This document shows positions 1-64,000 of a DNA stretch of 64,000 bases, piece after piece; positions within the stretch are counted from its first letter, which is position 1, and each line of letters begins with the position of its first letter. The notes under the pieces are model-generated. The model made no database searches. It was not told the origin of the DNA and saw only the letters and a list, made by a program, of their open reading frames with translations. The position numbers were made by a program, and so were the translations under genes. The stretch is from Patescibacteria group bacterium (GTDB taxonomy: Bacteria; Patescibacteriota; Minisyncoccia; Minisyncoccales; UBA10102): positions 83,891 to 147,890 of the forward strand of contig JADFNM010000001.1 in assembly GCA_022563395.1 (NCBI GenBank), in the 5' to 3' direction.

Positions 1-1
1 C

Positions 2-1072
2 ATTGCGGCAGCTCCTACTACCTCTTTGCCAGAGGCCATTGGGGGAGTAAGGAATTGGGATTATCGGTTTTCCTGGATTCGAGACTCCTCTTTTACCTTG
101 CAAGCGCTTTTTCAAATGGGATATGTGAGGGAAGCACGAGCGTATGTGGATTGGCTGTTGGATGAATGCTGCAGCTTGAGAAACTTTGACCCAAAGGATG
201 TTCAAATTATGTACGGATTGCAGGGCGAGGTGAATCTAAGAGAGGAGATTCTCCCGCATTTTGAGGGATATAGAGGTTCAAAGCCCGTGCGCATTGGCAA
301 CTCGGCACATCTTCAAAAGCAGTGGGACATTTACGGTTCCATGTTAGACACAGTCTGGCGCATCCATTTAATGGATGAGAGCTACAAGATAGAAGAGAGC
401 ACCTGGAACATTCTTCGCAAGTTTGCAAACTATGTGGTGGAGATTTGGCGTCAGCCAGATGAGGGTCTCTGGGAAGTTCGCGGAGGAAGGCAGCACTTTG
501 TGTATTCCAAGGTTATGTGCTGGGTTGCCTTGGACCGTGCAATAAAGATCGCAAGAGAATACGGCTTTGAGGGAGAGGTTGAAGTGTGGGAAAAGGAGAA
601 GGAAGCCATTTTTTCTGCAGTCATGAAACAAGGATGGTCAGAACAAAAGCAGTCCTTTGTACAGAGTTTTGGTTCTCAGGATTTAGACGCCTCTTTGCTT
701 TTAATGCCCGTAGTTGGATTTATCAACGGGAAAGACAAGAGAATGATTTCTACCATCAAAGCTATTGAGAACGAACTTTCCGTGATGAATGGGCTTCTCT
801 TGCGCTATACCGCCAAAGACGGTCTGCCAGGTAGAGAAGGCGCTTTTCTGCCAGCTTCCTTTTGGTTGATTGATGCCTTAATTTTTGCTGGTGAAAAGTC
901 GAGGGCGAGAGTATATCTTGCAAGTTTAACAAAACTGGCAAACCATGTGGGGCTGTATTCAGAAGAGATCAACCCCAAAAGTCTGGAATTCTTGGGAAAC
1001 TTTCCCCAGGCCTATACCCACATTGGCTTGATTAACAGTGCCTTTTACTTGTATAATATAAAGGATCTATGA
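2..1072 (+). CDS. Glycoside hydrolase family 15 (glucoamylase/glucodextranase-like), 5'-truncated by window edge
   Basis: The frame stays open to nt 2 (IAAAPTTSLPEAIGGVRNWDYRFSWIRDSSF...), the hallmark GH15 catalytic-domain motif. The TTG at 26 in the ORF track is probably internal. Confidence 0.8.
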   Translation: MAAAPTTSLPEAIGGVRNWDYRFSWIRDSSFTLQALFQMGYVREARAYVDWLLDECCSLRNFDPKDVQIMYGLQGEVNLREEILPHFEGYRGSKPVRIGNSAHLQKQWDIYGSMLDTVWRIHLMDESYKIEESTWNILRKFANYVVEIWRQPDEGLWEVRGGRQHFVYSKVMCWVALDRAIKIAREYGFEGEVEVWEKEKEAIFSAVMKQGWSEQKQSFVQSFGSQDLDASLLLMPVVGFINGKDKRMISTIKAIENELSVMNGLLLRYTAKDGLPGREGAFLPASFWLIDALIFAGEKSRARVYLASLTKLANHVGLYSEEINPKSLEFLGNFPQAYTHIGLINSAFYLYNIKDL

Positions 1073-2028
1073 AGTACGATCTCATCATTATTGGGTCTGG
1101 AGCGGCGGGTCTTTCTGCTGCGCTCTATGCGAGGCGCTACAAAATGGAAACCTTGGTGATTGAGGGGGAGTTTGGGGGTGAGACGGCCACTGCAGGAGCA
1201 ATTGAAAACTACCCTGGCATTCTATTCATTGATGGGTTTGATCTGGTAAAGGCAATGCAAAAGCAGGCAAAGGACATTGGAGCTGTGTTTGAAAAAGGAA
1301 AGGCAGAAAAGATCAGTTCTGATGGGAATTGTTTTACCGTTAAGGTTGGCGAAAAGGAATTTCAAGGCAACACTGTTATTCTTGCCATTGGCTCTCAGCG
1401 GCGTCACCTTGGCCTTCCCAATGAAAAGGAGTTAACCGGAAAGGGAGTGCATTACTGCGTCACGTGCGACGGCCCGGTATACAGCGGCAAAACGGTTGCC
1501 ATGGTTGGCGGGGGAGATTCTTCCGTGAAGGGAGTGAACTTTCTTTCTGAGTATGCTAAGAAAATCTATCTTATTGTCCGAGGGAAAGAAGTAATGGCAG
1601 AACCCGTGAACCTCGAGCGCATGAAAGCTCAGGGCAATAAGGTTGAGGTGTTGCTGGAAACTGAGGTTGCAGCGATTATGGGAGAAAAGTTCTTGGAGAA
1701 ACTCGTTCTTTCCAAGGAATACAAAGGATCAAGGGACCTGAAGGTGGATGGTATGTTTGTGGAAGTTGGTTTTGATCCCGACAAGACCTTTGCAGAACAG
1801 CTTGGTATTGAGTTGGATGAAAAAGGATATATGAAGGTGGATAATTTGATGAAAACAAATGTGCCGGGCGTATTTGCAGCAGGAGATACAACGAACCACT
1901 TTGGGAGATTTAAGCAGGACATTACGGCCGCAGCTCTTGGGTCGGTTGCTGCAACCTCTGCTTACGAGTATCATCAAACCCATGGAGATATCTGCGAACT
2001 GCATGGAAAGGTTCCAGATACTAAATAG
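1069..2028 (+). CDS. trxB: Thioredoxin-disulfide reductase
   Basis: N-terminal FAD motif IIGSGAAG, redox-active CVTCDG, second GGGDS NADPH motif, about 319 aa. Confidence 0.9.
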   Translation: MKYDLIIIGSGAAGLSAALYARRYKMETLVIEGEFGGETATAGAIENYPGILFIDGFDLVKAMQKQAKDIGAVFEKGKAEKISSDGNCFTVKVGEKEFQGNTVILAIGSQRRHLGLPNEKELTGKGVHYCVTCDGPVYSGKTVAMVGGGDSSVKGVNFLSEYAKKIYLIVRGKEVMAEPVNLERMKAQGNKVEVLLETEVAAIMGEKFLEKLVLSKEYKGSRDLKVDGMFVEVGFDPDKTFAEQLGIELDEKGYMKVDNLMKTNVPGVFAAGDTTNHFGRFKQDITAAALGSVAATSAYEYHQTHGDICELHGKVPDTK

Positions 2029-2049
2029 TTAAGGACACAGAGAATATAT

Positions 2050-2757
2050 ATGGTTAACAACCTTAAAGAATACAAAGAGCTGTTTTTGCCGGGTGCCATC
2101 GTGTTTGCGGCTTTGGTCATTGGAAGCTCCATTATTTACTTAGCTAATATGGGTGAAGGAAGTGTGCCAGAACGCGCAGGCTCGACCGCACAGCGAGAGA
2201 CTTCCACCAATACGGTGGATAACAACGGATCCACAGTTAACTTTACCATCGGCGTAAACGACCATATTCGGGGTAATCCCAATGCGAAAGTAACCTTGGT
2301 GGAGTTTTCGGATTTTGAGTGTCCTTTCTGTCAGCGTTTCCATCCTACGGTTCTTAGGGCTTTGTCGGAGTATGACGGAGATCTTCGCTGGGTGTACAAG
2401 CATTTTCCCTTAGACAATATTCATCCACAGGCACGTCCTGCAGCAGAAGCATCGGAATGCGTATGGGAGCAAAAGGGGGACGAGGGATTTTGGGAATTTG
2501 CAGATGCCATGTTTGAAAGCCAGAGTCGTTTGGGAAATGCGTTTTATGAAGAAGTTGCCTTAGGAATTGGGGTTAATCTTTCGCAGTTTCAAACCTGTGT
2601 TTCAGAAAGAAAGTACCAAGACAAGGTGGAGCAGGACTATCAGCAGGGAATACAGGGCGGGGTTGCAGGAACTCCAGGTTCTTTTGTGAACGGAGTGCCG
2701 GTGCGCGGGGCCATACCCTATTCTCAGTTGCAATCAATCATTGAAGCGCAACTCTGA
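2050..2757 (+). CDS. Membrane-anchored DsbA-family thiol:disulfide oxidoreductase
   Basis: N-terminal TM helix followed by a thioredoxin fold with CPFC active site (FSDFECPFCQRF). Confidence 0.8.
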   Translation: MVNNLKEYKELFLPGAIVFAALVIGSSIIYLANMGEGSVPERAGSTAQRETSTNTVDNNGSTVNFTIGVNDHIRGNPNAKVTLVEFSDFECPFCQRFHPTVLRALSEYDGDLRWVYKHFPLDNIHPQARPAAEASECVWEQKGDEGFWEFADAMFESQSRLGNAFYEEVALGIGVNLSQFQTCVSERKYQDKVEQDYQQGIQGGVAGTPGSFVNGVPVRGAIPYSQLQSIIEAQL

Positions 2758-3383
2758 TGGAAGAACAGCTATCAAAAAAAGAGAGGAAGGACTTAAGGCA
2801 CCAGGAAAAGCGCGAAGGACAAATACACGAACGAAGAATGAGAAAGACCAAAAAACTTGTTATCTGGGCAATTTCTCTTGGTGTTATTGCGGTGGCAGGG
2901 TGGTTTGGCATTCAAGCTTTGACCCCAGAACCTTTGGGCGAGGATTACTCCCGTGTAATACCTCAGGAAGGCGGAACGCATGTTCAGGAAGGAACGCGCG
3001 TTTTGTATCAGTCAAATCCACCAACATCGGGGAATCACTGGGCTACTCCTTTGCGAGACGGCATCTACGATGTAGAGAAGCCGGACGAGGCTGTAATCCA
3101 CAGCTTGGAGCATGGAAGGGTTTGGATTACCTACAAGCCCGACATTGGGCAGGAAGCCATTGCGGCTTTGAAGGACGCCGTAAAGGGGCAGTCTGGCACT
3201 ATCATGAGCCCGCGTGTAGCTAACGAGACTGACATTGCGTTGGCTGTGTGGACGAGACTCGATACGTTTAATCTTCGTGAGGACGGTACGCTTGATGCAA
3301 AGCGCGTTCGTGAGTTTATTCAACGCTATCGCAATAAAGGCCCAGAATATGTGCCTCAAAATACCGGCAAAACCTACGAATAA
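2757..3383 (+). CDS. DUF3105-like membrane-anchored protein
   Basis: Basic N-terminus plus a TM helix. Motifs NPPTSGNHW and HSLEHGRVWITY resemble DUF3105. The start overlaps the upstream stop codon. Confidence 0.6.
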   Translation: MEEQLSKKERKDLRHQEKREGQIHERRMRKTKKLVIWAISLGVIAVAGWFGIQALTPEPLGEDYSRVIPQEGGTHVQEGTRVLYQSNPPTSGNHWATPLRDGIYDVEKPDEAVIHSLEHGRVWITYKPDIGQEAIAALKDAVKGQSGTIMSPRVANETDIALAVWTRLDTFNLREDGTLDAKRVREFIQRYRNKGPEYVPQNTGKTYE

Positions 3384-3481
3384 TGAGCAGAAAGACACTG
3401 TATGTGTTGGGTTATTGAGAAACTGCTTTTTGGGTACAATTGACAAAGGTCGTTTTGTATAAGAAATAATAGAAAGTATAC

Positions 3482-3958
3482 ATGATGAATAAATACATTC
3501 TTATCGTTGGGATTGTTGCTGTAGCTGGAATCGGGTGGTATGTGTGGAGTACAGGTGCGTTCACGCAGGCTCCTGCGGACAGGGAAAGAGAAGAAGGTCT
3601 AGCAGAGATGAGTGAGCCGGAGGTGGTGAATGAGATAACAGTGAATCTTGAGGAACAGAATGGATCTGGCGAGAGCGGAATAGCAATTATCACGGAAGTG
3701 GAAACAGGAATAAGGGTTGTTTTGCGCTTGACCGGTGCGCCAGAGGGCGTAACACAGCCAGTACATATCCATGTGAATTCATGCACCGATATTGGTGGGG
3801 TTCAGTATCCTTTAGAGTTTACAGGAGATGGTTATTCTGAAACCATGCTTGAGGTTTCCATGGCTACATTGCAGGCTGGTCTGCCTTTGTCGATAAACGT
3901 GCATAAGTCAGATGAAGAAGCAAGTGTGTATGTTGCTTGTGGAGATATTGTGCTGTAA
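3482..3958 (+). CDS. Hypothetical membrane-anchored/secreted protein
   Basis: 158-aa ORF with an N-terminal TM/signal anchor. I recognised no family. Confidence 0.5.
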   Translation: MMNKYILIVGIVAVAGIGWYVWSTGAFTQAPADREREEGLAEMSEPEVVNEITVNLEEQNGSGESGIAIITEVETGIRVVLRLTGAPEGVTQPVHIHVNSCTDIGGVQYPLEFTGDGYSETMLEVSMATLQAGLPLSINVHKSDEEASVYVACGDIVL

Positions 3959-4200
3959 CTGTTAATGGAATGTATTGAAAACAGAACAAAGAGTCGTCCT
4001 TGAGGCGGCTTTTTGTAATGTTCAAGAATCGTCCCGGATTTGGATGGGGGGCTTGACTACTACTTTGGCTTTATTTAAGGTATAATAAGAACTTGAGGGG
4101 TAAACCCTCAAAACCTTGATGTTTCACTTCGTTCAACATTGAGAATGAGACGTAAAGAGAGGGAAAGGTCGTTTGGTATAACCTAACCATTATTCATAAT

Positions 4201-4368
4201 ATGGCTGATCCTACTGAGGGATACTGTGTAAAGTGTAAGGCAAAAAGAGAGATACAGGGTGCCAGAGAGGTTCCCATGAAGGGAAAGGGCGGAAAAACAC
4301 GGAGAGCTATGACAGGCACCTGCCCAAAATGCGGCACGAAGATGTTCCGAATTTTGGGGAATAAGTAA
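4201..4368 (+). CDS. Small zinc-ribbon protein, DUF5679-like (55 aa, below ORF-track cutoff)
   Basis: My translation is MADPTEGYCVKCKAKREIQGAREVPMKGKGGKTRRAMTGTCPKCGTKMFRILGNK. It has CxxC...CxxC and a GTKMFRI tail typical of DUF5679. Confidence 0.7.
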   Translation: MADPTEGYCVKCKAKREIQGAREVPMKGKGGKTRRAMTGTCPKCGTKMFRILGNK

Positions 4369-4392
4369 ACTATTAAGAAGGCTATTTTGCAA

Positions 4393-4452
4393 CCCCGCCC
4401 TCTATGCTGTCGGAGTGATAAGTAGGTCATCCAAACAGCTTAGAGGGCGGGG
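4393..4452 (+). terminator. GC-clamped long hairpin (copy 1) followed by TTTGTGTT; terminator-like repeat
   Basis: CCCCGCCCTCTA...TAGAGGGCGGGG forms a 12-bp clamp with an imperfect extension. The same element recurs at 6668-6766. Confidence 0.6.
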
Positions 4453-4463
4453 TTTGTGTTGGC

Positions 4464-5318
4464 ATGAAAGTTACTCTGATTGTTCTAGTGTTCCTGGGGG
4501 CAAGCTTTATCGCCCCAGTCCTTTGGAGCGAAGTTCTTTTTAGCCCCTCTTTGGAGCTTGCTTTCTTTGATGTTGGGCAAGGAGACGCCATATTCTTTGA
4601 AACGCCACAGGGCCACCAGGTTCTCATTGATGGAGGACCGGATGCGAAGGTTCTTTTAAGGCTTGGAGAGGTTATGCCCTTTTGGGATAAGACCATCGAT
4701 CTTGTTGTTTTAACTCATCCCGATGCAGATCATGTTGCGGGATTGGTGAATGTGCTTTTGAGCTATGAGGTTAAGAATGTTCTCTGGACCGGCAAGAGAA
4801 AGGATACCAAGGTATTTAAGGCTTTTGAGAAGGCCTTGAAAAAAGAGGGCACGCAAGAGATTCTGGCTAAAGCAGGACAAAGAATTGTGTTTGAGGGATC
4901 TGAAGCCGTGCTTGAGATTCTGTATCCAGAGCAGGGAATTGATATTCAGAAAGAAAAGAGCAACGAAACCTCTATTATTGCAAGATTAGTATATGGAGAG
5001 CACGAAGTCCTTCTTTTGGGAGACACGACAAAGAAGATAGAGAAAAGGGTGGTTAAAGCAGAAAGTGAGCTTGTAGCTGATATTCTGAAGATTGCTCATC
5101 ATGGTTCCAAAACCTCAACTGCCCGGGAGCTTTTGGGGGCGGTGGGACCTTCTACCGCGATCATTTCCGTTGGCAAGGATAATAGATTTGGACATCCACA
5201 TCCAGAAGTTCTTGCGAATTTGGCGGAATATGGTATAAAAGTACGCAGAACAGACCAAGAGGGTACTATTCTATTTTATTTCCCCCTACCTAAATTCCAT
5301 TCAGGTGGGGATAACTAA
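4464..5318 (+). CDS. ComEC/Rec2-related metallo-beta-lactamase domain protein
   Basis: N-terminal anchor, then MBL motifs LTHPDADHVAGL and AHHGSKTS as in the ComEC C-terminal domain. Confidence 0.8.
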   Translation: MKVTLIVLVFLGASFIAPVLWSEVLFSPSLELAFFDVGQGDAIFFETPQGHQVLIDGGPDAKVLLRLGEVMPFWDKTIDLVVLTHPDADHVAGLVNVLLSYEVKNVLWTGKRKDTKVFKAFEKALKKEGTQEILAKAGQRIVFEGSEAVLEILYPEQGIDIQKEKSNETSIIARLVYGEHEVLLLGDTTKKIEKRVVKAESELVADILKIAHHGSKTSTARELLGAVGPSTAIISVGKDNRFGHPHPEVLANLAEYGIKVRRTDQEGTILFYFPLPKFHSGGDN

Positions 5319-5379
5319 ATAGAATTTAAGCAAATACGATTATATTTTTATTTGTGTGTTGCCTAAATGAGATTTAGGC
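5315..5379 (+). repeat. Two X2-type hairpin units of the intergenic repeat family
   Basis: CTAAATAGAATTTAAGCAAA lies at 5315-5334 and overlaps the stop codon. GCCTAAATGAGATTTAGGC lies at 5361-5379. Confidence 0.7.
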
Positions 5380-5392
5380 AGAATGGATTATC

Positions 5393-6487
5393 ATGGAGCA
5401 ACCAAACGCAGGGAAAATTGAATTCCCGCTTTTTAAAACGAAAATCGTAGGGCTTGACCGAACATTTAATCTTACCAGCCCTCAAGAGCAAAAGGAGTAT
5501 TTTGAAGCAAAAGCAGGAGAGGAGATTGCGAAGCTTCAAAAGTACCTTTCTTTAAATACCTTCATTGCGTATTTTCTTGGTAAAAAAAATGCCGGCAAAG
5601 GAACATATTCAAAAATGTTTGCTGAACTTGTTGGCCCAGAACGTATCTCTCACGTTGCCATAGGAGACATCGTACGAGATCTAGATAGCGTTATTCAGGA
5701 TCCTGCGAGAAAGAAAGAACTCCTCACCTTTCTTGAAAAGTCTTATCGGGGATGGGTTTCTCTTGATGATATTATCTCAAGCCTTGAAAACCGGAGTACC
5801 CAATCCCTTCTTCCAACCGAACTTATTTTAGCTCTTGTAAAGAAGGAAATAGCAAAAAGAGAGAAGAAGGCGATTTTTCTTGACGGATTTCCACGTACGT
5901 TGGATCAAATTTCATATTCCTTGTTCTTTCGCGACCTGGTTGGGTACCGAGACGACCCAGACTTTTTCACCCTCATTGATGTGCCTACAAGCGTGATTGA
6001 TGAGAGAATTAAATGGCGAAGAATATGCCCCGTGGACCAAACTTCAAGAAACCTAAAACTTCTTTCAACGCTTAAGGTAGGATACAAAGAAGATACAAAA
6101 GAATTTTATCTTATCTGTGATCATCCAAATCATGGCGGCAAGGAAATTGAAATGGTACCAAAGGAGGGGGACGAGCTCGGCACAGGGCCCATCAAAGCAC
6201 GTTTAAAGATGGATGCAAAACTCATGGAGCAGGCATTCAACTTGCATGGAATTCCGAAAATCCTATTGCGAAATACCGTACCCGTAAATGCAGCACATGA
6301 ATACATTGATGATTACGAAATTACTCCGGAGTATGTGTATGAGTGGCAAGAACAAGAGCAGAAAGTAAAAGTTCTTGAGAAGCCGTGGGTGGTTAAAGAC
6401 GATAAAGGAGTTTCTTCATATAGTCTTCTGCCTCAAGCCGTAGTGGTTTCTCTCATCAAACAAATGGTTCGGGTATTGGGATTGTGA
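5393..6487 (+). CDS. Adenylate-kinase-family protein, unusually long paralogue (364 aa)
   Basis: P-loop GKKNAGKGT, IGDIVRD and LDGFPRTLDQ match adenylate kinase motifs. It has large insertions and a C-terminal extension. Confidence 0.6.
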   Translation: MEQPNAGKIEFPLFKTKIVGLDRTFNLTSPQEQKEYFEAKAGEEIAKLQKYLSLNTFIAYFLGKKNAGKGTYSKMFAELVGPERISHVAIGDIVRDLDSVIQDPARKKELLTFLEKSYRGWVSLDDIISSLENRSTQSLLPTELILALVKKEIAKREKKAIFLDGFPRTLDQISYSLFFRDLVGYRDDPDFFTLIDVPTSVIDERIKWRRICPVDQTSRNLKLLSTLKVGYKEDTKEFYLICDHPNHGGKEIEMVPKEGDELGTGPIKARLKMDAKLMEQAFNLHGIPKILLRNTVPVNAAHEYIDDYEITPEYVYEWQEQEQKVKVLEKPWVVKDDKGVSSYSLLPQAVVVSLIKQMVRVLGL

Positions 6488-6494
6488 GGTTGAT

Positions 6495-6525
6495 TTGACG
6501 AGGTCCCTTACCTCTGTGGTACAAT
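6495..6525 (+). promoter_or_regulatory. Putative promoter TTGACG-19-TGGTACAAT with no ORF downstream
   Basis: -35 at 6495-6500 and an extended -10 TGG+TACAAT at 6517-6525. The spacer is long (19 nt). Confidence 0.4.
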
Positions 6526-6667
6526 ACAAGAAGCCCCGTTCTTCTTTTAAATTTTCCGCTATATCTTTCTTAGGAAGCTGGGCAGAGTGTGACCCGTGGG
6601 TTACACCTCACCGTGGCATCCACTTAGACCTTTGTCGGAAATATTTATAGGAGAATAGGGCGTACAG

Positions 6668-6766
6668 CCCCGCCCTCTATGCTGCCGGAATGATGTCGTT
6701 GCGTTTATTGCAAAGATGAACCAGCGCAATGATAAGTAGGTCATTCAGACGGCTTAGAGGGCGGGG
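6668..6766 (+). terminator. GC-clamped long hairpin (copy 2, with 39-nt insertion) followed by TTTTGCTTT
   Basis: It has the same arms as 4393-4452. An extra 39 nt at 6695-6733 sits in the loop, flanked by AATGAT direct repeats. Confidence 0.55.
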
Positions 6767-6804
6767 TTTTGCTTTCCGATAACTTTTTTTGTTACAATAT
6801 ACCA

Positions 6805-7368
6805 ATGAACATTTTCCCCCACATCTTAAATAGGGGACTGGCCCACGTGGTAAGATTCAGCTCTATTCCCCAGCATTTTCCAGAGAGCGTGGCAGAGCAT
6901 TCCTTTTACACCGCTTACTATGTTTCCCTGCTCTGTGATATTTTGGAAAAAGCAGACATTGAGATAAACCGAGAGAAAGCAGTCACCATGGCTTTGATTC
7001 ACGACACAGAGGAGATGTTTTCAGGCGACATCCTCACTCCATTTAAGCATTATTCAAACGAGGTAAAAGAAACCATCCAAAAGGTGAACCGCGAGGTCAT
7101 CCCTCAGGTGTATGAGGGATTGCCAAAAGACATGAAAGAGAAATACATTGCCCTCTGGAATGAAGATTCAAATGGGGAGAGTATGGAGGCAAAGATAGTA
7201 AAAGTTGCAGACAGACTATCTCTACTTTCAAAGTGTGCTGAAGAGGTAAAGGTGGGAAACGGATACTTTGAGAATATTTACGAGAGCCAGTTGAAACTAC
7301 TTAAAGATTATGATGCTTCCTGGTGGCAGAAGATAAAAGAGCAGGTCCTCCCCAAGAGTGCTGCTTAA
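6805..7368 (+). CDS. HD-domain phosphohydrolase (YfbR-like 5'-deoxynucleotidase)
   Basis: ESVAEHS...LIHDTEE...VADRLS is an HD motif set. I prefer the ATG at 6805 because TGTTACAAT lies 6 nt upstream. The ORF track starts at a TTG at 6769. Confidence 0.75.
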   Translation: MNIFPHILNRGLAHVVRFSSIPQHFPESVAEHSFYTAYYVSLLCDILEKADIEINREKAVTMALIHDTEEMFSGDILTPFKHYSNEVKETIQKVNREVIPQVYEGLPKDMKEKYIALWNEDSNGESMEAKIVKVADRLSLLSKCAEEVKVGNGYFENIYESQLKLLKDYDASWWQKIKEQVLPKSAA

Positions 7369-7380
7369 ACGAGATTTAGG
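7364..7380. repeat. X2 hairpin unit CTTAAACGAGATTTAGG shared by two convergent gene ends
   Basis: It contains the TAA stop of the + gene (7366-7368) and the TAA stop of the - gene (7365-7367). Confidence 0.75.
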
Positions 7381-7658
7381 ATGCGCTGAGCTTCTTGCTT
7401 CAGGAGTGGTCCTTCGTATTCTCCACTGTGGGCAGAGCTGCCTTGGTAGGAAGGTTGTTTTTGGTCTAAATGAAGTTTAATGATTGCCTCGTCATCCGTA
7501 GTTGTGGCGTAGAGGTGAAATCGTGGGTATCTTCTGCCCGTAAGAGACCGAAAAAACCGGAGTTCACCGGTTCTGCTGTCTTGTCCGTCTGGGGCATACC
7601 TACATTTCCTCATGATATTGAGAAGGTGTTCCTTTTTAAGAGAGATTGTGAATTTCAT
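7365..7658 (-). CDS. Hypothetical conserved-looking small protein (97 aa)
   Basis: I chose the start at MKFTISLKK because the longer ORF-track start (7733) would overlap tRNA-Pro. I recognised no family. Confidence 0.45.
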   Translation of the reverse strand: MKFTISLKKEHLLNIMRKCRYAPDGQDSRTGELRFFRSLTGRRYPRFHLYATTTDDEAIIKLHLDQKQPSYQGSSAHSGEYEGPLLKQEAQRILNLV

Positions 7659-7692
7659 GTATAAACTGCTTGGCTTGATAAAATCACCCTTG

Positions 7693-7763
7693 TCGGGGAG
7701 CCGGGAATCGGACCCGGGCTGTACGCACCCCATGCGTACGTACTACCATTATACTACTCCCCG
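7693..7763 (-). tRNA. tRNA-Pro (anticodon GGG)
   Basis: Hand-folded cloverleaf: CGGGGAG/CTCCCCG acceptor, TACGC-ATGGGGT-GCGTA anticodon arm, CCGGG-TCCGATT-CCCGG T arm. No encoded CCA, and the T-loop has C at position 55. Confidence 0.8.
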
Positions 7764-7778
7764 TCATTTTTTAAGGTA

Positions 7779-7885
7779 TCCGCCTTCGGCGGACCCGGGG
7801 AAACCCTTCTTATGCCGTCGCCTCAGCGGCGACATGGCAAATTAAGGTAGGTTTCCCGCTAAAAACCACGCAGGTGGTTTTTAGC
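7779..7885. other. Cluster of three stable hairpins (possible terminator/ncRNA)
   Basis: The hairpins are TCCGCC-TTC-GGCGGA (7779-7793), a long imperfect hairpin (7798-7857) with apex GTCGCC-TCAGC-GGCGAC, and a perfect 12-bp hairpin GCTAAAAACCAC-GCAG-GTGGTTTTTAGC (7858-7885). Confidence 0.5.
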
Positions 7886-7922
7886 CCCCATGGACTTGTG
7901 CTGCCGTTGCACTATGCCCCGA

Positions 7923-8108
7923 TTATGTTTTTGCCAATGCCTTCTTGCATTTAGCACAAAGTTTCACGCGTTCTCCCGAAGCCAACTTTGCCCACTGGAG
8001 ATTGGGTTTCTGGATTCTCTTTACGGTAGGGTTGTACTTACCACGGAGCTTTACTAATCTCCAGGCAAGGTTTCTGCCTTTGCCGCACTGTGTACATCGC
8101 TGTGCCAT
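7923..8108 (-). CDS. rpmB: 50S ribosomal protein L28
   Basis: MAQRCTQCGKGRNLAWRLVKLRGKYNPTVKR... is a typical L28. Confidence 0.9.
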   Translation of the reverse strand: MAQRCTQCGKGRNLAWRLVKLRGKYNPTVKRIQKPNLQWAKLASGERVKLCAKCKKALAKT

Positions 8109-8116
8109 ATAACCAC

Positions 8117-8145
8117 AATATAGTATTTTGAAAGCTAAATGTCAA
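8117..8145 (-). promoter_or_regulatory. rpmB promoter TTGACA-17-TATATT, 8 nt before ATG
   Basis: Read on the minus strand: -35 at 8140-8145 and -10 at 8117-8122. Confidence 0.55.
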
Positions 8146-8254
8146 AATCTCTCGCTTCGCAAGATATGGCGCAGCCAGACAAATTCCAAACAAACTCAAA
8201 ATATTAAATACTAAATACTAGATACTAGATACAAAGTATGATAGAATAAGCCGT

Positions 8255-8878
8255 ATGGAATTTATATTCCTCATTGCTATCTTAATATTCTCTGTGGTAA
8301 TCCACGAAGTCTCCCACGGCGTTGTAGCCAATGCCCTAGGTGACCCCACGGCAAAGAATGCAGGAAGGCTAACCTTAAACCCCATTCCTCACTTAGATCC
8401 CATAGGTTCCATTCTCTTGCCGGGGTTTCTTATTTTAATGTCCCAGCTTGGAGGTGGGGGAATTATCTTTGGCTGGGCAAAACCGGTTCCGGTCAATCCC
8501 ATGAATCTTAAGGGGAAATATGGTTCTGCTTTGGTAAGCATAGCAGGGCCTGGTTCCAATCTTGCTATTGCCCTGATTTTTGGCTTGGCTCTGCGTTTTT
8601 TGCCTTTAGTAGAGCTCAATCCAGCTCTGGTCTTAATCTTTTCTTATATTGTCTTCTTAAACATCCTGTTGGCAATATTTAACCTCTTGCCTATTCCTCC
8701 CCTCGACGGTTCCCACGTTTTGTTTACCTTTCTGCCCCGTTCGTTTGACGCTTTGAGAATCTTTCTCTCCCGGTTTGGTCTTTTTGTCTTACTCTTTGTT
8801 ATTTTCTTTTTCTTTGGTTTTGTGTCTTATGTAGTGAACCTCATCTTTAGCCTTATTGTCGGTACCCCATTTTTCTAG
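8255..8878 (+). CDS. Peptidase M50 (site-2 protease family) membrane protein
   Basis: HEVSHG zinc motif, multiple TM segments, and NLLPIPPLDGSH. Confidence 0.8.
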   Translation: MEFIFLIAILIFSVVIHEVSHGVVANALGDPTAKNAGRLTLNPIPHLDPIGSILLPGFLILMSQLGGGGIIFGWAKPVPVNPMNLKGKYGSALVSIAGPGSNLAIALIFGLALRFLPLVELNPALVLIFSYIVFLNILLAIFNLLPIPPLDGSHVLFTFLPRSFDALRIFLSRFGLFVLLFVIFFFFGFVSYVVNLIFSLIVGTPFF

Positions 8879-8913
8879 GGAATGAGCCGTATCCTTAATT
8901 TCGTTAAGTTTTA

Positions 8914-8942
8914 TTGACAAAACATGGGAGTTTTGATAAGCT
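8914..8942 (+). promoter_or_regulatory. Putative str-operon promoter TTGACA-17-TAAGCT
   Basis: -35 at 8914-8919 and -10 at 8937-8942. It is preceded by the hairpin unit CCTTAATTTCGTTAAG at 8893-8908. Confidence 0.5.
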
Positions 8943-8963
8943 TCTGTGTGAAAATTGTTTCAT

Positions 8964-9374
8964 ATGCCAACGATTCATCAACTTATAAAGAGACCAAGAA
9001 AGAAATCCAAGGGAAAGGACAAAACACCTGCTTTAAGTTTTGGTTTTAACACAAAAAAGAACCAGCCCGTGCGGTATGCAGCTCCATATAAAAGGGGAGT
9101 ATGCCTGCGTGTGTTTACCACCACTCCAAAAAAGCCAAACTCTGCATTGCGCAAGGTTGCAAGGGTCCGTCTTTCCAACGGCATGGAGGTTACGGCCTAC
9201 ATCCCAGGCATAGGCCACAACCTTCAAGAGCACTCCGTGGTGCTGCTTCGAGGTGGAAGAGTAAAGGATCTTCCTGGAGTTCGTTACCATATTGTGCGGG
9301 GAGTCTTGGATGCAGGAAGCGTGGAAGGAAGAAAACAAGAGAGATCAAAGTACGGAACCAAGAGAGCAAAGTAA
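8964..9374 (+). CDS. rpsL: 30S ribosomal protein S12
   Basis: [14 protein letters not shown]...; ATG at 8964 inside the ORF-track ORF. Confidence 0.95.
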
Positions 9375-9417
9375 GAACCTTGCCAACGCAAGAACCTTGA
9401 TTTCTAACGAAATTAGT

Positions 9418-9885
9418 ATGCCAAGAGGAAAGTTTCAAAAAAGAGTTCCCAATCCTGACCTGAAATACAGCAATGCCACAGTGGCAAAGTTTGTGAACCA
9501 CATTATGATGCGGGGCAAGAAGGCTGTTGCAAGAAAGATTGTGTACGGTGCTTTTGATATTGTAAAAGAGAAGACCAAGAAAGATCCCGTGGAGGTGTTT
9601 GAGCGTGCCCTAGAAAATGTTGCTCCCATGATTGAAGTTCGTTCAAAAAGAGTGGGGGGAGCGACCTACCAGGTTCCCGTTCAGGTAAAAGACCACCGTA
9701 AAGAATCTTTGGCCACAAGGTGGATTATTACTGCAGCCCGTTCCAAAAAAGGGAAACCCATGCAAGAGAAGTTAGCTGAAGAACTCATGGCAGCGTATAA
9801 GCGTGAAGGGGCGGCTTTCAAGAAAAAAGAAGATACGCATCGCATGGCAGAAGCAAACAGAGCATTTGCGCACTTCGCGTGGTGA
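9418..9885 (+). CDS. rpsG: 30S ribosomal protein S7
   Basis: [19 protein letters not shown]...; internal ATG of ORF 9292-9885. Confidence 0.95.
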
Positions 9886-9989
9886 GATATGGGCGCAAGA
9901 ATCTCGCCTCGCTCCGCAGCGCCATACCCACGGCCTGCCCGATGCTACGCTCTGGCGAGACTCTTGCGCTTTTGTAATGCAAAAGCAGT

Positions 9990-12098
9990 ATGCCGAGACA
10001 ATACCCTATTGAGAGAGTGCGCGATATTGGAATAATCGCCCACATTGACGCCGGGAAAACCACCACGACCGAGCGTATTTTGTTTTACACGGGTATTTCC
10101 CACAAGATAGGGGAGGTGCATGAAGGGGCAGCTATCATGGACTGGATGGAGCAAGAGAGGGAACGCGGCATTACCATTACCGCAGCCGCCACCACGTGCT
10201 TTTGGACTCCAACCTATGTGAAAGAGAAGAACAAAGAAAAGGAGGTTCGAATCAACATTATTGATACTCCGGGCCACATTGACTTTACCGTAGAGGTACA
10301 GCGCTCCTTGCGGGTGCTGGACGGTGCCATTGTCGTGTTTGACGGAGTGGCGGGGGTGGAACCCCAGTCAGAAACGGTGTGGCGCCAAGCCGACAAATTT
10401 GAGGTTCCCCGTATGTGTTTTATCAACAAGTTAGATCGCATGGGAGCTTCTTTTGAGAAAAGCTTTGGCTCCATTGTAGAAAAACTTACGCCAAATGCTG
10501 TAGCGGTGCAGATTCCTAATGGAGAAGAGGACCAATTCTCAAAGATAATCGACTTAATTTCAATGAAGGCATACTCGTTTACGGGGGACTTTGGGGAAAC
10601 GGTCAAAGAGGAGGAAATTCCAGCAGATTTAAAAGAGAAGGCAAAAGTGTGGCGAGAAAAACTCATGGAAAAGGTAGCAGGAGAGGACGAGTCTTTAATG
10701 AATAGGTATCTTGCGGGAGAAGAAATACCGGCTCTAGATATAAAGAGAGTATTGCGCAAAGCCGCTTTGGCAAATAAGTTGATTCCCGTGTTTGTGGGTT
10801 CTTCTTTAAAAAACAAAGGTGTGCAGTTAATGCTTGACGGAGTGGTGGACTATCTGCCTTCTCCTCAAGATGTTCCTCCCATTAAAGGGATTGACCCGCG
10901 TTCCGGCCAGGAGATTGAACGCCACGCAATAGATACGGAACCCTTCTCTGCTCTTGCCTTCAAGATTGCAACCGATCCCTTTGTAGGTACCCTAACGTAT
11001 TTTCGCGTGTACTCCGGTACTTTAAAAAAGGGCTCGTATGTGTATAACGCTACGACGGGCGTCAAAGAGAGGATTTCTCGTATCTTGAGAATGCATGCGA
11101 ATGAAAGAGAAGAGGTGGAGGAGCTCTATGCGGGGGACATTGCTGCCACTGTGGGGCTTAAAAACACTTCCACGGGGCACACCTTGTCGGACGAAGCAAA
11201 CCCCATCTTGCTTGAACAGATTACCTTTCCAGAGCCTGTTATTTCGGTTCGCATTGAACCTGCCACCAAAGCTGACCAGGAGAAAATGGGCATGGCGTTA
11301 AAACGTTTGTCGGACGAAGACCCAACCTTTAGGGTTTTAACAGACCAGGAGACCAAAGAGATCATTATCTCTGGCATGGGAGAGCTGCACTTGGAAATCA
11401 TCGTAGACCGAATGAAAAGAGAGTTTAATGTTACAGCCAATGTTGGAAGACCTCAGGTTGCCTACAAGGAAACCATTAAGCAAGAAGCAGAAGCAGAAGA
11501 GAAGTATGTCAGGCAGTCTGGCGGTCGTGGGCAGTATGGTCACGTCGTTTTGAGCGTTGAGGCCAAGGAGCGGGGAGAGGGCTTTGAGTTTGTAAATAAG
11601 ATTAAGGGCGGCGCTATTCCTCAAGAATACATTCCAGCCGTAGAAAAAGGAGTAAAAGAAGCCATGGACAAGGGAGTGATAGCTGGGTATCCTGTTATTG
11701 ACTTGAAAGCAACGCTGCTTGACGGGTCTTTTCATGAGGTGGACTCTTCTGAGTTTGCCTTTAAGATTGCCGCCTCCATTGCCTTTCAGGCTGCAGCAAA
11801 GAAAGCTCATGCAGTGTTGCTGGAACCCGTAATGTCGCTTGAGGTAATAATACCCTCTAATTTTCTTGGAGACGTAATTGGAGATTTGTCAGCAAGAAGA
11901 GGAAGGATTGAAGAGACAAAAGACCGGGGAAACCTCAAGGTGATAGATGTCAAGATTCCTTTATCTGAGATGTTTGGGTATGCCACCAACGTGAGGTCCT
12001 TGACCGAAGGAAGAGGAACCTTTACCATGGAGTTCAACACGTATGAGGAGGTGCCGGGGAATATAGCAAATGAAATTATTGAAGGCAAGCGCAGATAA
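9990..12098 (+). CDS. fusA: Elongation factor G
   Basis: [20 protein letters not shown], 702 aa, str-operon position. Confidence 0.97.
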
Positions 12099-12105
12099 AA
12101 GAACT

Positions 12106-12312
12106 ATGGACTTGGAAGAATTAAAACGCATACTGCAAAAAGATAAGGGAAAGATTATCATTGTTGAAAACGGAAAGCCCGTGATGATAATTCTCCCCTA
12201 CGAAAATCAGGACTTGCATCATAGCCAAGAGGAGGCAGTTGAACCTCCTTTGGAGGAAGAAGAGATGGGGCCTGTTCCTGGGGAGTTGACAATTGACGAT
12301 TTGCCGCTATAA
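12106..12312 (+). CDS. Small acidic hypothetical protein with weak Phd/YefM-like N-terminus
   Basis: MDLEELKRILQKDKGKIIIVENGKPVMIILPYENQ followed by an acidic tail. No partner toxin gene is present. Confidence 0.4.
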   Translation: MDLEELKRILQKDKGKIIIVENGKPVMIILPYENQDLHHSQEEAVEPPLEEEEMGPVPGELTIDDLPL

Positions 12313-12429
12313 TTGGAACATTGTCAATTAACGAGCAGTAGCGAGTATAATTGGAACATTGTCAATTAACGAGCAGTAGCGAGTATAATTGGAACATTGT
12401 CAATTAACGAGCAGTAGCGAGTATAATTG
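12308..12429 (+). repeat. Perfect 38-bp tandem repeat x3 plus 8-nt partial fourth copy
   Basis: The unit TATAATTGGAACATTGTCAATTAACGAGCAGTAGCGAG starts at 12308, 12346 and 12384, with a partial copy at 12422. Copy 1 overlaps the upstream stop codon. Confidence 0.95.
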
Positions 12430-12479
12430 ATAATTGCAATACTTAAGTAATAAATAAGAATTGATCGAAGAATACACAT

Positions 12480-13673
12480 ATGGCAGAAAAGTTTGAGCGA
12501 ACAAAGCCCCACGTCAATGTTGGTACCATTGGTCACGTTGACCACGGAAAAACCACGTTGTCAGCGGCCATCCTGCATAGTTTGAAGTTGGCAGGAAAGA
12601 ACGTGACCGAGAAATCGATTGACCAGATTGACGCTGCTCCAGAAGAAAAACAGCGGGGTATTACCATTAACATCGCGCACTTGGAGTATGAGACCGACAA
12701 GCGCCACTATGCACACATTGACGCTCCAGGCCATGCAGACTATATCAAGAACATGATTACGGGAGCAGCCCAGATGGATGGCGCCATTTTGGTGGTTTCA
12801 GCTCCAGACGGCCCCATGCCTCAGACCAGAGAGCACATTCTTTTAGCCAGGCAAGTGGGAATTCCGTCTATTATTGTTTTTTTGAACAAGATTGATATGG
12901 TGGATGACCCAGAAATTGCAGATTTGGTAGAATCTGAGGTCAGAGAGCTTTTAAAAAAGTATAACTACCCAGGAGATGATGTTCCTGTAATTCGGGGTTC
13001 TGCTCTAAAGGCATTGGAGGCAACTTCCGTGGACGACGAAGCAATAAAACCCATCTTGGAACTCATGAACAAGGTGGATGAATACATTCCAGAGCCTGTT
13101 CGAGAGATAGACAAGCCATTTTTAATGGCAGTAGAAGATGTCTTTTCGATTGAAGGGCGAGGAACCGTAGCTACGGGAAGAATTGAGCGTGGCATTGTGA
13201 AGTCCAACGAAGAAGTTGAGCTGGTTGGCATTAAGCCCACCTCAAAAACCGTTGTTGTGTCTGTAGAAATGTTTAACAAGTCTTTAGATGAAGGACGAGC
13301 CGGTGATAACGTTGGTATTCTTTTGCGAGGAACCAAGAAAGAAGAGATTGAACGAGGTCAGGTGTTAGCAAAGCCAGGATCCGTAACACCCCACACCGAG
13401 TTTGAGGCCGAGGTGTATGTTTTGGCCAAAGAGGAAGGTGGAAGACACACCCCATTCTTTAAGGGGTACAAACCGCAGTTCTACTTTAGAACTACAGATG
13501 TAACCGGCGACGTTGAACTTCCAGAGGGGACCGAAATGGTAATGCCTGGAGATACCGTGAACTTTAAGGTAAAACTCTTGGTGCCAATTGCCATGGAAGA
13601 AAAGCAGAGATTTGCCATCAGGGAGGGTGGAAAGACCGTGGGAGCAGGAGTTGTGATCAAGATTCTCAACTAA
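12480..13673 (+). CDS. tuf: Elongation factor Tu
   Basis: [24 protein letters not shown], 397 aa. Confidence 0.97.
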
Positions 13674-13705
13674 CCATCCCTCGTTCCTCACGCCCCGTAC
13701 CTTTT

Positions 13706-14050
13706 ATGCCTCCGACAAAGCAAAAAGCAGAAAAACTCTTGCCATTGCAGCAAAAGCTGAGAATAAAGATCTCAGCCTACGACCATAAGGTCATTGACGC
13801 TTCCTCAAAGCAGATCATTGATACTGTTCTCAGATATGGATGCGAGGCAGTAGGTCCTGTTCCCTTGCCAACGGAAATTAAGAAGTATACGGTGAATCGC
13901 TCTTCTTTTGTGCATAAGGACTCAAGGGAACAGTTTGAGATGAGGGTGCACAAGAGAATCATAGACATTCTCAACCCCAGCCAGAAGGTGATTGAGGCCT
14001 TAACCAGTCTCAACCTTCCTGCCGGCGTTGACATCGAAATCAAAATGTAG
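13706..14050 (+). CDS. rpsJ: 30S ribosomal protein S10
   Basis: [20 protein letters not shown]...[11 protein letters not shown] is a typical S10. Confidence 0.95.
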
Positions 14051-14068
14051 CTAGAGAATTGCACTCAT

Positions 14069-14187
14069 CCTAAATGTAATTAAGGAATCCTTAGTTTCAT
14101 TTAGGAGATATGTGCAAGAATCAGTACTGCTTAAACGAGATTTAAGCAAACCAAAGAATCGCCAAACAGGCGGTTTTTTGGTAGAAT
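14069..14187 (+). repeat. Full composite intergenic repeat (palindrome A + tail + X2 + hairpin/T-tract/-10 module)
   Basis: Module A at 14069-14105, AGATATGTG at 14106-14114, CTTAAACGAGATTTAAG at 14130-14146, GGCGGTTTTTTGGTAGAAT at 14169-14187. Confidence 0.85.
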
Positions 14188-14193
14188 AAAAAT

Positions 14194-14907
14194 ATGAAGC
14201 TAGAGAACAAAACCGCATTAATAACTGGGGGTTCGCAAGGAATTGGTAAGGCTATTGCTGGGAGGTTTATTAGGGAAGGTGCAAAGGCCATAGTTTTTGA
14301 TGTTAAAAAGCCAGACTACGAGGCAGAATTTTATCAAGTCGATATACGAGAAGAAGAACAAATCAAAGCAGCTTTTGAACAAATCAAAAGTCTAGATATT
14401 CTCGTCAATAATGCTGGCGTTTACTTTGAGGAGGCGGTAGAGAGCACAACAAAGAAGCAGTTGGATGACATTGTTGATACCAACATTAAGGGGACGTATT
14501 TGATGTGCACGTATGGGATTCCGCTGATTAAGAATAGTAAGGGTACTATCATTAACATCTCTTCTGGGCTTGGGTTAGTCCCCGACCCAGCTGCTCCTGC
14601 ATATTGTGCAACGAAAGCCGCTATAACCATGCTCACAAAATGCATGGCACAGGAGTATGCTGCAGAAGGAGTAAGGATAAATGCAATTCTGCCTGGTCCA
14701 ATTGATACACCGATGTTGAGGAGTGTCTTTGCTTCTGAGAAAGAATTTGATGACTATGCGAAATCGAATCCACTAGGGAAAATTGGGAAAGTAGAGGATG
14801 TTGCAAATGTTGCAGCTTTTTTGGCATCAGACGAAGCAAGCTACGTAACTGGAAGTTTGTATACGGTTGATGGAGGAGAGTCTTCATCAAGCCTGCACTC
14901 TAAATAA
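14194..14907 (+). CDS. Short-chain dehydrogenase/reductase (FabG-like)
   Basis: TGGSQGIG cofactor motif, NNAG, and a YxxxK catalytic motif (YCATK). Confidence 0.85.
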   Translation: MKLENKTALITGGSQGIGKAIAGRFIREGAKAIVFDVKKPDYEAEFYQVDIREEEQIKAAFEQIKSLDILVNNAGVYFEEAVESTTKKQLDDIVDTNIKGTYLMCTYGIPLIKNSKGTIINISSGLGLVPDPAAPAYCATKAAITMLTKCMAQEYAAEGVRINAILPGPIDTPMLRSVFASEKEFDDYAKSNPLGKIGKVEDVANVAAFLASDEASYVTGSLYTVDGGESSSSLHSK

Positions 14908-14949
14908 AACAGGTTCTAACGTCGTCCAGTAGGGGGGGGAGCCATTATT

Positions 14950-15083
14950 GCTTAAACGAGATTTAGGCAATATTCATTTAAATGAATGGTTCCTTAATGA
15001 AATTAAGGAGATATGCGGGAAGTCATTAGTTCTTAAACGAGATTTAAGCAAACCAGGAACCGCCCACTAAGAGCGGTTTTTGG
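14950..15083 (+). repeat. Composite intergenic repeat (X2, 16-nt palindrome, half-A + tail, X2, hairpin/T-tract)
   Basis: GCTTAAACGAGATTTAGGC at 14950-14968, ATTCATTTAAATGAAT at 14972-14987, CCTTAATGAAATTAAGG+AGATATGCG at 14992-15017, X2 at 15032-15048, and a hairpin plus T5 at 15060-15081. Confidence 0.85.
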
Positions 15084-15091
15084 TTGATGTG

Positions 15092-15120
15092 TTGACAGTC
15101 TTTGAGTATTGTCATATACT
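15092..15120 (+). promoter_or_regulatory. Strong sigma70-like promoter TTGACA-17-TATACT upstream of rplC
   Basis: -35 at 15092-15097 and -10 at 15115-15120. A 106-nt leader follows. Confidence 0.6.
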
Positions 15121-15226
15121 CTATTCTATGAACGCTAAGCCAGCCTTGTGAGCGGCGGAGAGGTTGTAGCCACACTACGTCTATGTTAGATGTGCCAGGG
15201 TTACACCCTGGCGTTTTGTTGTAAAT

Positions 15227-15778
15227 ATGAAGGCAATAGTAGGAAGAAAACTGGGTATGACCCAGATATTTAAAGAGGACAAAGTCATTCCGGTGACCGT
15301 TATTGAAGCTGGCCCTGTTTCTGTTTTGCGAAAACTGACCAAAGAAAAGGATGGGTATGACGCAGTGCAGGTTGGGTTTCAGCCAAAAAAGAAGGGATAC
15401 AAGGCAGTGAAAGAGATTAAAGGAAGCCAACTTGAAGTTGGGGACCAAATGACCGTTTCTGTGTTTGAGGAAGGAGATAAGGTGAAAATCTCTGGTATTT
15501 CTAAGGGAAAGGGATTTCAAGGAGGTGTGAAGCGCCACGGATTTCACGGAAGAAAGGCCACCCACGGAGTAAAGCATGAGGAACGAACCATTGGGTCTGT
15601 TGGAAGCATGTTTCCCCAGAGAGTTATTAAAGGAAGACGCATGCCAGGGCGGATGGGAGCGGAAAAGATAACAACCAAAAACCTTCAGGTGGTGCAGGTT
15701 GATGCAGAAAAGAATCTGCTTTCTGTGAAAGGAGCTGTTCCCGGAAGACCGGGTACACTCCTTTTTATTCAAGGATAA
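15227..15778 (+). CDS. rplC: 50S ribosomal protein L3
   Basis: MKAIVGRKLGMTQIF...; S10-operon order. Confidence 0.95.
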   Translation: MKAIVGRKLGMTQIFKEDKVIPVTVIEAGPVSVLRKLTKEKDGYDAVQVGFQPKKKGYKAVKEIKGSQLEVGDQMTVSVFEEGDKVKISGISKGKGFQGGVKRHGFHGRKATHGVKHEERTIGSVGSMFPQRVIKGRRMPGRMGAEKITTKNLQVVQVDAEKNLLSVKGAVPGRPGTLLFIQG

Positions 15779-15779
15779 T

Positions 15780-16409
15780 ATGAAACAGGCATTGCTAAAC
15801 ACAAAAGGAGAAAAAGCAGGTGAGCTGGAATTGTCAGACAAGATTTTTGGGGTTGCCTGGAATCCTGACTTGGTGCACCAGGTAGTCATCATTCAGCAGG
15901 GGAACAAAAGACAAGCTTCAGCTAAGGTAAAAGACCGGGGTGAAGTGCGAGGAGGCGGAAAGAAGCCTTGGCGACAAAAAGGTACAGGAAGAGCAAGACA
16001 CGGGTCCACTCGTTCTCCCCTCTGGAGGGGGGGGGGAGTTACCCATGGCCCCACCAGCGAGCGCAACTACAAAAGAAAACTCAACACCAAGATGCGAAAG
16101 AAGGCCTTGTTTTCGGCCCTGTCAGAAAAGCTCCGAGAGAGCAAGGTTTTCTTACTCGATTCTTTCGGTATTGAGAACGCCAAGACCAAGGAGCTGATAG
16201 CGGCACTGCATAACCTTCCCCTAAACGAAAAAAGCACCTTGTTGGTGTTACCAGCAATGGAGCAAAAGGTGATTCTTGCTTCACGCAACATTCCGTACTT
16301 GAGTACGGTGCAGGCGCGAGAGTTAAACGTTTTGGACGTCATGAATGCAACGAATGTCATCTTGCCCAAGGAATCATTGAAAATACTAGAGGAAACGTTT
16401 GGGAATTAA
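15780..16409 (+). CDS. rplD: 50S ribosomal protein L4
   Basis: KPWRQKGTGRARHGS motif; operon order. Confidence 0.95.
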   Translation: MKQALLNTKGEKAGELELSDKIFGVAWNPDLVHQVVIIQQGNKRQASAKVKDRGEVRGGGKKPWRQKGTGRARHGSTRSPLWRGGGVTHGPTSERNYKRKLNTKMRKKALFSALSEKLRESKVFLLDSFGIENAKTKELIAALHNLPLNEKSTLLVLPAMEQKVILASRNIPYLSTVQARELNVLDVMNATNVILPKESLKILEETFGN

Positions 16410-16411
16410 TT

Positions 16412-16882
16412 ATGCCATTCAGCTTTTTAAAAAAGTTAAAAGAAATAAGGAAAGAATTAGACCCCAGGCGTTCTTCGACCTCTCAAAAAGGACTCCACGA
16501 GACACGTGCCCGCGCGAAACAAGCAGTTGACTCTCACCCAAAAGAACATGAAGCCGCTCCACAGTCAGCTCCTGTTATAAAAAAGAAGGTAAAGAGGGCA
16601 CCTTCTTTCCCAAGTGTTTTGTTGAATCCACACATCACAGAAAAGGCAACCTTGCTGGGGGAGAAGGGGCAGTATGTGTTTCGGGTTCAACCACAGGCAA
16701 CAAAAGACGCAGTGAAACAGTCGGTGGAAGCGCTGTATGGAGTTGCGGTTCGAAACGTTCGCTTGATAAAGAAGCCAGCAAAGAAGATTCGTATTGGCCG
16801 AAGAGAAGGCGTAAAACAAGGATTGAAAAAGGCAGTGGTTCAACTAAAAGCAGGAGAAAGCATTGAAGTTATTTCAAGATAG
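16412..16882 (+). CDS. rplW: 50S ribosomal protein L23 with about 60-aa basic N-terminal extension
   Basis: The C-terminal part (LLNPHITEKATLL...YVFRV) is L23; operon order. Confidence 0.9.
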   Translation: MPFSFLKKLKEIRKELDPRRSSTSQKGLHETRARAKQAVDSHPKEHEAAPQSAPVIKKKVKRAPSFPSVLLNPHITEKATLLGEKGQYVFRVQPQATKDAVKQSVEALYGVAVRNVRLIKKPAKKIRIGRREGVKQGLKKAVVQLKAGESIEVISR

Positions 16883-16883
16883 T

Positions 16884-17666
16884 ATGCCAAAGGTTTCAAA
16901 GAAACGACCAGAAAAAGCATTGCTGAGGTATCTTAGTAAAAGTGGAGGGAGGAACAACAGGGGCAGGATCACCGTGTGGCACAGAGGAGGAGGGGTAAAA
17001 CGTCTCTATCGTGTAGTTGACTTTGCACAGGGGCATCTTAACATGCCCGGCAAAGTTGTTGCCATTGAATACGATCCCAACCGCAATGCGCGACTTGCCT
17101 TGCTGGAGTATGAAAATGGGGAGCGCTCTTACGTCTTGGCTCCGCATGAGCTCAAAGAGGGTGACGAGATTGTGACAAAAGACAAGACTGAGATACGAAC
17201 CGGAAATAGAATGCGCATTGGCAATATTCCCGTTGGAACCATGGTGTACAATGTGGAGTTAAGCCCTGACCGAGGCGGAAAGCTTGTGCGTGGAGCGGGG
17301 GCCGCAGCTCAGGTACTTTCGCATGATGCAGGGTATACCCACTTGGCACTGCCATCCACGGAAGTAAGGAGGATTCCTTCAAAAAGTTTTGCTTCAGTGG
17401 GTATGGTTTCCAATCCAGAATACCGATACCAAAAGGTAAAAAATGCAGGCTCAAACCGCCTGAAAGGAAAACGCCCCAAGGTTAGAGGAACCGCGATGAA
17501 CCCTGTGGATCATCCCCACGGGGGAGGTGAGGGAAGGACCGGAAGGGGAATGAAGCATCCCAAAACCCCCTGGGGAAAGCCTGCCTTGGGAGTGAAAACC
17601 AGAAAGAAGAAATGGTCAGACAAGCTTATTGTACAGCGGAGGAAAAAGAAAAAGCGAAAGAAATAA
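16884..17666 (+). CDS. rplB: 50S ribosomal protein L2
   Basis: [16 protein letters not shown] and HPHGGGEG motifs. The ATG at 16884 follows the rplW stop. Confidence 0.95.
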
Positions 17667-17671
17667 AAACC

Positions 17672-17992
17672 ATGGCACGATCACTCAAGAAGGGCCCATA
17701 CATTGACGAAAATCTTCAAAATCGGTTAAAAAACCGAAAACTGGGAGACAAGACCGTTTTAAAAACCTGGTCTAGGAGAGCCACCATTACTCCAGAAATG
17801 GTTGGGTTCATCTTTGGCGTGCATACGGGAAAAGACTTTGTGCAAGTTGTGGTACATGAAGAGATGGTGGGCCATAAACTGGGTGAGTTTGCAGCAACCA
17901 CGAAATTTTCCCGTCATGGTGGAAGGATGCAAAAAGAAATAGAGCAAAAGGCGGCAACGGGCGCTGCTCCGGCCGCAGCAGAGAAGAAGTAA
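17672..17992 (+). CDS. rpsS: 30S ribosomal protein S19 (C-terminal Ala/Lys tail)
   Basis: [12 protein letters not shown]...; internal ATG of ORF 17612-17992. Confidence 0.93.
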
Positions 17993-17993
17993 C

Positions 17994-18485
17994 ATGAAAG
18001 CAACGGCAAAACTGAGGTATTTAAGAATGGCACCTCGCAAGGTTCGCATGGCGGTTGACCTCATTCGGGGAAAGAAGGTTGTGGAAGCGCAACGCCTGCT
18101 TCAATTTGCCGCAAAACATTCTGCATTGCCGGTGTTAAAAACGCTAAACTCAGCTATTGCTTCCGCAAAGAACAATTTTGAGGCGGACGTGGCCAATTTA
18201 TATATCTCCCATATTGCGGTAAACGAGGGACCAAAGTTAAAGCGATACCGCCCAAGGGCGCGGGGACAGGCCTACGAGATCCAGAAGAAGACTTCCCATC
18301 TTACCATTGTGGTAGATGAGATTGAGCAGGGTAAGACAAAGAAAGCCCTGCCTAAATCTCGTTTAGGAACTCCTAACCGAGATTTAGGCAAAACTGCAAA
18401 GCCAAGTTTTCGGCCAGTGCAGGAAACCGCAAAGCAAAAGGAACCGAGAGGAATGCAGAGAATGTTTAGAAGAAAAAGTATCTAA
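17994..18485 (+). CDS. rplV: 50S ribosomal protein L22 with about 50-aa C-terminal extension
   Basis: MKATAKLRYLRMAPRKVR...; the extension contains repeat units. Confidence 0.92.
   Translation: MKATAKLRYLRMAPRKVRMAVDLIRGKKVVEAQRLLQFAAKHSALPVLKTLNSAIASAKNNFEADVANLYISHIAVNEGPKLKRYRPRARGQAYEIQKKTSHLTIVVDEIEQGKTKKALPKSRLGTPNRDLGKTAKPSFRPVQETAKQKEPRGMQRMFRRKSI
18351..18389 (+). repeat. Two X2-type repeat units inside the rplV coding sequence
   Basis: CCTAAATCTCGTTTAGG at 18351-18367 and CCTAACCGAGATTTAGGC at 18372-18389. Translated in frame they read LPKSRLGTPNRDLGK. Confidence 0.8.
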
Positions 18486-18487
18486 CC

Positions 18488-19120
18488 ATGACACATAAAG
18501 TACATCCCAAAATCTTTCGCATCAGGGAAACCAAGGACTGGCTTTCTCGTTGGGTTGACAAGAGATTGTATGCTAAAACCCTAGAGGAGGATTTTCGCAT
18601 TCGAGAGTTCTTGCAAAAGAAACTGAAAGATGCTTCTTTGGAATCCATTGAGATTGAGCGGGCGGCTTCGCGCATCACGGTCATTATCAATTCAGGGAGA
18701 CCAGGATTGATCATTGGAAGGGGAGGGTCTGGTATTGAGATTGTGAAAAAGGCGCTGCAAAAGCTTGTTGGAGTAAAAGACATTCGCTTGGAGATTCGAG
18801 AAATCAAGAACCCCTTAGAGTCAGCTACTCTGATAGCCCAGAACATTGCCCAGCAGTTAGAAAAGAGAATGCCGCACCGCAGGGTCTTAAAGCAGATCAT
18901 GCAAAAGATTATGGCAAACAAAGAAATTCAGGGAGCTAAATTGGAGGTGGCGGGACGTTTGGGTGGAGCGGATATTGCCAGGCGAGAAGGATTAAAAGAG
19001 GGTCGCTTGCCTTTGCAGACCATGCGTTCTGTAGTAGATTATGCCTTAGTGGAGGCTAGAACCACGTATGGCACTATTGGGGTGAAGGTATGGCTGTACA
19101 AAGGAGAAAAATTTGACTAA
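18488..19120 (+). CDS. rpsC: 30S ribosomal protein S3
   Basis: [10 protein letters not shown]..., KH domain GRGGSGIE; operon order. Confidence 0.95.
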
Positions 19121-19121
19121 T

Positions 19122-19535
19122 ATGTTGACACCAAAGAAGGTAAAACACAGAAAGTGGATGAAAGGACGAAGCAAAGGGTTGGCAAACCGAGGTACCGAAC
19201 TTTCCTTTGGCAGCTATGGTTTGAAATCCCAGGGAACCCAGTGGATACCCTCTCGTCAAATAGAGGCTGCACGGCGAGCAATCATTAGGTACCTGCGCAA
19301 GGGAGGAAAGATGTGGATTCGCATTTTCCCAGACAAGCCCATCACAAGAAAAGGAGCCGAAACCCCCATGGGAGGCGGCAAGGGAGGTGTGGATCACTAT
19401 GTTTTTCCTATAAAGCCTGGCAGGATTATCTTTGAGATTGAAGGTATTACAGAAGACATGGCAAGGGAGGCGCTGCGCAAGGCCGCAGCAAAGCTGTCTG
19501 TTAAGACAAGTGTTGTCACAAGGGAGAAATCATGA
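19122..19535 (+). CDS. rplP: 50S ribosomal protein L16
   Basis: [16 protein letters not shown]...; I prefer the ATG at 19122 over the TTG at 19113. Confidence 0.93.
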
Positions 19536-19720
19536 AATTGGTTGAGCTGAGAAAAAAGACCGAAACGGAGCTGCTGGATATGAACAGGAACCTGAAAGAA
19601 AAGGGACGGGATCTTCGCTTTCAGTTGGCAGCAGGCAAGGTAAAGAATGTGCGGGAAATCCGTTTGACCAAAAAGAGCATAGCCCAGGTACAAACGATAT
19701 TACAAGAAAAGAAACGCTAA
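19532..19720 (+). CDS. rpmC: 50S ribosomal protein L29
   Basis: 62 aa, coiled basic protein, operon order. Confidence 0.9.
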
Positions 19721-19721
19721 C

Positions 19722-19958
19722 ATGCCAAAAAGACAATTAACCGGCATTGTGGTTTCAGACAAGATGCAAAAGACTCGCGTGGTTCAGGTTGAGAGGTTAA
19801 AAACCCACCCAAAATACAAGAGGAGATACCGTTCTCATGAGAAGTATAAAGCGCATGATGAACAAAGCGAGTACCACACAGGCGATAAAGTGATTATTGA
19901 GGAGATGCGACCAATGAGCAAGGACAAGAGATGGAACATCGTGAAACGTGTAGTGTGA
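19722..19958 (+). CDS. rpsQ: 30S ribosomal protein S17
   Basis: LTGIVVSDKMQKTRVVQVER...; operon order. Confidence 0.93.
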   Translation: MPKRQLTGIVVSDKMQKTRVVQVERLKTHPKYKRRYRSHEKYKAHDEQSEYHTGDKVIIEEMRPMSKDKRWNIVKRVV

Positions 19959-20012
19959 AACCTGAAACGTGTAGTAATTTTTACGTTTCATGTTTCATGT
20001 TTTAGGAATAAC

Positions 20013-20381
20013 ATGATTCAACCGCAGACAAATTTAAAAGTAGCTGACAATACGGGAGCAAAGCTCATCCAGTGTTTTCGTGTGTTGGGTGGTACCAGGA
20101 GACGGTATGCTGAAATTGGCGATGTCATCGTGGCAGCGGTCAAGGAAGCTGAACCTCGGCGCCAGGTGAAAAAGCACGACGTGGTAAAGGCAGTTGTGGT
20201 GAGACAGAGAAAGCCCTATCGGAGAAGTGACGGCTCCTATATCTCTTTTGACGAGAACGCAGCAGTGATTTTGGAAAAAGACAAGGAACCAATGGGAGGA
20301 AGAATGTTTGGTCCTTTTCCCCGGGAGATTCGAGAAAGGGGATACACGAAGATAGCAGCATTAGCCCCAGAACTCATATAG
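20013..20381 (+). CDS. rplN: 50S ribosomal protein L14
   Basis: [17 protein letters not shown]... Confidence 0.96.
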
Positions 20382-20458
20382 CGCTGCGCGATATATTAAT
20401 CGTATTTTCTCAGAATTTTATTCAACACATTGCTAAAATTTCTTAAAAATACTCTACT

Positions 20459-20764
20459 ATGAAACTCAAGAAAGGTGATACCGTTCAGGTTATGTCGGGA
20501 AAAGAAAAGGGAAAGCGTGGCAAGATTTCACGGGTGTATCCAGAAGACTTTCTTTTGGTGGTAGAGGGAGTGAACATTAAGAAGCGGCACCGCAAGCCAA
20601 CCAAATCAGGGGAAAAAGGACAAACCATAGAAAAGCAGAATCCCATTCCTTCAAGCAAGGTACAACTGGTGTGTTCAAAGTGCAGCAAGGCAGTACGCAT
20701 TGGCTACAGGGTGGAAGGGAAGACCAAGATTAGGATATGTAAGAAATGTGGCGCAGAAGTCTAA
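20459..20764 (+). CDS. rplX: 50S ribosomal protein L24
   Basis: KKGDTVQVMSGKEKGKRGKI KOW motif; carries a C-terminal CxxC..CxxC. Confidence 0.92.
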   Translation: MKLKKGDTVQVMSGKEKGKRGKISRVYPEDFLLVVEGVNIKKRHRKPTKSGEKGQTIEKQNPIPSSKVQLVCSKCSKAVRIGYRVEGKTKIRICKKCGAEV

Positions 20765-20767
20765 ACC

Positions 20768-21328
20768 ATGGAAAACATGAAAAGGCGATACGAAAAAGTA
20801 GTAATTCCCGAAATGGTAAAACGCTTCGGATACAAAAATGTTATGGCAGCTCCGCGTATTGAAAAGGTGGTGCTCAATTCTTCTTTTGGGAAGCTGGCTT
20901 CTGCAAAGACCAGTGAGGAGGCAGGGAAGATTGGAAAAGCCATTGCAGAGGATATGGGCCAGATTGCAGGACAAAAGCCCGTACAGACCCGCGCCAAAAA
21001 ATCCATTGCAACCTTCAAGCTGAGACAAGGAGCTCCCATTGGGGTGAAAGTAACTTTACGGGGGCAAAGGATGTATGATTTTCTAGGCCGGCTCGTTCAC
21101 GTTGTACTGCCGCGCTCCCGCGACTTTCAGGGGTTAAAGACCTCCTTTGTCGATAACCATGGCAATTTGAGCATTGGCATTACAGAGCATTTGTTTTTTC
21201 CCGAGATTTCCCTGGAAAAGTCAAAGATTCCCTTTAGCCTGGAGGTTACAATCCCTACGACGGCAAAGACCAAAGAGGAAGGGCTGGAATTATTCAAGTT
21301 GTTAGGATTCCCAATGCAAACGGAATGA
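20768..21328 (+). CDS. rplE: 50S ribosomal protein L5
   Basis: Operon order; LRGQRMYDFLGRL, GNLSIGI. Confidence 0.94.
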   Translation: MENMKRRYEKVVIPEMVKRFGYKNVMAAPRIEKVVLNSSFGKLASAKTSEEAGKIGKAIAEDMGQIAGQKPVQTRAKKSIATFKLRQGAPIGVKVTLRGQRMYDFLGRLVHVVLPRSRDFQGLKTSFVDNHGNLSIGITEHLFFPEISLEKSKIPFSLEVTIPTTAKTKEEGLELFKLLGFPMQTE

Positions 21329-21409
21329 TATATAATCGTCAAATTTCTGAAGGACACCTTAAAGTTTTTGGAGGTTGAACACCTTTTTACCAAAAAGGGG
21401 TCCACATGT

Positions 21410-21595
21410 ATGGCAAAAAAGTCACAGATTGAAAGAGCAAAAAAGAAGCCAAAGTTTGCCTCGCGCGTTGTGAGAAGATGTTTTCGATGTGGAAGAAAGA
21501 GAGGATTCATGCGAGACTTTGGGCTTTGTCGAATTTGTTTTCGGGAAATGGCGAACAAAGGATTAATACCTGGTATAACGAAATCTTCATGGTAG
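21410..21595 (+). CDS. rpsN: 30S ribosomal protein S14 type Z (zinc-binding, 61 aa)
   Basis: [16 protein letters not shown]...[10 protein letters not shown]...CRICFRE; internal ATG of the ORF-track ORF. Confidence 0.92.
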
Positions 21596-21978
21596 ACCCT
21601 ATAGCAGACATGATTAATAGAATAAAGAATGCTCAAGCTGTCAAAAAGGAAACGGTTGAGGTTCCCTTTTCTAAGATCCGTTTTGAGATTGGAAAGATTT
21701 TGGAGCGCACAGGCTTTTTGAAAAAAGTGGAGTTAAAGACCAAAAGAAGCAAGCGGCCTATTGAACTGACCCTGCAATACAAAGAGGGGATGCCGGTAAT
21801 CTCTGACGTGAAGCGTATATCAAAACCAGGGAAGCGCATGTATGCGACAGCGTCCCAACTCACAAAGATTGCACGCAGGAGAGGTATTGTTATCGTTTCT
21901 ACCTCCAAGGGATTGATGACCGCGGGGGAAGCACGGGCGCAAGGTCTCGGAGGAGAATTACTTTGTGAAATATTATGA
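21589..21978 (+). CDS. rpsH: 30S ribosomal protein S8
   Basis: [16 protein letters not shown]...; overlaps the rpsN stop (ATGGTAG). Confidence 0.94.
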
Positions 21979-22541
21979 GCAGGATAGGAAAAAAACCAAT
22001 TGAAATACCGTCTGGAGTTGAGGTTATTTTAGAAAACCACACAGCTAAGGTGAAAGGCGCTAAAGGAGAGCTTAACTATGCTTTGCATCCAGACGTTGCA
22101 GTGAAAATGGAGGATAGCCAGATTGTAGTTTCCCTGAATGCCGGGCTTTCAAAAAAGCGTGCAAACCAAGCAAAGAGCCTGTGGGGATTGACTCGGACAC
22201 TTCTTTTTAACATGATATGGGGCGTATCTGAAGGATACCAAAAGAAACTTGAGATAGAAGGAACTGGATATAGGGCTGCTGTAGAGGGTGACTCTCTAAA
22301 CCTTTCTCTTGGTTTTTCCCACGCGGTAAACTTAAAGATTCCAGAAGGGCTTTCTTGCGAAGTTCAAAAGAACGTCATTATTGTTTCTGGCATCAGCAAA
22401 GAACGGGTGGGTGAATTTGCCGCCCACATTCGAAGATTGCGTCCCGTGGAGCCATACAAGGGTAAGGGCATTAGATACGAAGGCGAGGTTGTGCGCAGAA
22501 AAGTAGGAAAGAAGGCAGCCGGTGTAACCGGAGCCGCATAA
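21975..22541 (+). CDS. rplF: 50S ribosomal protein L6
   Basis: [17 protein letters not shown]... Confidence 0.95.
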
Positions 22542-22546
22542 GGATT

Positions 22547-22897
22547 ATGGTAAAGATTACAGCAAAGGAGCGGAGAAAAGCCCGGCATCGTCGCATCAGG
22601 ACGAGGATACAGGGAACAAAAGAGCGTCCCCGGCTTGTGGTTTCTCGTTCCAATCAGCATCTGTATGCCCAGTTGGTGGATGATGAAACGGGAAATGTGC
22701 TCGCTGCGGTTTCTGATTTGAAAGCCAAGGGAAAAATGTCAGGAGTGAAGCTTGCCAAGTCAGTAGGAAAGGCCATAGCTAAGAAAGCTCAAGGCCAAGG
22801 AGTTTCAAAGGCGGTGTTTGATCGGGGAGGGTATAAGTATCACGGAAGCGTTAAAGCATTGGCGGAAGGTGCAAGAGAAGGAGGATTACAATTTTAG
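22547..22897 (+). CDS. rplR: 50S ribosomal protein L18
   Basis: [30 protein letters not shown]... Confidence 0.95.
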
Positions 22898-22914
22898 ACC
22901 CCACGACTATTAAT

Positions 22915-23463
22915 ATGCCAGGAAAACAACGAAGACAGCCTCAGAGAAGGCAGCCGCGAGAGAAATCCGAGTTTGATTCAAAACTCGTGGATTTAGCTCG
23001 CGTTGTGCGTGTGTCAGCTGGCGGGAGGAGATTCCGTTTCCGTGCTGTGGTGGTGGCCGGAGACAAGAAATCTCGGGTTGGAGTTGGCGTTGCAAAGGGA
23101 GGTGATGTTGCCCAGGCAGTGGAAAAGGCAACCCGCAAAGCGACAAAGAACCTGGTGCATGTCCCAATTGTAGAGGAGACCATACCCCATGAGGTAGAAG
23201 GCCATTTTGGAGCTTCCCACATTCTGTTAAAGCCCCAGCGAAAGGGACGAGGACTAGTTGCAGGAGGGGTGACAAGAATTATTGCAGAGAAGGCCGGTAT
23301 CAAGAACATTTCTGCAAAGACCATTTCAAAGAGCAGAAATAAGTTAAACAATGCTTTAGCAACCCTAGCTGCTATAAGAAAGCTTAAGGTAAGGGAAGTA
23401 AATGAACCCAAGGTTGCAGAGGAAGCTGAAAACGAGAAACCAGAACAAGAAACTGCAAAATAA
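22915..23463 (+). CDS. rpsE: 30S ribosomal protein S5 (acidic C-terminal tail)
   Basis: VVRVSAGGRRFRFRAVVVAGD...; operon order. Confidence 0.94.
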   Translation: MPGKQRRQPQRRQPREKSEFDSKLVDLARVVRVSAGGRRFRFRAVVVAGDKKSRVGVGVAKGGDVAQAVEKATRKATKNLVHVPIVEETIPHEVEGHFGASHILLKPQRKGRGLVAGGVTRIIAEKAGIKNISAKTISKSRNKLNNALATLAAIRKLKVREVNEPKVAEEAENEKPEQETAK

Positions 23464-23519
23464 GAACCTGCAAAGCAGAACCTTGCTGCAGGAGAACCTT
23501 AATTGTAAGCGAAATTAGT

Positions 23520-23951
23520 ATGCAGATGCACACACTTACGCCAAAACACAAGAGACCTCAAAAAAGGCGCATTGGCAGGGGCGGCAAGCGCGGTACCTAT
23601 TCTGGCAGGGGCATGAAAGGGCAGAAGGCAAGAGCGGGAAACCGGCCAGCACCCGTTGTCAGAGAACTATTAAAGCGCTATCCTAAACTCAAGGGATACC
23701 GCAGAGTAAAGCGGCAGAGAAAACCCCAGTCGGTTTCTTTGGCTGTTATTGAAAAGAAGTTTTCAAAAGATGAGGTGGTTTCCCCAAAGGCCCTGGTTGC
23801 AAAAGGGCTGATTAAGCAACAAAAGAGCGGTACCCCAAAAGTAAAGATTGTGGGATTGGGCAAACTCAAGAGCGTGCTCACAATCCAAGGCTGCATCCTT
23901 TCTGCTGGCGCAAAAAAAGCCATTGAAAAGAGTGGTGGGAAAATCACATGA
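23520..23951 (+). CDS. rplO: 50S ribosomal protein L15
   Basis: RIGRGGKRGTYSGRGMKGQKAR... It follows rpsE directly, with no L30 gene between. Confidence 0.93.
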   Translation: MQMHTLTPKHKRPQKRRIGRGGKRGTYSGRGMKGQKARAGNRPAPVVRELLKRYPKLKGYRRVKRQRKPQSVSLAVIEKKFSKDEVVSPKALVAKGLIKQQKSGTPKVKIVGLGKLKSVLTIQGCILSAGAKKAIEKSGGKIT

Positions 23952-25228
23952 CCTGGTTTCGCAACATTATTCGTACATTCCAGATCCCAGACTTAAGAAA
24001 GAAAATCCTGTTTGTTCTGGGCGTGTTTGTCCTGTTCCGCCTCATGGCAAACATTCCTATGCCCGGCATTGAGACCGAGCGTATCCAGCAGTTCTTTGCA
24101 AACAACCAGCTGTTCGGGCTCTTAAACCTCTTTACCGGGGGAGCTTTAGACAGTTTATCTATTGTTATGCTGGGACTTGGCCCCTACATTACAGCTGTCA
24201 TTATCATGCAGTTATTAACCATGATTGTTCCGGCTCTAGAGCGAATGTATAAGGAAGAAGGGGAGGCGGGAAGGCAGAGGTTTAACCAGTACGGACGATA
24301 CTTGGCAATACCCTTTGCCTTGCTGCAGGGATACGGATTTTTGACCCTGCTGACCCAACAACAGGTCATTGACCGCCTGAGTCCGGAAATCTTGGTTACG
24401 TCGCTGGTAACGATTACGGCAGGGACAATACTTTTAATGTGGCTTGGAGAGCTCATTACAGAGAAAGGCATTGGGAACGGAGTGTCACTCCTCATTTTTG
24501 CGGGTATTATTACAGGATTTCCTGCCTCAATCAGGCAGCTGTCGCTTGCTTATGACCCAACCCGACTCCCAGCCTATATTGCCTTTTTCGTCATGGCGAT
24601 TGTGATTATTGCAGGGGTAGTGTTTATCACGGAGGCGCGAAGAAACATTTCAGTTTCCTATGCAAAGCGGATTAGAGGAAACAAGATGTATGGCGGGGTT
24701 TCAACATATCTGCCCTTGCAGGTGAACCCGGCAGGAGTTATCCCTATCATCTTTGCCTTGTCTCTGTTGACTCTTCCTGGCATACTAGCCTCTTTTCTTG
24801 TGGGAATTGGAGGTGTCGTTGGAGGTATTGCAAACGCCATTCAGAATTTTTTGGTAAACCAATTGGCATATGGCATTCTTTTCTTTTCGCTTGTGGTGAT
24901 GTTTACTTTTTTCTATACTGCAGTAACCTTTGATCCAAAATCAATTTCTACAAACTTGCAAAAGATGGGGGGTTTTATACCGGGAGTGCGCCCTGGCGCC
25001 TCCACTGCCCATTTTCTCTCTTTTATCTTAAACCGCATTTTGCTTATTGGCGCCGTGTTCTTGGGAACCATTGCGGTCTTGCCCTCTATTGTGCAATGGG
25101 TAACAGGCATTGGCGCGTTTCAATTCTTATTGGGAGGAACCGCCCTCCTCATTGTGGTTTCCGTGGTTTTAGAAACCATGCGCCAGATACGCGCCCAGCT
25201 TCAAATGAGAGAGTATGATACCTTCTAA
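23948..25228 (+). CDS. secY: Preprotein translocase subunit SecY
   Basis: 426 aa, 10 TM segments, GIGNGVSLLIFAGI motif; spc-operon position. Confidence 0.96.
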   Translation: MTWFRNIIRTFQIPDLRKKILFVLGVFVLFRLMANIPMPGIETERIQQFFANNQLFGLLNLFTGGALDSLSIVMLGLGPYITAVIIMQLLTMIVPALERMYKEEGEAGRQRFNQYGRYLAIPFALLQGYGFLTLLTQQQVIDRLSPEILVTSLVTITAGTILLMWLGELITEKGIGNGVSLLIFAGIITGFPASIRQLSLAYDPTRLPAYIAFFVMAIVIIAGVVFITEARRNISVSYAKRIRGNKMYGGVSTYLPLQVNPAGVIPIIFALSLLTLPGILASFLVGIGGVVGGIANAIQNFLVNQLAYGILFFSLVVMFTFFYTAVTFDPKSISTNLQKMGGFIPGVRPGASTAHFLSFILNRILLIGAVFLGTIAVLPSIVQWVTGIGAFQFLLGGTALLIVVSVVLETMRQIRAQLQMREYDTF

Positions 25229-25808
25229 ACGTTTTCCCATAGTTATTATCTTAGGGAAATCGGGATCTGGAAAAGGAACTCAGGCAAAGCTTCTTTCTGA
25301 TAAAACTGGATTCCACATTGTGAGCTCTGGCAAGCTGCTCCGCTCTCGGATAAAAAAGAAAGACTTTCTCGGCAAGAAACTACGCAAGATTATCTATGGT
25401 GGAGGCCTCGCTCCTTCGCCCCTTATCTTTCACCTATGGCTTCACGAGTTTGAGCGTTTGCTTCCACAGCGCAAGATCAAAGGCCTTATCTTTGAAGGAA
25501 GTCCGAGAAAGCTGTATGAGGCATTCCTTTTAGACGAAGTGCTGGAGTTCTACAGTGCCAACAAGAATATGCGTGTTGTGCACATTCAGCTTTCAAACAA
25601 GGAAGCGAGAAAAAGATTGCACAAGCGCGGGCGTGTCGATGATGAGCTCAACGAAGTTAATAAGCGTCTCCGTTGGTTCAAGATTGAGGTAACCCCGACT
25701 GTAAAACACTATCGCATGGAGAAAATACTTGTTGAAGTGAACGGTGAGCAGTCAGTCGAGAAAGTTCACCAGGAGATTATGCGAAAGCTGAAGACCTTTT
25801 TGATGTGA
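25215..25808 (+). CDS. adk: Adenylate kinase
   Basis: GKSGSGKGTQ P-loop; operon position after secY. Confidence 0.88.
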   Translation: MIPSKRFPIVIILGKSGSGKGTQAKLLSDKTGFHIVSSGKLLRSRIKKKDFLGKKLRKIIYGGGLAPSPLIFHLWLHEFERLLPQRKIKGLIFEGSPRKLYEAFLLDEVLEFYSANKNMRVVHIQLSNKEARKRLHKRGRVDDELNEVNKRLRWFKIEVTPTVKHYRMEKILVEVNGEQSVEKVHQEIMRKLKTFLM

Positions 25809-26548
25809 TTGTCGTTAAATCAAAACAAGATATTCGAGAGATGCGGGATGGAGGTGCAATCCTCGCCCGCATTTTAGATAGGGTTGCCACTGCGGTGAAT
25901 CCTGGAGTGACAACCAAGGAGCTGGATGCTGTAACCAGAAAGCTCATCTTGGGGGCTGAAGCTGAGACTGCGTTTTTAGGATATCAAGGGTTTCCTGGGG
26001 TTGTGTGCACTGCAGTGAATGAAGAAGGAGTGCATGTTCCGCCTTCTCAAAGAAAGCTCCGAGAGGGAGACATCCTTACCTTAGACATGGGCCTTAAATG
26101 GAAGGGGTGGTATTTGGATATGGCCCGCACCCTTCCTGTCGGAGAGGTTAATCAAGAAAAACAGCACTTGATTAAGGTTACCAAAAAGGCCTTGAATCTT
26201 GGTATTACAAAAGCGCGAGTGGGGGATCGCTTAGGTGATATTGCAAGCACCATCCAAGAGTATGTTGAAAGCAATGGGTATAATGTGGTGCGCGAGCTTT
26301 GCGGGCACGGCATTGGCAGGGAACTTCACGAAGATCCCAAGGTATTAAACTATGGTAAAGCTCATACCGGCAAAAAGCTAAAGGAAGGCATGGTTATTGC
26401 TATTGAGCCCATGGTAACGGTGGGAGATTGGAAGCTGGTCTTGGCAAAAGATGGCCATAGCTATAACACCAAAGATGGTTCTCTGTTTTGCCATTTTGAA
26501 GATACTATTGCCATTACCAGAAGAGGACCTGTGGTGCTCACAAGGTAG
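25805..26548 (+). CDS. map: Type I methionine aminopeptidase
   Basis: LCGHGIGRELHEDP and the metal-ligand pattern. It starts with GTG overlapping the adk stop. Confidence 0.92.
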   Translation: MIVVKSKQDIREMRDGGAILARILDRVATAVNPGVTTKELDAVTRKLILGAEAETAFLGYQGFPGVVCTAVNEEGVHVPPSQRKLREGDILTLDMGLKWKGWYLDMARTLPVGEVNQEKQHLIKVTKKALNLGITKARVGDRLGDIASTIQEYVESNGYNVVRELCGHGIGRELHEDPKVLNYGKAHTGKKLKEGMVIAIEPMVTVGDWKLVLAKDGHSYNTKDGSLFCHFEDTIAITRRGPVVLTR

Positions 26549-26569
26549 AATCTGGTACAATAGGGCAAT

Positions 26570-27013
26570 ATGCAAGAAGCCTTGTTCACCTTTCTTGTTG
26601 CAGCTTCTCCGGTTGTAGAACTACGGGGGGCTATTCCCTTGGCTTTACTCGTCTATGAATTGCCTCTTTGGCAGGCTTTTTTCTTGTCTGTTGCAGGGAA
26701 TATGGTTCCGGTGCTTCTTTTGCCTTTTCTTGGAGCTTTGAGCGGTGAACTTTCGCGTCGCTTTTCCATCTTTGAGCGATATTTTACCTGGTTGTTCTCT
26801 AAAACAAGTAGGAACAAAAAGAGGATGTTTGAGATATTCCGGGATTTTGCCCTTGTGGTGTTTGTGGCAATTCCCTTGCCGTTCACCGGGGCTTGGACCG
26901 CCGTGGTGGCGGCGTTCGTGTTTGGGATTCCGTTTCGCCGGGCATTCCCTCTTATCCTGTTTGGGGTTATAATGGCCGCGATCATTGTGTCTCTACTGAC
27001 AACGCTATGGTAG
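26570..27013 (+). CDS. Small membrane protein, COG2426 / small multidrug export-like
   Basis: VELRGAIPLAL motif and 4 TM helices. Confidence 0.6.
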   Translation: MQEALFTFLVAASPVVELRGAIPLALLVYELPLWQAFFLSVAGNMVPVLLLPFLGALSGELSRRFSIFERYFTWLFSKTSRNKKRMFEIFRDFALVVFVAIPLPFTGAWTAVVAAFVFGIPFRRAFPLILFGVIMAAIIVSLLTTLW

Positions 27014-27115
27014 TATTAAAGGTAGCGGCCATTTTGTCCCCATAGTTAGTAAGGATTAGGGGACAATAATAGCTGGAGTTGTGGTAAGTATGATTACACT
27101 TGGTATACCAAAGCT

Positions 27116-27796
27116 ATGAAACCCATCATCATTGCAAACTGGAAAATGAATCCAGGTACTCTCAGGCAGGCAAAAACCTTGTTTTCTGCTGCACAGAAGG
27201 CAGCAAGATCAGGAAAGGTAGAAGTTGTGGTGTGTCCTCCTTATCCCTATCTTGCGGCCCTGCGCCAGATGACAAAAAAAGTTGCCCTGGGGGCTCAGAA
27301 TTGTTCCTGGGAGGACAAAGGTCCTCTCACGGGAGAGGTTTCCGCAAAGCAGCTCAAGGATATTGGATGCAGGTATGTCATTATAGGACATTCAGAACGA
27401 AAGAAGTACTTAGCTGAAACGTTGGGCATGACACGAGCGAAAGTCCAAGCTGCTTTAAGAGCGGGATTGAGTGTTATCTTGTGCGTTGAGAATGCGAGAG
27501 AGCTTCAGATGATAATGAAAAAAACCAAGAGTTTTAAAAACATTCTGGTGGTGTTTGAGCCGTCTTCTGCAATCAGCACGCAGGGAGGTACGCGTGTTAC
27601 GCCAGAAGATATTGCAAACATGGTTCAGACAATGAAAAAGGTGGCAGGAAGAAACGTTCCCGTATTGTACGGAGGGAGCGTGGATGCAAAAACCATCCGG
27701 CATATTCTCTTGCTGGGAAAGGTGCAGGGAGCTTTGGTGGGAGCTGCTTCCTTGGAGCCAAAGGAATTTGCCACCCTTGTCAAAAATGCGCTTTAA
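27116..27796 (+). CDS. tpiA: Triosephosphate isomerase
   Basis: IIANWKMN, IIGHSERK, YGGSV motifs. Confidence 0.92.
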   Translation: MKPIIIANWKMNPGTLRQAKTLFSAAQKAARSGKVEVVVCPPYPYLAALRQMTKKVALGAQNCSWEDKGPLTGEVSAKQLKDIGCRYVIIGHSERKKYLAETLGMTRAKVQAALRAGLSVILCVENARELQMIMKKTKSFKNILVVFEPSSAISTQGGTRVTPEDIANMVQTMKKVAGRNVPVLYGGSVDAKTIRHILLLGKVQGALVGAASLEPKEFATLVKNAL

Positions 27797-27814
27797 GAGT
27801 ATACTGGGTAGATT

Positions 27815-28327
27815 ATGGATGTTATATCTCAAGGAACATTTTACAACCCCACAAAAGGCCAAATGGATTTACAAGGGGTTCTCAGAGAACTTATAGGGTA
27901 TCTCAAGGAAAAACCAGAACGCTCCTATGAAATTATTGTAGGATGCGATTCTTCTGCTGTGGAAGAGCCCACCTTTCCCGTGGTTATTGTTGTCTTGCGC
28001 AAAAAGGAAGGAGGCAGGTTCTTTTTAACCAAAGTGAGATACCCCGCACCCCGCAAGTTCTACAACATCCATGACCGGATTTTAGAAGAGGTGCTCTTGT
28101 CTTGTCAGCTTGCTTTGTGGTTGAGAGAGAACTTTGCTCTTAAAGCAGAAAAAGAAGATCTTAAGGTGCCCTATGAGCTTCAGTACATTCATGCTGATGT
28201 GGGAGAAAACGGTGTAACCAGAGACATGATTAAGGAGGTGACAGGACTCATTCGGGGCAATGGATTTACTCCAATGATAAAGCCCCGATCCTTTGCTGCC
28301 TCTAGTGTAGCTGACCGCTTTTCCTAA
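27815..28327 (+). CDS. YkuK/DUF458-like RNase H-fold protein
   Basis: IIVGCDSS... and IHADVGENGVT resemble DUF458 motifs. Confidence 0.55.
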   Translation: MDVISQGTFYNPTKGQMDLQGVLRELIGYLKEKPERSYEIIVGCDSSAVEEPTFPVVIVVLRKKEGGRFFLTKVRYPAPRKFYNIHDRILEEVLLSCQLALWLRENFALKAEKEDLKVPYELQYIHADVGENGVTRDMIKEVTGLIRGNGFTPMIKPRSFAASSVADRFS

Positions 28328-28331
28328 CATT

Positions 28332-28409
28332 GCCTAAATCTCATTTAAGCAATATCAATAGTGCCTAAATGAAATTAAGGATTCCTTAATTTCATTTAGG
28401 AGATATTCG
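28332..28409 (+). repeat. Intergenic repeat: reversed X2 unit + 37-nt palindrome A + tail
   Basis: GCCTAAATCTCATTTAAGC at 28332-28350, module A at 28364-28400, AGATATTCG at 28401-28409. Confidence 0.85.
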
Positions 28410-28419
28410 CTTTCGCCAT

Positions 28420-29106
28420 ATGGCTTCGCTCAAGCGCAACAGCAGTATTCTTGATTACCAGGAGTTTGTACGGCAGGTGTACGGTTTAAACAACGACCGC
28501 TACTTTAGCACTACAGACATTCTTACCCAGGTGCAGCGCTTTTGCATGCGCGGCCTTAAGGGAATCCGCAAGGGCGAGAGACAAAAGACAACACTCAATT
28601 TTTTGATTGCCCTCTGCTGGTTTATGTCTTTAATGAATCAGTTGCATATTGATCTCGCAGCTGCAACTTGGCAAAGGTTTCCCAGCCTCTGTTCATACTG
28701 CGGGAGTTGTCCGTGTGTTTGCAAAAAACAGAAGGTAAAGAAACGAAAAAGGGTTATAGCAAGAAACGGCAAGAAGCCAAAAACCATTGCAGAGTTTCAG
28801 CGCATGTTCTCTGTTATTTATCCTAAAGAGAGTAGAACCCTTGAACATGCGGGTATCCATCTGGGAGAGGAAATGGGGGAGCTGGCCGAAGCAGTGTTGG
28901 CATACCGAGGGGGAAGGAATGAAGAGGACTTTGAAAAAGTAGCTGAAGAGGGCGCAGATTTTCTTTCCTGCCTGTTTGGTGTATGTAATTCATGGGATAT
29001 TGAGGTTGCAAAGGAGCTTGCAGCAATGTTTCCTGAGAACTGCCATGTGTGCAAAAAGGCTCCATGCGAGTGTAGTTTTCAGTCCATCACCGATTTTAAG
29101 TCCTAA
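28420..29106 (+). CDS. MazG-like NTP pyrophosphohydrolase-domain protein with Cys knuckles
   Basis: HLGEEMGELAEAV...EEGADFL has MazG-type EExxE/D spacing. It carries CSYCGSCPCVC and CHVCKKAPCEC motifs. Confidence 0.55.
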   Translation: MASLKRNSSILDYQEFVRQVYGLNNDRYFSTTDILTQVQRFCMRGLKGIRKGERQKTTLNFLIALCWFMSLMNQLHIDLAAATWQRFPSLCSYCGSCPCVCKKQKVKKRKRVIARNGKKPKTIAEFQRMFSVIYPKESRTLEHAGIHLGEEMGELAEAVLAYRGGRNEEDFEKVAEEGADFLSCLFGVCNSWDIEVAKELAAMFPENCHVCKKAPCECSFQSITDFKS

Positions 29107-29145
29107 AAAGTTATTCACATTGACGAAAAATCTTAGCCAATAATT

Positions 29146-29263
29146 CCTTAATGAAATTAAGGATTCCTAAATTTCATTAAGGAGATATGCGAAGAACCAT
29201 TAGCTCCTAAACGAGATTTAAGCAAGCCAAAGAATCGCTAGGAAGGCGGTTTTTTGATAGGAT
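29146..29263 (+). repeat. Full composite intergenic repeat
   Basis: An A variant at 29146-29182, AGATATGCG at 29183-29191, CCTAAACGAGATTTAAG at 29206-29222, GGCGGTTTTTTGATAGGAT at 29245-29263. Confidence 0.85.
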
Positions 29264-29270
29264 AGAGTGG

Positions 29271-31109
29271 ATGAGTAAAGAGAATAAGAAAGTTGAGTTC
29301 CCATTATTAGTATATGACGGAGATTGCACATTTTGTCGCGCATGGGTTGATTACTGGAAAAGTTTAACAGGAGATAGAGTTGCATATGCTCCTTTTCAAG
29401 AGGTAGCAGAACAGTTTCCAACAATCCCCCTCAAGGAATTTAAAAATTCGGTTCAGCTCATTACTCCAAAAGGAAAGATATACAGTGGAGCTCATGGGGT
29501 ATTTCGTACCTTGGCCTTGGGTAAGGCAGTAAAGTGGCTGCTTTTTATGTATCTTAGGGTTCCTGGTTTTGCATTCTTTTCTGAACTCTTTTACAGGATT
29601 ATTGCACGTCACCGCGGTCTTGCCTATTTTTTAACGAAAGTTTTTTGGGGAAAGCAGCTTATCCGTCCCTCATACATTCTTGTTCGGTGGCTCTTTTTTA
29701 GACTCTTCGGAGTCGTTTACCTTACTGCATTTATCTCGCTCTTCCTGCAGTTGTCGGGTCTTGTGGGGAGCAATGGCATTTTGCCTGCCAGCAATTTTTT
29801 GGAGGTACTGATAGATAATCTGGGACCCAAAGCCTTTTGGTTTTTTCCTACGGTAGCCTGGTTGAATGTAAGCGATCTATTTTTGCACCTGGTAGCCCTT
29901 GTGGGCGCAGTTTTATCACTCCTTCTTATCTTTGGGATAACCCGTACTCGTCTGTTGGCTGCCCTCTGGTTTTTGTATTTATCTCTTTTTACAGTTGGGC
30001 AGGTCTTTTTGTCATTTCAGTGGGATATTTTACTTTTGGAGGTAGGGTTCTTGGCCATACTCTTGACCCTGTCTCAAAATGTTATCTGGCTGTTTCGTTG
30101 GCTGTTGTTTAAATTTATCCTGATGTCTGGCGCAGTCAAGCTCTTAAGCGGGGATATTATCTGGAGAAATTTTACTGCCCTCAATTTTCATTATCAAACA
30201 CAACCCCTCCCAACTCCTTTTGCCTGGTATATGCACCAGCTCCCAGAATGGTTTCAAAAGTTTTCCGTTGGTTTTACGTTTTTTGTGGAACTTGGGATTG
30301 TGTTTTTGATTTTTGCACCCCGTCGCCTCAGACTCGTTGCAGCCTTTTTTATCGCAGGCAGCCAAGTCTTGATACTTTTGACCGGAAACTACACCTTCTT
30401 TAACTTCCTCACCATTATTCTTTGTGTGTTTTTACTTGACGACGCTTTTCTCAGCCGTATCTCTCCAAAGAAGTTTGCAGAAAGAATTGTCAAACGTTTT
30501 TCTCCACGAATCATACCGGGCCCCGGACAAGTTGCTTTAGCAACCATTGCCTTTGTCCTTGTGTTCTTCAGTATTCTTCAGATGACCCTCATGTTTTCTG
30601 GTTCCTTGCCAAGCTCAGCTCAAGGTATGTTGCGCATTATGCAACCTTTTCACATTGTGAATACCTATGGGCTGTTTGCAGTCATGACTACCTCAAGGCC
30701 AGAACTCATTATTGAGGGCTCCAATGATGGAGAGCACTGGCAAGAGTATGAATTCAAGTATAAACCAGGCGATCTGAGAAAACCACCTGGCTTCGTAGCT
30801 CCTCACCAGCCTCGTTTAGATTGGCAAATGTGGTTTGCGGCATTACATGCACAAAGAGCTTTGGAAAGTGGCATAGAAGAGGGGAGGTATAATCTATGGT
30901 TTGTAAACTTTATGGTTAGGCTACTGCAAGATTCTCCGCAGGTCTTAAAACTCTTGGCCAAAAACCCCTTTCCTGAATCTCCGCCACGCTATGTAAGAGC
31001 ATTGTTGTATGAGTACCAATTCACTGATTTTGATACGAAGAAGCGAGAGGGTACGTGGTGGAAAAGGGAATTGAAAGAAATATATCTTCCTTCTTTATCA
31101 TTGCAATGA
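29271..31109 (+). CDS. Fusion protein: DCC-type thiol-disulfide oxidoreductase (DUF393) + lipase-maturation-factor (LMF) family membrane domain
   Basis: N-terminus has VYDGDCTFCRAWV (DUF393). The rest is polytopic, with HQPRLDWQMWFAAL typical of LMF. Confidence 0.7.
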   Translation: MSKENKKVEFPLLVYDGDCTFCRAWVDYWKSLTGDRVAYAPFQEVAEQFPTIPLKEFKNSVQLITPKGKIYSGAHGVFRTLALGKAVKWLLFMYLRVPGFAFFSELFYRIIARHRGLAYFLTKVFWGKQLIRPSYILVRWLFFRLFGVVYLTAFISLFLQLSGLVGSNGILPASNFLEVLIDNLGPKAFWFFPTVAWLNVSDLFLHLVALVGAVLSLLLIFGITRTRLLAALWFLYLSLFTVGQVFLSFQWDILLLEVGFLAILLTLSQNVIWLFRWLLFKFILMSGAVKLLSGDIIWRNFTALNFHYQTQPLPTPFAWYMHQLPEWFQKFSVGFTFFVELGIVFLIFAPRRLRLVAAFFIAGSQVLILLTGNYTFFNFLTIILCVFLLDDAFLSRISPKKFAERIVKRFSPRIIPGPGQVALATIAFVLVFFSILQMTLMFSGSLPSSAQGMLRIMQPFHIVNTYGLFAVMTTSRPELIIEGSNDGEHWQEYEFKYKPGDLRKPPGFVAPHQPRLDWQMWFAALHAQRALESGIEEGRYNLWFVNFMVRLLQDSPQVLKLLAKNPFPESPPRYVRALLYEYQFTDFDTKKREGTWWKRELKEIYLPSLSLQ

Positions 31110-31189
31110 TTTTCTACAAGCATTTCATTAAGGTCTGCCTGCCGCAGGCAGGAAATATGCAAGGGAATCAGTAAAAAAAGTTATTCACA

Positions 31190-31217
31190 TTGACGAGAAA
31201 GCTTGCAAGCATATGAT
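31190..31217 (+). promoter_or_regulatory. Putative promoter TTGACG-16-TATGAT
   Basis: -35 at 31190-31195 lies inside the 26-nt direct repeat; -10 at 31212-31217. Confidence 0.5.
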
Positions 31218-31382
31218 GTAAAGAAGAGTACATGCCGGGGAGTGGTCGCCCCCTGCACCTTGATATTTCTCATCTTGAGAACATGCCAAAAAAGAAAAAA
31301 GGCAAGAAGAAAAAGAAATAATATTTTTCTTGGAACAAAAAGAGAGAGCTGCAAAGTTACTCTCTTTTTGTTATTATGGTGT

Positions 31383-32114
31383 ATGAGCGGTAAACTTCGT
31401 CTTGCTCTTCTCATATCTGGGGGTGGGAGTACAACGCAAGCAATTATCCGGGCCTCAAAATCAGGACAACTTGCGGTGCAGCCCGTTTGTGTAATTGCGA
31501 GCACGAATGAAGCGGGGGGAATTAAGCTGGCTCTCAAAGAAGAGATTGCGCCAAAAGACGTTCTTGTTCTCAAACCCGAGGAGTATGTTTCCCCCGAAGC
31601 ATTTGGGGAAGCAATCCTTGCTGCGTGCAGGGCACGAGGCGTAGATATCATTGGGCAATATGGCTGGATGCCAAGAACTCCAGCGAATGTGATTGCGGCT
31701 TTTTTGGGCAGGATGATAAACCAACATCCAGGGCCGCTTGATCCTGGAAGACCTGATTTCGGCGGGAGAGGAATGTTTGGAAGGCGTGTTCATGCAGCGC
31801 GTCTCTGGTTTGTGCGTAAAACCGGGCAAGACTTCTGGACGGAAGCAACAGCTCAATTGGTCGCAGAGCAGTTTGACAAGGGAGCGCTTCTAAAAACTCA
31901 ACGACTTAAGATTCTGCCCGATGATGATCCTAAACTCCTGCAAAGGCGCCTTCTTTCAGTGGAGCATGAAGTACAGATAGCAACACTCCAGGATTTTGCT
32001 CTGGGGCAGGTCAAAGTACTCTTGCCCCGTAAGTATCCTCTTGTGCCTCCCGACAAGGAATCTCTTTTGAAAGAGGCAAAACAGATTGCATGCGCCCGCT
32101 TCCCGCATGGATAG
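31383..32114 (+). CDS. Formyltransferase-family protein (PurN-like)
   Basis: LALLISGGGSTTQAII...INQHPGPL resembles GAR transformylase. I chose the ATG at 31383, because the ORF-track N-terminus covers the leader. Confidence 0.55.
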   Translation: MSGKLRLALLISGGGSTTQAIIRASKSGQLAVQPVCVIASTNEAGGIKLALKEEIAPKDVLVLKPEEYVSPEAFGEAILAACRARGVDIIGQYGWMPRTPANVIAAFLGRMINQHPGPLDPGRPDFGGRGMFGRRVHAARLWFVRKTGQDFWTEATAQLVAEQFDKGALLKTQRLKILPDDDPKLLQRRLLSVEHEVQIATLQDFALGQVKVLLPRKYPLVPPDKESLLKEAKQIACARFPHG

Positions 32115-32159
32115 TAGAAGAAGTGACAGCGGGTGCGTTTTATGGCATAATCAAAAACC

Positions 32160-33215
32160 ATGAACAGAAAGAAAAAGAAAGTATTTGTTGCAATGTCGGG
32201 CGGTGTGGATAGTTCGGTCGCTGCGGCTCTCTTGAAAAGAGCCGGTTTTAATGTTGTTGGAATATATATGAAGTGCTGGGTAGAAGGCTTAGCCTGTACG
32301 ACACAGGAAGACGAGCGCTCAGCAAGATTGGCTGCCCAGCATCTTGGTATTTCCTTTTATGTTTGGAACTTTATTGACCAATATAAAGAAAAAGTGGTGG
32401 AGTACATGCTCAAAGGATATGAGGCAGGAGTTACCCCCAACCCGGATATTATGTGCAACCGAGAAATCAAGTTTGGCCTGTTTTTCAAAAAGACAATGGA
32501 GCTGGGAGCAGACCATGTTGCTACCGGACACTACGTGAGGGTAAAGAAAAAGAATACAGGATATGCTCTACTGAAAGGGAAGGATTCAGACAAAGATCAG
32601 TCATACTTTTTGGCCATGATAAGCCCCAAGGTATTAGAAAAGACCTTGTTTCCTATCGGTGAATACACAAAGACCCAGGTACGGGCTTTTGCAAGAAAGA
32701 TTGGACTCCCCAATGCAGAGCGCAAAGATAGTCAGGGTATATGTTTTGTGGGAAAGGTAGAGATTGGGGATTTTTTGCGTTTGCACATCCCGCAAAAAGC
32801 AGGTGTCATTGTTTCTTCTTCTGGTGAGGTCTTGGGAGAGCATGACGGCGCCCATTATTATACCTTAGGACAGCGACAGGGTCTTGGATTGGCTGGTGGG
32901 CCTTACTATGTTGCGAAAAAGGATATTGAAACCAATACCCTACAGGTAACGAGGGAAGAACAGGATATTATGACATCCGAGCTTTTGGTAAAGAATGTGA
33001 ACTGGTTTTTGCCTCTCAAGGAAAAGACTGGTATTTCGGCGAAGTTTCGTTATCGACAAGAGGATGTTTTTGTAACCATTGAAGAACTCAAAGATGGTTC
33101 AATTCGAGTAATCCCAGAAGTTCCCCAGCGAGCCATTACTCCGGGGCAATTTGCGGTGTTTTACCATGGAGAGGAGCTTTTAGGCGGTGGAGTTATCTTT
33201 ACCGAAGTGATATAG
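32160..33215 (+). CDS. mnmA: tRNA 2-thiouridine(34) synthase
   Basis: VAMSGGVDSSVAA PP-loop, 351 aa. Confidence 0.93.
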   Translation: MNRKKKKVFVAMSGGVDSSVAAALLKRAGFNVVGIYMKCWVEGLACTTQEDERSARLAAQHLGISFYVWNFIDQYKEKVVEYMLKGYEAGVTPNPDIMCNREIKFGLFFKKTMELGADHVATGHYVRVKKKNTGYALLKGKDSDKDQSYFLAMISPKVLEKTLFPIGEYTKTQVRAFARKIGLPNAERKDSQGICFVGKVEIGDFLRLHIPQKAGVIVSSSGEVLGEHDGAHYYTLGQRQGLGLAGGPYYVAKKDIETNTLQVTREEQDIMTSELLVKNVNWFLPLKEKTGISAKFRYRQEDVFVTIEELKDGSIRVIPEVPQRAITPGQFAVFYHGEELLGGGVIFTEVI

Positions 33216-33223
33216 TTTGCCAT

Positions 33224-35044
33224 ATGGGGGCAAACGAGATACGAGAAAAGTATCTGAACTTTTTTAAAGAGCGGGGGCACAGCATTATTCCCTCTTCTTC
33301 TTTAGTTCCAGAAAATGATCCCACCACCTTGTTTGTGGGTTCTGGCATGCAGCCGCTGATTCCCTACCTTTTGGGCGTAAAGCACCCCATGGGCTCTCGT
33401 CTGGTAAACTCACAAAAGAGTTTTCGGGCAGAAGACATAGAAGAGGTGGGCGACAATCGCCACACCACTTTTTTTGAGATGCTCGGGAACTGGTCGCTGG
33501 GCGACTATTTTAAGGAAGAACAGCTTTCTTGGTTTTTCTCTTTTTTAACAGATGAGATGGGCTTGGACCCTCAAAAACTCTACGTCACCGTGTTTTCTGG
33601 AGACACAGAGAACAATATTCCCAAAGACGAGGAGTCCATTGCCATTTTAAAACGCCTATTTCAAGAAAGGGGGATTGAGGCAAAGGAGGGGGAGCGCATC
33701 TTTGCCTATGGGGTCGAAAAAAACTGGTGGAGCAGATCAGGAATCCCTTCCAATATGCCAGTAGGTGAGCCGGGAGGCCCTGATTCTGAGGTTTTTTACG
33801 ACTTTGGCACTCCACATGATATAAGGTATGGCGAAAAGTGTCATCCAAACTGCGACTGTGGAAGGTTCCTTGAAATAGGGAACTCCGTATTTATGGAATA
33901 CAAAAAGAAGGACGACGGGAGTTTTGAAAAACTCAAACAGCGCAACGTAGACTTTGGCGGGGGATTGGAAAGGATTACGGCTGCAGTGAACAATGAGCCA
34001 GATGTATTCAAGGGAGATCTACTATTTCCTCTCATTCAAAAAGCAGCAGAGCTTTCTGGCAGGAGCTACGAGAAACACGTCAATTCTTTTCGCGTCATTG
34101 CAGATCATGTGAGAGGAGCTGCCTTTATGATTGGAGATGGCGTTATTCCTTCTAATACAGAGCGCGGATATATTGTTAGAAGATTGCTTCGCCGTGCAGT
34201 GCGCCACGCTGATTTAATAGGAATGGAAGAGGGAAATCTGGCCCTGTTCGTCGATCCTTTACTTGCCGCATATCAAAAAGTATACCCCGAGGTTGCAGAA
34301 CGCAGAGAAGAGATTGTGCAGCATATCCAAGAAGAGGAAAAGAGGTTTCGCATCACTCTTCAAAATGGATTGAAGGAATTTGAGAAACTTTCTGGAAACA
34401 ATATTTCTGGCAAGGAGGCTTTTGACCTCTATCAGACCTATGGATTTCCTCTCGACGTTACCCTAGAGCTTGCAAGGGAAAAAGGAGTTACGGTAGATAC
34501 TACAAGTTTTGAGCAAGAGTTTTTAAAGCATCAAGAAGTTTCCCGGACTGCAGCAGCAGGAAGGTTTAAAGGAGGTCTTGCTGATACCTCCTATGAAACA
34601 ACAAAACTTCATACCACAAACCATTTATTGCTTGCGGCTCTCCGCAAAGTACTTGGGCAAAACGTGCACCAGCGGGGAAGCAACATTACGGCAGAACGCA
34701 TCCGCCTGGATTTCTCTCATGGGCAAAAGATGACTCCAGAGGAGATACAACAGGTTGAGGATTTGACGAATGAAAAAATTCAAGAGGGTCTGGATATGGT
34801 CAGAAAAGAAATGTCAAAAGAGGAAGCAGTAAAATTGGGGGCCGAAATGGAGTTTGGGATAAAGTATGGAGATGTGGTGTCTGTGTATGTCGCACAAGAT
34901 AAAAAAGGGAATGTATTTTCCAAAGAGTTTTGTGGTGGGCCCCATGTGAAAAGTACCTCAGAGCTCGGCAAGTTTAGAGTTGTGAAGGAAGAGGCAGTCT
35001 CTGCTGGCGTGCGCCGCATCCGCGCAGTATTAGAACCTAAATGA
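33224..35044 (+). CDS. alaS: Alanine--tRNA ligase, short form (606 aa, no C-Ala/DHHA1 region)
   Basis: IREKYLNFFKERGH...FVGSGMQP, editing HxxxH (HTTNHLL) and CGGPHV. Confidence 0.92.
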   Translation: MGANEIREKYLNFFKERGHSIIPSSSLVPENDPTTLFVGSGMQPLIPYLLGVKHPMGSRLVNSQKSFRAEDIEEVGDNRHTTFFEMLGNWSLGDYFKEEQLSWFFSFLTDEMGLDPQKLYVTVFSGDTENNIPKDEESIAILKRLFQERGIEAKEGERIFAYGVEKNWWSRSGIPSNMPVGEPGGPDSEVFYDFGTPHDIRYGEKCHPNCDCGRFLEIGNSVFMEYKKKDDGSFEKLKQRNVDFGGGLERITAAVNNEPDVFKGDLLFPLIQKAAELSGRSYEKHVNSFRVIADHVRGAAFMIGDGVIPSNTERGYIVRRLLRRAVRHADLIGMEEGNLALFVDPLLAAYQKVYPEVAERREEIVQHIQEEEKRFRITLQNGLKEFEKLSGNNISGKEAFDLYQTYGFPLDVTLELAREKGVTVDTTSFEQEFLKHQEVSRTAAAGRFKGGLADTSYETTKLHTTNHLLLAALRKVLGQNVHQRGSNITAERIRLDFSHGQKMTPEEIQQVEDLTNEKIQEGLDMVRKEMSKEEAVKLGAEMEFGIKYGDVVSVYVAQDKKGNVFSKEFCGGPHVKSTSELGKFRVVKEEAVSAGVRRIRAVLEPK

Positions 35045-35141
35045 AATTAAGGAATCCTTAATTTCATTTAGGAGATATGTGGAGAACCAGTAGCTCCTAA
35101 ACGAGATTTAAGCAAACCAAAGAATCGCTAGAGGGATGGTG
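35036..35141 (+). repeat. Composite intergenic repeat overlapping the alaS stop codon
   Basis: Module A at 35036-35072 includes CCT AAA TGA of alaS. AGATATGTG at 35073-35081, X2 at 35096-35112, and a degenerate third module. Confidence 0.85.
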
Positions 35142-35148
35142 ATTACTA

Positions 35149-35177
35149 TTGATGAATTTCTCGATTTACTCTAGAAT
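35149..35177 (+). promoter_or_regulatory. Promoter TTGATG-17-TAGAAT, 6 nt before ATG 35184
   Basis: Hexamers at 35149-35154 and 35172-35177. Confidence 0.55.
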
Positions 35178-35183
35178 AGGACT

Positions 35184-36437
35184 ATGGCAAATTGGAAGAT
35201 TCAAGATATTGCCCCCCCCAAAAAGCTCAAAAAAAGGGCAGAGGAACTTTTTGATAATGAAGAACCAAAGGCGCGTAATACGCGTGAAAGAAGGCACTTG
35301 CCAGTCTGGATACTAAAGGGAGTCCTGCCGCTTTTTGTGCTCTTGGTATTTTCCTTTGGAGCCGTACACTTTTTCTTTACTACAGCTAAGGTTACCTTAT
35401 GGCCGGAAACCAGACAGATAAAGATTTTGGAACCCATTGTAGCTGAGGTGGGAAGGGAACAATTGAACAAAGAAGAGCGCATCATTCCTGCTCGCACACT
35501 GACAGAGGAGAAAAAAGCAACGCGACTGTTTCCAGCTTCCAGCAACACCATAAAGGTGAATCGCTCGTCTGGAACCATTCGGGTGTTTAACGCATACACG
35601 ACCTCTCCCTATACTTTAATCGCAAAGACCCGTTTTATATCAGAAGAGGGAAAGCTCTTTCGTACTCTCGTGCGGATTACCATACCTGGGTCTACTAACG
35701 AGGGGCCGGGATTTATCGACATTGAAGTGGTGGCAGGAGAATCCGGAGAAGAGTATAATGTTGGACCCTCAAACTTTTCAGTACCAGGGCTTTCGGGTTC
35801 CGCCGCGTTCACTGCAATCTATGCTGAATCTACAGAGTCTATGACCGGGGGGTCAGAACGTGAGGTGTCCGTTGTTTCAGAGGACGATATTGAAAAAGCA
35901 AAGCAATCTTTGATTGAAGAGCTGAAGCTAAAGGCAACCCAAGATTTACTCTCTCGCGTCCCAGGGCATATGATGGCAACCAAAGACTCAGTTTTAGTTG
36001 AGGTGACGGAAGCTGATTCCCTGGTGCAAGCTGGAGCCGAGTTAGATCAGTTCAACGTAAGTGTTTCTTTGACTGCCACTGCATACCTATTTTCGAGAGC
36101 TGATCTGGATATTCTGGTGAACGATTTTCTTTTGCATGCGCTCCAAGACGGAGAGCGCATTGCGGAGGATAAAACCGTAACCTACTTTGAGCAGATTACA
36201 GTGGATAAAGATGCGAATACAGCTGCTTTGGAGCTTGGCGTTACAGCTACAACATATCAGTATGTAGACCCAACAGAGCTTAAAATCAAGCTCAGGGGAA
36301 AGTCAAAGGATGAGGCAGAAAGTATTCTTGCGACCTACAGTGTCTTTCGCCAGACAGACCTTTCCCTATGGCCTTTTTGGATTTCCTCCTTGCCTGGCGG
36401 CGTGGATAAGCTTGAAATTCAGGTGATTGTTGACTAA
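35184..36437 (+). CDS. Hypothetical single-pass membrane protein (417 aa)
   Basis: Basic N-terminus, one TM helix, and a large extracytoplasmic domain. I recognised no family. Confidence 0.55.
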   Translation: MANWKIQDIAPPKKLKKRAEELFDNEEPKARNTRERRHLPVWILKGVLPLFVLLVFSFGAVHFFFTTAKVTLWPETRQIKILEPIVAEVGREQLNKEERIIPARTLTEEKKATRLFPASSNTIKVNRSSGTIRVFNAYTTSPYTLIAKTRFISEEGKLFRTLVRITIPGSTNEGPGFIDIEVVAGESGEEYNVGPSNFSVPGLSGSAAFTAIYAESTESMTGGSEREVSVVSEDDIEKAKQSLIEELKLKATQDLLSRVPGHMMATKDSVLVEVTEADSLVQAGAELDQFNVSVSLTATAYLFSRADLDILVNDFLLHALQDGERIAEDKTVTYFEQITVDKDANTAALELGVTATTYQYVDPTELKIKLRGKSKDEAESILATYSVFRQTDLSLWPFWISSLPGGVDKLEIQVIVD

Positions 36438-36477
36438 TAGAACTTACTTTGGTATACTCTAAACCGCAATTTCACGC

Positions 36478-36702
36478 ATGAAGAACGATAAACAGGACGA
36501 GCTTGTAATGCAGGGTGAGGTGTTGGAAACCCTTCCAAGTTTAAAGTTTAAGGTGCGCTTGGAGGATGGAAGCGAGGTATTAGCATATCTTGCAGGAAAA
36601 CTCAGGAAATTCAGGATCCGCATTTTGGCGGGCGATAAGGTTTCTGTTGAAATGAGCCCGTATGATGCCACCAAGGGGAGGATAGTCTATCGAAATAAAT
36701 AG
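36478..36702 (+). CDS. infA: Translation initiation factor IF-1
   Basis: [45 protein letters not shown]... Confidence 0.95.
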
Positions 36703-36703
36703 T

Positions 36704-36820
36704 ATGAAAGTCCGCTCAACCCTCAAAAAGATTTGCAAGGATTGCAAGATTGTAAAGCGGCAAAGAAAGCTGTATGTCATTTGCAAAACGAATCCAAAGC
36801 ATAAGCAACGCCAGGGGTGA
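36704..36820 (+). CDS. rpmJ: 50S ribosomal protein L36 (38 aa, below ORF-track cutoff)
   Basis: My translation is [38 protein letters not shown]. Confidence 0.9.
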
Positions 36821-36932
36821 AAACTCGACTGCTCGAGTTTTCACGGCTTCGCCCGGCGAGCGATGTTCCTAGAGGAACCCGCGAGACGTAGAGGCGAAGA
36901 CCGGGCTTTTAATAAGTTTTTCATTTTTCATC

Positions 36933-37322
36933 ATGCCACGACTTGCCGGAGTAAACATTCCAGACAAAAAGCAAATTAAGGTAGCCTTAACCTATATTTA
37001 TGGCATTGGTGAGGCTGCCAGCGTGAAGATTTTACAGCAAGCAAAGATCAACCCTCAAAAAGAGGCAGGAGAGTTAAAGACCGAAGAACTGAGCATACTG
37101 CGTGATATTATTGAAAAAGGATTTAAGATTGAAGGGAGTTTGCGACGTGAAGTGATGCTGAATATAAAGCGTTTAAGAGACATTGGATCTTGGAGAGGAT
37201 TGCGCCACCAAAAGCGGCTTCCGGTTCGGGGACAGCGCACCAGCACAAACACCAGGACCGTTCGTGGAAATGTGACAAAGACCGTAGGGTCTGGAAAGAA
37301 ACCAGCAGCATCTCCGACATAA
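36933..37322 (+). CDS. rpsM: 30S ribosomal protein S13
   Basis: MPRLAGVNIPDKKQIKVALTYIYGIG... Confidence 0.95.
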   Translation: MPRLAGVNIPDKKQIKVALTYIYGIGEAASVKILQQAKINPQKEAGELKTEELSILRDIIEKGFKIEGSLRREVMLNIKRLRDIGSWRGLRHQKRLPVRGQRTSTNTRTVRGNVTKTVGSGKKPAASPT

Positions 37323-37326
37323 TCTC

Positions 37327-37758
37327 ATGGGAAAGAAACGAGTCATTAAAAAAGGAGAGGGCGCGGTAGTTACAACCACCTTTACCCCAAAAGCACTAAC
37401 CAAGGGACGAAGCTTTCAAGATGGCAGGGTAAGTATTTATTCTTCCTATAACAACACCATACTTTCTTTGGCTGACACACAAGGTAATGTTGTGTTTACC
37501 ACGTCAGCTGGCGCAGTTGGGTTTAAGGGAACCAAAAAGTCCACACCCTATGCCGCTTCCAAAGTGGCAGAAACCCTAGCAGATGTTGCAAAGGCACGAG
37601 GCGTGGAACGCATTGCAATTACCTTGCGGGGGATTGGACCCGGCAGGGAATCTGCCTTAAGGTCTCTTGGGACAAAGGGTTTTGTGATTCAATCCATTCG
37701 AGACTTAACTCCAGTACCCCACAACGGTCCACGAAAAAGAAAAGTAAGACGCGTCTAG
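37327..37758 (+). CDS. rpsK: 30S ribosomal protein S11
   Basis: [15 protein letters not shown]...[13 protein letters not shown]. Confidence 0.95.
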
Positions 37759-37759
37759 T

Positions 37760-38284
37760 ATGCAAAAGGGAATAATGAGAAAACGACGGCCAAAGCCGCT
37801 GTCTGAATACGGAAGACAACTACAGGAAAAGCAGGATTTGAAAGGTCAGTATAACCTCAGAGAAAAGCAATTCAAGCGCTATGTGAAAGAGGTGTTGGGC
37901 ATGAAAGCCCATGGCGATTCTCCAGAGTTGTTTTTGCAAAAGCTAGAGCGCCGACTCGACAATGTGGTGTTTCGCTCCGGACTAGCTTCTACCAGAAAGC
38001 AGGCTCGCCAGATGGTTTCCCATGGTCATTTCTTGGTGAACGGCAGAAAGGTGGATGTCCCTTCCTTTGCGGTAAAAAAGGGCGACAGTATTTCTGTTCG
38101 TCCTTCCTCGCTGCAGCGAACCCTGTTCAAAAATGCGCTGCTGGGATTAAAAAAGTATGAAGCTCCTTCTTGGATACTGCTAGACAAAGAAAAACCAGAG
38201 ATTATCATTCAACAACTTCCCTCGCTTGCTGAAGTTGCACCCTCGGTCGAGATTCCATTAATATTTGAGTTTTACTCAAGATAA
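37760..38284 (+). CDS. rpsD: 30S ribosomal protein S4
   Basis: [12 protein letters not shown]...[31 protein letters not shown] (S4 domain). Confidence 0.93.
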
Positions 38285-38286
38285 GT

Positions 38287-39108
38287 ATGATTCCACTTTC
38301 CAAATCAACGAAGATTGTGTCGAACAAGGGGAATAAAGGCGTCTTTGAGATTGAGGCCCTGTATCCTGGATACGGGGCTACCATAGGCAACAGCTTACGG
38401 CGAGTTCTTCTCTCTTCCTTAGAAGGTGCTGCGGTTACGAATGCTAAGATAAAGGGAGCTTCTCATGAGTTTACAACGCTCCCTGGTCTTAAGGAAGATG
38501 TCTTGGGTGTTTTGCTGAGCCTAAAACAGATTCGTTTTCGAGTATTTGGAGATGGTCCGTTTTCTGCAACACTGAAAGTAAAGGGAGCACGAGAAGTAAA
38601 AGCTGGTGATTTTAAGACCCCAAGTCAGGTTGAAATTATGAACAAAGATCTGGTAATAGCCCACTTGACCGCGAGTGGAGCTGAACTGGAGATTGAGGTT
38701 CGGATTGGGAAAGGTGTGGGGTATGAGACAGCGGAAAGCCGCCGCAGGGAAAAGGAAGAAATAGGAACCATTTCTTTGGATGCCATTTACACTCCGGTAA
38801 GAAAGGTAAGCTATCGAGTAGAGCAGATGCGTGTTGGAGATCGAACCGACTTTGATCGCCTTATCCTAGAGGTTGAAACTGACGGAACATTGAATCCAGA
38901 AACTGCCCTCAAAGAGGCTTCCGCTATTTTAGCGAGACAGTTTGAGATTACAGGAGAGGGGTTGAAAGAAGAGGAGGTAATGTCAGTGGCATCAAGCACA
39001 GTAAAGCCGAAGAAGAAAAGGGCTATAAAGAAGCCCGCTACAACGAAAGTCGCCTCAGCGGTACCTCGCAAAAAAGCCGGGAAAGCTGCCGCGGGAAAGA
39101 AAAAGTAG
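38287..39108 (+). CDS. rpoA: DNA-directed RNA polymerase alpha subunit, N-terminal domain plus Lys/Ala-rich tail (no alpha-CTD)
   Basis: GYGATIGNSLRRVLLSSLEGAA... Only 273 aa, ending KPKKKRAIKKPATTKVASAVPRKKAGKAAAGKKK. Confidence 0.9.
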   Translation: MIPLSKSTKIVSNKGNKGVFEIEALYPGYGATIGNSLRRVLLSSLEGAAVTNAKIKGASHEFTTLPGLKEDVLGVLLSLKQIRFRVFGDGPFSATLKVKGAREVKAGDFKTPSQVEIMNKDLVIAHLTASGAELEIEVRIGKGVGYETAESRRREKEEIGTISLDAIYTPVRKVSYRVEQMRVGDRTDFDRLILEVETDGTLNPETALKEASAILARQFEITGEGLKEEEVMSVASSTVKPKKKRAIKKPATTKVASAVPRKKAGKAAAGKKK

Positions 39109-39109
39109 T

Positions 39110-39457
39110 ATGAAGAAAAAAATTCACAAACGTACGTTGTCTCGCAAGGCAGGACCAAGAAAAGCTCTGCAAAAAAGCCTTTTGCGTGCTTTAATATTAA
39201 ATGAGAAGATTGAAACGACCCAGGCAAAGGCAAAAGCGATTTCTCCTATGGCAGAAAAGCTTGTTACCAAGGCAAAGAAGGGTGGGTTGGCTCAAAGAAG
39301 GCAGTTAGTTGCACTCGTGGACGGTGAATCTGCGAAAAAGCTTGTTGATGTGATTGCTCCCCGATACCAGCAAAGAAAGGGCGGGTACACCCGCATTGTA
39401 AAACTTGTGCCCCGCAAATCAGACAGCGCAAAGCGTGCAATTATTGAATTTGTATAG
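39110..39457 (+). CDS. rplQ: 50S ribosomal protein L17
   Basis: Operon position; RKGGYTRIVKL. Confidence 0.92.
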   Translation: MKKKIHKRTLSRKAGPRKALQKSLLRALILNEKIETTQAKAKAISPMAEKLVTKAKKGGLAQRRQLVALVDGESAKKLVDVIAPRYQQRKGGYTRIVKLVPRKSDSAKRAIIEFV

Positions 39458-39459
39458 TC

Positions 39460-39810
39460 ATGGAACGCAAAACCTACACCATTAATGCTCAAGGGCGCCC
39501 GTTGGGACGACTGGCAGTAGAGATTGCAAACCTTCTTCGCGGAAAGCAAAAAAGCGACTTTGCCCCATACAAGGATGCGGGTGATTTTGTGACGGTCCAG
39601 AATTTCAAGCGGATTCGTTTCACCGGAAACAAACCTCAGCAAAAGCGGTATTTTCGACACTCGGGGTATTTGGGGAATTTGAAGGTAAAAACGTTAAAAG
39701 AGTTGTTTGAAAAGCAGCCTCAGGAAGTACTGCGCAAGGCAGTATGGGGTATGTTACCGACAAACAAGCTGAGAGCGCGTCAGATAAAAAGATTGAAAAT
39801 TGAGCTATAG
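39460..39810 (+). CDS. rplM: 50S ribosomal protein L13 (short, 116 aa)
   Basis: GRLAVEIANLLRGK...VWGMLPTNKL. Confidence 0.9.
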   Translation: MERKTYTINAQGRPLGRLAVEIANLLRGKQKSDFAPYKDAGDFVTVQNFKRIRFTGNKPQQKRYFRHSGYLGNLKVKTLKELFEKQPQEVLRKAVWGMLPTNKLRARQIKRLKIEL

Positions 39811-39868
39811 TAAATATGAACCATTCGCTTCTCTCAGAACCATATAATTTTCGCAAATAGCTCAAATT

Positions 39869-40384
39869 ATGGCAACAAAGACAATAAAAACAACCAAAAA
39901 ACCCGCTTCATCGGCGGTAGCACCTCATCGGTCCACCCGCCCGGTGAGGCGGAGTGCGCCAAAGAGGCGCAAACAGTCCTCAAAAAAAGATGAAGGACGA
40001 TACTGGCAAGCAACAGGGAGAAGAAAGACTGCCGTGGCACGGATAAGGATTAAAAATGCAACGAAGACCAGCTTTATTGTAAATCAAAAGCCCTTTGAGG
40101 ACTATTTTCAGGATGCGGAGTACCGCATAATTGCAAAAGAATCCTTAGATCGCGGGGCTGCGGGAAAGGCGTTTGAAGTAAGCATTCTTGTGCGAGGCGG
40201 TGGAATACGAGCACAAGCTGAGGCAGTACGCCATGCTTTAGCTCGCGCTTTAGTAGAGTGGGACGAGGGAATGCGAGATTCTATGAAAGCCCTTAAGTTT
40301 TTAACGAGGGATCCTAGAATGCGAGAGCGAAAAAAGTTTGGTTTGAAAAGAGCCCGTAGAGCTCGTCAGTGGAGAAAGAGGTAA
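39869..40384 (+). CDS. rpsI: 30S ribosomal protein S9 with about 45-aa basic N-terminal extension
   Basis: GRRKTAVARIRI...GGGIRAQAEAVRHALARAL...KKFGLKRARRARQWRKR. Confidence 0.92.
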   Translation: MATKTIKTTKKPASSAVAPHRSTRPVRRSAPKRRKQSSKKDEGRYWQATGRRKTAVARIRIKNATKTSFIVNQKPFEDYFQDAEYRIIAKESLDRGAAGKAFEVSILVRGGGIRAQAEAVRHALARALVEWDEGMRDSMKALKFLTRDPRMRERKKFGLKRARRARQWRKR

Positions 40385-40385
40385 T

Positions 40386-41786
40386 CTATCGCACCACTTT
40401 TTCAGAAACAAAGAAGGTATCTTCGCTTAAAATGTAGAGGATGCCTTTTTCGTTATTCCAAAAGAATTCATGGTCAGAAAATGTGATAAGGTCCACAACA
40501 TTGAGTCGGTCCCGAGTATCGATTTCGGCTCCTCGTATGGTTTCTCCTAAACTGAAGAGAAGATAGGAGGAGTCAATCCAGGAAAGCTGCTGTGGGGGCT
40601 CTGAGAATCTTGTGAGGAGCACCAGCTCACCGGCCTGGTGCTGGGGCTGTTCGGTTTCCTCTTTTAAAAAGAGAACCCAAAGTTCTGACTGGTTGCGGAG
40701 TGCGACCTTGGCACCTCCCGGACCCACAGCTATTTCAAGAACGGGGGAAAGAACCTCACGCCGCTCTGAGACGCTTCTTTCATGGAGAAACAGCGCTGTG
40801 TCTTCTTTTATGAGTATGGCGTCTCCGGCAATCAATAGTTCGTAGGTAGTTTCACGTTTTGGCGTAAATACTGATTCTTGAAAAACCTGTGCCTCGCTGT
40901 CTGCATCAAGGTTTTTTTGCCACAGTGTACCATCGTTATCCAGCCAAAAAACATAAGTGCTATGGCTGGTAAAGGCCACCACATTATTTGCGATGGGGAC
41001 AGCCGATTTCTGCTCTCTGTATTGAGCCATAAACAGTGCCTTTGTTGTATTAAGGAATCTGGTAAAGAGTACTTGATTTAGTGTTGCGGGGGAAAATTGT
41101 ATATTTCCTATGCCCTGGTTAAGGTACTCCAAGCTGCAGGGGGCCTTAAAGCACGGTTGGTTAGCTGAGACATTGTGGATCTCAGAAACTAGCTGTTCTC
41201 CACGAGTGCTATGAAGCAAGAAGCGGCGGGAGTCCTTTGCCCATTGGATGTCAACGATTTCATCTTTTGAGCTGGCCCCGACCATTAAGGATTCTTTCCC
41301 CCCGGTTTCTAGGTTGAGAAGGTTAAGTTGCCAGGATGTTTTGGGCTCACGCTGCAAAAGCAGTGCATACTGTTTGTTTGGCGAAACCCAGAAGCGCTCA
41401 ACCTTATCTGCGAGTTTTTGAAACGCAGGGTTCTTTTTAAACAAGAGAATATTCTTTGCTTCAGTAACCTGCTGTTCTTTTATGTCAAGGATTTTTTGCC
41501 AGGAATGATATCCTTCTTTTGTAATTTCAAGAAAGTAGCTGCCGGGGAAAAAATTCTTGGTTAGCGCGGAACCAAAAAGGAAATCAGTTCTTTTAATATG
41601 GGTTCCGTCAACAATGATATCAGCTCTCGCGGGGGCGATCTTAAAGTAGAAAGCGCCTGTTTGAGTTATTCTTTTTTGCTGTATATCAATTCGATATCCT
41701 TGAGAGTACAGAGTAAGCGAGGGAGCGAGTATCAAAAAAAGACCAAGAAGCAAAAGAAACAACAGTGTACGTTGGCGTTTGGTCAT
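40386..41786 (-). CDS. Membrane-anchored PEGA-domain protein with beta-propeller-like C-terminal region
   Basis: N-terminal TM helix; PEGA-like ARADIIVDGTHI...PGSYFLEITKEGYHSWQ. Confidence 0.6.
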   Translation of the reverse strand: MTKRQRTLLFLLLLGLFLILAPSLTLYSQGYRIDIQQKRITQTGAFYFKIAPARADIIVDGTHIKRTDFLFGSALTKNFFPGSYFLEITKEGYHSWQKILDIKEQQVTEAKNILLFKKNPAFQKLADKVERFWVSPNKQYALLLQREPKTSWQLNLLNLETGGKESLMVGASSKDEIVDIQWAKDSRRFLLHSTRGEQLVSEIHNVSANQPCFKAPCSLEYLNQGIGNIQFSPATLNQVLFTRFLNTTKALFMAQYREQKSAVPIANNVVAFTSHSTYVFWLDNDGTLWQKNLDADSEAQVFQESVFTPKRETTYELLIAGDAILIKEDTALFLHERSVSERREVLSPVLEIAVGPGGAKVALRNQSELWVLFLKEETEQPQHQAGELVLLTRFSEPPQQLSWIDSSYLLFSLGETIRGAEIDTRDRLNVVDLITFSDHEFFWNNEKGILYILSEDTFFVSEKVVR

Positions 41787-41794
41787 AATGCTCT

Positions 41795-41823
41795 ACTATA
41801 TGCCAAAAAGTGCACCTTGTTAA
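41795..41823 (-). promoter_or_regulatory. Promoter TTAACA-17-TATAGT, 8 nt before ATG (minus strand)
   Basis: Minus-strand reading: -35 at 41818-41823 and -10 at 41795-41800. Confidence 0.5.
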
Positions 41824-41907
41824 GCTTTGCCAGAAAGACTTAGGAATCCGGCATCGCAGGCGCCTTTCTTCTCTTTGTGAGATCGGCGCTTTTCTTTTAA
41901 AAGTGAA

Positions 41908-42029
41908 GTACTCCTAAACGAGATTTAGGAGTACCTAAATCTCGTTTAGGAGATATGCAAAGCAACCACATAAACTAATAGTGCCTAAATGAAATTAAGG
42001 AATCCTTAATTTCATTTAGGAGATATGCG
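41908..42029 (+). repeat. Intergenic repeat: X2 inverted pair + palindrome A + tail
   Basis: GTACTCCTAAACGAGATTTAGGAGTAC at 41908-41934, CCTAAATCTCGTTTAGG+AGATATGCA at 41934-41959, module A at 41984-42020, AGATATGCG at 42021-42029. Confidence 0.85.
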
Positions 42030-42042
42030 CGTTTTTACTCCA

Positions 42043-42071
42043 TTGCCAAAAGACCTCATTTCAGCTAGAAT
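42043..42071 (+). promoter_or_regulatory. Promoter TTGCCA-17-TAGAAT upstream of murA
   Basis: Hexamers at 42043-42048 and 42066-42071. The ATG lies 14 nt downstream. Confidence 0.55.
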
Positions 42072-42085
42072 AGGAAAGACCAACT

Positions 42086-43363
42086 ATGGAGAAATTCGTT
42101 ATTCATGGAGGGAAGCATCTTAAGGGAGAGATTGACGTTAAAGGGGCAAAGAATGCCGCCTTTCCGATTTTAGCTGCTACCATTTTAACCAAAGAAGACT
42201 GCACGATTAAAAATCTTCCCTTAATTGAGGATGTGTTTCGCATGATCGAGATTTTAGAAAGCATGAAGGCAAAGGTAGAATGGGTGGAAAAAAGATCGGT
42301 GAGGATAAACACAAAAAACTTGAATCCTGCCACCATTGACAAAAAAGCTATCTTAAAGTTCCGGGGGTCTGTGCTTTTGTACGGGCCATTGCTTACGCGA
42401 TTTGGGAAAATATATCTTCCCAAGCCTGGAGGAGACATTATTGGAGCACGGCCCATAGACACCCATTTGGATGCCTTTTCTCAGTTGGGCACTTTTGTGA
42501 AGCCGCGGCTCAAAGGATTTGAGCTGAGATTCTCTGGGAAGGCAAAAAACAAGGTGGTTGTGCTTAATGAGTTCTCGGTTACGGGCACAGAAAACCTCTT
42601 GCTCTTTTGTGCGCTGAGACCAGAGCGTATTGTTATAAAGATTGCAGACATGGATTACCAGGTGCAAGAGTTAATGCGAGTGTTGCGAAAAATGGGGGTG
42701 TGGATTAGGGTTTCTGGGTTGCATGAGATAACCATTCAAGGAAAGAAAGGATTAAAAAGGTTTTCCCATACCATTATTCCAGACCCAATTGAAGCTGCCA
42801 CCTTCATTGTCATGGCTATTGGAACACAAGGGAAAGTGCTGGTGAAAAATGTCTCCATACGGTTTCTGGAATTCTTTTTTAAAAAGCTCCATGACTTTGG
42901 TGCAAATCTTAAGATTCAAGAGCAGCGAGGAGGCATTGGCACTGTCCAGGTCTTGCCAGCTAGAAAGCTCAAAATAGATAAGATTCAGAGCTTGATTTAC
43001 CCCGGCATTCCATCTGACCTTCAGTCGGTACTGGGAGTGCTTGCTACACAAAGTAAAGGCTCCACGCTTTTGCACGATCCTTTGTATGAAGGGAGGTTAA
43101 AGTACCTTGAAGAGCTCAACAAAATGGGAGCTGAAATTTACTTTACCGACCCTCATCGGGCAATCATCAACGGTCCTACGAAGCTTCGCGGCACCGATCT
43201 TGGCACGTTTGACTTAAGAGGGGGAGCTGCCCTTATCATGGCAGCCCTAATGGCAGAAGGAAAAAGCACGATTGATAATATCTACCAGGTGGACCGGGGA
43301 TATGAGAGAATAGAAGAGCGCCTGCAAAAACTGGGAGCGGATATTAAACGCATAACGATATGA
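42086..43363 (+). CDS. murA: UDP-N-acetylglucosamine 1-carboxyvinyltransferase
   Basis: GAKNAAFPILAATIL..., 425 aa, EPSP-synthase fold pattern. Confidence 0.93.
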   Translation: MEKFVIHGGKHLKGEIDVKGAKNAAFPILAATILTKEDCTIKNLPLIEDVFRMIEILESMKAKVEWVEKRSVRINTKNLNPATIDKKAILKFRGSVLLYGPLLTRFGKIYLPKPGGDIIGARPIDTHLDAFSQLGTFVKPRLKGFELRFSGKAKNKVVVLNEFSVTGTENLLLFCALRPERIVIKIADMDYQVQELMRVLRKMGVWIRVSGLHEITIQGKKGLKRFSHTIIPDPIEAATFIVMAIGTQGKVLVKNVSIRFLEFFFKKLHDFGANLKIQEQRGGIGTVQVLPARKLKIDKIQSLIYPGIPSDLQSVLGVLATQSKGSTLLHDPLYEGRLKYLEELNKMGAEIYFTDPHRAIINGPTKLRGTDLGTFDLRGGAALIMAALMAEGKSTIDNIYQVDRGYERIEERLQKLGADIKRITI

Positions 43364-44373
43364 GTTTATTTGTTTCGAAAATTGGCATTGACCTTGGAAC
43401 CAAAAACTCCCTGGTGTTTGTGCCTCAAAAAGGCATTGTGTTAAACGAACCCTCGGTGGTTGCGGTTTCCTTGGCAGACAACAGCATCTTGGCAGTAGGG
43501 GAAGCCGCAAGAGAAATGACCGGAAGAACCCCCGATACCATTCGAGTGTATCGCCCCATGAAAGATGGGGTCATTGCAGACTACCGGGTTACGCTGGCCA
43601 TGATTCGCTATTTCTTGAAAAAAGTTATGCCAAGATATCAGTTTTTCAAGCCAGAGGTTTTAGTGTCAGTACCAGCTGGCATTACGTCTACGGAACGGCG
43701 GGCCGTGGTTGAGGCAACCACCGCAGCCGGGGCAAGGGCAACGTATATTGCAAAAGAGCCCATCTTGGCCGCCATTGGGGCCGAGATCCCCATTAACTCC
43801 ACTTCAGGGCACATGATTGTAGATATTGGAGGGGGAACCACCGAGGTTGCGGTAATTTCCCTTGGTGGCATTGTTGCTGTCTCATCTGTCAGGGTGGCAG
43901 GAGACAAAATTGACCAAGCCATTTCAGACTATATAAAACGCAAGTACAATCTTGCCATTGGAGAGAATATGGCAGAAGAGATAAAGATCAAGATTGGATG
44001 CGCGCTTGCCCTAAAACCCGAGCTCACCATTGAAGTGCGAGGCCGCGACTTAGCTCAAGGATTACCCAAGAACATCAAACTGACATCTACCGAAATCTCC
44101 CAGGCTGTACAGGAACCCCTGCAGGAAATCATCATGATTATTAAATCACTCCTGCGGGAAACTCCACCCGAACTTTCAGCTGACATCATGGACAAGGGAA
44201 TGATTATTTCTGGGGGCGGAGCATTGCTCAAAAATATTGACCAACTAGTATCTCAGACTACGGGAGTTCCGTGCTTTATTGCAGAGGATGCCTTAACCTG
44301 CGTTGCCAAGGGGACTGGAGTCGTGCTGGATAACTTGGAAGTATACAAGAGAAGCATTATGACAAAAAGATGA
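43360..44373 (+). CDS. mreB: Rod-shape/actin-like protein MreB (paralogue 1)
   Basis: IGIDLGTKNSLV, DIGGGTTEVAVISLGG, GGGALL. Confidence 0.9.
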   Translation: MSLFVSKIGIDLGTKNSLVFVPQKGIVLNEPSVVAVSLADNSILAVGEAAREMTGRTPDTIRVYRPMKDGVIADYRVTLAMIRYFLKKVMPRYQFFKPEVLVSVPAGITSTERRAVVEATTAAGARATYIAKEPILAAIGAEIPINSTSGHMIVDIGGGTTEVAVISLGGIVAVSSVRVAGDKIDQAISDYIKRKYNLAIGENMAEEIKIKIGCALALKPELTIEVRGRDLAQGLPKNIKLTSTEISQAVQEPLQEIIMIIKSLLRETPPELSADIMDKGMIISGGGALLKNIDQLVSQTTGVPCFIAEDALTCVAKGTGVVLDNLEVYKRSIMTKR

Positions 44374-45092
44374 GTAGACCCCTTGACCACCTCACATATT
44401 TAAAAACAGCTCAGGCGCAAGGGAAACTGGCTCACGCCTACCTGCTTTCTGGTAATGATACTGCAGGGAAAGAACAGGTGATTCAGGGGTTTGTAGCCTT
44501 TTTACTCGGCCCTCAAAAAGCCAAAACGCATGCTGATGTGGCAATTTTGAGTCCGGAAAAAGATGAGATTGTCATAGGACAGATACGAAAACTCAAAGAA
44601 CAGCTTAGTTTAAGTGCATGGGCCTCGCCCTACAAGATAGGGATAATCAGATCGGCTGACCGTATGAATCAAGAAGCCCAGTCTGCGTTCTTGAAACTCT
44701 TGGAGGAACCAAAAGGAAGCACCCTGCTGTTCTTGGAAGCTCAGCATTCTTCTTTGCTTTTAGATACGATTCGCTCCCGCACCCAGGAGTTGCGTCTATA
44801 CCGATTTGAAGAGCCACATGCACAAAAGACAAACCTGCTTTTCAAACTTCAAAAGAGTTCCCTTCAAGAGCGCTTTGCCTTTGCACAAAGAGAAAGCCAG
44901 GATCCCAAGGCATTATATGAAACTCTGCTTGATTTGCAACGGGAGACGCGACTTGAGCTTTTGCATCAGCTTCGTGATGGAAAAGCCGAATCATTGCGGA
45001 TTCTCCGCGTTTTTCAAGATGTCCTTTCTGCTTTGCGACAAACCCAGGTGAATAGACGCTTTGCTGCAGAGCGTATTCTTCTTGAATTGTAA
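44370..45092 (+). CDS. holB: DNA polymerase III delta' subunit-like (short, 240 aa)
   Basis: LAHAYLLSGNDTAGKE..., NQEAQSAFLKLLEEP, and an SRT motif (IRSRTQ). Confidence 0.75.
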   Translation: MSRPLDHLTYLKTAQAQGKLAHAYLLSGNDTAGKEQVIQGFVAFLLGPQKAKTHADVAILSPEKDEIVIGQIRKLKEQLSLSAWASPYKIGIIRSADRMNQEAQSAFLKLLEEPKGSTLLFLEAQHSSLLLDTIRSRTQELRLYRFEEPHAQKTNLLFKLQKSSLQERFAFAQRESQDPKALYETLLDLQRETRLELLHQLRDGKAESLRILRVFQDVLSALRQTQVNRRFAAERILLEL

Positions 45093-45112
45093 CTTGGCCC
45101 CTTTTTGCGAAA

Positions 45113-45667
45113 ATGGTTAAACAAATTCTTGAAAAAACAAAACCGGAATTAGAGAAAGCGGTTGAATTCTTTCGCCAAGAACTGGCTAAGATTCGCACAG
45201 GACAGGCAAGCCCTGCCCTGGTAGAGGACATTATGGTTGATGTCGGAGGAGTGCTTCTCCCCATAAAGCAGTTAGCTGGGATCTCTTCTCCAGAACGACG
45301 CCAGATCTTAATTCAGCCCTGGGATCCTTTGTATCTTGGCCCCATGGAAAAAGCCATTCTCAAAGGGTCTCTTGGGATTTCTCCTGTAGTTGAGGGAAAA
45401 ACCCTGCGTATCACTTTGCCCGCATTAACGCAGGAATATCGTCAAACCTTGCTTCGTCTTTTGGCTGAAAAGACAGAGCAGACAAAACAGACTCTTAGAA
45501 AATGGAGAGACGAGGCATGGGGAAAAATTCAGGAAGGTGCACGGGCAGGAGATATTCGCGAGGATGACAAGTTCAAGGGTAAAGAAGACCTGCAAAAGCT
45601 TATCGATGAATACATGCAAAAGATTGATGACCTGGTCGAAAAGAAAAAATCTGAAATAGATTTGTAA
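45113..45667 (+). CDS. frr: Ribosome recycling factor
   Basis: FRQELAKIRTGQASPALVEDI... is a typical RRF. Confidence 0.93.
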   Translation: MVKQILEKTKPELEKAVEFFRQELAKIRTGQASPALVEDIMVDVGGVLLPIKQLAGISSPERRQILIQPWDPLYLGPMEKAILKGSLGISPVVEGKTLRITLPALTQEYRQTLLRLLAEKTEQTKQTLRKWRDEAWGKIQEGARAGDIREDDKFKGKEDLQKLIDEYMQKIDDLVEKKKSEIDL

Positions 45668-45677
45668 TTGCTTTTTT

Positions 45678-46766
45678 ATGACCCTTATTATTGTTCTGGT
45701 GAGCTTTCTTGCCTTAATCATCCTTCATGAGCTGGGACATTATCTCTTTGCCAAAAAGTACGGGGTAAAAGTGGAAGAGTTTGGCATTGGGCTGCCTCCT
45801 CGATTGATTGGCAAAAAGATAGGGGAGACCCTGTATTCTTTGAATCTTCTTCCCATAGGCGCTTTTGTAAGGCTCCAAGGGGAAGAGCAAGCCGCTGGCG
45901 GCCCCCGGAGCTTTACTGCAAAACCCATATGGCAAAGGATGGTTATTGTGGCAGCTGGCGTTGTTGCCTTTTGGCTGGTAGCTGCCCTTATCTTTACTGG
46001 GCTGGCCGTGACCAGCGGGATTCCAACTGGGATTGGGGACGAAGAGGTTCAAGGAGTGGTAAATCCCAAGGTGCAGATTTTGGGCGTGGCAAAGGATTCT
46101 CCTGCAGAAAATGCTGGCATTGAGCTGGGAGATAGTATTCTTAAGATGGAAGAGCGCGATTCTGGTGTTGTAATAGAGCCCACAAAGGTAAAGGAAGTTC
46201 AGTCTTTTACCGACAGCAGCGAGGGGAAAGAAATTATTCTTACCCTGCAGCGCGGAGAGGAAACAAGAGAGGTTGCTTTGGTGCCAAGGACAGAGCCGCC
46301 TGCCAGAGAGGGCGCCATGGGGGTTGCCTTGGTGAGAACAGCATTTGTGAAGTATGCCTGGTACGAAGCTCCCTTTCGTGCCATTGAGAGAACCGCTGTG
46401 TTGACCTATGAGATTGTGCGCAACCTCGGGGGATTGCTTGTAAACCTTGTATCTGGCAAGGGAGTACCAGCGGGAGTTGAGTTTATGGGTCCGGTGGGCA
46501 TTGTTGACTTTTTGAACAAGTCTCTTTCTTTGGGCATAGCACACTTTTTGTCCTTTTTTGCAGTTTTGGCTGTTTACCTTGCCATATTCAACGCCCTTCC
46601 CATTCCCGTGGTAGACGGGGGAAAGCTGCTATTCTTGGGGATAGAAGCTATCCGAAAAAAACCTGTTTCAGAACTTTGGGAAAAAAGAGTTTCAGCAGTG
46701 GTTTTTGCCCTCTTGATAACCTTAATGATCTGGGTAACGGTTAAAGACATCACCCGTATTTTCTAG
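45678..46766 (+). CDS. rseP: RIP metalloprotease RseP/M50 with PDZ domain
   Basis: HELGHY zinc motif, PDZ (SPAENAGIELGD), and a C-terminal NALPIPVVDGG. Confidence 0.88.
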   Translation: MTLIIVLVSFLALIILHELGHYLFAKKYGVKVEEFGIGLPPRLIGKKIGETLYSLNLLPIGAFVRLQGEEQAAGGPRSFTAKPIWQRMVIVAAGVVAFWLVAALIFTGLAVTSGIPTGIGDEEVQGVVNPKVQILGVAKDSPAENAGIELGDSILKMEERDSGVVIEPTKVKEVQSFTDSSEGKEIILTLQRGEETREVALVPRTEPPAREGAMGVALVRTAFVKYAWYEAPFRAIERTAVLTYEIVRNLGGLLVNLVSGKGVPAGVEFMGPVGIVDFLNKSLSLGIAHFLSFFAVLAVYLAIFNALPIPVVDGGKLLFLGIEAIRKKPVSELWEKRVSAVVFALLITLMIWVTVKDITRIF

Positions 46767-46784
46767 GTTTAGATTTGAATAGTT

Positions 46785-46877
46785 CTTAAACGAAATTTAA
46801 GCACCCTTAATTTCATTAAGGATATATGCGTTTATCTTAAAACAAAGAATCGCAAACAGGTGGTTTTTTGGTAAAAA
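46785..46877 (+). repeat. Rearranged composite intergenic repeat
   Basis: CTTAAACGAAATTTAAGC at 46785-46802, CCTTAATTTCATTAAGG+ATATATGCG at 46805-46830, AACAAAGAATCGC...GGTGGTTTTTTGGTAAAAA ending at 46877. Confidence 0.8.
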
Positions 46878-46883
46878 GAAGAT

Positions 46884-47621
46884 ATGAGATTTGAGAAGTG
46901 GCACGGTCTTGGGAACGACTTTATTCTTTTGGATTGCCGGGTCAACGATATCCCAAATAAAAAGGCACTTGCTATCAAACTTTGTGATAGGCACTTTGGC
47001 ATTGGGGCAGACGGCCTTGTATGTATCTTACCGAGCATTGTGGCAGATTACACAATGGAGATTTTCAACCCAGACGGGAGTGAGGCTGAAATGTGCGGGA
47101 ACGCAATTCGCTGCGTTGCAAAGTTGCTCAAGAAATCTCCTGTGACTATTGAGACTTCATCTGGGATAAAAGAATGTGTTGCGCAAACGGATGGTTCAGT
47201 CAAGGTTAATATGGGAAGCCCCTTAAATATTAAAAAACAAGGCAGGTTTACAACCCTCTCTATGGGTAATCCTCATGCAGTTCTCTATGTAGACAACTTT
47301 GACTTTGATTGGAAGCAAGAAGGAGAAAAGATTGAGAACAATAGAGAGATGTTTCCAGAAAGAACAAATGTAGAGTTTGTGAAAATACTCAACGACGATA
47401 CCATCCGGGTGAAGGTATGGGAAAGGGGAGCTGGCGCAACGCTTGCATGTGGGACAGGAGCATGTGCTTCTATTGTAGCGGCTGTAATCGATAAAGGTAT
47501 TCACCGGGATGTCAACGTAGAACTACCTGGAGGAAAGCTGTTCGTGTCTTGGTCTGAATCTGGAGATGTTTACATCACAGGGCCGGCTGAGAAGGTTTTT
47601 GAAGGAGATTTGGTTTTATGA
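46884..47621 (+). CDS. dapF: Diaminopimelate epimerase (short form)
   Basis: FEKWHGLGNDFILLD, GNPH, ACGTGA catalytic Cys motifs. Confidence 0.88.
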   Translation: MRFEKWHGLGNDFILLDCRVNDIPNKKALAIKLCDRHFGIGADGLVCILPSIVADYTMEIFNPDGSEAEMCGNAIRCVAKLLKKSPVTIETSSGIKECVAQTDGSVKVNMGSPLNIKKQGRFTTLSMGNPHAVLYVDNFDFDWKQEGEKIENNREMFPERTNVEFVKILNDDTIRVKVWERGAGATLACGTGACASIVAAVIDKGIHRDVNVELPGGKLFVSWSESGDVYITGPAEKVFEGDLVL

Positions 47622-47677
47622 GAGCTAGGTTTTAACATCCCTTTAGAGGAGGGCCGGCGTCTCGCAGAGCTATTACT

Positions 47678-47765
47678 GCTTAAACGAGATTTAAGCAAAC
47701 TCACCTAAAGCGAGCGGTTCTTAAACGAAATTAAGGATTCCTTAATTTCGTTAAGGAGATATACG
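47678..47765 (+). repeat. Intergenic repeat: X2 unit + palindrome A variant + tail
   Basis: GCTTAAACGAGATTTAAGC at 47678-47696, CTTAAACGAAATTAAGGATTCCTTAATTTCGTTAAGG at 47720-47756, AGATATACG at 47757-47765. Confidence 0.85.
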
Positions 47766-47817
47766 TATAACTCTTATGGGGCTTTTCTTTTTTAAAAAAA
47801 TATGTATAGTGGAAAAT

Positions 47818-49065
47818 ATGCGGCAGTCAGAACTCTTCAGTAAAACCCAGAGGAGTCTTCCAAAAGACGAGGAAAGTACCAATGCCAAGCTCCTTTTACG
47901 CTCAGGCTTTGTGCATAAGGAAACGGCAGGAGTATACTCGTTCTTGCCTCTTGGACTTAAGGTATTGAACAACATTATTTCCATTATTCGGGAAGAGATG
48001 AATGCCATTGGGGGGCAAGAGGTCTTTTTGTCCTCGCTTCAAGGCCCTGAAGTCTGGCGCAAATCGGGAAGATGGGATGATAAGATTGTGGATGTATGGT
48101 TTAAGACCAAGCTGAAAAACGGTGGAGAGCTTGGTTTGGCAAACACACACGAGGAAGCCCTAACCGCTCTTCTTTCCCACCATGTTTCCTCGTACAAAGA
48201 TTTGCCCTTGTTGGTGTATCAATTCCAAACAAAGTTTAGGAACGAGACACGGGCAAAGAGCGGTCTCATGAGAACCCGAGAGTTTATCATGAAAGACCTT
48301 TATTCCTTTGCTCGTACCTTAAAAGAACATGAAATGCTGTATGGAAAGGTAATTGAGGCCTATAAAAAGATATTTGAACGTATTGGCATTGGAGAAAAAA
48401 CCTTGTTTACTTTTGCTTCGGGCGGAAGCTTTTCAAAATATTCTCATGAGTTTCAAACATTGTGCTCTGCGGGTGAAGATACCATTTATATATGTGGGCA
48501 CTGCAAGGTTGCAGTAAACAAGGAGATTATTAAAGAACAACCATCCTGCCCCCAGTGTGGCAATCAAGAGCTCAAAGAGGAGAGTGCAGTGGAGGTGGGC
48601 AACATCTTTGCTCTGGGCACCAAGTATGCTGAAATCTTGGGCCTTGAGTACTTAGATGAAAATGGTAAAAAAATACCCGTGGTTATGGGAAGCTATGGCA
48701 TTGGACCAGGACGCGTTATGGGCAGCGTTGTGGAACTCTTTCACGATGAGAGAGGTATGATTTGGCCCGAGTCCATAGCTCCCTTTAAGGTGCATCTTCT
48801 TTCTTTGCCTGGGGGCGAAGAAGAAAGCGATAAAGTATATAGCTCATTACAAAGAGACGGGATTAAAGTCCTATATGATGATAGGGCAAATGTATCACCC
48901 GGCGAAAAATTAGTAGATGCTGATCTCTTTGGTATTCCCTGGCGTGTCGTGGTTTCAGAAAAGACTGTTGCGGTAGATTCTGTTGAGGTAAAAAAACGAA
49001 ATGAAGAAAAAGCAGAGTTGATAAAACAAAAAGATATTGCAAAGTTTCTTGCAAAAAATACATGA
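47818..49065 (+). CDS. proS: Proline--tRNA ligase (compact, zinc-ribbon insert instead of INS domain)
   Basis: MRQSELFSKTQRSLPKDE...AGVYSFLPLG, and CGHC...CPQC. I prefer the ATG at 47818 because TATAGT lies 7 nt upstream. Confidence 0.88.
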   Translation: MRQSELFSKTQRSLPKDEESTNAKLLLRSGFVHKETAGVYSFLPLGLKVLNNIISIIREEMNAIGGQEVFLSSLQGPEVWRKSGRWDDKIVDVWFKTKLKNGGELGLANTHEEALTALLSHHVSSYKDLPLLVYQFQTKFRNETRAKSGLMRTREFIMKDLYSFARTLKEHEMLYGKVIEAYKKIFERIGIGEKTLFTFASGGSFSKYSHEFQTLCSAGEDTIYICGHCKVAVNKEIIKEQPSCPQCGNQELKEESAVEVGNIFALGTKYAEILGLEYLDENGKKIPVVMGSYGIGPGRVMGSVVELFHDERGMIWPESIAPFKVHLLSLPGGEEESDKVYSSLQRDGIKVLYDDRANVSPGEKLVDADLFGIPWRVVVSEKTVAVDSVEVKKRNEEKAELIKQKDIAKFLAKNT

Positions 49066-50123
49066 AAAAGATGCTGCGGAAGATATTGTCACATTTGGGT
49101 CAAGACATTGCCATTGATCTTGGAACGGCGAACTCGTTGGTATATGTACGGGATAGAGGCATTGTTATTCAAGAACCTTCAGTGGTTGCAGTAAACCAAA
49201 AAACCGGGCAGATTTTGGCGATTGGGAATGAGGCAAAGAACATGGTAGGGAGAACCCCATCCCACATTGTGGCAACGCGGCCTTTGGTAAAGGGAGTCAT
49301 CTCCGACTTTGAGGTAACAGAGCAAATGCTCAGGTACTTTATCAACAAAGTGGCACAAAGAAAGTTTCTGTTTTCTCCTGGCCCCCGGGTTATCATTGGC
49401 ATTCCCTTTGGTGTGACCGAGGTGGAAAAAAAGGCGGTGCGGGATGCTACCTTGCAAGCCGGAGCCCGAGAAGTCTATCTTATCGAAGAGCCCATGGCAG
49501 CTGCCATTGGATCTCGCCTTGCAGTACAAGAGGCCGGCGGCAACTTTATCGTAGACATTGGGGGAGGAACAGCTGAAGTTGCCATTATTTCTCTTGGCGG
49601 CATTGTACTTGCAAACTCTTTGCGGACCGCAGGCGACAAGTTAAATGAAGACATCATCCAATTTGCTCAGGACGAATACAAACTCCTTATCGGCGAACGT
49701 ACCGCAGAAAGTTTAAAAATAGGCATTGGCTCTGCTTACCCCTTAAAAGAAAAAAGAGAGATGCCGCTTCGGGGGCGTAACTTAGTGTCTGGGCTTCCCG
49801 AGGAAATTATGGTGTCAGATACAGTGATTCGAAAAGCAATGGAGCGCTCCGTGCGCCAGATTGTAGGGGAGATTAAAGCTGCCGTGGAGCAAACTCCTCC
49901 TGAGCTCTTAGCTGACATTATGGAAAAGGGCATCTACCTTTCTGGTGGTGGAGCTTTGCTGCGCGGTTTCGATACCTTAATTGCAAAAGAAACCAAGATT
50001 CCCACAACCACCGTAGAAGATCCTCTTACCGCCGTGGTTAGGGGTGCTGGCATGGTGCTGGAAAACCTGGATGAACTGCAAGAGGTATTGGTAGAAAGCG
50101 AAGAACTAGAACCACCCCACTAA
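49062..50123 (+). CDS. mreB: Actin-like protein MreB (paralogue 2)
   Basis: IAIDLGTANSLVYV, DIGGGTAEVAIISLGG, GGGALL. Confidence 0.9.
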   Translation: MKKMLRKILSHLGQDIAIDLGTANSLVYVRDRGIVIQEPSVVAVNQKTGQILAIGNEAKNMVGRTPSHIVATRPLVKGVISDFEVTEQMLRYFINKVAQRKFLFSPGPRVIIGIPFGVTEVEKKAVRDATLQAGAREVYLIEEPMAAAIGSRLAVQEAGGNFIVDIGGGTAEVAIISLGGIVLANSLRTAGDKLNEDIIQFAQDEYKLLIGERTAESLKIGIGSAYPLKEKREMPLRGRNLVSGLPEEIMVSDTVIRKAMERSVRQIVGEIKAAVEQTPPELLADIMEKGIYLSGGGALLRGFDTLIAKETKIPTTTVEDPLTAVVRGAGMVLENLDELQEVLVESEELEPPH

Positions 50124-50124
50124 C

Positions 50125-50424
50125 ATGATTGACAAAGAACAGGTTAAGCATATTGCAAAACTTGCCCGCCTCCAATTGAAAGAGGAAGAGGTTGCAGCAT
50201 ACCAACAGGATTTATCACAAATCCTAGATTATTTTGATATTTTAAAAGAAGTGAATACTGAAAACGTAGAACCCATGACCCACTCTATTCATCATGAAAA
50301 CATTATCCGGGAAGATGTTCCGCAAAGAGAAGACCCCGATGTTATCTTGCGTATGATGCAGTTGGTGCCAGCCATGAAAGATGGGTTCTTGAAGGTAAAA
50401 GAAATCTTGAAACGTGATGCATGA
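50125..50424 (+). CDS. gatC: Glu/Asp-tRNA amidotransferase subunit C
   Basis: VKHIAKLARLQLKEEE...; precedes gatA. Confidence 0.88.
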   Translation: MIDKEQVKHIAKLARLQLKEEEVAAYQQDLSQILDYFDILKEVNTENVEPMTHSIHHENIIREDVPQREDPDVILRMMQLVPAMKDGFLKVKEILKRDA

Positions 50425-51833
50425 AACCTGAAACATTGACTATTGATTCTGTTCAGCGGGGTCTGCAAAAGAAAGAGTTTTCTGCGATAGAGCTTGCCGA
50501 AAGTGCGCTTAAGGAAACAGAGAAACAGGAACCAAATCTGCATGCTTTTTTAACCTTGACTCCAGAGCTCGCGCGAGCTTCTGCTCAGGCAACAGATGAA
50601 AAAATTGCAAGGGGAGAAGAACTGCCGCCTCTTTCTGGCGTTCCTTGTTCGGTAAAGGATGCAATCTTGGTTCAAGGAATAAGGTGTACTGCAGGGTCCC
50701 GTATGCTCGATAACTATATTGCCCCATATGATGCTGCCGCAGTGAAGAAGATAAAGGAAGCAGGAGCTGTGATAATTGGGAAAACCAACATGGATGAGTT
50801 TGGGATGGGGGCTTCCACAGAAAACTCTGCTTTTGGAGCAACTCATAACCCCGCTGATTTAGAACGGGTTCCGGGCGGCAGTTCTGGAGGGTCTGCAGCA
50901 TCAGTGGCGAGCGGAGAAGCCATGCTTTCTTTAGGAGCAGATACCGGCGGCTCTATTCGGCTGCCAGCTTCCTTTTGTGGGGTTGTTGGATTAAAACCAA
51001 CCTATGGGGCAGTTTCAAGAGCTGGTATCATTGCCTTGGCTTCCTCGCTGGATCAAGTTGGGCCTTTTGCAAGAACCACGAGAGATGTACAAATCTTGTT
51101 TGAAGCTATCCGCGGGAAAGATCCGAATGATGCGACAAGCGTGGATATTCCAGGAGGCGGAAAAGAAATGAACGTTAAAGATCTTCGCATTGGGATCCCT
51201 AAAGAATACTTTGCAGAGGGATTGGATCTTAAAGTGGAAAAACTCATACGAGCTGCCGTGCAAAAGTTTGAGAAAGCTGGTGCAAAGATAGTAGAGCTTG
51301 AGCTCCCGCATACTCAGTATGCCTTGGCTGCCTATTACGTAATCAATATGTCTGAGGCATCAGCAAACCTGGCTCGGTATGATGGCATTCGCTATGGACT
51401 CCACCAAGAAGCTCCTGATCTGTTCCAAGAGTATCTTGACTCTCGAGGCACCGGTCTTGGAACTGAAGTGAAGCGCAGGATTATGCTGGGTACTTATGCC
51501 CTTTCTCAAGGATACTACGATGCCTATTACGTGAAAGCGCAAAAGGTGCGCTCTCTGTTAAAACAGGATTTTGATAGTGCATTTGCCAAGGTAGATGTGA
51601 TTATGGGACCAGTATCTCCGGTTCTGCCTTTCAAATTGGGTGAACGAACTCAAAACCCATTGGCAATGTATTTAGTTGATATTTATACTGTTCCCGTGAA
51701 TTTGGTGGGGCTGCCTGGAATTTCTCTCCCGGCAGGAAAGGTCGGTAATCTTCCTGTTGGGCTTCAGGTCATAGCCCCAGCATTTCAAGAAAACTTGCTC
51801 TTTTCTGTGGGCAAAACCCTTGAGAACCTGTAA
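50421..51833 (+). CDS. gatA: Glu/Asp-tRNA amidotransferase subunit A
   Basis: Amidase signature GGSSGGSAASVA, 470 aa. Confidence 0.94.
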   Translation: MKPETLTIDSVQRGLQKKEFSAIELAESALKETEKQEPNLHAFLTLTPELARASAQATDEKIARGEELPPLSGVPCSVKDAILVQGIRCTAGSRMLDNYIAPYDAAAVKKIKEAGAVIIGKTNMDEFGMGASTENSAFGATHNPADLERVPGGSSGGSAASVASGEAMLSLGADTGGSIRLPASFCGVVGLKPTYGAVSRAGIIALASSLDQVGPFARTTRDVQILFEAIRGKDPNDATSVDIPGGGKEMNVKDLRIGIPKEYFAEGLDLKVEKLIRAAVQKFEKAGAKIVELELPHTQYALAAYYVINMSEASANLARYDGIRYGLHQEAPDLFQEYLDSRGTGLGTEVKRRIMLGTYALSQGYYDAYYVKAQKVRSLLKQDFDSAFAKVDVIMGPVSPVLPFKLGERTQNPLAMYLVDIYTVPVNLVGLPGISLPAGKVGNLPVGLQVIAPAFQENLLFSVGKTLENL

Positions 51834-51844
51834 ACTGAAAGAAC

Positions 51845-52363
51845 ATGGAGGCATTGTTTGAAACACTTTCTATCGTGAATAATCCCGGGCTCCAACAGAT
51901 CCTTGTACCCTTGAGGTGGGCTCTTGGAGTTTTTGGAGTTCTTTTGCTTCTCTTTTCTGTGTTTGTGCTTTTGCGCACCATGTGGATGAAGTTTGCTTTT
52001 CTCTTTGATCTTACTGAGTTTTTTACTTTTCGGCCATATGGATTGCGCAGAGTAGTGGGGAAGTGGCAAAAGATTCAACGACGCTTGGAAACCGCAAATG
52101 AAGCAGAGTACAAGCTTGCTATTATTGAGGCAGACGGTATGTTAAACGATATTTTGCTTCGCATGAACTTTCGAGGAGAAACCCTGGGAGATCGCCTAAA
52201 GACTTTGACCACCTCAATCATCCCCAACTTAGATGATATATGGAAAGCGCACCAAACGCGAAACAATGTGGTGCATGATCCAGATTACCGATTGACCTTA
52301 GAGGAAGCACAGAGGACTCTTGAAATCTACCAAACTACCTTTACTAACCTTGACCTCATCTAA
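51845..52363 (+). CDS. Hypothetical membrane protein (172 aa)
   Basis: ORF with one or two TM helices. I recognised no family. Confidence 0.5.
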   Translation: MEALFETLSIVNNPGLQQILVPLRWALGVFGVLLLLFSVFVLLRTMWMKFAFLFDLTEFFTFRPYGLRRVVGKWQKIQRRLETANEAEYKLAIIEADGMLNDILLRMNFRGETLGDRLKTLTTSIIPNLDDIWKAHQTRNNVVHDPDYRLTLEEAQRTLEIYQTTFTNLDLI

Positions 52364-52397
52364 ACTTAGTCCTGCTAAGTTTGTATTCAACATAACC

Positions 52398-52426
52398 TTG
52401 ATTTGGTTTAGATTCTCTGGTATTGT
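52398..52426 (+). promoter_or_regulatory. tRNA-operon promoter TTGATT-17-(TGG)TATTGT
   Basis: -35 at 52398-52403 and an extended -10 at 52418-52426. Confidence 0.5.
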
Positions 52427-52522
52427 AAAACGTACGATGGCTTATGCCAGGCCTTCGCCACTCGCCTTTACCGGCTGTAGCTTTAACTGGGCTTGCCCGC
52501 AAAAGCGGCTACGGCCTGCGAA

Positions 52523-52593
52523 GGCGGGGTAGTGGAGTAGTACCATGCGAGGCCCATAACCTTGTGACGCCGGTGCAATTCCGGCCCCCGCAA
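52523..52593 (+). tRNA. Initiator-type tRNA-Met (anticodon CAT) with non-canonical loops
   Basis: The 3' half TCCGGCCCCCGCAAC is identical to the E. coli tRNA-fMet end as I recall it. It has a 1:72 G.A mismatch, anticodon loop CCCATAA, T-loop TGCAATT, and D-loop AGTAGTA without GG. Confidence 0.7.
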
Positions 52594-52600
52594 CAAGTAT

Positions 52601-52674
52601 GTCGGGGTAGTTCAGCTGGTTAGAACGCCGCACTCATAAGGCGGAGGTCGTGAGTTCGAGTCTCACCCCCGGCA
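52601..52674 (+). tRNA. tRNA with anticodon CAT (elongator Met or Ile2/lysidine)
   Basis: GTCGGGG/CCCCGGC acceptor, TAGTTCAGCTGGTTAGAAC D arm, CTCATAA loop, GTGAG-TTCGAGT-CTCAC T arm. Confidence 0.85.
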
Positions 52675-52711
52675 CAAGTAAGAAAAATGCATCCTGCCAT
52701 GGCGGGCAAAG

Positions 52712-52786
52712 GCGGGCGTAGAGGAGCCTGGAGTCCTCGTCTCCCTGTCACGGAGAAAATCGCCGGTTCGAATCCGGTCGCCCGCG
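52712..52786 (+). tRNA. tRNA-Asp (anticodon GTC)
   Basis: GCGGGCG/CGCCCGC acceptor, CTGTCAC anticodon loop, GCCGG-TTCGAAT-CCGGT T arm, discriminator G. Confidence 0.88.
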
Positions 52787-52813
52787 CCTAAAAACTTAAT
52801 CTCGCTTTGTTTT

Positions 52814-52860
52814 CCTTAGCAAAAACTAAGGGTGCTTTAATTTCATTTAGGAGATATGCG
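52814..52860 (+). repeat. Partial intergenic repeat (hairpin + right arm of A + tail)
   Basis: CCTTAGCAAAAACTAAGG at 52814-52831, CTTTAATTTCATTTAGG at 52835-52851, AGATATGCG at 52852-52860. Confidence 0.75.
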
Positions 52861-52958
52861 ATTCTTTACGGGTTTGACAAAACTTGTGTTTCTGGTAAAA
52901 GGTGGGTAGCACCCTCAAATCTCATACGAGGGTTGATACTTGTCTGAGGAGAGACATC

Positions 52959-53819
52959 ATGACAACCCGACATTTCGGAGAACTTCTGGCAGCTCGCATG
53001 GAGGCTGGATTTGCGGTCTGTGTGGGTCTCGACAGCGACCATGCACGCCTCCCTGCGGTGGCAACCGACGTAAAAAACGTCGGGTGGCGGTCAAAGGGAA
53101 AGCAGATGCACTGGTTCAACTGCCATATCGTAGACGCGGTGGCAGACCTGGTAGTGTGTTTCAAGCCTAATGTCGCCTTCTATGAGGCGCACGCGGGTGG
53201 ATTCAGTGCCCTCCGAGAAACGATCCGCTACATCCACAAGCGGTTCTCGGACATCCCGGTAATCGTGGACGGCAAGCGCACCGACATCGGCAGCACGAAC
53301 AAGGGATACGTCCAATCCTTATTTGACTACCTTGAGGCCGATGCCATCACCATCAACCCGTACTTCGGCGCCGAAGCAGTGATGCCTTTCCTGGAACGGG
53401 AAGAAAAGGGTATCTTTGTCCTTTGCAGGACGTCGAACCCAGGAGCAGGCGAGTTCCAAGACCTCATGGTAGAAGTCGACATCGGGAAGATGCCCCTCTA
53501 CCAAGTGGTAGCAAGAAGGGTGGCAAACAACTGGAATGAACGGGGCAACTGTGGGTTGGTTGTTGGAGCAACTTACCCAGAAGAGCTTGTCCGGGTACGC
53601 CAACTTGTCGGTGACGATATACCCATTCTCGTTCCCGGCGTTGGAACCCAAGGAGGAAGTGTACAGGAAGTGGTAGCTGCCGGTAAGAAGAACCTGATCA
53701 TCAACTCGAGTAGCGCTGTCATCTTTGCCTCCAACGGTTCAGATTTTTATGGCGCAGCAAGAATCGTTACCCAGGAGCTCCACGATAAGACTCAAGCGGC
53801 ACACGCTGCCATGGCCTAG
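52959..53819 (+). CDS. pyrF: Orotidine 5'-phosphate decarboxylase, type 2
   Basis: VCVGLDS, KPNVAFYE, DGKRTDIGSTN motifs. ATG at 52959 is preceded by GGAGAG. The region is noticeably GC-richer. Confidence 0.85.
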   Translation: MTTRHFGELLAARMEAGFAVCVGLDSDHARLPAVATDVKNVGWRSKGKQMHWFNCHIVDAVADLVVCFKPNVAFYEAHAGGFSALRETIRYIHKRFSDIPVIVDGKRTDIGSTNKGYVQSLFDYLEADAITINPYFGAEAVMPFLEREEKGIFVLCRTSNPGAGEFQDLMVEVDIGKMPLYQVVARRVANNWNERGNCGLVVGATYPEELVRVRQLVGDDIPILVPGVGTQGGSVQEVVAAGKKNLIINSSSAVIFASNGSDFYGAARIVTQELHDKTQAAHAAMA

Positions 53820-53830
53820 AAAGGAGAGGC

Positions 53831-54433
53831 ATGCTTACAAGAGAACTGCTTGAGTCGATGGGCGCCATCCTGTCGGGACACTTCGTGTTTGCCTCGGGGC
53901 TTCACAGCAACACATACATCAACAAGGATGCCGTGCTCGTACGACCTCGTCTGCTCAACGATGTTGCCAAAGACATCGTTGCTCACTCTGGCCCGGATAT
54001 TCAGACGGTTGTCGCTCCTGAAAAGGGCGGCATCAAGCTTGTGCATGCTGTCGCCCAGGAATTGTGCCGTCTCATGGAGTCAGAGATATTCTCCCCATAT
54101 GCTGAACGAGGGGAGAATGACCGCTTCTACTTCAAGCGAGAACACGGCAAGTTTGTGGCGGGATACCAGGTGCTTGTTGTAGAAGATGTCATCACCACCG
54201 GAACTACGGTCCGCTCAGTCATTGATGCAGTGCGCGAGCTTGGCGGTACGGTCGTGGGTGTGGGCGTTATCTGCAATCGAGGCAAGGAAACTGCGCAGAC
54301 CCTGGGAGTTCCATGGCTGTATTCCGTACTCCAGATTCCCTTGCCGAACTGGGAAGCAATTTTATGCCCCCTCTGCCTACAGAGAATGCCGGTGAATACC
54401 GAGGTGGGGCATGGGTGGAAATTTGTTGCCTAG
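53831..54433 (+). CDS. pyrE: Orotate phosphoribosyltransferase
   Basis: PRPP-binding VLVVEDVITTGTT; 200 aa. Confidence 0.85.
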   Translation: MLTRELLESMGAILSGHFVFASGLHSNTYINKDAVLVRPRLLNDVAKDIVAHSGPDIQTVVAPEKGGIKLVHAVAQELCRLMESEIFSPYAERGENDRFYFKREHGKFVAGYQVLVVEDVITTGTTVRSVIDAVRELGGTVVGVGVICNRGKETAQTLGVPWLYSVLQIPLPNWEAILCPLCLQRMPVNTEVGHGWKFVA

Positions 54434-54472
54434 ATATCATAGTAATTCCTTGGGTAAAACCTGGGATTGCAA

Positions 54473-54508
54473 GCCGCTGAACATCTGTTCAGCGGCCTTT
54501 CTTTTCTT
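54473..54508 (+). terminator. Canonical intrinsic terminator after pyrE
   Basis: GCCGCTGAAC-ATCT-GTTCAGCGGC (10-bp stem) followed by CTTTCTTTTCTT. Confidence 0.8.
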
Positions 54509-54520
54509 ATTTCAATGGTT

Positions 54521-54566
54521 CCTAAATGAAATTAAGGATGCCTTAATCTCATTTAGGAGATATGCG
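54521..54566 (+). repeat. Intergenic repeat: palindrome A + tail
   Basis: CCTAAATGAAATTAAGGATGCCTTAATCTCATTTAGG at 54521-54557, AGATATGCG at 54558-54566. Confidence 0.85.
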
Positions 54567-54595
54567 GTTCTCATATTTTTGTGGATAACTTCCTC

Positions 54596-54624
54596 TTGAT
54601 TTTAAAGGGATTTTAAGGTAAAAT
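54596..54624 (+). promoter_or_regulatory. Promoter TTGATT-17-TAAAAT, 6 nt before pheS ATG
   Basis: Hexamers at 54596-54601 and 54619-54624. Confidence 0.55.
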
Positions 54625-54630
54625 TAAGCC

Positions 54631-55677
54631 ATGGTACATAGCCTCAAAGCCCTGGAAATAACGGCAAAAAAAGACATCAACAAGGCTAAAACCCTCAAAG
54701 CATTAGATGGGGTTTTTCGTGTGTATTTAGGTAAAAAAGGCGAGCTCACCCAGTTGTTAAAATCCCTTGCAAAGCTCAAGGTAACACAAAGAAAAAAACA
54801 GGGGAAAGCAGCTAACGCGCTAAAAGAAAAGATTCAAAAGTTGGTTCAGAACAAAACACAGGAATTACAAAAGAAAGAAGCTTCTGTTGTTGAACAAGGA
54901 GAGTGGCTGGACATTACAATGCCAGGGAGAAAGATTGAGCAAGGCCATGTGCATCCTTTAACGCAAGTGCACAGAAAAGCGCAGGAGATCTTTCGTTCTA
55001 TGGGTTTTGCGGTGGCCGAAGGACCAGAAGTTGAAAGCGAATGGTATAATTTTGATGCTTTGAATATGCCTCCTGACCACCCAGCAAGAGAAATGTGGGA
55101 TACCTTCTGGTTAAAACAAAAGGAGCGCTCAAAAAACACCAAGGAAAACTTTCTTTTGAGAACCCATACCAGCCCGGTACAGATTAGGTATATGCAGCAG
55201 CATAACCCACCCTTGCGCATTATTGCACCAGGTCGTGTGTTCCGTTATGAGGCGACAGACGCAAGGCATCAGATTAACTTTTACCAACTGGAAGGGCTTA
55301 TGGTGGGAAAAGATGTTTCGGTAGCCAATTTCCGTGCCATGATCCAAGAATTTTACCAAAAGTTCTTTGGAAAAAAGATTACGGTCAGGCTCCGCCCCAG
55401 CTATTTTCCCTTTACCGAGCCCTCTTTTGAAGTAGATATGACCTGTGTGGTGTGTATAGGAAAGGGATGCAGTTCTTGCGGCCACGGTGGATTCATGGAA
55501 ATGATGGGGGCTGGTATGGTGCATCCCAACGTATTCAAGGCAGCAGGATACAACCCCAAAAACTGGCAGGGTTTTGCCTTTGGCATGGGGATAGATAGGT
55601 TGGCAATGATGAAATACAAGGTGGAGGATATTCGCCTCTTTTATACCAAAGATCTAAGATTCCTCCAGCAATTCTAG
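54631..55677 (+). CDS. pheS: Phenylalanine--tRNA ligase alpha subunit
   Basis: HPLTQV..., class II motifs (FRYE...R, GxGxGxxR: GFAFGMGIDRL). Confidence 0.94.
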   Translation: MVHSLKALEITAKKDINKAKTLKALDGVFRVYLGKKGELTQLLKSLAKLKVTQRKKQGKAANALKEKIQKLVQNKTQELQKKEASVVEQGEWLDITMPGRKIEQGHVHPLTQVHRKAQEIFRSMGFAVAEGPEVESEWYNFDALNMPPDHPAREMWDTFWLKQKERSKNTKENFLLRTHTSPVQIRYMQQHNPPLRIIAPGRVFRYEATDARHQINFYQLEGLMVGKDVSVANFRAMIQEFYQKFFGKKITVRLRPSYFPFTEPSFEVDMTCVVCIGKGCSSCGHGGFMEMMGAGMVHPNVFKAAGYNPKNWQGFAFGMGIDRLAMMKYKVEDIRLFYTKDLRFLQQF

Positions 55678-55678
55678 C

Positions 55679-57733
55679 ATGTTGTTTTCTGTAAACTGGC
55701 TCAAAGAACATATTCAAGGGCAACTTCCTGCCCCAGACAAACTGGAGCAGCTTTTGAATATGCATATTTTTGAGGTGGAAGGAAAGGAGCAAAAGAAAGG
55801 AGACTGGATATTTGATGTTGCTGTATTTACACACCGAGGAGATGCAGTTTCGCACCGCGGTTTAGCGCGTGAACTTGCGGCTCTCTTAGGCCGCCAGATG
55901 AAAAAGCTTCCTTTAAAACCCTTGAAAAAAGAAAGGGGGAGTTTGGCTCCTCTTAAAATAAAGGTTCAATCTCGCGCGGTATATCGATATTCTGCTTTGG
56001 TTTTTGAAGGGATTCGTATCAGCAAATCCCCTCAATGGCTTAGGGACCGCCTGGAATTACTGGGTATCAACTCCATTAATAATATAGTGGATGTCACCAA
56101 CTATGTCATGGCAGAGCTTGGCCAGCCCCTCCATGCTTTTGACTATGACACGCTGCGAGGTCACCAGATGATTGTTCGAGAAGCCAAAGAGGGAGAGAAG
56201 ATAGAGACCTTAGATGACCTTACCTTTACACTTTCCAAGGGAACCTTGGTTATTGAGGACAAAAATCGCTTAATTGATTTAGCTGGGATTAAAGGGGGAA
56301 AGTACAGCGGCATTAAGCGCAATACCAGGAATGTGGTACTCCAAGCAGCATCTTTTTCTGGAAAGCGCATCTACAAGACCAAAAAGCAGCTTGGGTACAC
56401 CACACCGGCAGCAGATATCTATATCCACGAACTGGATCCTAATGGCACGGTAGAGGCCTTAGAGCGTGCTGTAGAGCTTCTAAGCAAGTTAGGGAAGGTA
56501 AAGATTGTGCAGATGGTGGACGTATACCCTGAAAAGAGGATAGCAAAGAAACTCTTGTTTGACCCGACTTTATTAAAGCAATACCTTGGGGTCTCACTGC
56601 CAAAGACTGTTGTCACACAGATTTTGAAGCGCCTGGGATTTAAGGTGAAAAATCAAAGGAACAAATGGGAAGTCACCGTTCCCACATTTCGCCAGGATAT
56701 TACTTTGCCGGTAGACCTAATAGAAGAGGTGGCGCGTATGTACGGGTATGAAAAGATTGCCCCTGTCTTTCCCGTAACCTCGCTCTTGCCTTCAGTTGAA
56801 AATCCCGTTGTGCGCTTTAAAGAATGGGTACAGAACGCCTTGGTAGAGGCAGGGTTTACGGAAACATACAACTACTCTTTTATCGGGGAAAAAGACCTTG
56901 AAACATTTCAGTATGTTGCGAAAGATAGAGCAGCTCTGGTTGGGCTTCAAAACCCTTATAGTGAGGAGTACAAATACTTGCGCCAAAACCTCATAGAAAA
57001 CCTCTTGAAGGTAGCCGGAGAAAACACAAGACGTCTTGTGGGCAAAGACATTCGGGTATTTGAGCTGGGAAAGGCATTCCAAAACATAAAAGGAAAGATT
57101 GTAGAATGGCATCTTGCAACCGGTGTTCTTGCCCTATCAGAAATGAATGACCAGGTAGCATTCGCTGAAGCAAAAGGTGTGGTAGATTTTGTATTGAGCC
57201 GCCTTGGAATTGCAGGCTCTTGGTATGACAGCTTTGCCGCAACCCCATTGCACTCTCGAACCTCGCTATGGCATGAAAAGAAGGGGGCTGAAATAAAGGT
57301 TGGGCAAAAGAAGATTGGGTTTCTTGGTATTGTCGCCCCTAAAATTACAGCAAACCTGAAGCTCAAGGGAAGCTGCGCTGTTTTTTCCCTTAATATAGAA
57401 GAACTCTTGCCCTTGTTTGCGAAAGAACGTCAGTATCAAGCAATTCCTCGTTTTCCTGCGGTCTTGCGTGATCTTGCAATATTGGTTCCCCGCAGAACCA
57501 AGATAGTTGACGTCATGAATATTATGCATACTGCGGGAGCCGAGCTCCTTGAAGATATCGATCTTTTTGATATGTATGAGGGCGAGCATATCCCTGAAGG
57601 ACAAAAAAGCCTTGCCTTCCACTTAATCTACCAATCTCAACATCGAACCCTTACTGCAAAGGAGGCAGATAGCGTGCACCAAGAAATCATTTCAACCCTG
57701 GAAAAGAATCCCGCATGGGAAGTACGAAAGTAA
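55679..57733 (+). CDS. pheT: Phenylalanine--tRNA ligase beta subunit (684 aa, compact)
   Basis: It follows pheS. B3/4 and B5 region motifs and a C-terminal FDX-ACB-like end. Confidence 0.9.
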   Translation: MLFSVNWLKEHIQGQLPAPDKLEQLLNMHIFEVEGKEQKKGDWIFDVAVFTHRGDAVSHRGLARELAALLGRQMKKLPLKPLKKERGSLAPLKIKVQSRAVYRYSALVFEGIRISKSPQWLRDRLELLGINSINNIVDVTNYVMAELGQPLHAFDYDTLRGHQMIVREAKEGEKIETLDDLTFTLSKGTLVIEDKNRLIDLAGIKGGKYSGIKRNTRNVVLQAASFSGKRIYKTKKQLGYTTPAADIYIHELDPNGTVEALERAVELLSKLGKVKIVQMVDVYPEKRIAKKLLFDPTLLKQYLGVSLPKTVVTQILKRLGFKVKNQRNKWEVTVPTFRQDITLPVDLIEEVARMYGYEKIAPVFPVTSLLPSVENPVVRFKEWVQNALVEAGFTETYNYSFIGEKDLETFQYVAKDRAALVGLQNPYSEEYKYLRQNLIENLLKVAGENTRRLVGKDIRVFELGKAFQNIKGKIVEWHLATGVLALSEMNDQVAFAEAKGVVDFVLSRLGIAGSWYDSFAATPLHSRTSLWHEKKGAEIKVGQKKIGFLGIVAPKITANLKLKGSCAVFSLNIEELLPLFAKERQYQAIPRFPAVLRDLAILVPRRTKIVDVMNIMHTAGAELLEDIDLFDMYEGEHIPEGQKSLAFHLIYQSQHRTLTAKEADSVHQEIISTLEKNPAWEVRK

Positions 57734-57735
57734 GT

Positions 57736-59664
57736 ATGGCAAAAAAACAAACTAAACAATCTGAATACGAAGCAAAGGACATCGTGGTTCTGGAGGGTTT
57801 AGATCCCGTCAGAAAACGTCCTGCAATGTACATTGGCTCCACAGGTCTTGATGGACTGCACCATTTGGTGTGGGAGGTGTTGGATAACAGCATTGATGAA
57901 GCCATGGCAGGATATGCAAAAAACATTGAGATTTCCTTGCTTCCCCAAAACCGGGTACAAGTTATTGATGACGGACGGGGCATCCCCGTTGAAAAACACC
58001 CCCAAACCAAGAAATCCACCCTAGAAACCGTCATGACCATTCTGCATGCAGGGGCAAAGTTTGGGAGCAAAGCATATCAGGTTTCAGGAGGTTTACACGG
58101 AGTAGGGGTTTCTGTGGTGAACGCCCTTTCTACCTATTTGAAAGCCGAGGTATGCAGGGACGGCATCCACTACCAGCAGGAATATTCCAAAGGAAAACCA
58201 AAGAGTCAAGTTAAGAAAGTGGGCAAGTGCAGAGGGTCTGGAACCAAGATTCTTTTTGAGCCAGATAGTGAGGTTTTCAAAGAAATTAAGTTTGATACAA
58301 AACGCATTATTAATCATTTGCGGCAACAGGCCTACCTTACCTCAGCTACCAAGATCACCCTTATAGACTTAAGAGAGAAGGAAAAGGAGTCTTATTCCTT
58401 TTACTTTGAGGGGGGGGTGGCTTCCTATGTTCTGTATCTTGTCAAAGATAGAACTCCAAAACATGACACTGTTTTTTACGTGAAGGGCGAGAAAGAAGGA
58501 ATATTGGTAGAGATTGCGTTCCAATACACAGAAGAGTTTGAGATTATGGAAGAAAGTTTTGCCAATAACATCTATACCCCGGAAGGCGGAACCCATCTCA
58601 CCGGTTTTCGATCTGCCCTGACAAGAACCTTAAACGAATATGCAAAGAAGAACAATTTTCTAAAAGGAGAGGAATCTCTTACCGGAGAGGATGTGCGGGA
58701 GGGAATGACTGCGGTGATTTCAGTGAAAATCCATGATCCTCAGTTTGAGGGACAGACCAAGGCAAAACTGGGAAACCCCGAGGCAAAGAACGTGGTGGAA
58801 AGCATTACGGCAGAGGCCTTGACCGATTATCTGGAACGCAACCCCCTAGATGGGCGAGCCATCATTGAAAAATGCATTCTTTCTTCCAAAGCCAGAAAGG
58901 CAGCTAAGGCAGCTCGCCAGATCGTGTTGAGAAAAGGAATACTGGAAGGATTGGCACTGCCAGGAAAGCTTGCTGACTGTGCTTCAAGAGATCCAGAAGA
59001 GTCAGAACTCTACATTGTAGAAGGGGAGTCAGCCGGGGGTTCTACCAAGCAGGCACGAAACCGAAGATTTCAGGCAGTATTGCCCCTGCGAGGCAAAATC
59101 TTGAATGTAGAGCGCGCAAGGCTAGACAAGATATTGACTTCAAAAGAAATTCGCGCATTGGTGATTGCCTTGGGAACTGCCATTGCAGAGGATTTTGACA
59201 TTGACAAGATTCGCTATCAACGCATCATTATCATGACCGATGCTGACGTAGATGGTTCTCACATTAGAGCTTTGCTCTTAACTTTGTTCTACCGATACTT
59301 TCGTCCCATAATTGAGCGAGGATATTTATACATTGCCCAACCTCCTTTATATAGAATACAACAGGGAAAGAATGTGCAGTATGCCTTTTCTGACCAAGAG
59401 CGGGATAAAATCGTCTCCAAGCTTAAAGCACAAAAGGGAGCCCCAGCAATGAATATACAGCGATACAAGGGGTTGGGTGAAATGAATCCCGAACAGCTAT
59501 GGGAAACCACCATGAACCCTGAACGTCGTGTCCTCTTGCAGGTCACCGTGGATAACGCCAGGGAGGCAGACAAGATCTTTGACGTGCTTATGGGAGACGA
59601 GGTTGCTCCAAGAAAGAAGTTTATCCAGACCTATGCAAAGTCCGTGAAGAATCTTGACATTTAG
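57736..59664 (+). CDS. gyrB: DNA gyrase subunit B
   Basis: LEGLDPVRKRPAMYIGST, GLHHLVWEVLDNSIDE, EGESAGGS, PLRGKILNVE, IMTDADVDGSHI. Confidence 0.96.
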   Translation: MAKKQTKQSEYEAKDIVVLEGLDPVRKRPAMYIGSTGLDGLHHLVWEVLDNSIDEAMAGYAKNIEISLLPQNRVQVIDDGRGIPVEKHPQTKKSTLETVMTILHAGAKFGSKAYQVSGGLHGVGVSVVNALSTYLKAEVCRDGIHYQQEYSKGKPKSQVKKVGKCRGSGTKILFEPDSEVFKEIKFDTKRIINHLRQQAYLTSATKITLIDLREKEKESYSFYFEGGVASYVLYLVKDRTPKHDTVFYVKGEKEGILVEIAFQYTEEFEIMEESFANNIYTPEGGTHLTGFRSALTRTLNEYAKKNNFLKGEESLTGEDVREGMTAVISVKIHDPQFEGQTKAKLGNPEAKNVVESITAEALTDYLERNPLDGRAIIEKCILSSKARKAAKAARQIVLRKGILEGLALPGKLADCASRDPEESELYIVEGESAGGSTKQARNRRFQAVLPLRGKILNVERARLDKILTSKEIRALVIALGTAIAEDFDIDKIRYQRIIIMTDADVDGSHIRALLLTLFYRYFRPIIERGYLYIAQPPLYRIQQGKNVQYAFSDQERDKIVSKLKAQKGAPAMNIQRYKGLGEMNPEQLWETTMNPERRVLLQVTVDNAREADKIFDVLMGDEVAPRKKFIQTYAKSVKNLDI

Positions 59665-59682
59665 TATAGTTATAGGTATAGT
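59654..59682 (+). promoter_or_regulatory. Promoter TTGACA-17-TATAGT upstream of secE (overlaps gyrB end)
   Basis: Hexamers at 59654-59659 and 59677-59682. The ATG lies 15 nt downstream. Confidence 0.5.
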
Positions 59683-59697
59683 TTAAAACCCAAAGCA

Positions 59698-59892
59698 ATG
59701 CAAAATCCGCTTTCAAAACTTGGAACATTCCTCAAGGAATCTCATGGAGAGGCGAAAAAGGTAAACTGGCCCACTAAACAGCGTACCCTGCAAAACACTA
59801 TTTTGGTGATTATATTTTCGGTTGTTGTGGCTATATTCTTAAATACGTTTGACCTTTTGTTTAGTAATCTGCTAGAAAGGTTCATTTTGTAA
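59698..59892 (+). CDS. secE: Preprotein translocase subunit SecE
   Basis: 64 aa, KKVNWPTKQ plus a single TM helix; precedes nusG. Confidence 0.85.
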   Translation: MQNPLSKLGTFLKESHGEAKKVNWPTKQRTLQNTILVIIFSVVVAIFLNTFDLLFSNLLERFIL

Positions 59893-60437
59893 TGCCAAAA
59901 CAGCAAACAATACAAGAGCGAAATTGGTATGTTATTCACACGTACTCTGGATATGAAGACGCCGTAGCTCGTTCTCTCAAGCAAAGGATTGAATCTCTTA
60001 GCATGGAGGACAAGATATTTCAGATATTGGTTCCAAAGGAAAAAAAGATTAAGATAAAGTCAGGAAGGCGCCGAACCGTAGAAGAGAAAATCTATCCTGG
60101 ATATGTGCTGGTAGAGATGATTGTGACCGATGACTCGTGGTATGTGGTTAGAAATACCCCCAACGTTACCGGGTTCGTGGGAGCTGGAACCACCCCCATT
60201 CCCGTTTCTAAAGAGGAGATTGACTACTTAAAAGAACGCATGGGTCAAGAATCCCCACAGTACGACATTAGTGTGGCAGAGGGAGATGCGGTAAAGATTA
60301 TTGATGGCCCTTTTAAGGATTTTGACGGTAAGGTTTCAGAGATTGACCAAGAGCGGGGAAAGATAAAAGTGCTGGTAAATATGTTTGGTCGCGATACCCC
60401 CGTAGAGCTGGATTCGCTTCAGATACAGAAGTTATAA
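59892..60437 (+). CDS. nusG: Transcription termination/antitermination factor NusG
   Basis: WYVIHTYSGYE (NGN) and a KOW motif (GDAVKIIDGPFKDFDGKV). Confidence 0.94.
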   Translation: MPKQQTIQERNWYVIHTYSGYEDAVARSLKQRIESLSMEDKIFQILVPKEKKIKIKSGRRRTVEEKIYPGYVLVEMIVTDDSWYVVRNTPNVTGFVGAGTTPIPVSKEEIDYLKERMGQESPQYDISVAEGDAVKIIDGPFKDFDGKVSEIDQERGKIKVLVNMFGRDTPVELDSLQIQKL

Positions 60438-60454
60438 TTATATTTATTGGGTTT

Positions 60455-60880
60455 ATGGCAAAAAAAATAAAGGCGCAAATAAAGTTACACATTAAGGCAG
60501 GGGAGGCGACTCCCGCTCCTCCTGTTGGTCCGACGCTGGCCCCTCATGGACTGAACATAGGGGAGTTTTGCCAGAAGTTTAACGATGCTACCCGTGAAAT
60601 GAAGGGATTCAAGATCCCAGTAGATATTGTAATTTACGGAGACCGGAGCTATGACTTTACAGTCCACCAACCTCAAGCCTCAGAGCTTTTAAAACGTGCT
60701 GCAGGTATTGAGAAAGGATCTGGTCAACCCAATAAACTGAAAGTTGCAAAGATAAGTAAGACGCAACTGGAAGAGATTGCAAAACAGAAAATGCCGGATC
60801 TCAACACAGACAATCTTGAATCTGCCGTAAAAACTATTGAAGGAACCGCAAAAAGCTTAGGCATAGAAATAATCTCATAG
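60455..60880 (+). CDS. rplK: 50S ribosomal protein L11
   Basis: IKLHIKAGEATPAPPVGPTLAPHGLNI... Confidence 0.95.
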   Translation: MAKKIKAQIKLHIKAGEATPAPPVGPTLAPHGLNIGEFCQKFNDATREMKGFKIPVDIVIYGDRSYDFTVHQPQASELLKRAAGIEKGSGQPNKLKVAKISKTQLEEIAKQKMPDLNTDNLESAVKTIEGTAKSLGIEIIS

Positions 60881-60888
60881 TACGCATT

Positions 60889-61467
60889 ATGATACTGTCT
60901 GACCGAGACATTAAAAAGTCCATCCAGGAAGGGAAAATCATTATGTCCCCAGCCCCCAACTATGAAGAGCAGCTGGGGCCTTGTTCTTTGGACCTTCATT
61001 TAGGTAACGTCATGAAGGTATTTAAGACCACCTCCTATCCTTATCTGGACTTAAAGCGGGAAATCAATTTTGAAGAGTTGATGGATGAAATCACGGTAAA
61101 AGAGGGGGATCCCTTTGTGTTGCAGCCGGGAGCCTTTGCCCTGGCAATAACCAGAGAGGAGTTTACTCTCCCAGACGACATCATGGGGCGCTTGGACGGC
61201 AGGAGTTCCCTTGGACGCCTTGGCATTGTGGTGCATTCCACCGCAGCCCGTTTTGACCCAGGGTGGTCAGGAAAAGCTGTCATGGAATTGGGAAACCTTG
61301 GGCCAAGTCCGGTCATCTTGTATGAGGGCATGAGAATTTGCGCCTTAACCTTTGAAACGTTAACCTCTCCTGTTGAGGAATCCTACGCCAAAAGCAGCAA
61401 GCGAAAATACTCGCACCAACAAAAACCCCAGGCAAGCAAGATAAACAAAGAATTTAGCGAAAGTTAG
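60889..61467 (+). CDS. dcd: dCTP deaminase
   Basis: MILSDRDIKK...CSLDLHLG...GRLDGRSSLGRLGI. Confidence 0.88.
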   Translation: MILSDRDIKKSIQEGKIIMSPAPNYEEQLGPCSLDLHLGNVMKVFKTTSYPYLDLKREINFEELMDEITVKEGDPFVLQPGAFALAITREEFTLPDDIMGRLDGRSSLGRLGIVVHSTAARFDPGWSGKAVMELGNLGPSPVILYEGMRICALTFETLTSPVEESYAKSSKRKYSHQQKPQASKINKEFSES

Positions 61468-62420
61468 GTCGACTTTTTGACCTCCTCCTTTTCATACAGT
61501 CCTCCTGCCACCGTGAGTTCTCCCTTGATGGCAGGGTAGGGATCGTAGTTTTCCAATGATACAAGATCTGGATGGAAATCATCCAGCTCTTTTATTTTAG
61601 GATCCAATATAACGTGCGGGAAAGGTCTTGGTTCTCTTTTTAGTTGTTCTTTGACCTGTTCAACATGATTCTCATAAATGTGGGCATCTCCAAAAGTATG
61701 TATAAATTCACCAGGTTTCACCCCCAGGATTTGGGCTAATACTTTTGTAAGCAAAGCATAGCTTGCAATATTAAATGGGACTCCTAAAAAGAGATCAGCT
61801 GATCTCTGATAGAGTTGAAGATAGAGTTTCCCACCTTTCAAGGATATTTGATACATATTGTGGCAAATAGGAAAACGGGAAGCATCCTCTTCTTGCGCCA
61901 TTGTATAGAGGTATTCGGGGTTCCATGAGGTAACAATGGCATTCCGAGCAAAGGGGTCTTCTTTAAGCTCATCTACAATCCATTGAAGTTGGTCTATAGT
62001 ATCGCCTCGTTTGGTGGGCCATTTTCTCCACATCTCCCCATATATTCGAGGAAGTTCTCCATGTTCTTTCGCAAATTCTTGGTCCTGTGCGATTTTGGCG
62101 ATGAATTCTTCTTTGGAAAGTTCTGGAACACCCTGTTTTTGGGAGTAAATCTTGTAGGGATAATCATCCCAGATATGAACATTGTTGTCTACTAAGTATT
62201 TAATGTTGGTTTGGCCAGTCAAGAACCAATAAAGCTCATGGAGAACCCCTTTCCAGTACACTTTCTTAGTGGTTAAAAGAGGAAATCCCTCTGTAAGGTC
62301 ATAGCGGATTTGCCTGCCAAACACACTCCAGGATTTGGCTCCAGTACCCCTGTCTACGTTTTCTGTGCCTTTCTCAAGGACCTCTTTGAGCAAGTTGAGA
62401 TATTGGTATTCCGGATGCAT
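61464..62420 (-). CDS. thyA: Thymidylate synthase (ThyA)
   Basis: YLNLLKEVLEKG...DRTG-like, LPICHNMYQ (catalytic Cys), DAHIYENH. I chose the ATG at 62420 because TATAGT lies 6 nt upstream. Confidence 0.92.
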   Translation of the reverse strand: MHPEYQYLNLLKEVLEKGTENVDRGTGAKSWSVFGRQIRYDLTEGFPLLTTKKVYWKGVLHELYWFLTGQTNIKYLVDNNVHIWDDYPYKIYSQKQGVPELSKEEFIAKIAQDQEFAKEHGELPRIYGEMWRKWPTKRGDTIDQLQWIVDELKEDPFARNAIVTSWNPEYLYTMAQEEDASRFPICHNMYQISLKGGKLYLQLYQRSADLFLGVPFNIASYALLTKVLAQILGVKPGEFIHTFGDAHIYENHVEQVKEQLKREPRPFPHVILDPKIKELDDFHPDLVSLENYDPYPAIKGELTVAGGLYEKEEVKKST

Positions 62421-62426
62421 TATGAT

Positions 62427-62456
62427 ACTATAGCAGAGACAAATAATGCGGGTCAA
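62427..62456 (-). promoter_or_regulatory. thyA promoter TTGACC-18-TATAGT, 6 nt before ATG (minus strand)
   Basis: -35 at 62451-62456 abuts the repeat tail; -10 at 62427-62432. Confidence 0.5.
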
Positions 62457-62498
62457 TATCTCCTAAATGAAATTAAGAAATCCTAAATTTCGTTTAAG
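62456..62498. repeat. Intergenic repeat units in the divergent thyA/folA spacer
   Basis: ATATCT+CCTAAATGAAATTAAG at 62456-62477 is the tail plus half-A in reverse, facing thyA. CCTAAATTTCGTTTAAG at 62482-62498 faces folA. Confidence 0.75.
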
Positions 62499-62507
62499 CA
62501 ACCAACA

Positions 62508-63029
62508 ATGACAACTTTTATTATAGCAGCCCTTACTGCAGATGGCTTTATTGGGAAAGATTCTACCCACTCGCCCTTAACTTGGAGGAGCGAGGGTGAT
62601 AGGAAGTTTTTTATTGAGCGTACCAAACAAGCTGGTCTCGCCATTATGGGATTGAACACGGCAAAAACGTCAAAACGACCCCTTCCAGGTCGCCGCAATA
62701 TTATTTATGCTGACAACAAAGATCAGTTGCTTCACTGGCAAGAATATGGAGAGTGGGAAATAACCCAGGATAACCCAAAAGAGTTGCTTTCTCGTCTTAA
62801 AAAAGATGGACACAAAGAAATTGCCATCTGCGGAGGAGCTACCATCTACACCATGTTCATGGAACAGAACCTCGTGGATAAACTCTATTTGAGCATTGAG
62901 CCAGTGTTATTCGGAAAAGGCATTACCCTGTTTAACAAAGAATTAGATACAAAGCTTCAACTTAAAAACGTATCAAAATTAGGCGAGCAGACAATTTTAC
63001 TAGAATATAACGTGCTAAAACTTCGTTAA
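62508..63029 (+). CDS. folA: Dihydrofolate reductase-family protein
   Basis: IIAALTADGFIG..., GGATIY; 173 aa; divergent from thyA. Confidence 0.75.
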   Translation: MTTFIIAALTADGFIGKDSTHSPLTWRSEGDRKFFIERTKQAGLAIMGLNTAKTSKRPLPGRRNIIYADNKDQLLHWQEYGEWEITQDNPKELLSRLKKDGHKEIAICGGATIYTMFMEQNLVDKLYLSIEPVLFGKGITLFNKELDTKLQLKNVSKLGEQTILLEYNVLKLR

Positions 63030-63038
63030 ACGAATTCT

Positions 63039-63081
63039 GCTTAAATCTTGTTTAGGTGCGGATAACTAAATGAGATTTAAG
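63039..63081 (+). repeat. Two X2-type hairpin units
   Basis: GCTTAAATCTTGTTTAGG at 63039-63056 and CTAAATGAGATTTAAG at 63066-63081. Confidence 0.7.
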
Positions 63082-63096
63082 TAAAAAGGAATATCT

Positions 63097-63636
63097 ATGG
63101 TATTGGGGATTAAAGAATTACATCAATTGGTCAAAGAAAAAAATCTTGTAACCAATTTATCACAGCGAGAGCTTGAAAACCCGGAAGGCGCCGGTTTTGA
63201 TTTAAGAATAGGAGAGCTGTACGAGATTTCTGGACAGGGTTTTTTGGGCGAGACAGAGCGGGAAACTCCAAAGATGAAGCTCGTTGAAAAATACGAGGAG
63301 GGAAAAACCAATGAGATACAACTCAAGCCCCACACTTACTATCTTTTAAAAACCGTGGAGGATGTAAACATGCCGGAGAATCTCTTGGCCATTATGACGC
63401 CTCGCTCCACTCTGTTTCGCTCTGGTGTCTACATCTTTGGAGGGCAAGTTCCCCCTGGATATCAAGGGGGTCTTAACATGGGCATCTATAACTACCGAGA
63501 TACGGATTTTCGTCTTGAAATGGGGGCTCGTGTAGTACATATTATGTTTTTTGAGGTAAAAGGTGAAGGAAATCTCTATCGCGGCCAGTGGCAGGGTGGG
63601 CGGGTAACCACAGAACAAAAAGAAACTCAGGTATAA
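63097..63636 (+). CDS. dCTP deaminase/dUTPase-superfamily paralogue
   Basis: GAGFDLRIGE...MTPRSTLFRSG...GYQGGL follows the pattern of the trimeric dUTPase/Dcd fold. Preceded by AAGGA. Confidence 0.65.
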   Translation: MVLGIKELHQLVKEKNLVTNLSQRELENPEGAGFDLRIGELYEISGQGFLGETERETPKMKLVEKYEEGKTNEIQLKPHTYYLLKTVEDVNMPENLLAIMTPRSTLFRSGVYIFGGQVPPGYQGGLNMGIYNYRDTDFRLEMGARVVHIMFFEVKGEGNLYRGQWQGGRVTTEQKETQV

Positions 63637-63656
63637 AACACGAGGCCCCTGGAGTT

Positions 63657-64000
63657 TTATCTCACAGGGGCCTGTTTATCGAGTGAAACGCCAAGCGTGT
63701 TTGCAACTCGTACGAGCCACGCGAATATATCGGCGAGCTCTTCTTCCATGCCCTCCTTGCTATTTTTGTTGATCGCCTCGTCAAGCTCAAGAACTTCATC
63801 CCTGAAGTGCTGAGTCTCTTCTGCGAGGGTATGATGCGGGGGGAATACCTCCCCGAGCATTTCCTGAATCCGCCAGAGATGATTTTCTTTCGGAGGAAAC
63901 CCTGGATAGAGCTTGTACGGCGGTTTTACCTCATCATCCCAGCAGACGCAAGGGTTGCTGTGACAACGTGGGCATTGGTTGCGGTACTTCTTTCTTACCG
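63657..64000 (-). CDS. MazG-like protein with Cys knuckle, paralogue of 28420-29106; 5' end beyond window
   Basis: The frame stays open to the window edge (...CPRCHSNPCVCW...LWRIQEMLGEVFPP...EEELADIFAWL). The architecture matches the 28420 gene. Confidence 0.55.
   Translation of the reverse strand, partial: VRKKYRNQCPRCHSNPCVCWDDEVKPPYKLYPGFPPKENHLWRIQEMLGEVFPPHHTLAEETQHFRDEVLELDEAINKNSKEGMEEELADIFAWLVRVANTLGVSLDKQAPVR

Follow-up and report, generated by a model that had tools for sequence, protein, structure and literature searches.

Dense REP/BIME-like hairpin repeats between the genes of a Parcubacteria chromosome

Short imperfect palindromes that occupy intergenic DNA in many near-identical copies are known from the REP/BIME elements of enterobacteria and the REPINs of Pseudomonas. 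They occur as single units, inverted doublets and mosaics with fixed linkers, are frequent at the 3′ ends of genes, and have a conserved unpaired head adjoining the stem and a species-specific consensus. REP/REPIN families are accompanied by a cognate single-copy RAYT gene, which encodes a Y1 HUH transposase and is flanked by REPs, and BIMEs are bound by IHF, gyrase or Pol I. Pneumococcal BOX and RUP and the MITE-like Correia elements of Neisseria are likewise modular and intergenic, form stable predicted RNA hairpins and can carry promoter or terminator signals. The Neisseria DUS and Pasteurellaceae USS are dense, come in species 'dialects' and frequently form inverted intergenic pairs, while integron attC sites, such as the Vibrio cholerae repeats, conserve structure over sequence, keep one orientation at gene boundaries and are homogeneous within a genome; Rickettsia palindromic elements (RPE) are palindromic repeats that are translated. 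From CPR bacteria, TIGR-Tas arrays have been reported, in which tandem units of ~36 nt with box C/D motifs and spacers lie beside a gene for the Nop-domain protein Tas (PMC12045711).

Here, we describe hairpin repeats in a 64-kb stretch, hereafter the window, of the reduced genome of a Parcubacteria bacterium (Patescibacteria/CPR). With REP/BIME elements and REPINs they share the palindromic units, the many near-identical copies, the intergenic placement, the arrangement in singles, doublets and mosaics, the head next to the stem, the species-specific consensus and the frequent position at gene 3′ ends, but they are AT-rich, with a 6-bp stem, a 5-nt loop and a head of ~CAWTAKYT or AGATATGYG instead of GTAG, a terminator and a promoter form part of their mosaics, rplV contains one copy as coding sequence, and no RAYT is encoded in the 64 kb of this reduced-genome CPR host. 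With BOX, RUP and Correia elements they have the modular build, the intergenic position, the stable predicted hairpins and the capacity for promoter or terminator signals in common, but they show no sequence similarity to them, and their units are much shorter (17–25 nt). TIGR-Tas arrays are ruled out, as the elements are dispersed rather than tandem and the Pfam scans of the window contain no Tas-like gene. An Rfam search gave no match to the elements, only four tRNAs reaching the gathering score, and its E-value mode returned for four loci nothing beyond chance miRNA and snoRNA matches (E > 3); phage, plasmid and viral collections held no match either, and a literature search found no description of such hairpin repeats in CPR. 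Together with the counts, orientation and hairpin potential presented below, these searches bear out the proposal of a first-pass annotation that this is a modular, hairpin-forming, intergenic BOX/REP/BIME-like family outside the catalogued elements. That it is, more specifically, a lineage-specific family of nested palindromes of the REP/BIME/REPIN kind in a Parcubacteria chromosome, spread by DNA-level copying, we regard as an evenly balanced call.

Number, placement and anatomy of the repeats

The basic module of ~25 nt consists of a short head (consensus ~CAWTAKYT) and a 17-nt hairpin unit, CYTWAA-YGARA-TTWARG, in which a 6-bp stem encloses a 5-nt YGARA loop. With up to two mismatches, the generic unit CYTWAAYGARATTWARG yields 37 non-redundant units at 17 loci in the window (Table 1), or ~0.6 per kb; its flavours X1 (CCTAAATGAAATTAAGG, up to two mismatches) and X2 (CYTAAACGAGATTTARGC) give 19 and 17 matches, respectively, against 0.02 expected for each. 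Copies inside the window vary by only 0–2 of 17 nt. All but three of the 37 units lie between genes or overlap a stop codon in a window whose non-coding share is only 9.6% (binomial P ~1e-31). By a tally of element coordinates, the elements account for ~1.3 kb of the intergenic DNA, which totals 6.1 kb.

Table 1. Repeat loci in the 64-kb window
Position	Strand	Element	Composition and context
5286..5392	+	Composite	X2-like reverse unit 5289-5305 = last codons of MBL-fold gene; degenerate X2 5315-5331 gives TAA stop; X2 5362-5378, 14 nt ahead of next ATG
7364..7380	+	Single X2 unit	Overlaps stop codon of YfbR-like HD gene
8893..8909	-	Single degenerate unit, 1 mismatch	Just upstream of rpsL promoter-like TTGACA
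14062..14193	+	Full cassette	Between rpsJ and SDR gene; X1 doublet plus tail 14062-14118; X2 14130-14146; intrinsic terminator ~14148-14182; TGGTAGAAT -10 box; ATG 14194
14944..15085	+	Cassette	After SDR gene; X2 14951-14967, then small hairpin; single X1 plus tail 14992-15017; X2 15032-15048; terminator ~15050-15083
18351..18388	.	Inverted X2 pair	Within rplV (L22); encodes LPKSRLGTPNRDLGK
28330..28413	+	X2 reverse 28333-28349 + perfect X1 doublet/tail 28357-28413	End 10 nt ahead of MazG-like gene
29139..29270	+	Full cassette	Before LMF1-like gene; X1 doublet plus tail; X2 29206-29222; terminator; TGATAGGAT -10 box; ATG 29271
31118..31175	+	Degenerate copy	Partial X1rev; different GC-rich hairpin CTGCCTGCCGCAGGCAGG; tail-like AAATATGCAAGGGAATCAGTA
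35029..35145	+	Cassette at AlaRS 3′ end	Perfect X1 doublet, first unit containing last two AlaRS codons and TGA stop; tail; X2 35096-35112; decayed terminator
41906..42033	+	X2 doublet/tail 41906-41963 + perfect X1 doublet/tail 41977-42033	Upstream of murA promoter TTGCCA-N17-TAGAAT
46778..46883	+	Hybrid doublet (X2 plus X1rev) with tail	Terminator; -10 box; dapF ATG 46884
47672..47769	+	X2 47679-47695 + X1-type doublet/tail 47713-47769	End 10 nt ahead of class-II aaRS gene
52808..52864	+	Variant hairpin CCTTAGCAAAAACTAAGG + X1rev + tail	After tRNA-Asp, before pyrF promoter
54514..54570	+	X1 doublet plus tail	Between canonical terminator and pheS promoter TTGATT-N17-TAAAAT
62449..62505	-	Sole minus-strand doublet plus tail	Tail abuts TTG start of thyA; in thyA / DHFR-like divergent region
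63037..63094	+	X2 reverse + X2-like unit	Just before dCTP-deaminase-like gene; 74% identical to 5286-5343

The first-pass annotation had placed units at 17 or more loci, nearly all between genes, and its seven full palindromes, its half copies and five composites, its X2 singles and pairs and a degenerate trace at 8893 were all recovered. Stop-codon overlaps that it gave for 7366 and 35042 are confirmed, and near 5316, where it gave a third, the last ~ten codons and the stop of the MBL-fold gene (5289-5331) are repeat sequence. Another of its traces (31121-31172) retains a partial X1rev and the tail-like AAATATGCAAGG, but the hairpin between them is a different, GC-rich one, of a type that recurs in a related genome (L137:5580-5605). 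Two possible traces, at 9398-9417 and 23500-23519, instead belong to another repeat, 31 nt long and present in two copies, which directly precedes the starts of rpsG and rplO, and are no clear family members, a third (39811-39830) gave no match, and the inverted X2 pair inside rplV had been overlooked. An assembly artefact is ruled out, since the same elements are present in independent assemblies from at least six samples.

The tail AGATATGYG is present on 13 elements, either doublets or halves. A covariance model built on doublet and tail, from which orientation was counted, places 12 of them on the plus strand and one, upstream of thyA, on the minus strand. Every tail is directed at the next gene, as had been claimed with inclusion of the lone minus-strand case, so that orientation, like intergenic placement, is strongly biased. 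Twelve of the 13 also lie on the same strand with respect to replication (leading-strand sequence, which equals the lagging-strand template), which fits mechanisms acting on single-strand hairpins. The only informative case, however, is the thyA element, and as this follows the direction of its gene, it speaks for a constraint tied to transcription or RNA rather than to replication.

Modules stand alone, form inverted doublets 3 nt apart, or join an ordinary terminator and promoter in mosaics, of which the order X2 – X1 doublet – tail – X2 – terminator recurs with conserved linkers, as in BIMEs, where REP subtypes alternate in orientation and are joined by defined linkers. A conserved head precedes each unit (ATTAGCT, AATAGTG or the reverse-complemented tail CATATCT); GTAG, the head of classical REPs, is found in just one copy, which counts against a REP-like reading. 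Ten X1-type or hybrid doublets and one X2 doublet can fold either into two small hairpins, with 88–91% of cells paired, or, as in REPINs, into one long hairpin of 17 bp (91% paired). For small and long hairpins alike, compensatory changes exceed those in nearly all column shuffles and in every slid register, and RNA folds of the elements reach z-scores of -4 to -10.

This covariation bears on whether the units are duplex binding sites of a dimeric protein present in abundance, be it nucleoid-associated or a global regulator, with CCTWAA half-sites 11 bp apart centre to centre and doublet dimers 20 bp apart on the same helix face. The dyad symmetry of each unit, the function-neutral occurrence of units in either orientation, the fixed 20-bp phasing of doublets and the many copies just upstream of promoters (murA, pheS, pyrF, rpsL and the thyA/DHFR divergent region) would suit such a protein. 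We nevertheless consider it quite unlikely: left and right arms co-vary across copies and species (UA/AU/GC alternatives), as base pairing but not independent half-site recognition predicts, sister species L143 has quite different stems in neighbouring units, the distance to the -35 box ranges from overlapping to >200 nt, and ~17 loci per 64 kb is far above a specific regulon.

The third module that had been ascribed to the composites is indeed present there, but it is an ordinary transcription terminator of the intrinsic type, made up of an A-tract arm, a GC hairpin and a T-run, with a -10 box and the ATG behind it. In four of the five cassettes folded, CCAAAGAAUCGCC...GGCGGUUUUUUGG forms a 12–14-bp hairpin, while the 35029 cassette has no T-run and only a decayed 8-bp stem. 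Hairpins, terminator and -10 box are copied as one intergenic cassette of ~125 nt; a homologous terminator follows rpsJ in a more distant relative (L144) without hairpin units. An AGGAG in the tail was rejected as a working Shine-Dalgarno sequence, SD-like motifs of genes here occurring only at background frequency.

Stop or last codons of three genes are supplied by elements, as expected for insertions at gene ends. As with RPEs, repeat sequence is translated, in the L22 tail and at the C-terminal ends of AlaRS and of the MBL-fold protein. In contrast to RPEs, however, the rplV pair, whose X2 forms the codons for PKRDLGK, is ancestral coding sequence and not a recent in-frame insertion; the ancestral L22 segment is shared by relatives without the intergenic family.

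Conservation and turnover among relatives

We compared the window with two sister species (L137, L143; AlaRS 81–87% identical) and three outgroups (L138, L140, L144; 74–77%). A covariance model (R1) found elements only in the window and the sisters, and none on 64 kb of syntenic outgroup DNA, where generic CY..RG hairpins occur at shuffle level (0.05 per kb, compared to 0.28 per kb in the window). At three orthologous sites, the AlaRS 3′ end and upstream of murA and of the MazG-like gene, the sisters keep the order hairpin-AWT-hairpin-AGATATGYG with stems that differ from those of the window, for example by AA/TT to GG/CC. The AlaRS site is empty in L138 and L140, where the stop codon almost adjoins a conserved promoter, while ~100 nt of element separate the two in the window; at the junctions of the filled and empty sites no target-site duplication is recognisable, and terminal inverted repeats with such a duplication, as in BOX, RUP and Correia elements, are not visible there. 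With an architecture conserved in position in the sisters and one copy ancestral in rplV, the notion of a merely recent burst was rejected. Contigs of the same species from at least six samples show neither presence/absence polymorphism nor a SNP in any element, a weak test given that divergence between these strains is only 0.1–0.7% in most alignments and reaches 2.2% in a single stretch of 2.7 kb. As a separate observation, short-read contigs frequently terminate within elements.

Positional conservation with compensatory stem changes could point to an organism-level function rather than selfish spread. It is thus conceivable, if unlikely, that the hairpins are functional RNA elements, transcribed within 3′ UTRs or between cistrons and acting as a block to 3′–5′ exonucleases, a processing mark or a protein-binding site and multiplied with their cassettes upon gene gain. 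Apart from the architecture kept at orthologous sites, this would agree with an orientation that tracks the gene, minus-strand case included, with sister stems that are G-U-compatible on the sense strand (L137 CCTAGG/CTTGGG, L143 CCTTGG/CCAGGG), and with five cassettes in which the stop codon precedes and a canonical terminator follows the hairpins, which would therefore be transcribed. Several other copies, however, should be poorly transcribed, as the murA and pheS doublets lie downstream of the preceding terminator and upstream of the next promoter, and the thyA/DHFR and 466-aa/murA divergent regions have no upstream gene to read through. Moreover, units in both orientations present different RNA loops (YGARA versus UYUCR), the window shows no excess of sense-strand G-U pairs (3) over A-C mismatches (4), and no Rfam family matches.

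CPR bacteria depend on competence machinery, and Neisseria DUS often form inverted pairs between genes. High density, common inverted pairs, and copies that are homogeneous in a genome with different 'dialects' in sister species might accordingly suggest species-specific DNA-uptake sequences, which we hold to be extremely improbable. DUS and USS are fixed duplex words of 9–12 nt that are also common in genes, whereas here base pairing is constrained, which argues against the recognition of such a word, and coding copies are almost absent despite one open reading frame per strand; the conserved asymmetric tail and head would also be left unexplained.

Spread of the family and accessory genes

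A cognate RAYT/IS200-type transposase had been suggested as something to look for, yet Pfam scans of the proteins in the 64-kb window revealed no PF01797-like Y1/HUH (RAYT) or other transposase, and neither the window nor same-species contigs gave evidence for current mobility. We infer that DNA-level copying would have spread the family and kept it homogeneous within the genome, be it by hairpin-directed single-strand transposition through an enzyme that acts in trans from a gene outside the window, by gene conversion and duplication of whole intergenic cassettes, or by both. Once resident in 3′ UTRs and between transcription units, the hairpins would most plausibly be passive stem-loops in RNA or single-stranded DNA.

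Elements bracket the genes that relatives lack (SDR, MazG-like, LMF1-like, formyltransferase); by our tally they occur at five of six accessory-gene junctions and at three of 14 conserved ones with a spacer of >40 nt. The SDR gene lies between direct copies of tail-X2-terminator, and the LMF1-like gene with its cassette between copies of a 30-nt direct repeat, of which L137 and L138 each have only one. Such bracketing would be expected of portable recombination or integration sites, with accessory genes entering together with a cassette and recombining with a resident one in a transposase-free analogue of integron cassettes, for which we see a very slim chance. Essential syntenic genes (AlaRS, murA, pheS) are flanked by elements as well, and the junctions are few, so that the association could merely mirror where intergenic space exists. 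Like integron attC sites, the elements conserve structure over sequence, share one orientation, lie at gene boundaries and are homogeneous within the genome, but identity with attC is ruled out: the aligned elements have no visible core sites (R′/R″; RYYYAAC ... GTTRRRY), the Pfam results for the window include no integrase, and the elements form no contiguous array, being dispersed among mostly essential, syntenic genes in cassettes that carry promoters.

There is a slim chance that the modules serve as recombination handles of transposase-free gene capture in a CPR bacterium, the family having descended from, or still exchanging sequence with, the hairpin pair in the essential gene rplV. If so, a standard hairpin–terminator–promoter cassette would either come in along with an accessory gene or be the site at which the gene recombines, and repeats would bracket the gene as a result. 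On the REP/BIME/REPIN-like reading that we prefer, what is new is that hairpin repeats of a kind known from E. coli would lie densely between the genes of a CPR bacterium with a tiny genome.

Copy number, anatomy and orientation

The short AT-rich hairpin units reported in the first-pass annotation form a real family, and their characterisation there proves correct overall: its full palindromes, half copies, composites and X2 sites were all recovered in place. The two flavours of 17-nt unit, X1 (CCTAAATGAAATTAAGG, up to two mismatches) and X2 (CYTAAACGAGATTTARGC), occur 19 and 17 times, respectively, against 0.02 expected for each in dinucleotide-preserving shuffles, and a generic unit (CYTWAAYGARATTWARG, up to two mismatches) yields 37 non-redundant units at 17 loci in the window. 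Although 90.4% of the window is coding by our curated gene list, 34 of the 37 units are intergenic or merely overlap a stop codon (binomial P ~1e-31), confirming the intergenic enrichment; by a tally of element coordinates, the elements occupy about 1.3 kb, roughly a fifth of the 6.1 kb between genes. One locus, an inverted X2 pair within rplV, had been overlooked, while the supposed traces at 9398-9417 and 23500-23519 belong to a separate two-copy, 31-nt repeat (84% identity). Identical elements recur in independent assemblies of at least six samples, which rules out an assembly artefact, including the chimeric repeats initially considered. Several short-read contigs terminate inside elements, so that the repeats visibly break up short-read assemblies of this organism.

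In each unit, a 6-bp stem closes a 5-nt YGARA loop, and a conserved head of about 8 nt (ATTAGCT, AATAGTG or CATTATTG) comes before the unit; inverted units have as their head the reverse-complemented 'tail', CGCATATCT. Doublets comprise two modules head to head, spaced by 3 nt (AWT). Covariation in a 57-nt alignment of ten doublets from the window and three from sister species backs two alternative folds about equally, either two small hairpins (88.5% of cells paired, five pairs changed on both sides) or a single 17-bp hairpin (91.4%, six pairs), and both outscore nearly all column shuffles and every slid register. Single units (n=40) show 90% pairing, with the alternatives UA/AU, CG/UA and AU/GC, and RNA folding predictions for the composites give z-scores of -4 to -10. 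The units may be functional RNA hairpins, or duplex sites for a dimeric protein; probably, however, the hairpins play a passive role, be it in RNA or single-stranded DNA.

R1, a covariance model of doublet and tail (AGATATGYG), favours one orientation over the other by about 20 bits at each locus. As first proposed, the tail points at the next gene in all 13 R1 elements, 12 on the plus strand and one on the minus strand, at thyA. Genes in the window lie almost all on the plus strand and GC skew is positive throughout; because genes and replication are co-oriented here, only the thyA case separates gene-linked from replication-linked orientation.

Terminators, gene starts and accessory genes

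What had been described as a third module of the composites is present, but is predicted to fold as a classic intrinsic terminator, its A-tract arm (CCAAAGAAUCGCC) pairing with GGCGGUUUUUUGG. The terminator after rpsJ exists without any hairpin units in outgroup L144 and is an older component. Before the SDR gene, the LMF1-like gene and dapF, homology takes in a TGnTAGAAT-like -10 box and extends as far as the ATG, so that the repeated unit there is an entire intergenic cassette of some 125 nt, with hairpins, terminator and promoter.

Several roles for these parts were considered and rejected. Attenuator pairing (TTTAGGAG/CTCCTAAA, reversed X1 with X2) was found in only two of five cassettes, and neither tail nor doublet has the consistent -10/-35 of a sigma-70 promoter. 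Against the tail as Shine-Dalgarno sequence plus start codon stand a spacing of 2-3 nt and mini-ORFs that differ in length and sequence; moreover, SD-like motifs precede 10 of 68 genes, which is background (18% in random windows). In several genes, a TAnAAT box lies 6-9 nt ahead of the ATG, which points to mRNAs with very short leaders or none for this subset. With SD-like motifs at background and such boxes near the ATGs, the AGGAG of the tail is unlikely to be a ribosome-binding site.

Other repeated motifs also lie near gene starts (Table). One, directly upstream of genes for an MBL-fold protein and a YfbR-like 5'-deoxynucleotidase, has a long stem around a conserved internal hairpin, with RNA fold z-scores of -6.7 and -7.4 for its two copies and no match in Rfam; it is possibly a riboswitch-like leader. 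The tandem repeat upstream of tuf has a unit that looks promoter-like (TTGTCA ... TATAAT), and same-species contig L001 is 100 nt longer there; its copy number therefore varies between strains. A third motif, 72% identical over 50 nt between its copies, might be a protein-binding site.

Elements stand on both sides of genes that relatives lack, namely the SDR gene between rpsJ and rplC, and the MazG-like, LMF1-like and formyltransferase genes between an RNase H-like gene and mnmA. In our own tally, elements occupy five of six accessory-gene junctions versus three of 14 conserved junctions with a spacer of more than 40 nt, linking them to gene gain. Direct copies of tail-X2-terminator flank the SDR gene, and a 2,070-bp segment with the LMF1-like gene and one repeat cassette lies between the copies of a 30-nt direct repeat. 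In L137, a sister species, and outgroup L138, the 30-mer is single and the LMF1-like gene absent; the segment has the look of an inserted or duplicated gene with direct repeats at its borders. The elements may be recombination handles for gene capture. The 64-kb window contains no transposase, integrase or Tas-like gene, and the doublet-flanked MazG-like gene (228 aa) was rejected as the cognate enzyme, as its product resembles MazG only weakly and is no transposase.

Relatives, the rplV copy and strain variation

The window covers the str/S10/spc/alpha ribosomal-protein region together with housekeeping genes, including those for a short AlaRS, TIM, MurA, MreB, PheST, GyrB, NusG and ThyA. Named AlaRS homologues belong to Parcubacteria, Wildermuthbacteria and Paceibacterota, the best of them being that of Parcubacteria bacterium Greene0714_21 (74% identity). 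Syntenic contigs of relatives were fetched via AlaRS and L22 homologues. In the outgroups (L138 and L144 at 77% AlaRS identity, L140 at 74%; about 64 kb altogether), R1 finds no match, and generic CY..RG hairpins occur at the shuffle level of 0.05 per kb, compared to 0.28 per kb in the window. The AlaRS 3' end is empty in the outgroups, where only a few bases separate the stop codon from a conserved promoter, TATTGATGAATTTCTYGATTTAMTCTAGAATAGGA; in the window, the element intervenes and this promoter follows about 100 nt later. As to a possible MITE, the empty site is present, and its comparison with the filled site reveals no recognisable target-site duplication. A hairpin-free tail motif is found upstream of murA in L137 and L138, and in L138 also before a conserved AAAAAGTTATTCAC promoter. 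Judged from these contigs, the family originated after the split from the L138 lineage. In the sister species L142 (87%), L137 (83%) and L143 (81%), the corresponding sites hold elements of the same architecture whose stems differ, and the family has kept its sites in several species while the stems turned over. The genome of the window is denser, with six loci versus two in the same syntenic stretch, and its copies are much more homogeneous. A GC-rich structured element of about 105 nt, possibly another kind of mobile or ncRNA element, occurs in both L143 and L144, at different loci, and is absent from the window.

Within rplV, in the part that encodes the C-terminal extension of L22, the X2 unit is identical to the codons for PKRDLGK. 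Homologous residues, ALPKxxxGxPKRDLGKT, are found in relatives; the PKRDLGK DNA of relative L145 (90% identical) is a perfect X2, and the L22 tail holds paired hairpin-like units even in L144, an outgroup without the intergenic family. An RPE-like recent in-frame insertion is rejected, since relatives carry homologous residues and DNA. The rplV segment is either an early element that became fossilised in the gene ahead of the family's expansion, or the source from which the family was seeded. That the first unit of the window pair became the exact reverse complement of X2 suggests gene conversion between dispersed copies and rplV.

Same-species contigs (99.3-99.9% identical in most alignments; 97.8% over one 2.7-kb stretch of L151) show no presence/absence polymorphism or SNP in any element, except for a 79-nt deletion in L136, seen in two samples. 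This deletion removes half of an X1 doublet and the murA promoter, with microhomology GAAA at its breakpoints; it is not precise, and was rejected as precise element excision. Elsewhere, these contigs differ in a class-II aaRS gene, whose ORF is split by a 37-nt deletion in L153 and L154 and which has a 75-nt insertion in L151, and in dense SNP clusters.

Coordinates and sequences of elements and accompanying features
Feature	Contig	Position	Sequence or structure	Setting
Minus-strand R1 element	window	62449-62505		abuts thyA start
Inverted X2 pair	window	18351-18388	encodes LPKSRLGTPNRDLGK	rplV
Perfect X2	L145	535-557	CCTAAACGAGATTTAGGCAAAAC	L22 gene
Paired hairpin-like units	L144	10364-10401	CCTAAACCTGGTTTAGG-AGTG-CCTAAGCGAGACTTGGA, adjacent	L22 gene
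Doublet and tail	L143		ACTTAGTGAGATTAAGG-AAT-CCTTAATTTCGTTCAGG-AGGTATGTGG	AlaRS 3' end
Doublet and tail	L143		CCTTAACGAGATTAAGG-ATT-CCTTGGTTTCACCAGGG-AGATATGCG	upstream of murA
Full cassette	L137		CCTTAGCTAGACTAAGG doublets, X2-like CCTAGGCGAGACTTGGG	before MazG-like gene
Contig end	L142		terminates in CTTAGGCTAGCTAAG	right at AlaRS stop
79-nt deletion	L136	210-235; window 41995-42073		murA promoter
30-nt direct repeat	window	29105-29134; 31175-31204	AAAAAGTTATTCACATTGACGA...	brackets LMF1-like gene
Structured motif	window	4390-4455; 6665-6769	CCCCGCCCUCUA...UAGAGGGCGGGG; extra inserted hairpin in second copy	upstream of genes
38-nt perfect tandem repeat	window	12308-12429	TATAATTGGAACATTGTCAATTAACGAGCAGTAGCGAG, ~3.2 copies	upstream of tuf
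50-nt motif	window	19938-19987; 50404-50453	GAAACGTG / GAAACCTGAAACGTG	upstream of rplN; gatC stop and first amidase (GatA-like) codons
31-nt repeat	window	9391-9421; 23493-23523	AGAACCTTRATT...CGAAATTAGTATGC	ends in ATG of rpsG; of rplO
GC-rich element	L143; L144	7300-7400; 6640-6745	GGGGAGATTGGGTATCTCCCC ... GCGAATCCGCCTTAGGCGGAG	after rpsI; after rpsJ
Class-II aaRS gene	window	47776-49065	variation at 48579-48617 and ~48920-48942	
SNP clusters	window	46236-46472; 51500-51577		

Affinities and significance of the family

The evidence best supports a family of nested palindromes of REP/BIME/REPIN-like type, novel among CPR bacteria, which shares the descriptive features of REP/BIME elements but not their GTAG head; the 64 kb analysed hold no RAYT gene. 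Anatomy, intergenic enrichment, orientation, covariation, restriction to one lineage, the filled versus empty site and conserved positions with stem turnover are shown by the data, and the copying mechanism and any function are inferred: the family would be maintained by DNA-level copying, that is, by transposition through an enzyme encoded elsewhere and/or by gene conversion and cassette duplication. The elements may also be uptake sequences. Integron attC sites and TIGR arrays were rejected after testing, and Rfam returned no useful match at gathering or E-value thresholds, ruling out a catalogued RNA family. BLAST against phages and plasmids and a pattern scan of viral contigs gave no match. 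Scanning genome contigs with the 17-mer CCTWAATGAAATTWAGG, too unspecific a query, returned at least 120 chance matches, and a 20-mer spanning reversed X1 and tail gave 10 matches in metagenome contigs, none with the family. The unrelated rumen MAG uncultured bacterium RUG13580 (30% GC; contigs L037, L039, L069, L081, L096, L102 and L116) has its own repeated hairpin upstream of genes, CTCCTTAATGAAATTAAGGAG, with the same core as the perfect X1 variant, probably by convergence.

The genomes of CPR bacteria, or Patescibacteria, are regarded as streamlined and repeat-poor. Our literature search found no paper on REP-like families in this group, and thus no previously described element of this kind for the phylum; yet about one fifth of the scarce intergenic DNA here is a single hairpin family. 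With the position of its architecture conserved across species and its stems turning over, the family offers a tractable case of concerted evolution and, since its sequence is identical to codons in an essential gene for a ribosomal protein, a rare clue to the origin of such repeats. If a cognate enzyme or binding protein were found, it would show in what way such elements are tolerated, or put to use, by a minimal genome.

Follow-up and report, generated by a model that had tools for sequence, protein, structure and literature searches.

How does a bacterium start its messages when the promoter appears to reach almost to the start codon? The window, by which we mean the whole 64,000-nt stretch of DNA analysed here, comes from a host belonging to the Patescibacteria (CPR), Parcubacteria/Paceibacteria-like, with a small genome and ~45% G+C. 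The initial annotation had listed 16 of its genes with a good -10 hexamer just upstream of the ATG, and had called this geometry pervasive among the first genes of transcription units. On the strength of the sequence comparisons below, we propose, with a probability of roughly three in four, that SD-independent initiation is combined with sigma-70 promoters abutting the AUG in about one third of the units, giving leaderless-type mRNAs.

Promoters abutting start codons

The sites are given below, each with its hexamer followed by the spacing to the ATG.

6790..6807, + strand, HD/YfbR-like hydrolase: T-run, then TGT-TACAAT (hexamer 6793-6798), 6 nt, ATG 6805
8106..8145, - strand, rpmB (bL28): TTGACA (8145-8140), 17 nt, TATATT (8122-8117), 8 nt, ATG 8108
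8239..8257, + strand, M50 protease: TGA-TAGAAT (8242-8247), 7 nt, ATG 8255
14153..14196, + strand, SDR gene with repeat cassette: TGG-TAGAAT (14182-14187), 6 nt, ATG 14194
26553..26572, + strand, small multidrug-export-like gene: TGG-TACAAT (26556-26561), 8 nt, ATG 26570; internal, 21 nt 3' of map
27101..27118, + strand, tpiA: TGG-TATACC (27104-27109), 6 nt, ATG 27116; weak
27777..27817, + strand, RNaseH-like (DUF458) gene: TTGTCA, 17 nt, TATACT (27800-27805), 9 nt, ATG 27815
29229..29273, + strand, DCC1/LMF1 fusion with second cassette copy: TGA-TAGGAT (29258-29263), 7 nt, ATG 29271
31369..31385, + strand, purN-like formyltransferase, unlisted earlier: terminator hairpin, TGT-TATTAT (31372-31377), 5 nt, ATG 31383
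32123..32162, + strand, mnmA: GTGACA, 17 nt, TGG-CATAAT (32146-32151), 8 nt, ATG 32160
33208..33226, + strand, alaS: TGA-TATAGT (33211-33216), 7 nt, ATG 33224
35149..35186, + strand, hypothetical 417-aa gene: TTGATG (35149-35154), 17 nt, TAGAAT (35172-35177), 6 nt, ATG 35184
41784..41823, - strand, 466-aa membrane/PEGA-like gene: TTAACA (41823-41818), 17 nt, TATAGT (41800-41795), 8 nt, ATG 41786
46841..46886, + strand, dapF with third, decayed cassette copy: TGG-TAAAAA (46872-46877), 6 nt, ATG 46884; weak hexamer
47805..47820, + strand, proS: TATAGT (47805-47810), 7 nt, ATG 47818
54596..54633, + strand, pheS: TTGATT (54596-54601), 17 nt, TAAAAT (54619-54624), 6 nt, ATG 54631
62418..62456, - strand, thyA: TTGACC (62456-62451), 18 nt, TGC-TATAGT (62432-62427), 6 nt, ATG 62420

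All 16 hexamers of the initial annotation are present letter for letter, together with their TGn extensions, -35 boxes and spacings of 6-9 nt to the ATG. Their description as good -10 elements holds for the 14 that score at least 4.7 bits against a sigma-70 -10 weight matrix; dapF (TAAAAA) and tpiA (TATACC) fail because the near-invariant last T is absent, and tpiA has an alternative -10, TATGAT, 21 nt upstream. Several sites precede no first gene after a real intergenic gap and would serve as internal promoters, the gaps being short (8 nt at alaS, 18 nt at the RNaseH-like gene, 21 nt at gene 26570 and 45 nt at mnmA), and that of alaS, whose hexamer overlaps the mnmA stop codon, is an internal promoter at best. 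At several sites the gap of 8-45 nt holds no terminator, and read-through from upstream would there yield leadered copies as well. Several hexamers come directly after an intrinsic terminator.

An additional instance is the purN-like gene that starts at 31383, where TGTTATTAT stands 5 nt ahead of the ATG; an extra match at a 172-aa gene at 51845 was rejected, its hexamer being the gatA stop codon. As the promoters of S12, secE, infA, L3 and tuf are leadered, "pervasive" has to be narrowed to about one third of the transcription units, the main ribosomal-protein and tuf units being among the remainder.

Enrichment and promoter hallmarks

On a curated map of 79 genes, 17 have a -10-like hexamer whose end lies 5-9 nt ahead of the start codon, as against 4.1% of 1,943 other ATGs used as controls (p=1.6e-8); this amounts to 17 of ~47 non-coupled genes. 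The positional peak that had been predicted is seen at 6-8 nt, with 5, 4 and 5 genes at the successive spacings versus ~1 elsewhere. When the 40-nt region upstream of each gene is shuffled, one of 2,000 rounds reaches 17, with a mean of 7.1; this local background is fairly high (7.1 expected versus 17 observed), and a few individual sites may therefore be due to chance. Approached from the promoters, 14 of 77 strong promoter-like sites found blind to the genes have a start codon 5-9 nt downstream, compared with an expectation of ~0.2. The TGn extensions and the -35 boxes at 16-18 nt, which had been put forward as accompanying features, prove to be independent promoter hallmarks of the listed hexamers: TGn is found at 8 of the 16 versus 8.7% of all hexamer matches (p=2e-5), and the mean best -35 match is 4.06/6 versus 2.50/6 in the background (p=2e-7).

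Could these hexamers nevertheless be no more than an A/T-rich, unstructured "Kozak-like" initiation context, with expression proceeding mainly from leadered transcripts made by read-through or from distal promoters? In favour of this, sequence upstream of the non-leaderless genes is likewise rich in A (position -3 is A in 58% and position -1 a pyrimidine in 87%), the composition-preserving shuffles already yield their 7.1 matches, and no terminator is present in the short gaps that precede alaS, mnmA, 26570 and the RNaseH-like gene. However, composition would not generate the sharp peak at 6-8 nt, nor would it put TGn at a fixed 1 nt in front of the hexamer (50% versus 8.7%) or -35 boxes at 16-18 nt. 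Further, the HD, SDR, LMF1, purN-like and dapF promoters stand directly 3' of hairpin and T-run terminators, and the pairs rpmB/M50, 41786/42086 and thyA/62508 are divergent, which leaves no upstream gene from which transcription could read through. We hence regard leadered expression as an unlikely account of these sites.

A second alternative, that the promoter-like sequences have been carried along by a species-specific family of intergenic repeats dispersed across the genome and have little bearing on expression, stems from two kinds of repeats. SDR, LMF1 and dapF have in common a ~45-nt terminator-promoter cassette, which at SDR comprises the hairpin AATCGCC-AAACA-GGCGGTT, a T6 run and TGG-TAGAAT; these three sites are therefore not independent. 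In addition, a palindromic repeat of 57 nt occurs at least 10 times in the intergenic gaps that hold these promoters. Yet the cassette accounts for only 3 of the 17 promoters, the other hexamers lying in unique sequence; the distance from the tail of the palindrome to the ATG varies from 13 to 212 nt; and the same geometry recurs in relatives without the repeats, all of which makes this explanation very unlikely.

Assignment of the start codons

The proposed promoter geometry depends on where the genes begin. If the starts had been mis-assigned and the true ones lay downstream, these would be ordinary promoters with 5' UTRs. Public gene calls on the same DNA do differ (187 or 199 aa for HD, 122 aa for the RNaseH-like gene, 243 aa for the purN-like gene), and in the RNaseH-like gene a further ATG, at 27863 (+48 nt), also precedes the Pfam domain. 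Against this, the N-termini of TpiA, ThyA, ProS, AlaS, DapF, MnmA and bL28 are canonical, with the first residues of TpiA (MKPIIIANWKMN) and DapF (MRFEKWHGLGNDF) typical of their families. Solved ProRS chains place their residue 1 on the Met of ATG 47818 rather than on that of ATG 47776 further upstream; in solved ThyA chains, residue 3 is matched by residue 16 of the long ORF, 3 residues past the chosen Met, which fits ATG 62420. Relative to the chosen ATGs, the Pfam models set in 3-20 residues further on: the YfbR-like model start fits ATG 6805 rather than the upstream TTG, and position 2 of Formyl_trans_N aligns at residue 66 of the long purN-like ORF, 5 residues past ATG 31383. Moreover, the ORFs mostly open just 3-12 nt upstream of the chosen ATG. 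These structure alignments and domain models indicate that the start codons are correctly assigned, with 27863 a possible start for the RNaseH-like gene, and render wholesale mis-assignment highly improbable.

Conservation among relatives

The peak is reproduced in relatives of the host, namely MAGs of the Wolfe-, Colwell-, Lipton- and Azambacteria types: among 527 Patescibacteria first genes, 61 matches fall at 6 nt against a baseline of ~10, while 88 outgroup first genes (Chloroflexi-type) have no such peak. In these relatives, TGn is again over-represented (21% versus 5.6%, p=6e-15), and ATG starts are commoner in genes with the geometry (87% versus 71%, p=9e-7). For pheS, the hexamer is found at 5-9 nt in 27 of 63 orthologues from Patescibacteria relatives and in none of 14 outgroup loci. 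A chance co-occurrence of TA-rich hexamers and starts at ~45% G+C, for which nothing speaks beyond a background rate of 2-4% per ATG, is rejected at the window scale as next to impossible by the control ATGs (p=1.6e-8), the local shuffles (1 of 2,000) and the replication in the 527 first genes.

Probable translation without Shine-Dalgarno motifs

SD-like motifs are not enriched in the window (8 of 79 genes versus 9.7% of controls), and the internal operon genes, whose SD usage the initial annotation had singled out for inspection, display no enrichment either. The anti-SD duplex energy upstream of genes is weaker than at controls (-2.24 versus -3.09 kcal/mol), whereas the same SD test is positive in the outgroup loci (30% versus 12%). 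ATG is the start codon in 78 of the 79 genes, and of 72 junctions between same-strand genes, 30 measure ≤5 nt. The 16S 3' end, likewise proposed for inspection, was checked in the Wolfebacteria-like relative L029, which has GGAAUAAUUAAAUU in place of CCUCC, the anti-SD being absent. Together with the motif statistics, this relative, with ~52% PheS identity, suggests that the host has probably lost the anti-SD as well. The gene next to rplK in the window is dcd and not rplA, with uL1 missing from its usual place after uL11; Tsurumaki et al. 2022 (PMC9297842) describe anti-SD loss in a Parcubacteria subgroup that is also without uL1, and PMC10783764 includes Ca. Wolfebacteria and Campbellbacteria among SD-scarce organisms without CCUCC.

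All the sequence-level checks suggested with the initial annotation gave the expected outcome. Briefly, we advance the following probable mechanism. About one third of the units would be driven by ordinary sigma-70/sigma-A promoters of the TTGACA-17-TATAAT type, often with TGn, in which 5-9 nt, and in the commonest case 6 nt, separate the -10 hexamer from the ATG. Transcription normally begins ~7 nt past the hexamer, the polymerase preferring a purine, and this distance differs by 1-2 nt between bacteria. Given the usual distance and this preference, the 5' end of these mRNAs should therefore be the A of the AUG or lie 1-3 nt ahead of it, and the 5'-terminal AUG would be recognised directly by the ribosome, as in leaderless initiation. 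Downstream genes, most of which are packed at -4 to +5 nt relative to the stop codon ahead of them, would fit termination-reinitiation coupling. Other genes, in particular the ribosomal-protein, tuf, infA and secE units, would be expressed from leadered mRNAs whose upstream regions are rich in A and carry no SD motif.

Comparison with known systems

The mechanism itself is known: it corresponds to leaderless transcription of the GeneMarkS-2 "group C" type, here in a lineage for which loss of the anti-SD is already documented. Leaderless mRNAs are discussed in PMC10568206; in the literature, we found no description of leaderless-type promoters for this Patescibacteria lineage. Group C comprises Actinobacteria (for example Mycobacterium tuberculosis and Streptomyces) and Deinococcus-Thermus (for example D. 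deserti), in which leaderless transcription is frequent, with a Pribnow box 6-8 nt from the first-gene start in 25-50% of operons and a strong preference for AUG; Patescibacteria are not among the lineages highlighted in that survey (PMC6028130). The window resembles this group in having the geometry in 17 of ~47 non-coupled genes with an equal modal spacing. It differs in that group C keeps the anti-SD and SD sites at other genes, whereas SD motifs in the window are at background and the 16S of the relative lacks CCUCC; further, its promoters are of the full sigma-70 kind, with TGn and -35. Mycobacterial promoters are mostly -10-only TANNNT.

The anti-SD-lacking CPR/Parcubacteria occupy the same region of the tree and have in common with the window that uL1 does not follow uL11 as it usually would and that there is no SD signal; the relative L029 has the altered 16S tail. 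In their available text, PMC9297842 and PMC10783764 describe the rRNA and SD side only, without analysing promoters or leaderless mRNAs in CPR genomes, the word "leaderless" having no occurrence in that of PMC9297842. The non-leaderless genes of the window recall the "Kozak-like" contexts of Bacteroidetes (Flavobacterium johnsoniae, PMC6847099) in having no SD, A-rich upstream regions and A at -3 in 58%. There, however, the anti-SD is kept and -10 boxes abutting starts are not characteristic. The Bacteroidetes sigma-A recognises TAnnTTTG, a different promoter type.

The genome-reduced Mollicutes (Mycoplasma pneumoniae), which have some leaderless transcripts, are similar in their small genomes and lesser reliance on SD, but belong to another phylum. 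Extended -10 promoters also occur in Mycoplasma pneumoniae. Finally, the archaeal leaderless systems (GeneMarkS-2 "group D", Haloferax, Sulfolobus) likewise have many leaderless first cistrons and little or no SD, but these are preceded by a TATA/BRE box at about -26, in contrast to the bacterial -10/-35 promoter in the window.

Leaderless-type promoter geometry in the window

The initial annotation had proposed that many first genes of transcription units carry a -10 hexamer so close to the start codon that no room is left for a Shine-Dalgarno (SD) sequence, and listed 16 sites: the HD hydrolase, rpmB, the M50 protease, the short-chain dehydrogenase (SDR), 26570, tpiA, 27815 (RNaseH-like), the LMF1 fusion gene, mnmA, alaS, 35184, 41786 (a 466-aa PEGA-like protein), dapF, proS, pheS and thyA. 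In all 16, the hexamer, the extended -10 element (TGn), the -35 box and their spacing stand in the sequence as it described them. When scored with a sigma-70 -10 weight matrix, for which we set the threshold of a match at 4.7 bits, 14/16 score at or above it, whereas dapF (TAAAAA) and tpiA (TATACC) fail because the last T is missing.

This arrangement, with 5-9 nt separating the match from the start codon, is seen in 17/79 curated genes as against 4.1% of 1,943 other ATGs (p=1.6e-8), and when the 40-nt upstream region of each gene is shuffled, 17 is reached in just 1/2,000 trials (mean 7.1). The anticipated peak in the position of the -10 element is also present, with 5, 4 and 5 genes at 6, 7 and 8 nt, respectively. 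Likewise, a search blind to gene positions recovered 77 strong promoter-like sites; the distance to an annotated start downstream is 5-9 nt for 14 of them, 10-30 nt for 4 and 31-200 nt for 11. The 17 genes come from about 47 in these 64 kb that lack tight coupling to a preceding gene; hence, about one third of the non-coupled genes are of the leaderless type. They are mostly housekeeping enzymes and aminoacyl-tRNA synthetases, along with rpmB. The large units for the translation apparatus still carry leaders, 15-166 nt in length.

The attribution of the geometry to first genes had to be narrowed: four of the sites are internal promoters in short gaps, at which read-through transcripts would exist too. 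At alaS the hexamer overlaps a stop codon. A further weight-matrix match, before the 172-aa gene at 51845, was rejected as its hexamer is the gatA stop codon.

RNA polymerase usually initiates about 7 nt past the -10 hexamer and prefers a purine. Taken together with the 6-8 nt spacing, this predicts 5' ends at the A of the AUG, or 1-3 nt ahead of it, for the mRNAs of genes with the geometry.

Promoter hallmarks and cassettes

The hexamers present the features of sigma-70 (housekeeping) promoters, namely TAnnnT combined with a TGn and/or a TTGACA-like box at 16-18 nt. The extended -10 TG accompanies 8/16 hexamers at 5-9 nt as against 8.7% of all 983 hexamer matches (p=2e-5), and the best TTGACA match at 16-18 nt averages 4.06/6 at sites with the geometry vs 2.50 (p=2e-7), with a perfect TTGACA-17 box at rpmB. 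Perfect or near-perfect sigma-70 promoters also precede leadered units: S12, secE and L3 have TTGACA-17 (the boxes being perfect at secE and L3), tuf has TTGACA-16, infA TTGACT-17 and the tRNA cluster TTGATT-17-TGG-TATTGT. Thus, the promoter consensus of this organism is the canonical one.

Immediately before the promoters of HD, SDR, LMF1, the purN-like gene and dapF there is a hairpin with a T-run, such that about 45 nt hold terminator, promoter and ATG. Three of these, SDR, LMF1 and dapF, are copies of one cassette comprised of a terminator hairpin, T6, extended -10 and ATG (AAAGAATCGCC..GGCGGTTTTTTGGTAGAAT):

14153-14196, cassette copy at SDR
29229-29273, cassette copy at LMF1
46841-46886, cassette copy at dapF, with a decayed hexamer

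In these copies the promoter was propagated together with the repeat. The SDR gene with its own terminator-promoter cassette lies between rpsJ (S10) and rplC (L3), an unusual gene order for this conserved cluster (13706-15227). A distinct arrangement lies upstream of tuf (12286-12480), where a perfect TTGACA-16-TATAAT precedes a 38-nt unit repeated 3.2 times in identical tandem copies; as every copy ends in TATAAT, they may be stacked promoters. The run of N at this repeat in a public scaffold suggests that assemblers break there.

Gene content and choice of start codons

The window, with a G+C content of ~45% and nearly all its genes on the + strand, holds the str/S10/spc/alpha ribosomal-protein clusters, several aminoacyl-tRNA synthetases, gatCA, gyrB and secE-nusG-rplK, as established from public gene calls, annotated with Pfam, on metagenome contigs of identical sequence. 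The closest match of PheS is from an 'uncultured bacterium' MAG (81% identity), followed at ~50-57% by CPR/Patescibacteria MAGs labelled Saccharibacteria, Harrison-, Azam-, Wolfe-, Colwell-, Liptonbacteria and Paceibacterota. CPR MAGs are thus the closest relatives of this marker protein, in keeping with an origin in Patescibacteria/CPR. Gene order is unusual at 21329-21477, where the S14 ORF is missing between L5 and S8. A putative 80-aa ORF at 12070-12312 (+; 68 aa from ATG 12106) overlaps the 3' end of fusA and terminates within the tuf promoter region; three public contigs annotate it as a gene, and it has no Pfam hit. The 466-aa gene at 41786 has no record in the public contigs.

Our curated map has 79 protein genes, including added L36 and DUF5679 genes, and starts revised by N-terminal sequence for S12 (8964), S7 (9418), S19 (17672), L16 (19122), L2 (16884) and the purN-like gene (31383). 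The TTG starts of L16 and L2 and the long ORF starts of S7, S19, S12 and the purN-like gene were rejected. In most cases, the reading frame opens merely 3-12 nt before the chosen ATG. Family-typical N-termini follow the starts of TpiA (MKPIIIANWKMN), DapF (MRFEKWHGLGNDF) and MnmA (...VAMSGGVDSS), as well as AlaS, bL28, ThyA and ProS. To elaborate, the Met of ProS at 47818 aligns with residue 1 of solved ProRS chains, whereas an upstream ATG does not; residue 3 of ThyA chains aligns with residue 16 of the 330-aa long ORF (TTG 62456), three residues past the Met at 62420. The Pfam models of the HD, purN-like, trxB-like and small-export genes start 3-20 residues past the chosen ATG; the start of the RNaseH-like gene is ambiguous (27815 or 27863).

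The public gene calls on identical contigs lack rpsL (8964-9374), and the public starts for S7 (9418), S19 (17672), the purN-like gene (31383), HD and the RNaseH-like gene (27815) conflict with canonical N-termini or with each other. This omission and these disagreements are what would be expected when start prediction trained on SD sites is applied to a genome that lacks them.

The geometry in relatives

We surveyed 66 Patescibacteria loci with a purely mechanical gene call, i.e., the longest ORF of at least 90 aa. Their 527 first genes show a sharp -10 peak at 6 nt, with 61 matches over a baseline of ~10, whereas this peak is absent from 88 first genes of the Chloroflexi-type outgroup loci, which show an SD peak instead. 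Among the relatives, 87% of the genes with the geometry start with ATG vs 71% (p=9e-7), and 21% carry the TGn vs 5.6%. Upstream of pheS, 27/63 Patescibacteria loci have their best -10 at 5-9 nt and a further 11 at 10-13 nt; in the outgroup, 13/14 loci have no passing hexamer within 35 nt of the start and one has a match at 30 nt. The intergenic DNA is unalignable between the loci; hence, it is function that preserves the geometry, not descent of the sequence itself. When orthologues of the other leaderless genes were sought in these loci, synteny proved too poor, the pheS neighbours alone being shared.

Shine-Dalgarno signals and start context

The initial annotation had also suggested inspecting SD use, and both 4-mer counts and duplex energies reveal no enrichment upstream of the window's genes. 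SD-like 4-mers at a spacing of 4-11 occur before 8/79 genes vs 9.7% of control ATGs, and the predicted canonical anti-SD pairing is weaker before genes than before control ATGs (-2.24 vs -3.09 kcal/mol). The same SD measure detects a signal in the outgroup loci (30% vs 12%). ATG is the start in 78/79 genes. Among 72 same-strand junctions, 30 are no longer than 5 nt, and -4 and +1 are the commonest spacings. Upstream of the 62 non-leaderless genes the sequence is rich in A: position -3 is A in 58% of them and position -1 a pyrimidine in 87%. A search for a non-SD ribosome-binding motif before these genes recovered nothing beyond an overall abundance of A and words derived from stop codons (CTAAC, TAGT).

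The 64-kb window has no rRNA gene, and just 1/91 fetched loci, from a Wolfebacteria-like relative, contains the 16S 3' end. Aligned to the end of the Rfam model, this 16S reads GGAAUAAUUAAAUU in place of the expected GGAUCACCUCCUUU.

Intergenic repeats and structured stretches

The gaps before first genes harbour a palindromic repeat family, ~57 nt per copy and present at least 10 times:

14062-14118, intergenic copy
28357-28413, intergenic copy
29139-29195, intergenic copy
35029-35085, intergenic copy
41977-42033, intergenic copy
46778-46834, intergenic copy
47713-47769, intergenic copy
52808-52864, intergenic copy
54514-54570, intergenic copy
62455-62511, intergenic copy

Each comprises a near-perfect 17-bp hairpin (CCTAAATGAAATTAAGG-n3-5-CCTTAATTTCATTTAGG) and an oriented tail, AGATATGCG, which is directed toward the downstream gene at a variable distance from the next ATG (13-212 nt). 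The family occurs in contigs of the same organism, in 0/80 relatives' loci, and is absent from JGI metagenomes, where we found 3 unrelated chance matches. It is species-specific and looks REP-like. Often after it comes a second short hairpin module (TGCTTAAACGAGATTTAAGCAAACC):

14128-14155, second hairpin module
15030-15057, second hairpin module
29204-29231, second hairpin module
35094-35121, second hairpin module
47677-47704, second hairpin module
5362, 14951, 18372, 41913, 46785 and 63065, other copies

The stretches 29146-29241 and 35036-35131 share 92% identity across 96 nt, and the three-hairpin repeat composite has a folding z = -5.4. A 45-nt direct repeat (GATAAGTAGGTCAT..CTTAGAGGGCGGGGTTT; 89% identical) lies just upstream of a metallo-beta-lactamase-fold gene (4411-4455) and of the HD hydrolase promoter (6725-6769). 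Finally, the gap from rpmB to tRNA-Pro contains a 142-nt GC-rich stretch with a very stable predicted fold (7764-7905, -; -66.5 kcal/mol, z = -5.4), for which Rfam offers no family even with the E-value cut-off relaxed to 1; nor did the GC-rich stretches beside tRNA genes match any. The 142-nt stretch might be a small RNA that has yet to be described, or else a long tRNA leader.

Translation initiation and comparison with known systems

With a probability of roughly one in four, we advance the following tentative reading. The anti-SD-less branch of Patescibacteria might have entirely given up 30S/SD-guided initiation and retained only two loading modes. In the first, the 5'-terminal AUG would be recognised on leaderless first cistrons; in the second, termination-reinitiation would load downstream cistrons at -4 to +5 nt from the preceding stop. 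A-rich leadered mRNAs would persist as a minority, serving the translation-apparatus operons. If this two-mode reading is true, it would place this lineage closer than any other bacterial one to the haloarchaeal regime and make it well suited to testing whether leaderless initiation is the ancestral or default mode. The leaderless-type geometry itself ties the reported anti-SD loss of Parcubacteria to a concrete alternative, namely AUG-delivering promoters with tight cistron coupling. If the geometry is confirmed as leaderless, SD-tuned gene finders will mis-place starts in such genomes; CPR annotation should use a leaderless/-10 model. On the practical side, the ~45-nt terminator-promoter-ATG modules could serve as expression parts in the first genetically tractable Patescibacteria.

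The anti-SD is reported to be lost in about half of Parcubacteria, a group overlapping those without uL1 (PMC9297842), and also in Wolfebacteria and Campbellbacteria (PMC10783764). The window shares with these anti-SD-lacking Parcubacteria (PMC9297842, PMC10783764) the absence of SD enrichment. They are also reported to have lost uL1, and in the 64 kb of the window rplK is followed by dcd rather than rplA. The gene order in this region (60455-61467), with dcd in place of rplA (uL1), rplJ and rplL, is unusual in itself. The A-rich start context of the 62 non-leaderless genes recalls the 'Kozak-like' context of Bacteroidetes, which likewise goes without SD use (PMC6847099).

The closest parallel for the promoters is group C, the GeneMarkS-2 class of bacterial genomes with frequent leaderless transcription, whose leaderless genes show the same 6-8 nt spacing (PMC6028130). 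In group C, the -10 (Pribnow) motif lies ~6-8 nt before the starts of first genes, as it does in the window (6-8 nt) and its relatives (6 nt). Further, ~25-50% of group C transcription units are affected, a range within which the window's 17 of about 47 non-coupled genes fall. However, the remaining group C genes use SD sites, whereas SD-like motifs in the window stay at the level of controls (8/79 vs 9.7%). Thus, the window behaves as group C for its first cistrons, yet is an atypical member in that its other genes have no SD signal. We found no description of leaderless promoter geometry in the literature on Patescibacteria, CPR, Saccharibacteria and Parcubacteria; hence, while frequent leaderless transcription is of a known kind, the window is a new case of it, extending this regime beyond Actinobacteria and Deinococcus-Thermus to the CPR.

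Follow-up and report, generated by a model that had tools for sequence, protein, structure and literature searches.

How does a gene for a short-chain dehydrogenase (SDR) come to lie between rpsJ and rplC in a member of the Patescibacteria, and do the repeats on either side of it have a part in its being there? In the 64-kb stretch of patescibacterial DNA analysed here (the window; all features are on its + strand), rpsJ is followed by a composite repeat, the SDR gene, a second composite, a consensus promoter and rplC, and ORF, Pfam, repeat and promoter scans bear out the positions that an initial annotation had given for all features between the two ribosomal-protein genes. Patescibacteria have tiny, streamlined genomes, and to our knowledge the gain and expression of new genes is poorly understood in this phylum, for which we know of no genetic tools.

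An accessory gene between rpsJ and rplC

The gene for ribosomal protein S10, rpsJ (13706-14050; Pfam Ribosomal_S10, 4e-33), lies 32 nt behind tuf, is the final gene of the upstream unit and encodes a C-terminus (...DIEIKM, then stop) that is kept in relatives. The SDR gene (14194-14907, 237 aa) comes next, and rplC (L3; 15227-15778; Pfam Ribosomal_L3) is the first gene of the unit that runs on through rplD, rplW and rplB. The SDR product belongs to the classical SDR family, with 169.7 bits against Pfam adh_short (cut-off 26.6; 7e-50) and 192 bits against adh_short_C2 (1.6e-56), and has the cofactor-binding and catalytic motifs, TGGSQGIG at residue 11, NNAG at 72, SSG at 123 and YCATK at 137. 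It thus shares the Rossmann TGxxxGxG, the NNAG and the Ser-Tyr-Lys catalytic residues with classical SDR oxidoreductases of the FabG, glucose 1-dehydrogenase or alcohol dehydrogenase type, and its best matches in the PDB (the top one being 8yai, 1.6e-46) are SDR oxidoreductases and archaeal glucose or aldohexose dehydrogenases. It differs from them in that no NCBIfam model reaches its equivalog cut-off; rejected on these grounds are an assignment to FabG (190 against a cut-off of 296, and 173.5 against 297.75) and a translation-related, EF-P-modifying role like that of YmfI (153 against 238).

The nearest homologues are 72-74% identical and lie in unrelated gene contexts, the closest of them never among ribosomal-protein genes. 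The SDR gene has the lowest GC3 (0.37) yet ordinary codon usage, and the only clear compositional outlier, by codon usage and GC, is pyrF-pyrE. Foreign origin is therefore not shown by codon usage or GC, and the unremarkable codon usage implies either that the acquisition is not recent or that the donor was similar in composition.

The arrangement is 99.9% identical in all five contigs fetched, out of six on record, and these come from five different samples, which rules out an assembly artefact; none of the five is an empty-site allele of the species. In the closest relative, L012 (tuf 95% identical), rpsJ is followed by a terminator, then roughly 150 nt, then a promoter and leader matching those of the window, and rplC, with no SDR gene. 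We also looked at whether all relatives, even those without the repeats, carry the same SDR gene between rpsJ and rplC, as an old arrangement unrelated to the repeats would have it. They do not: it is absent from this site in more than 85 relatives possessing both genes, and is found in none of 80 metagenomic relatives, many of which have other inserts at the junction. Gene order across these genomes shows the SDR gene to be a lineage-specific insertion directly after the rpsJ stop codon, in agreement with the initial annotation, which had taken it for an accessory gene inserted at this point.

The inserts found in other relatives are a Zeta_toxin gene (L094), a PaaX/Cas2-like gene (L145, L161), a ParE toxin gene with an adjoining ORF that has no Pfam match and may encode an antitoxin (L152), a sugar transferase (L168), a DNA methylase (L099) and a reverse transcriptase (L020). 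The same conserved flanks thus hold different cargo from genome to genome, as in minimal mobile elements, and the rpsJ-rplC boundary is shown to be a recurrent insertion hotspot in Patescibacteria. In L094, the terminator AGGAACCGCC-loop-GGCGGTTTTTGG stands both behind the cargo and behind a duplicated rpsJ 3' end.

The promoter and leader of rplC

The promoter in front of rplC, TTGACA-17-TATACT (15092-15120), had been read as strong and as new, re-driving rplC after the insertion. It has 11 of 12 matches to the consensus; new it is not, as the same hexamers and leader are present in the SDR-less L012 (hexamers identical, spacer diverged) and in L094 (there TTGACA-17-TACACT), and relatives have promoters upstream of an rplC attenuator leader. 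It follows from the shared promoter and leader in L012 and L094 that rpsJ and rplC were already separate transcription units. Nor did the insertion split an operon, as had been proposed: in the phylum, rpsJ is the last gene of a tuf-rpsJ unit, and a separate unit with an attenuator leader begins at rplC. The native rpsJ terminator (CCAGGAACCGCC...GCGGTTTTTGG, 15053-15083, by folding) has the same stem in L094, and because the SDR gene lies upstream of both this terminator and the ancestral rplC promoter and leader, it occupies a pre-existing boundary between transcription units and not the inside of an operon.

The leader itself (15121-15226) contains a box, TGTAGCC (15165-15171), and a terminator hairpin (15193-15213) with a U-run, and the box is able to pair with the 5' arm and loop of the hairpin as a predicted antiterminator. 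Over 576 kb searched, significant covariance-model matches were confined to the rpsJ-rplC spacers of about 38 relatives. With the leader sequences re-aligned to the covariance model (MAFFT had set GGGTTA-type hairpins out of register), pairing reaches 92% in the terminator helix (76% in shuffles) and 89% in the box helix (78%), and each of the two helices shows compensatory changes. What precedes rplC is hence a conserved, operon-specific and covarying structured 5' UTR of the kind that defines ribosomal-protein leaders. Rfam gave only tRNAs and sub-threshold noise, both for the whole window at the gathering threshold and for 13650-15300 at E-values up to 10, so that neither the leader nor the repeats described below are a known RNA family. 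We conclude that the rplC leader is, by its predicted structure, a terminator/antiterminator attenuator that is conserved across Patescibacteria and absent from Rfam, and a new candidate ribosomal-protein leader.

The leader of the S10 operon of E. coli acts by L4-mediated attenuation. A candidate L4 leader has been described upstream of rplC in Archaeoglobi (PMC7247131). Like these two, the patescibacterial element is a 5' leader that carries a terminator hairpin and a U-run just before the first gene of the L3-L4-L23-L2 cluster, and here the alternative pairing covaries; it differs from the E. coli leader in preceding rplC instead of rpsJ, and from both in its unrelated sequence and structure.

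Repeat modules and gene gain

Behind the rpsJ stop codon lies an A-A' palindromic doublet (14068-14106), two inverted 19-nt units that fold as a 17-bp hairpin, with the tag GAGATATG (14105-14114) right behind it, and then a hairpin, B, followed by AACCA (14130-14153). The composite ends in what we call the TP module (14151-14193), in which folding and promoter scans reveal a terminator hairpin (CCAAAGAATCGCC/GGCGGTTTTTTGG, 14151-14181) overlapping an extended -10 box (TGGTAGAAT, 14179-14187), with the ATG of the SDR gene 6 nt downstream and a predicted leaderless mRNA. The fold of this left composite has a z-score of -10. On the other side, a 17-mer termed the X motif (GGTTCTAACGTCGTCCA, 14912-14928) lies 4 nt past the SDR stop codon; it also stands directly upstream of an SDR homologue in L173 and L174 and behind another gene in L173, with variants in L010. 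It is followed by a right-hand block (14951-15019; repeat search and fold) made of a B* hairpin (14951-14970), a small palindrome, one A unit (14991-15009) and the tag GAGATATGCGGG (15008-15019), and by a second copy of B and AACCA (15032-15055). The 24-mer CTTAAACGAGATTTAAGCAAACCA is identical in the two copies of B and AACCA, forming a perfect direct repeat on either side of the SDR gene. Overall, the flanking composites are only 77% identical, whereas the left one is 92% identical to a copy 21 kb away (c35035), which leaves no clean duplication signature beyond the 24-mer and leads us to reject a simple recent duplication at insertion.

A 17-nt direct repeat, AAAATGTAGCTAGAGAA / AATATGAAGCTAGAGAA, with one copy at the stop codon of rpsJ and the other where the SDR gene starts, is a candidate target duplication; its chance probability, by rough estimate and not computed, is a borderline ~0.08 in 1.5 kb, and the MKL encoded at the SDR start is native to SDR homologues.

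The repeat family is abundant in the window, with 22 matches to unit A (0.08 expected), 11 to hairpin B (0 expected) and at least seven doublets resembling A-A'. About 14 loci combine A-A' doublets and B units in variable order, in the manner of palindromes of the REP/BIME or REPIN type. A search allowing up to two mismatches had suggested that the family is confined to this species, an idea dropped after nhmmer and looser searches, which revealed a solo copy, in L191, as well as diverged ones in L189, L190 and L192. Viral contigs scanned with units A and B gave single matches only, at chance level.

Repeats border all four gene blocks that are peculiar to the window in 50 kb of otherwise collinear sequence, so that the view that they mark insertions is upheld; they are present at 4 of 4 insertion junctions but at 2 of about 48 others (hypergeometric 5.5e-5). 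At the dapF site, which is empty in L191, that genome already has a solo A-A''-tag repeat, which implies that the repeat preceded the insertion there or exists independently. Repeats also occur without gene gain, at 35035 (against L190), at 41983 and inside rplV, where a B'-B doublet lies in frame in the C-terminal linker, and 14 of about 27 window spacers of at least 60 nt carry them. The first of these is a composite of about 110 nt between an AlaRS-like gene and the next gene, upstream of a conserved promoter; the filled site (35039-35148), set against the empty one in L190 (16637-16645), has neither the terminal inverted repeats nor the target-site duplication that characterise a MITE. Among the genes of the 64-kb window and of the cassette loci examined there is none for a recombinase or transposase, and hence no integron IntI, and the window has no RAYT (IS200/IS605-like) gene.

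The TP module reads ATCGCC-N5-GGCG-T6-GGTAGAAT, with an ATG 6-8 nt further on. The initial annotation had the left composite supplying the -10 box of the SDR gene, and this finds support in the recurrence of the T-tract, TGGTAGAAT, a 6-8 nt spacing and an ATG in front of other inserted genes, and also in further genomes (L094, L006, L010, L172 and L173). In each of the 15 strict copies the ATG follows the -10 box after 6-8 nt, and Shine-Dalgarno motifs are rare in the window. Strict TP half-sites number 12 in 76 kb of cassette-like loci, where 3-4 modules occur per 6-13 kb, and 1 in about 980 kb of ribosomal-protein loci; the latter is in L094, where the same module precedes a different cargo, the zeta toxin gene, at the rpsJ junction. 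The TP module of the window is 86-92% identical over 40-52 nt (blastn) to modules downstream of SDR homologues.

In other Patescibacteria, TP modules bound nearly identical SDR and HD gene cassettes, each an ORF with its 3' palindrome, and each module also holds a predicted promoter. In L172, L173 and L006 the ORF and its 3' TP module, and nothing beyond them, are 96-98% identical at the DNA level; the flanks are unrelated, and the boundaries, near position -4 relative to the ATG and at the -10 box, are sharp. L006 differs from L172 by an extra HD gene and TP module between its modules TP1 and TP2, and the L172 junction joins the left side of L006 TP1 to the right side of L006 TP2, that is, it is a module-by-module recombinant. 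Aligned TP junctions lie in the interval from TGGTAGAAT to the ATG; reading them by eye, we noted no GTTRRRY-type core.

How the cargo may have been gained

We favour, at a probability of roughly 0.6, the reading that the SDR gene is a lineage-specific insert at a hotspot between two units, accompanied by a TP module, and that such cargo is gained by recombination between repeated modules. The TP module would terminate the tuf-rpsJ transcript and start a leaderless, monocistronic SDR mRNA, while the native terminator would insulate rplC, which would retain its own promoter and feedback attenuator; the mRNA start, the termination and the leaderless translation are predicted from the DNA. Recombination between module copies, homology-driven or through a recombinase, would leave the cargo between direct repeats, in this case the identical 24-mer of B and AACCA with a terminator behind it, and the empty-site junction is predicted to read ...GAATCAGTACTGCTTAAACGAGATTTAAGCAAACCAGGAACCGCCCACTAAGAGCGG. 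It is plausible, though unproven, that insertion is mediated by the repeats themselves. Weighing against this reading are the want of a clean duplication signature outside the 24-mer, the repeats without gene gain, the absence of a recombinase or transposase gene from the window and the cassette loci examined, the ordinary codon usage of the SDR gene, and the presence of that gene in all five contigs of the species.

The SDR gene, dapF, pyrFE and others could also owe their presence to ordinary horizontal transfer or to illegitimate recombination, with A, B and TP as selfish elements of the REP/BIME or MITE kind that settled later in the new, non-essential spacers, which tolerate them. We find this somewhat doubtful. 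Repeats without gene gain (the composite at 35039-35148, the doublet within rplV) and their presence in about half of the spacers mean that the link between repeats and insertions could in large part stem from passive settling in spacers that tolerate repeats, and the low likeness of the flanking composites fits as well; against this stand the repeat already present at the empty dapF site of L191, the shared TP module that L094 has in front of another cargo at this junction, and the coincidence of TP modules with the exact homology edges of cassettes and with a recombinant junction elsewhere, and the filled site at 35039-35148 lacks the hallmarks that a MITE-like form would require. A dedicated site-specific system, integron- or dif-module-like, in which a recombinase with its gene elsewhere in the genome acts on the palindromes (A-A' or ATCGCC-N5-GGCGAT), cuts cassettes out as circles and puts them back at resident sites, would account for the sharp cassette edges, the direct repeats around the cargo, the solo site at an empty locus, the density of modules in cassette-like loci and the X motif, which follows the SDR gene in the window but precedes an SDR homologue in L173, as if a circle had been opened at different points. 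We nevertheless consider it improbable, as none of the loci examined showed a gene for an integrase or recombinase, no GTTRRRY-type core was noted on reading the aligned TP junctions, the cassettes bring their own promoter, and homologous recombination between 45-60-nt modules explains the same footprints. An ancestral rpsJ-SDR-rplC order with loss in relatives, or a chimeric assembly, agrees with the fit of SDR codon usage to the genome but deserves hardly any credence given the relatives without the gene at this site, the contexts of its closest homologues and the agreement of independent contigs.

Recombination between modules may, if taken further, point to a previously undescribed patescibacterial gene-cassette system, in which single accessory genes would be bounded by a palindromic ATCGCC-N5-GGCG-T6-GGTAGAAT-N6-ATG module that insulates, expresses a leaderless mRNA and serves as recombination site, and in which cassettes would move between genomes and dock even in the ribosomal-protein supercluster; this we offer tentatively. 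Integron cassettes are mostly promoterless, and their attC sites can form arrays, such as the Vibrio cholerae repeats. The patescibacterial cassettes resemble them as single ORFs, each with an imperfect palindromic repeat of ~50-130 nt behind it, with sharp edges, the same orientation and solo sites; they differ in that no intI was seen and no R'/R'' core (GTTRRRY) noted at the aligned junctions, that the modules carry a terminator and promoter, and that the cassettes are dispersed and reach even a junction of core genes. Regulatory activity is also known from mosaic intergenic repeats such as REP/BIME, pneumococcal BOX, the Correia elements of Neisseria and 'mobile promoters'. With these the present family shares palindromic units (A, A', B, tag, TP) in variable order between genes, oriented with transcription and supplying terminators and promoters, while the filled site lacks terminal inverted repeats as well as any target duplication, TA or other, the RAYT or IS200-like gene associated with REP/BIME is missing from the window, and the link to gene gain is unusually tight.

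Minimal mobile elements, or hotspots of horizontal transfer between conserved core genes, are a concept from Neisseria (as used in PMC3787668). The rpsJ/rplC pair behaves alike in holding different cargo by relative, and exchange through recombination in its conserved flanks is plausible; it differs in lying inside the ribosomal-protein supercluster and in that its cargo is also bounded by short TP modules common to distant genomes. We know of no natural transformation in this organism. Literature searches turned up no account of such insertions in Patescibacteria, nor one of the rplC leader in this phylum.

The universally conserved rpsJ-rplC junction is thus a recurrent docking site in Patescibacteria, one that tolerates insertions because rplC has a conserved attenuator leader. 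Newly gained genes arrive with a portable terminator-promoter module, which also surrounds near-identical cassettes of distant relatives. Should this module indeed be the recombination substrate, it would provide a simple, self-insulating way of gene exchange and a useful marker of accessory genes in metagenome-assembled genomes.

An accessory gene between rpsJ and rplC

ORF calls and Pfam matches give the gene order fusA, a small ORF, tuf, rpsJ (13706-14050), a short-chain dehydrogenase gene (SDR, 14194-14907), rplC (15227-15778), rplD and onwards. Of six contigs on record, the five that were fetched, each from a different sample, carry the same order with 99.9% identity, so that the rpsJ-SDR-rplC arrangement is not a misassembly. 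The SDR and its repeats are present as initially annotated. RseP homologues place the host organism near Candidatus Wildermuthbacteria. Around this locus, an 80-aa ORF overlapping the end of fusA (12070-12312), which lacks a Pfam match, is called in all same-species contigs and has a counterpart with 76% identity in L012, the closest relative among species-representative genomes. Upstream of tuf there is a perfect TTGACA-16-TATAAT (12286-12313), and the tuf leader carries a tandemly repeated stretch (12308-12429) that differs in length among samples, being 100 nt longer in the same-species contigs L001 and L002. An indel at the rplB/rpsS junction (17616-17669; 54 nt in the window, 10 nt in L001) alters the gene calls, with L2 and S19 forming a single 354-aa product in L001.

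The SDR encodes an intact enzyme of the classical short-chain dehydrogenase type (motifs TGGSQGIG, NNAG, SSG and YCATK), which scores under every NCBIfam equivalog cut-off; among solved structures its best relatives are generic oxidoreductases of the SDR family together with archaeal dehydrogenases for glucose or aldohexose. It is present neither in L012 (tuf 95%, S10 84% and L3 79% identical) nor in any of 80 metagenomic S10 relatives, which shows it to be an accessory gene inserted at this site, as proposed at the outset. Its nearest homologues, from Nealsonbacteria and DPANN archaea, are just 72-74% identical and always stand in other gene contexts, often adjoining an HD/YfbR-like gene. Codon usage is ordinary, so that either the acquisition is of some age or the gene came from a compositionally similar donor. 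The HD/YfbR-like 5'-deoxynucleotidase gene follows the SDR homologue in L006 and L010 and precedes it in L007; the HD gene of the window (6769-7368) lies 7 kb upstream of the SDR.

The rpsJ-rplC spacer as an operon boundary and hotspot

The rplC promoter, at first considered new, is by comparison ancestral. Downstream of rpsJ, L012 has a strong terminator, ~150 unrelated nt and then the TTGACA-17-TATACT hexamers of the window, with a diverged promoter spacer but the same leader; L094, another relative, has TTGACA-17-TACACT at the equivalent position. The leader (15121-15226; box 15165-15171, hairpin 15193-15213) ends, as in most Patescibacteria relatives, in a hairpin and U-run, 10-40 nt upstream of the rplC start codon. 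We built a covariance model on 24 spacers, with the box left unpaired, and searched it against 576 kb, where its significant matches were confined to rpsJ-rplC spacers (~38 loci). The terminator helix is 92% paired compared with 76% in shuffles, and the upstream box (ATAGCC, ATTGCC, TAACC and others), complementary to the 3' half of the 5' arm and the loop, forms a helix that is 89% paired, shuffles reaching 78%, and that shows compensatory GC-to-AT changes. Both helices covary among these ~38 Patescibacteria relatives, and we interpret the leader as a terminator/antiterminator attenuator. It has no match in Rfam 15, and the published lists of ribosomal leader candidates lack it; for the position upstream of rplC they give only an archaeal L4 leader (PMC7247131). 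Between attenuator and rplC start, L094 carries two tandem copies of a ~50-nt unit (1822-1925).

Given the ancestral promoter and conserved attenuator, rpsJ closes, in this phylum, a tuf-rpsJ unit and rplC heads a regulated unit of its own, consistent with rpsJ-rplC gaps of ~90-250 nt in Patescibacteria against ~10-60 nt in non-CPR bacteria. The SDR thus sits at an inter-operon boundary and, contrary to what had been supposed, does not split an operon. This junction is a hotspot, at which relatives hold other genes: a zeta-toxin kinase (L094), PaaX/Cas2-like proteins (L145, L161), a ParE toxin gene with an adjoining ORF without Pfam match (L152), a sugar transferase (L168), a DNA methylase with T5orf172 and DUF4145 genes (L099) and a reverse transcriptase (L020).

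Repeat modules, cassettes and gene gain

The repeats are modular, comprising an A-A' doublet, a tag (GAGATATGCG), hairpin B and a terminator hairpin (arms CCAAAGAATCGCC/GGCGGTTTTTTGG). They are real, since B (CTTAAACGAGATTTAAGCAA) has 11 matches in the window against 0 expected and A (TCCTTAATGAAATTAAGGA) 22 against 0.08. Inverted A-A' doublets fold as a 17-bp hairpin, and the terminator T-tract merges into an extended -10 box (TGGTAGAAT), 6 nt 3' of which lies the SDR ATG; we refer to terminator hairpin, T-tract and box as the terminator-promoter (TP) module. An identical 24-mer (B+AACCA) plus a terminator occurs on both SDR flanks (14130-14181 and 15032-15083), within composites that are 77% alike overall. 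Units also occur elsewhere: an in-frame palindromic B'-B doublet in rplV (17994-18485; doublet 18348-18391) encodes KALPKSRLGTPNRDLGKT in the variable C-terminal linker of L22, kept in the relatives L189 and L190 and missing from L012, and a DHFR/RibD_C-like gene (62508-63029), adjoined by a divergent thyA, is bracketed by units at 62461 and 63037 (region 62457-63096).

Decisive is the comparison with L094, where B-like and A-like hairpins directly after the rpsJ stop precede CCAAAGAATCGCC..GGCGATTTTTTGGTAGAATAAACAT-ATG, almost identical to the TP module of the window and predicted to drive the zeta-toxin gene at the same junction. Behind the cargo come a duplicated rpsJ 3' end (~15-30 nt at the insert's right border, 1639-1656) and the native terminator GGAACCGCC..GGCGGTTTTTGG, whose window counterpart is 15053-15083. 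TP modules also lie directly 3' of SDR homologues in L172, L173, L006 and L010, which share 96-98% DNA identity across exactly the ORF and 45-60 nt of module, from ~4 nt before the ATG up to the -10 box; their flanks are unrelated. Compared with L172, L006 has an additional HD gene and module, and the one module of L172 joins the left side of L006 module 1 to the right side of module 2, a hybrid that marks recombination between modules.

The strict half-site GGCGNT6G[GA]TAGAAT occurs 12 times in 76 kb of cassette-type loci and twice in the window, compared with one copy, in L094, in ~980 kb of relatives' ribosomal-protein loci. An ATG follows every copy by 6-8 nt and Shine-Dalgarno motifs are scarce in the window, which together fit leaderless initiation. 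In many genes that open a unit, a -10 box stands 6-8 nt ahead of the ATG (8255, 14194, 26570, 29271, 35184, 46884, 54631), which suggests that leaderless mRNAs are widespread in the window. A 17-mer, GGTTCTAACGTCGTCCA, lies 3' of the SDR in the window (14912-14928) and 5' of it in L173; usually preceded by AAACA, it is found at gene borders in several Patescibacteria genomes (L173, 3183 and 5471; L010, 7864 and 10285). Just 3' of the SDR stop codon and this motif is a G8 homopolymer (14932-14939).

From fusA to gyrB (50 kb), the window is perfectly collinear with L012 and L189-L192 except for four window-only blocks, and the repeats mark insertions, bordering 4/4 of these blocks against 2/~48 other junctions (hypergeometric 5.5e-5). 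Besides the SDR, the blocks comprise three genes at 28420-32114 (an unknown 228-aa protein, a 612-aa LMF1/DCC1 protein and a formyltransferase-like protein), dapF (46884-47621) and pyrF-pyrE (52902-54433). The three genes (region 28328-32159), with repeats at their left border and again behind the first of them, are missing in L190 between an RNaseH-like gene and mnmA. Repeat modules lie on both sides of dapF (region 46767-47775), which is missing between rseP and a class II aaRS in L191 and L192; in L191 (closest relative), a solo A-A''-GAGATATGCG 10 nt before the aaRS start codon is orthologous to the right-hand copy of the window, so that a resident repeat occupies the empty site. The pyrF-pyrE pair, the compositional outlier of the window (GC 0.55, GC3 0.61), lies between a tRNA cluster and pheS with repeats on both flanks (region 52787-54630); it is missing in L192, and L191 has there a different PRTase, a reversed pyrF-like gene and a LAGLIDADG gene.

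Proposed recombination between repeat copies and its alternatives

In the mechanism we favour, the TP module would end the tuf-rpsJ transcript and start a leaderless SDR mRNA, and the cargo would have been gained via recombination between repeat copies, leaving the identical 24-mer and a terminator on both flanks. Three results speak against a simple duplication: the flanking composites have diverged, we found no recombinase or transposase in the 64-kb window or the comparison loci examined, and there was no empty-site allele among the five fetched contigs of the species.

The principal rival is that REP/BIME-like elements passively colonised permissive spacers. Insertion of repeats by themselves, without gene gain, is seen in the B'-B doublet of rplV and in a composite of ~110 nt (35039-35148) between an AlaRS-like gene and a conserved promoter, an interval of 8 nt in L190 (16637-16645). 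The composite changes the last residues and stop codon of the AlaRS-like gene and leaves the promoter intact, and comparison of filled and empty site reveals neither terminal inverted repeats nor a target-site duplication. Less likely is the variant of a dedicated integron-like system: no intI gene was found in the window and loci examined, reading of the aligned junctions brought up no GTTRRRY core, and the modules carry predicted promoters. Of the original interpretation, the marking of insertions and the supply of expression signals by the repeats stand, recombination between copies being our preferred route, while the promoter is ancestral and the two units were already separate. We regard the arrangement as a variant of core-flanked hotspots, or minimal mobile elements, and likewise of repeat-bounded cassettes; as a by-product, the study yields in the rplC leader a new candidate ribosomal-protein leader.
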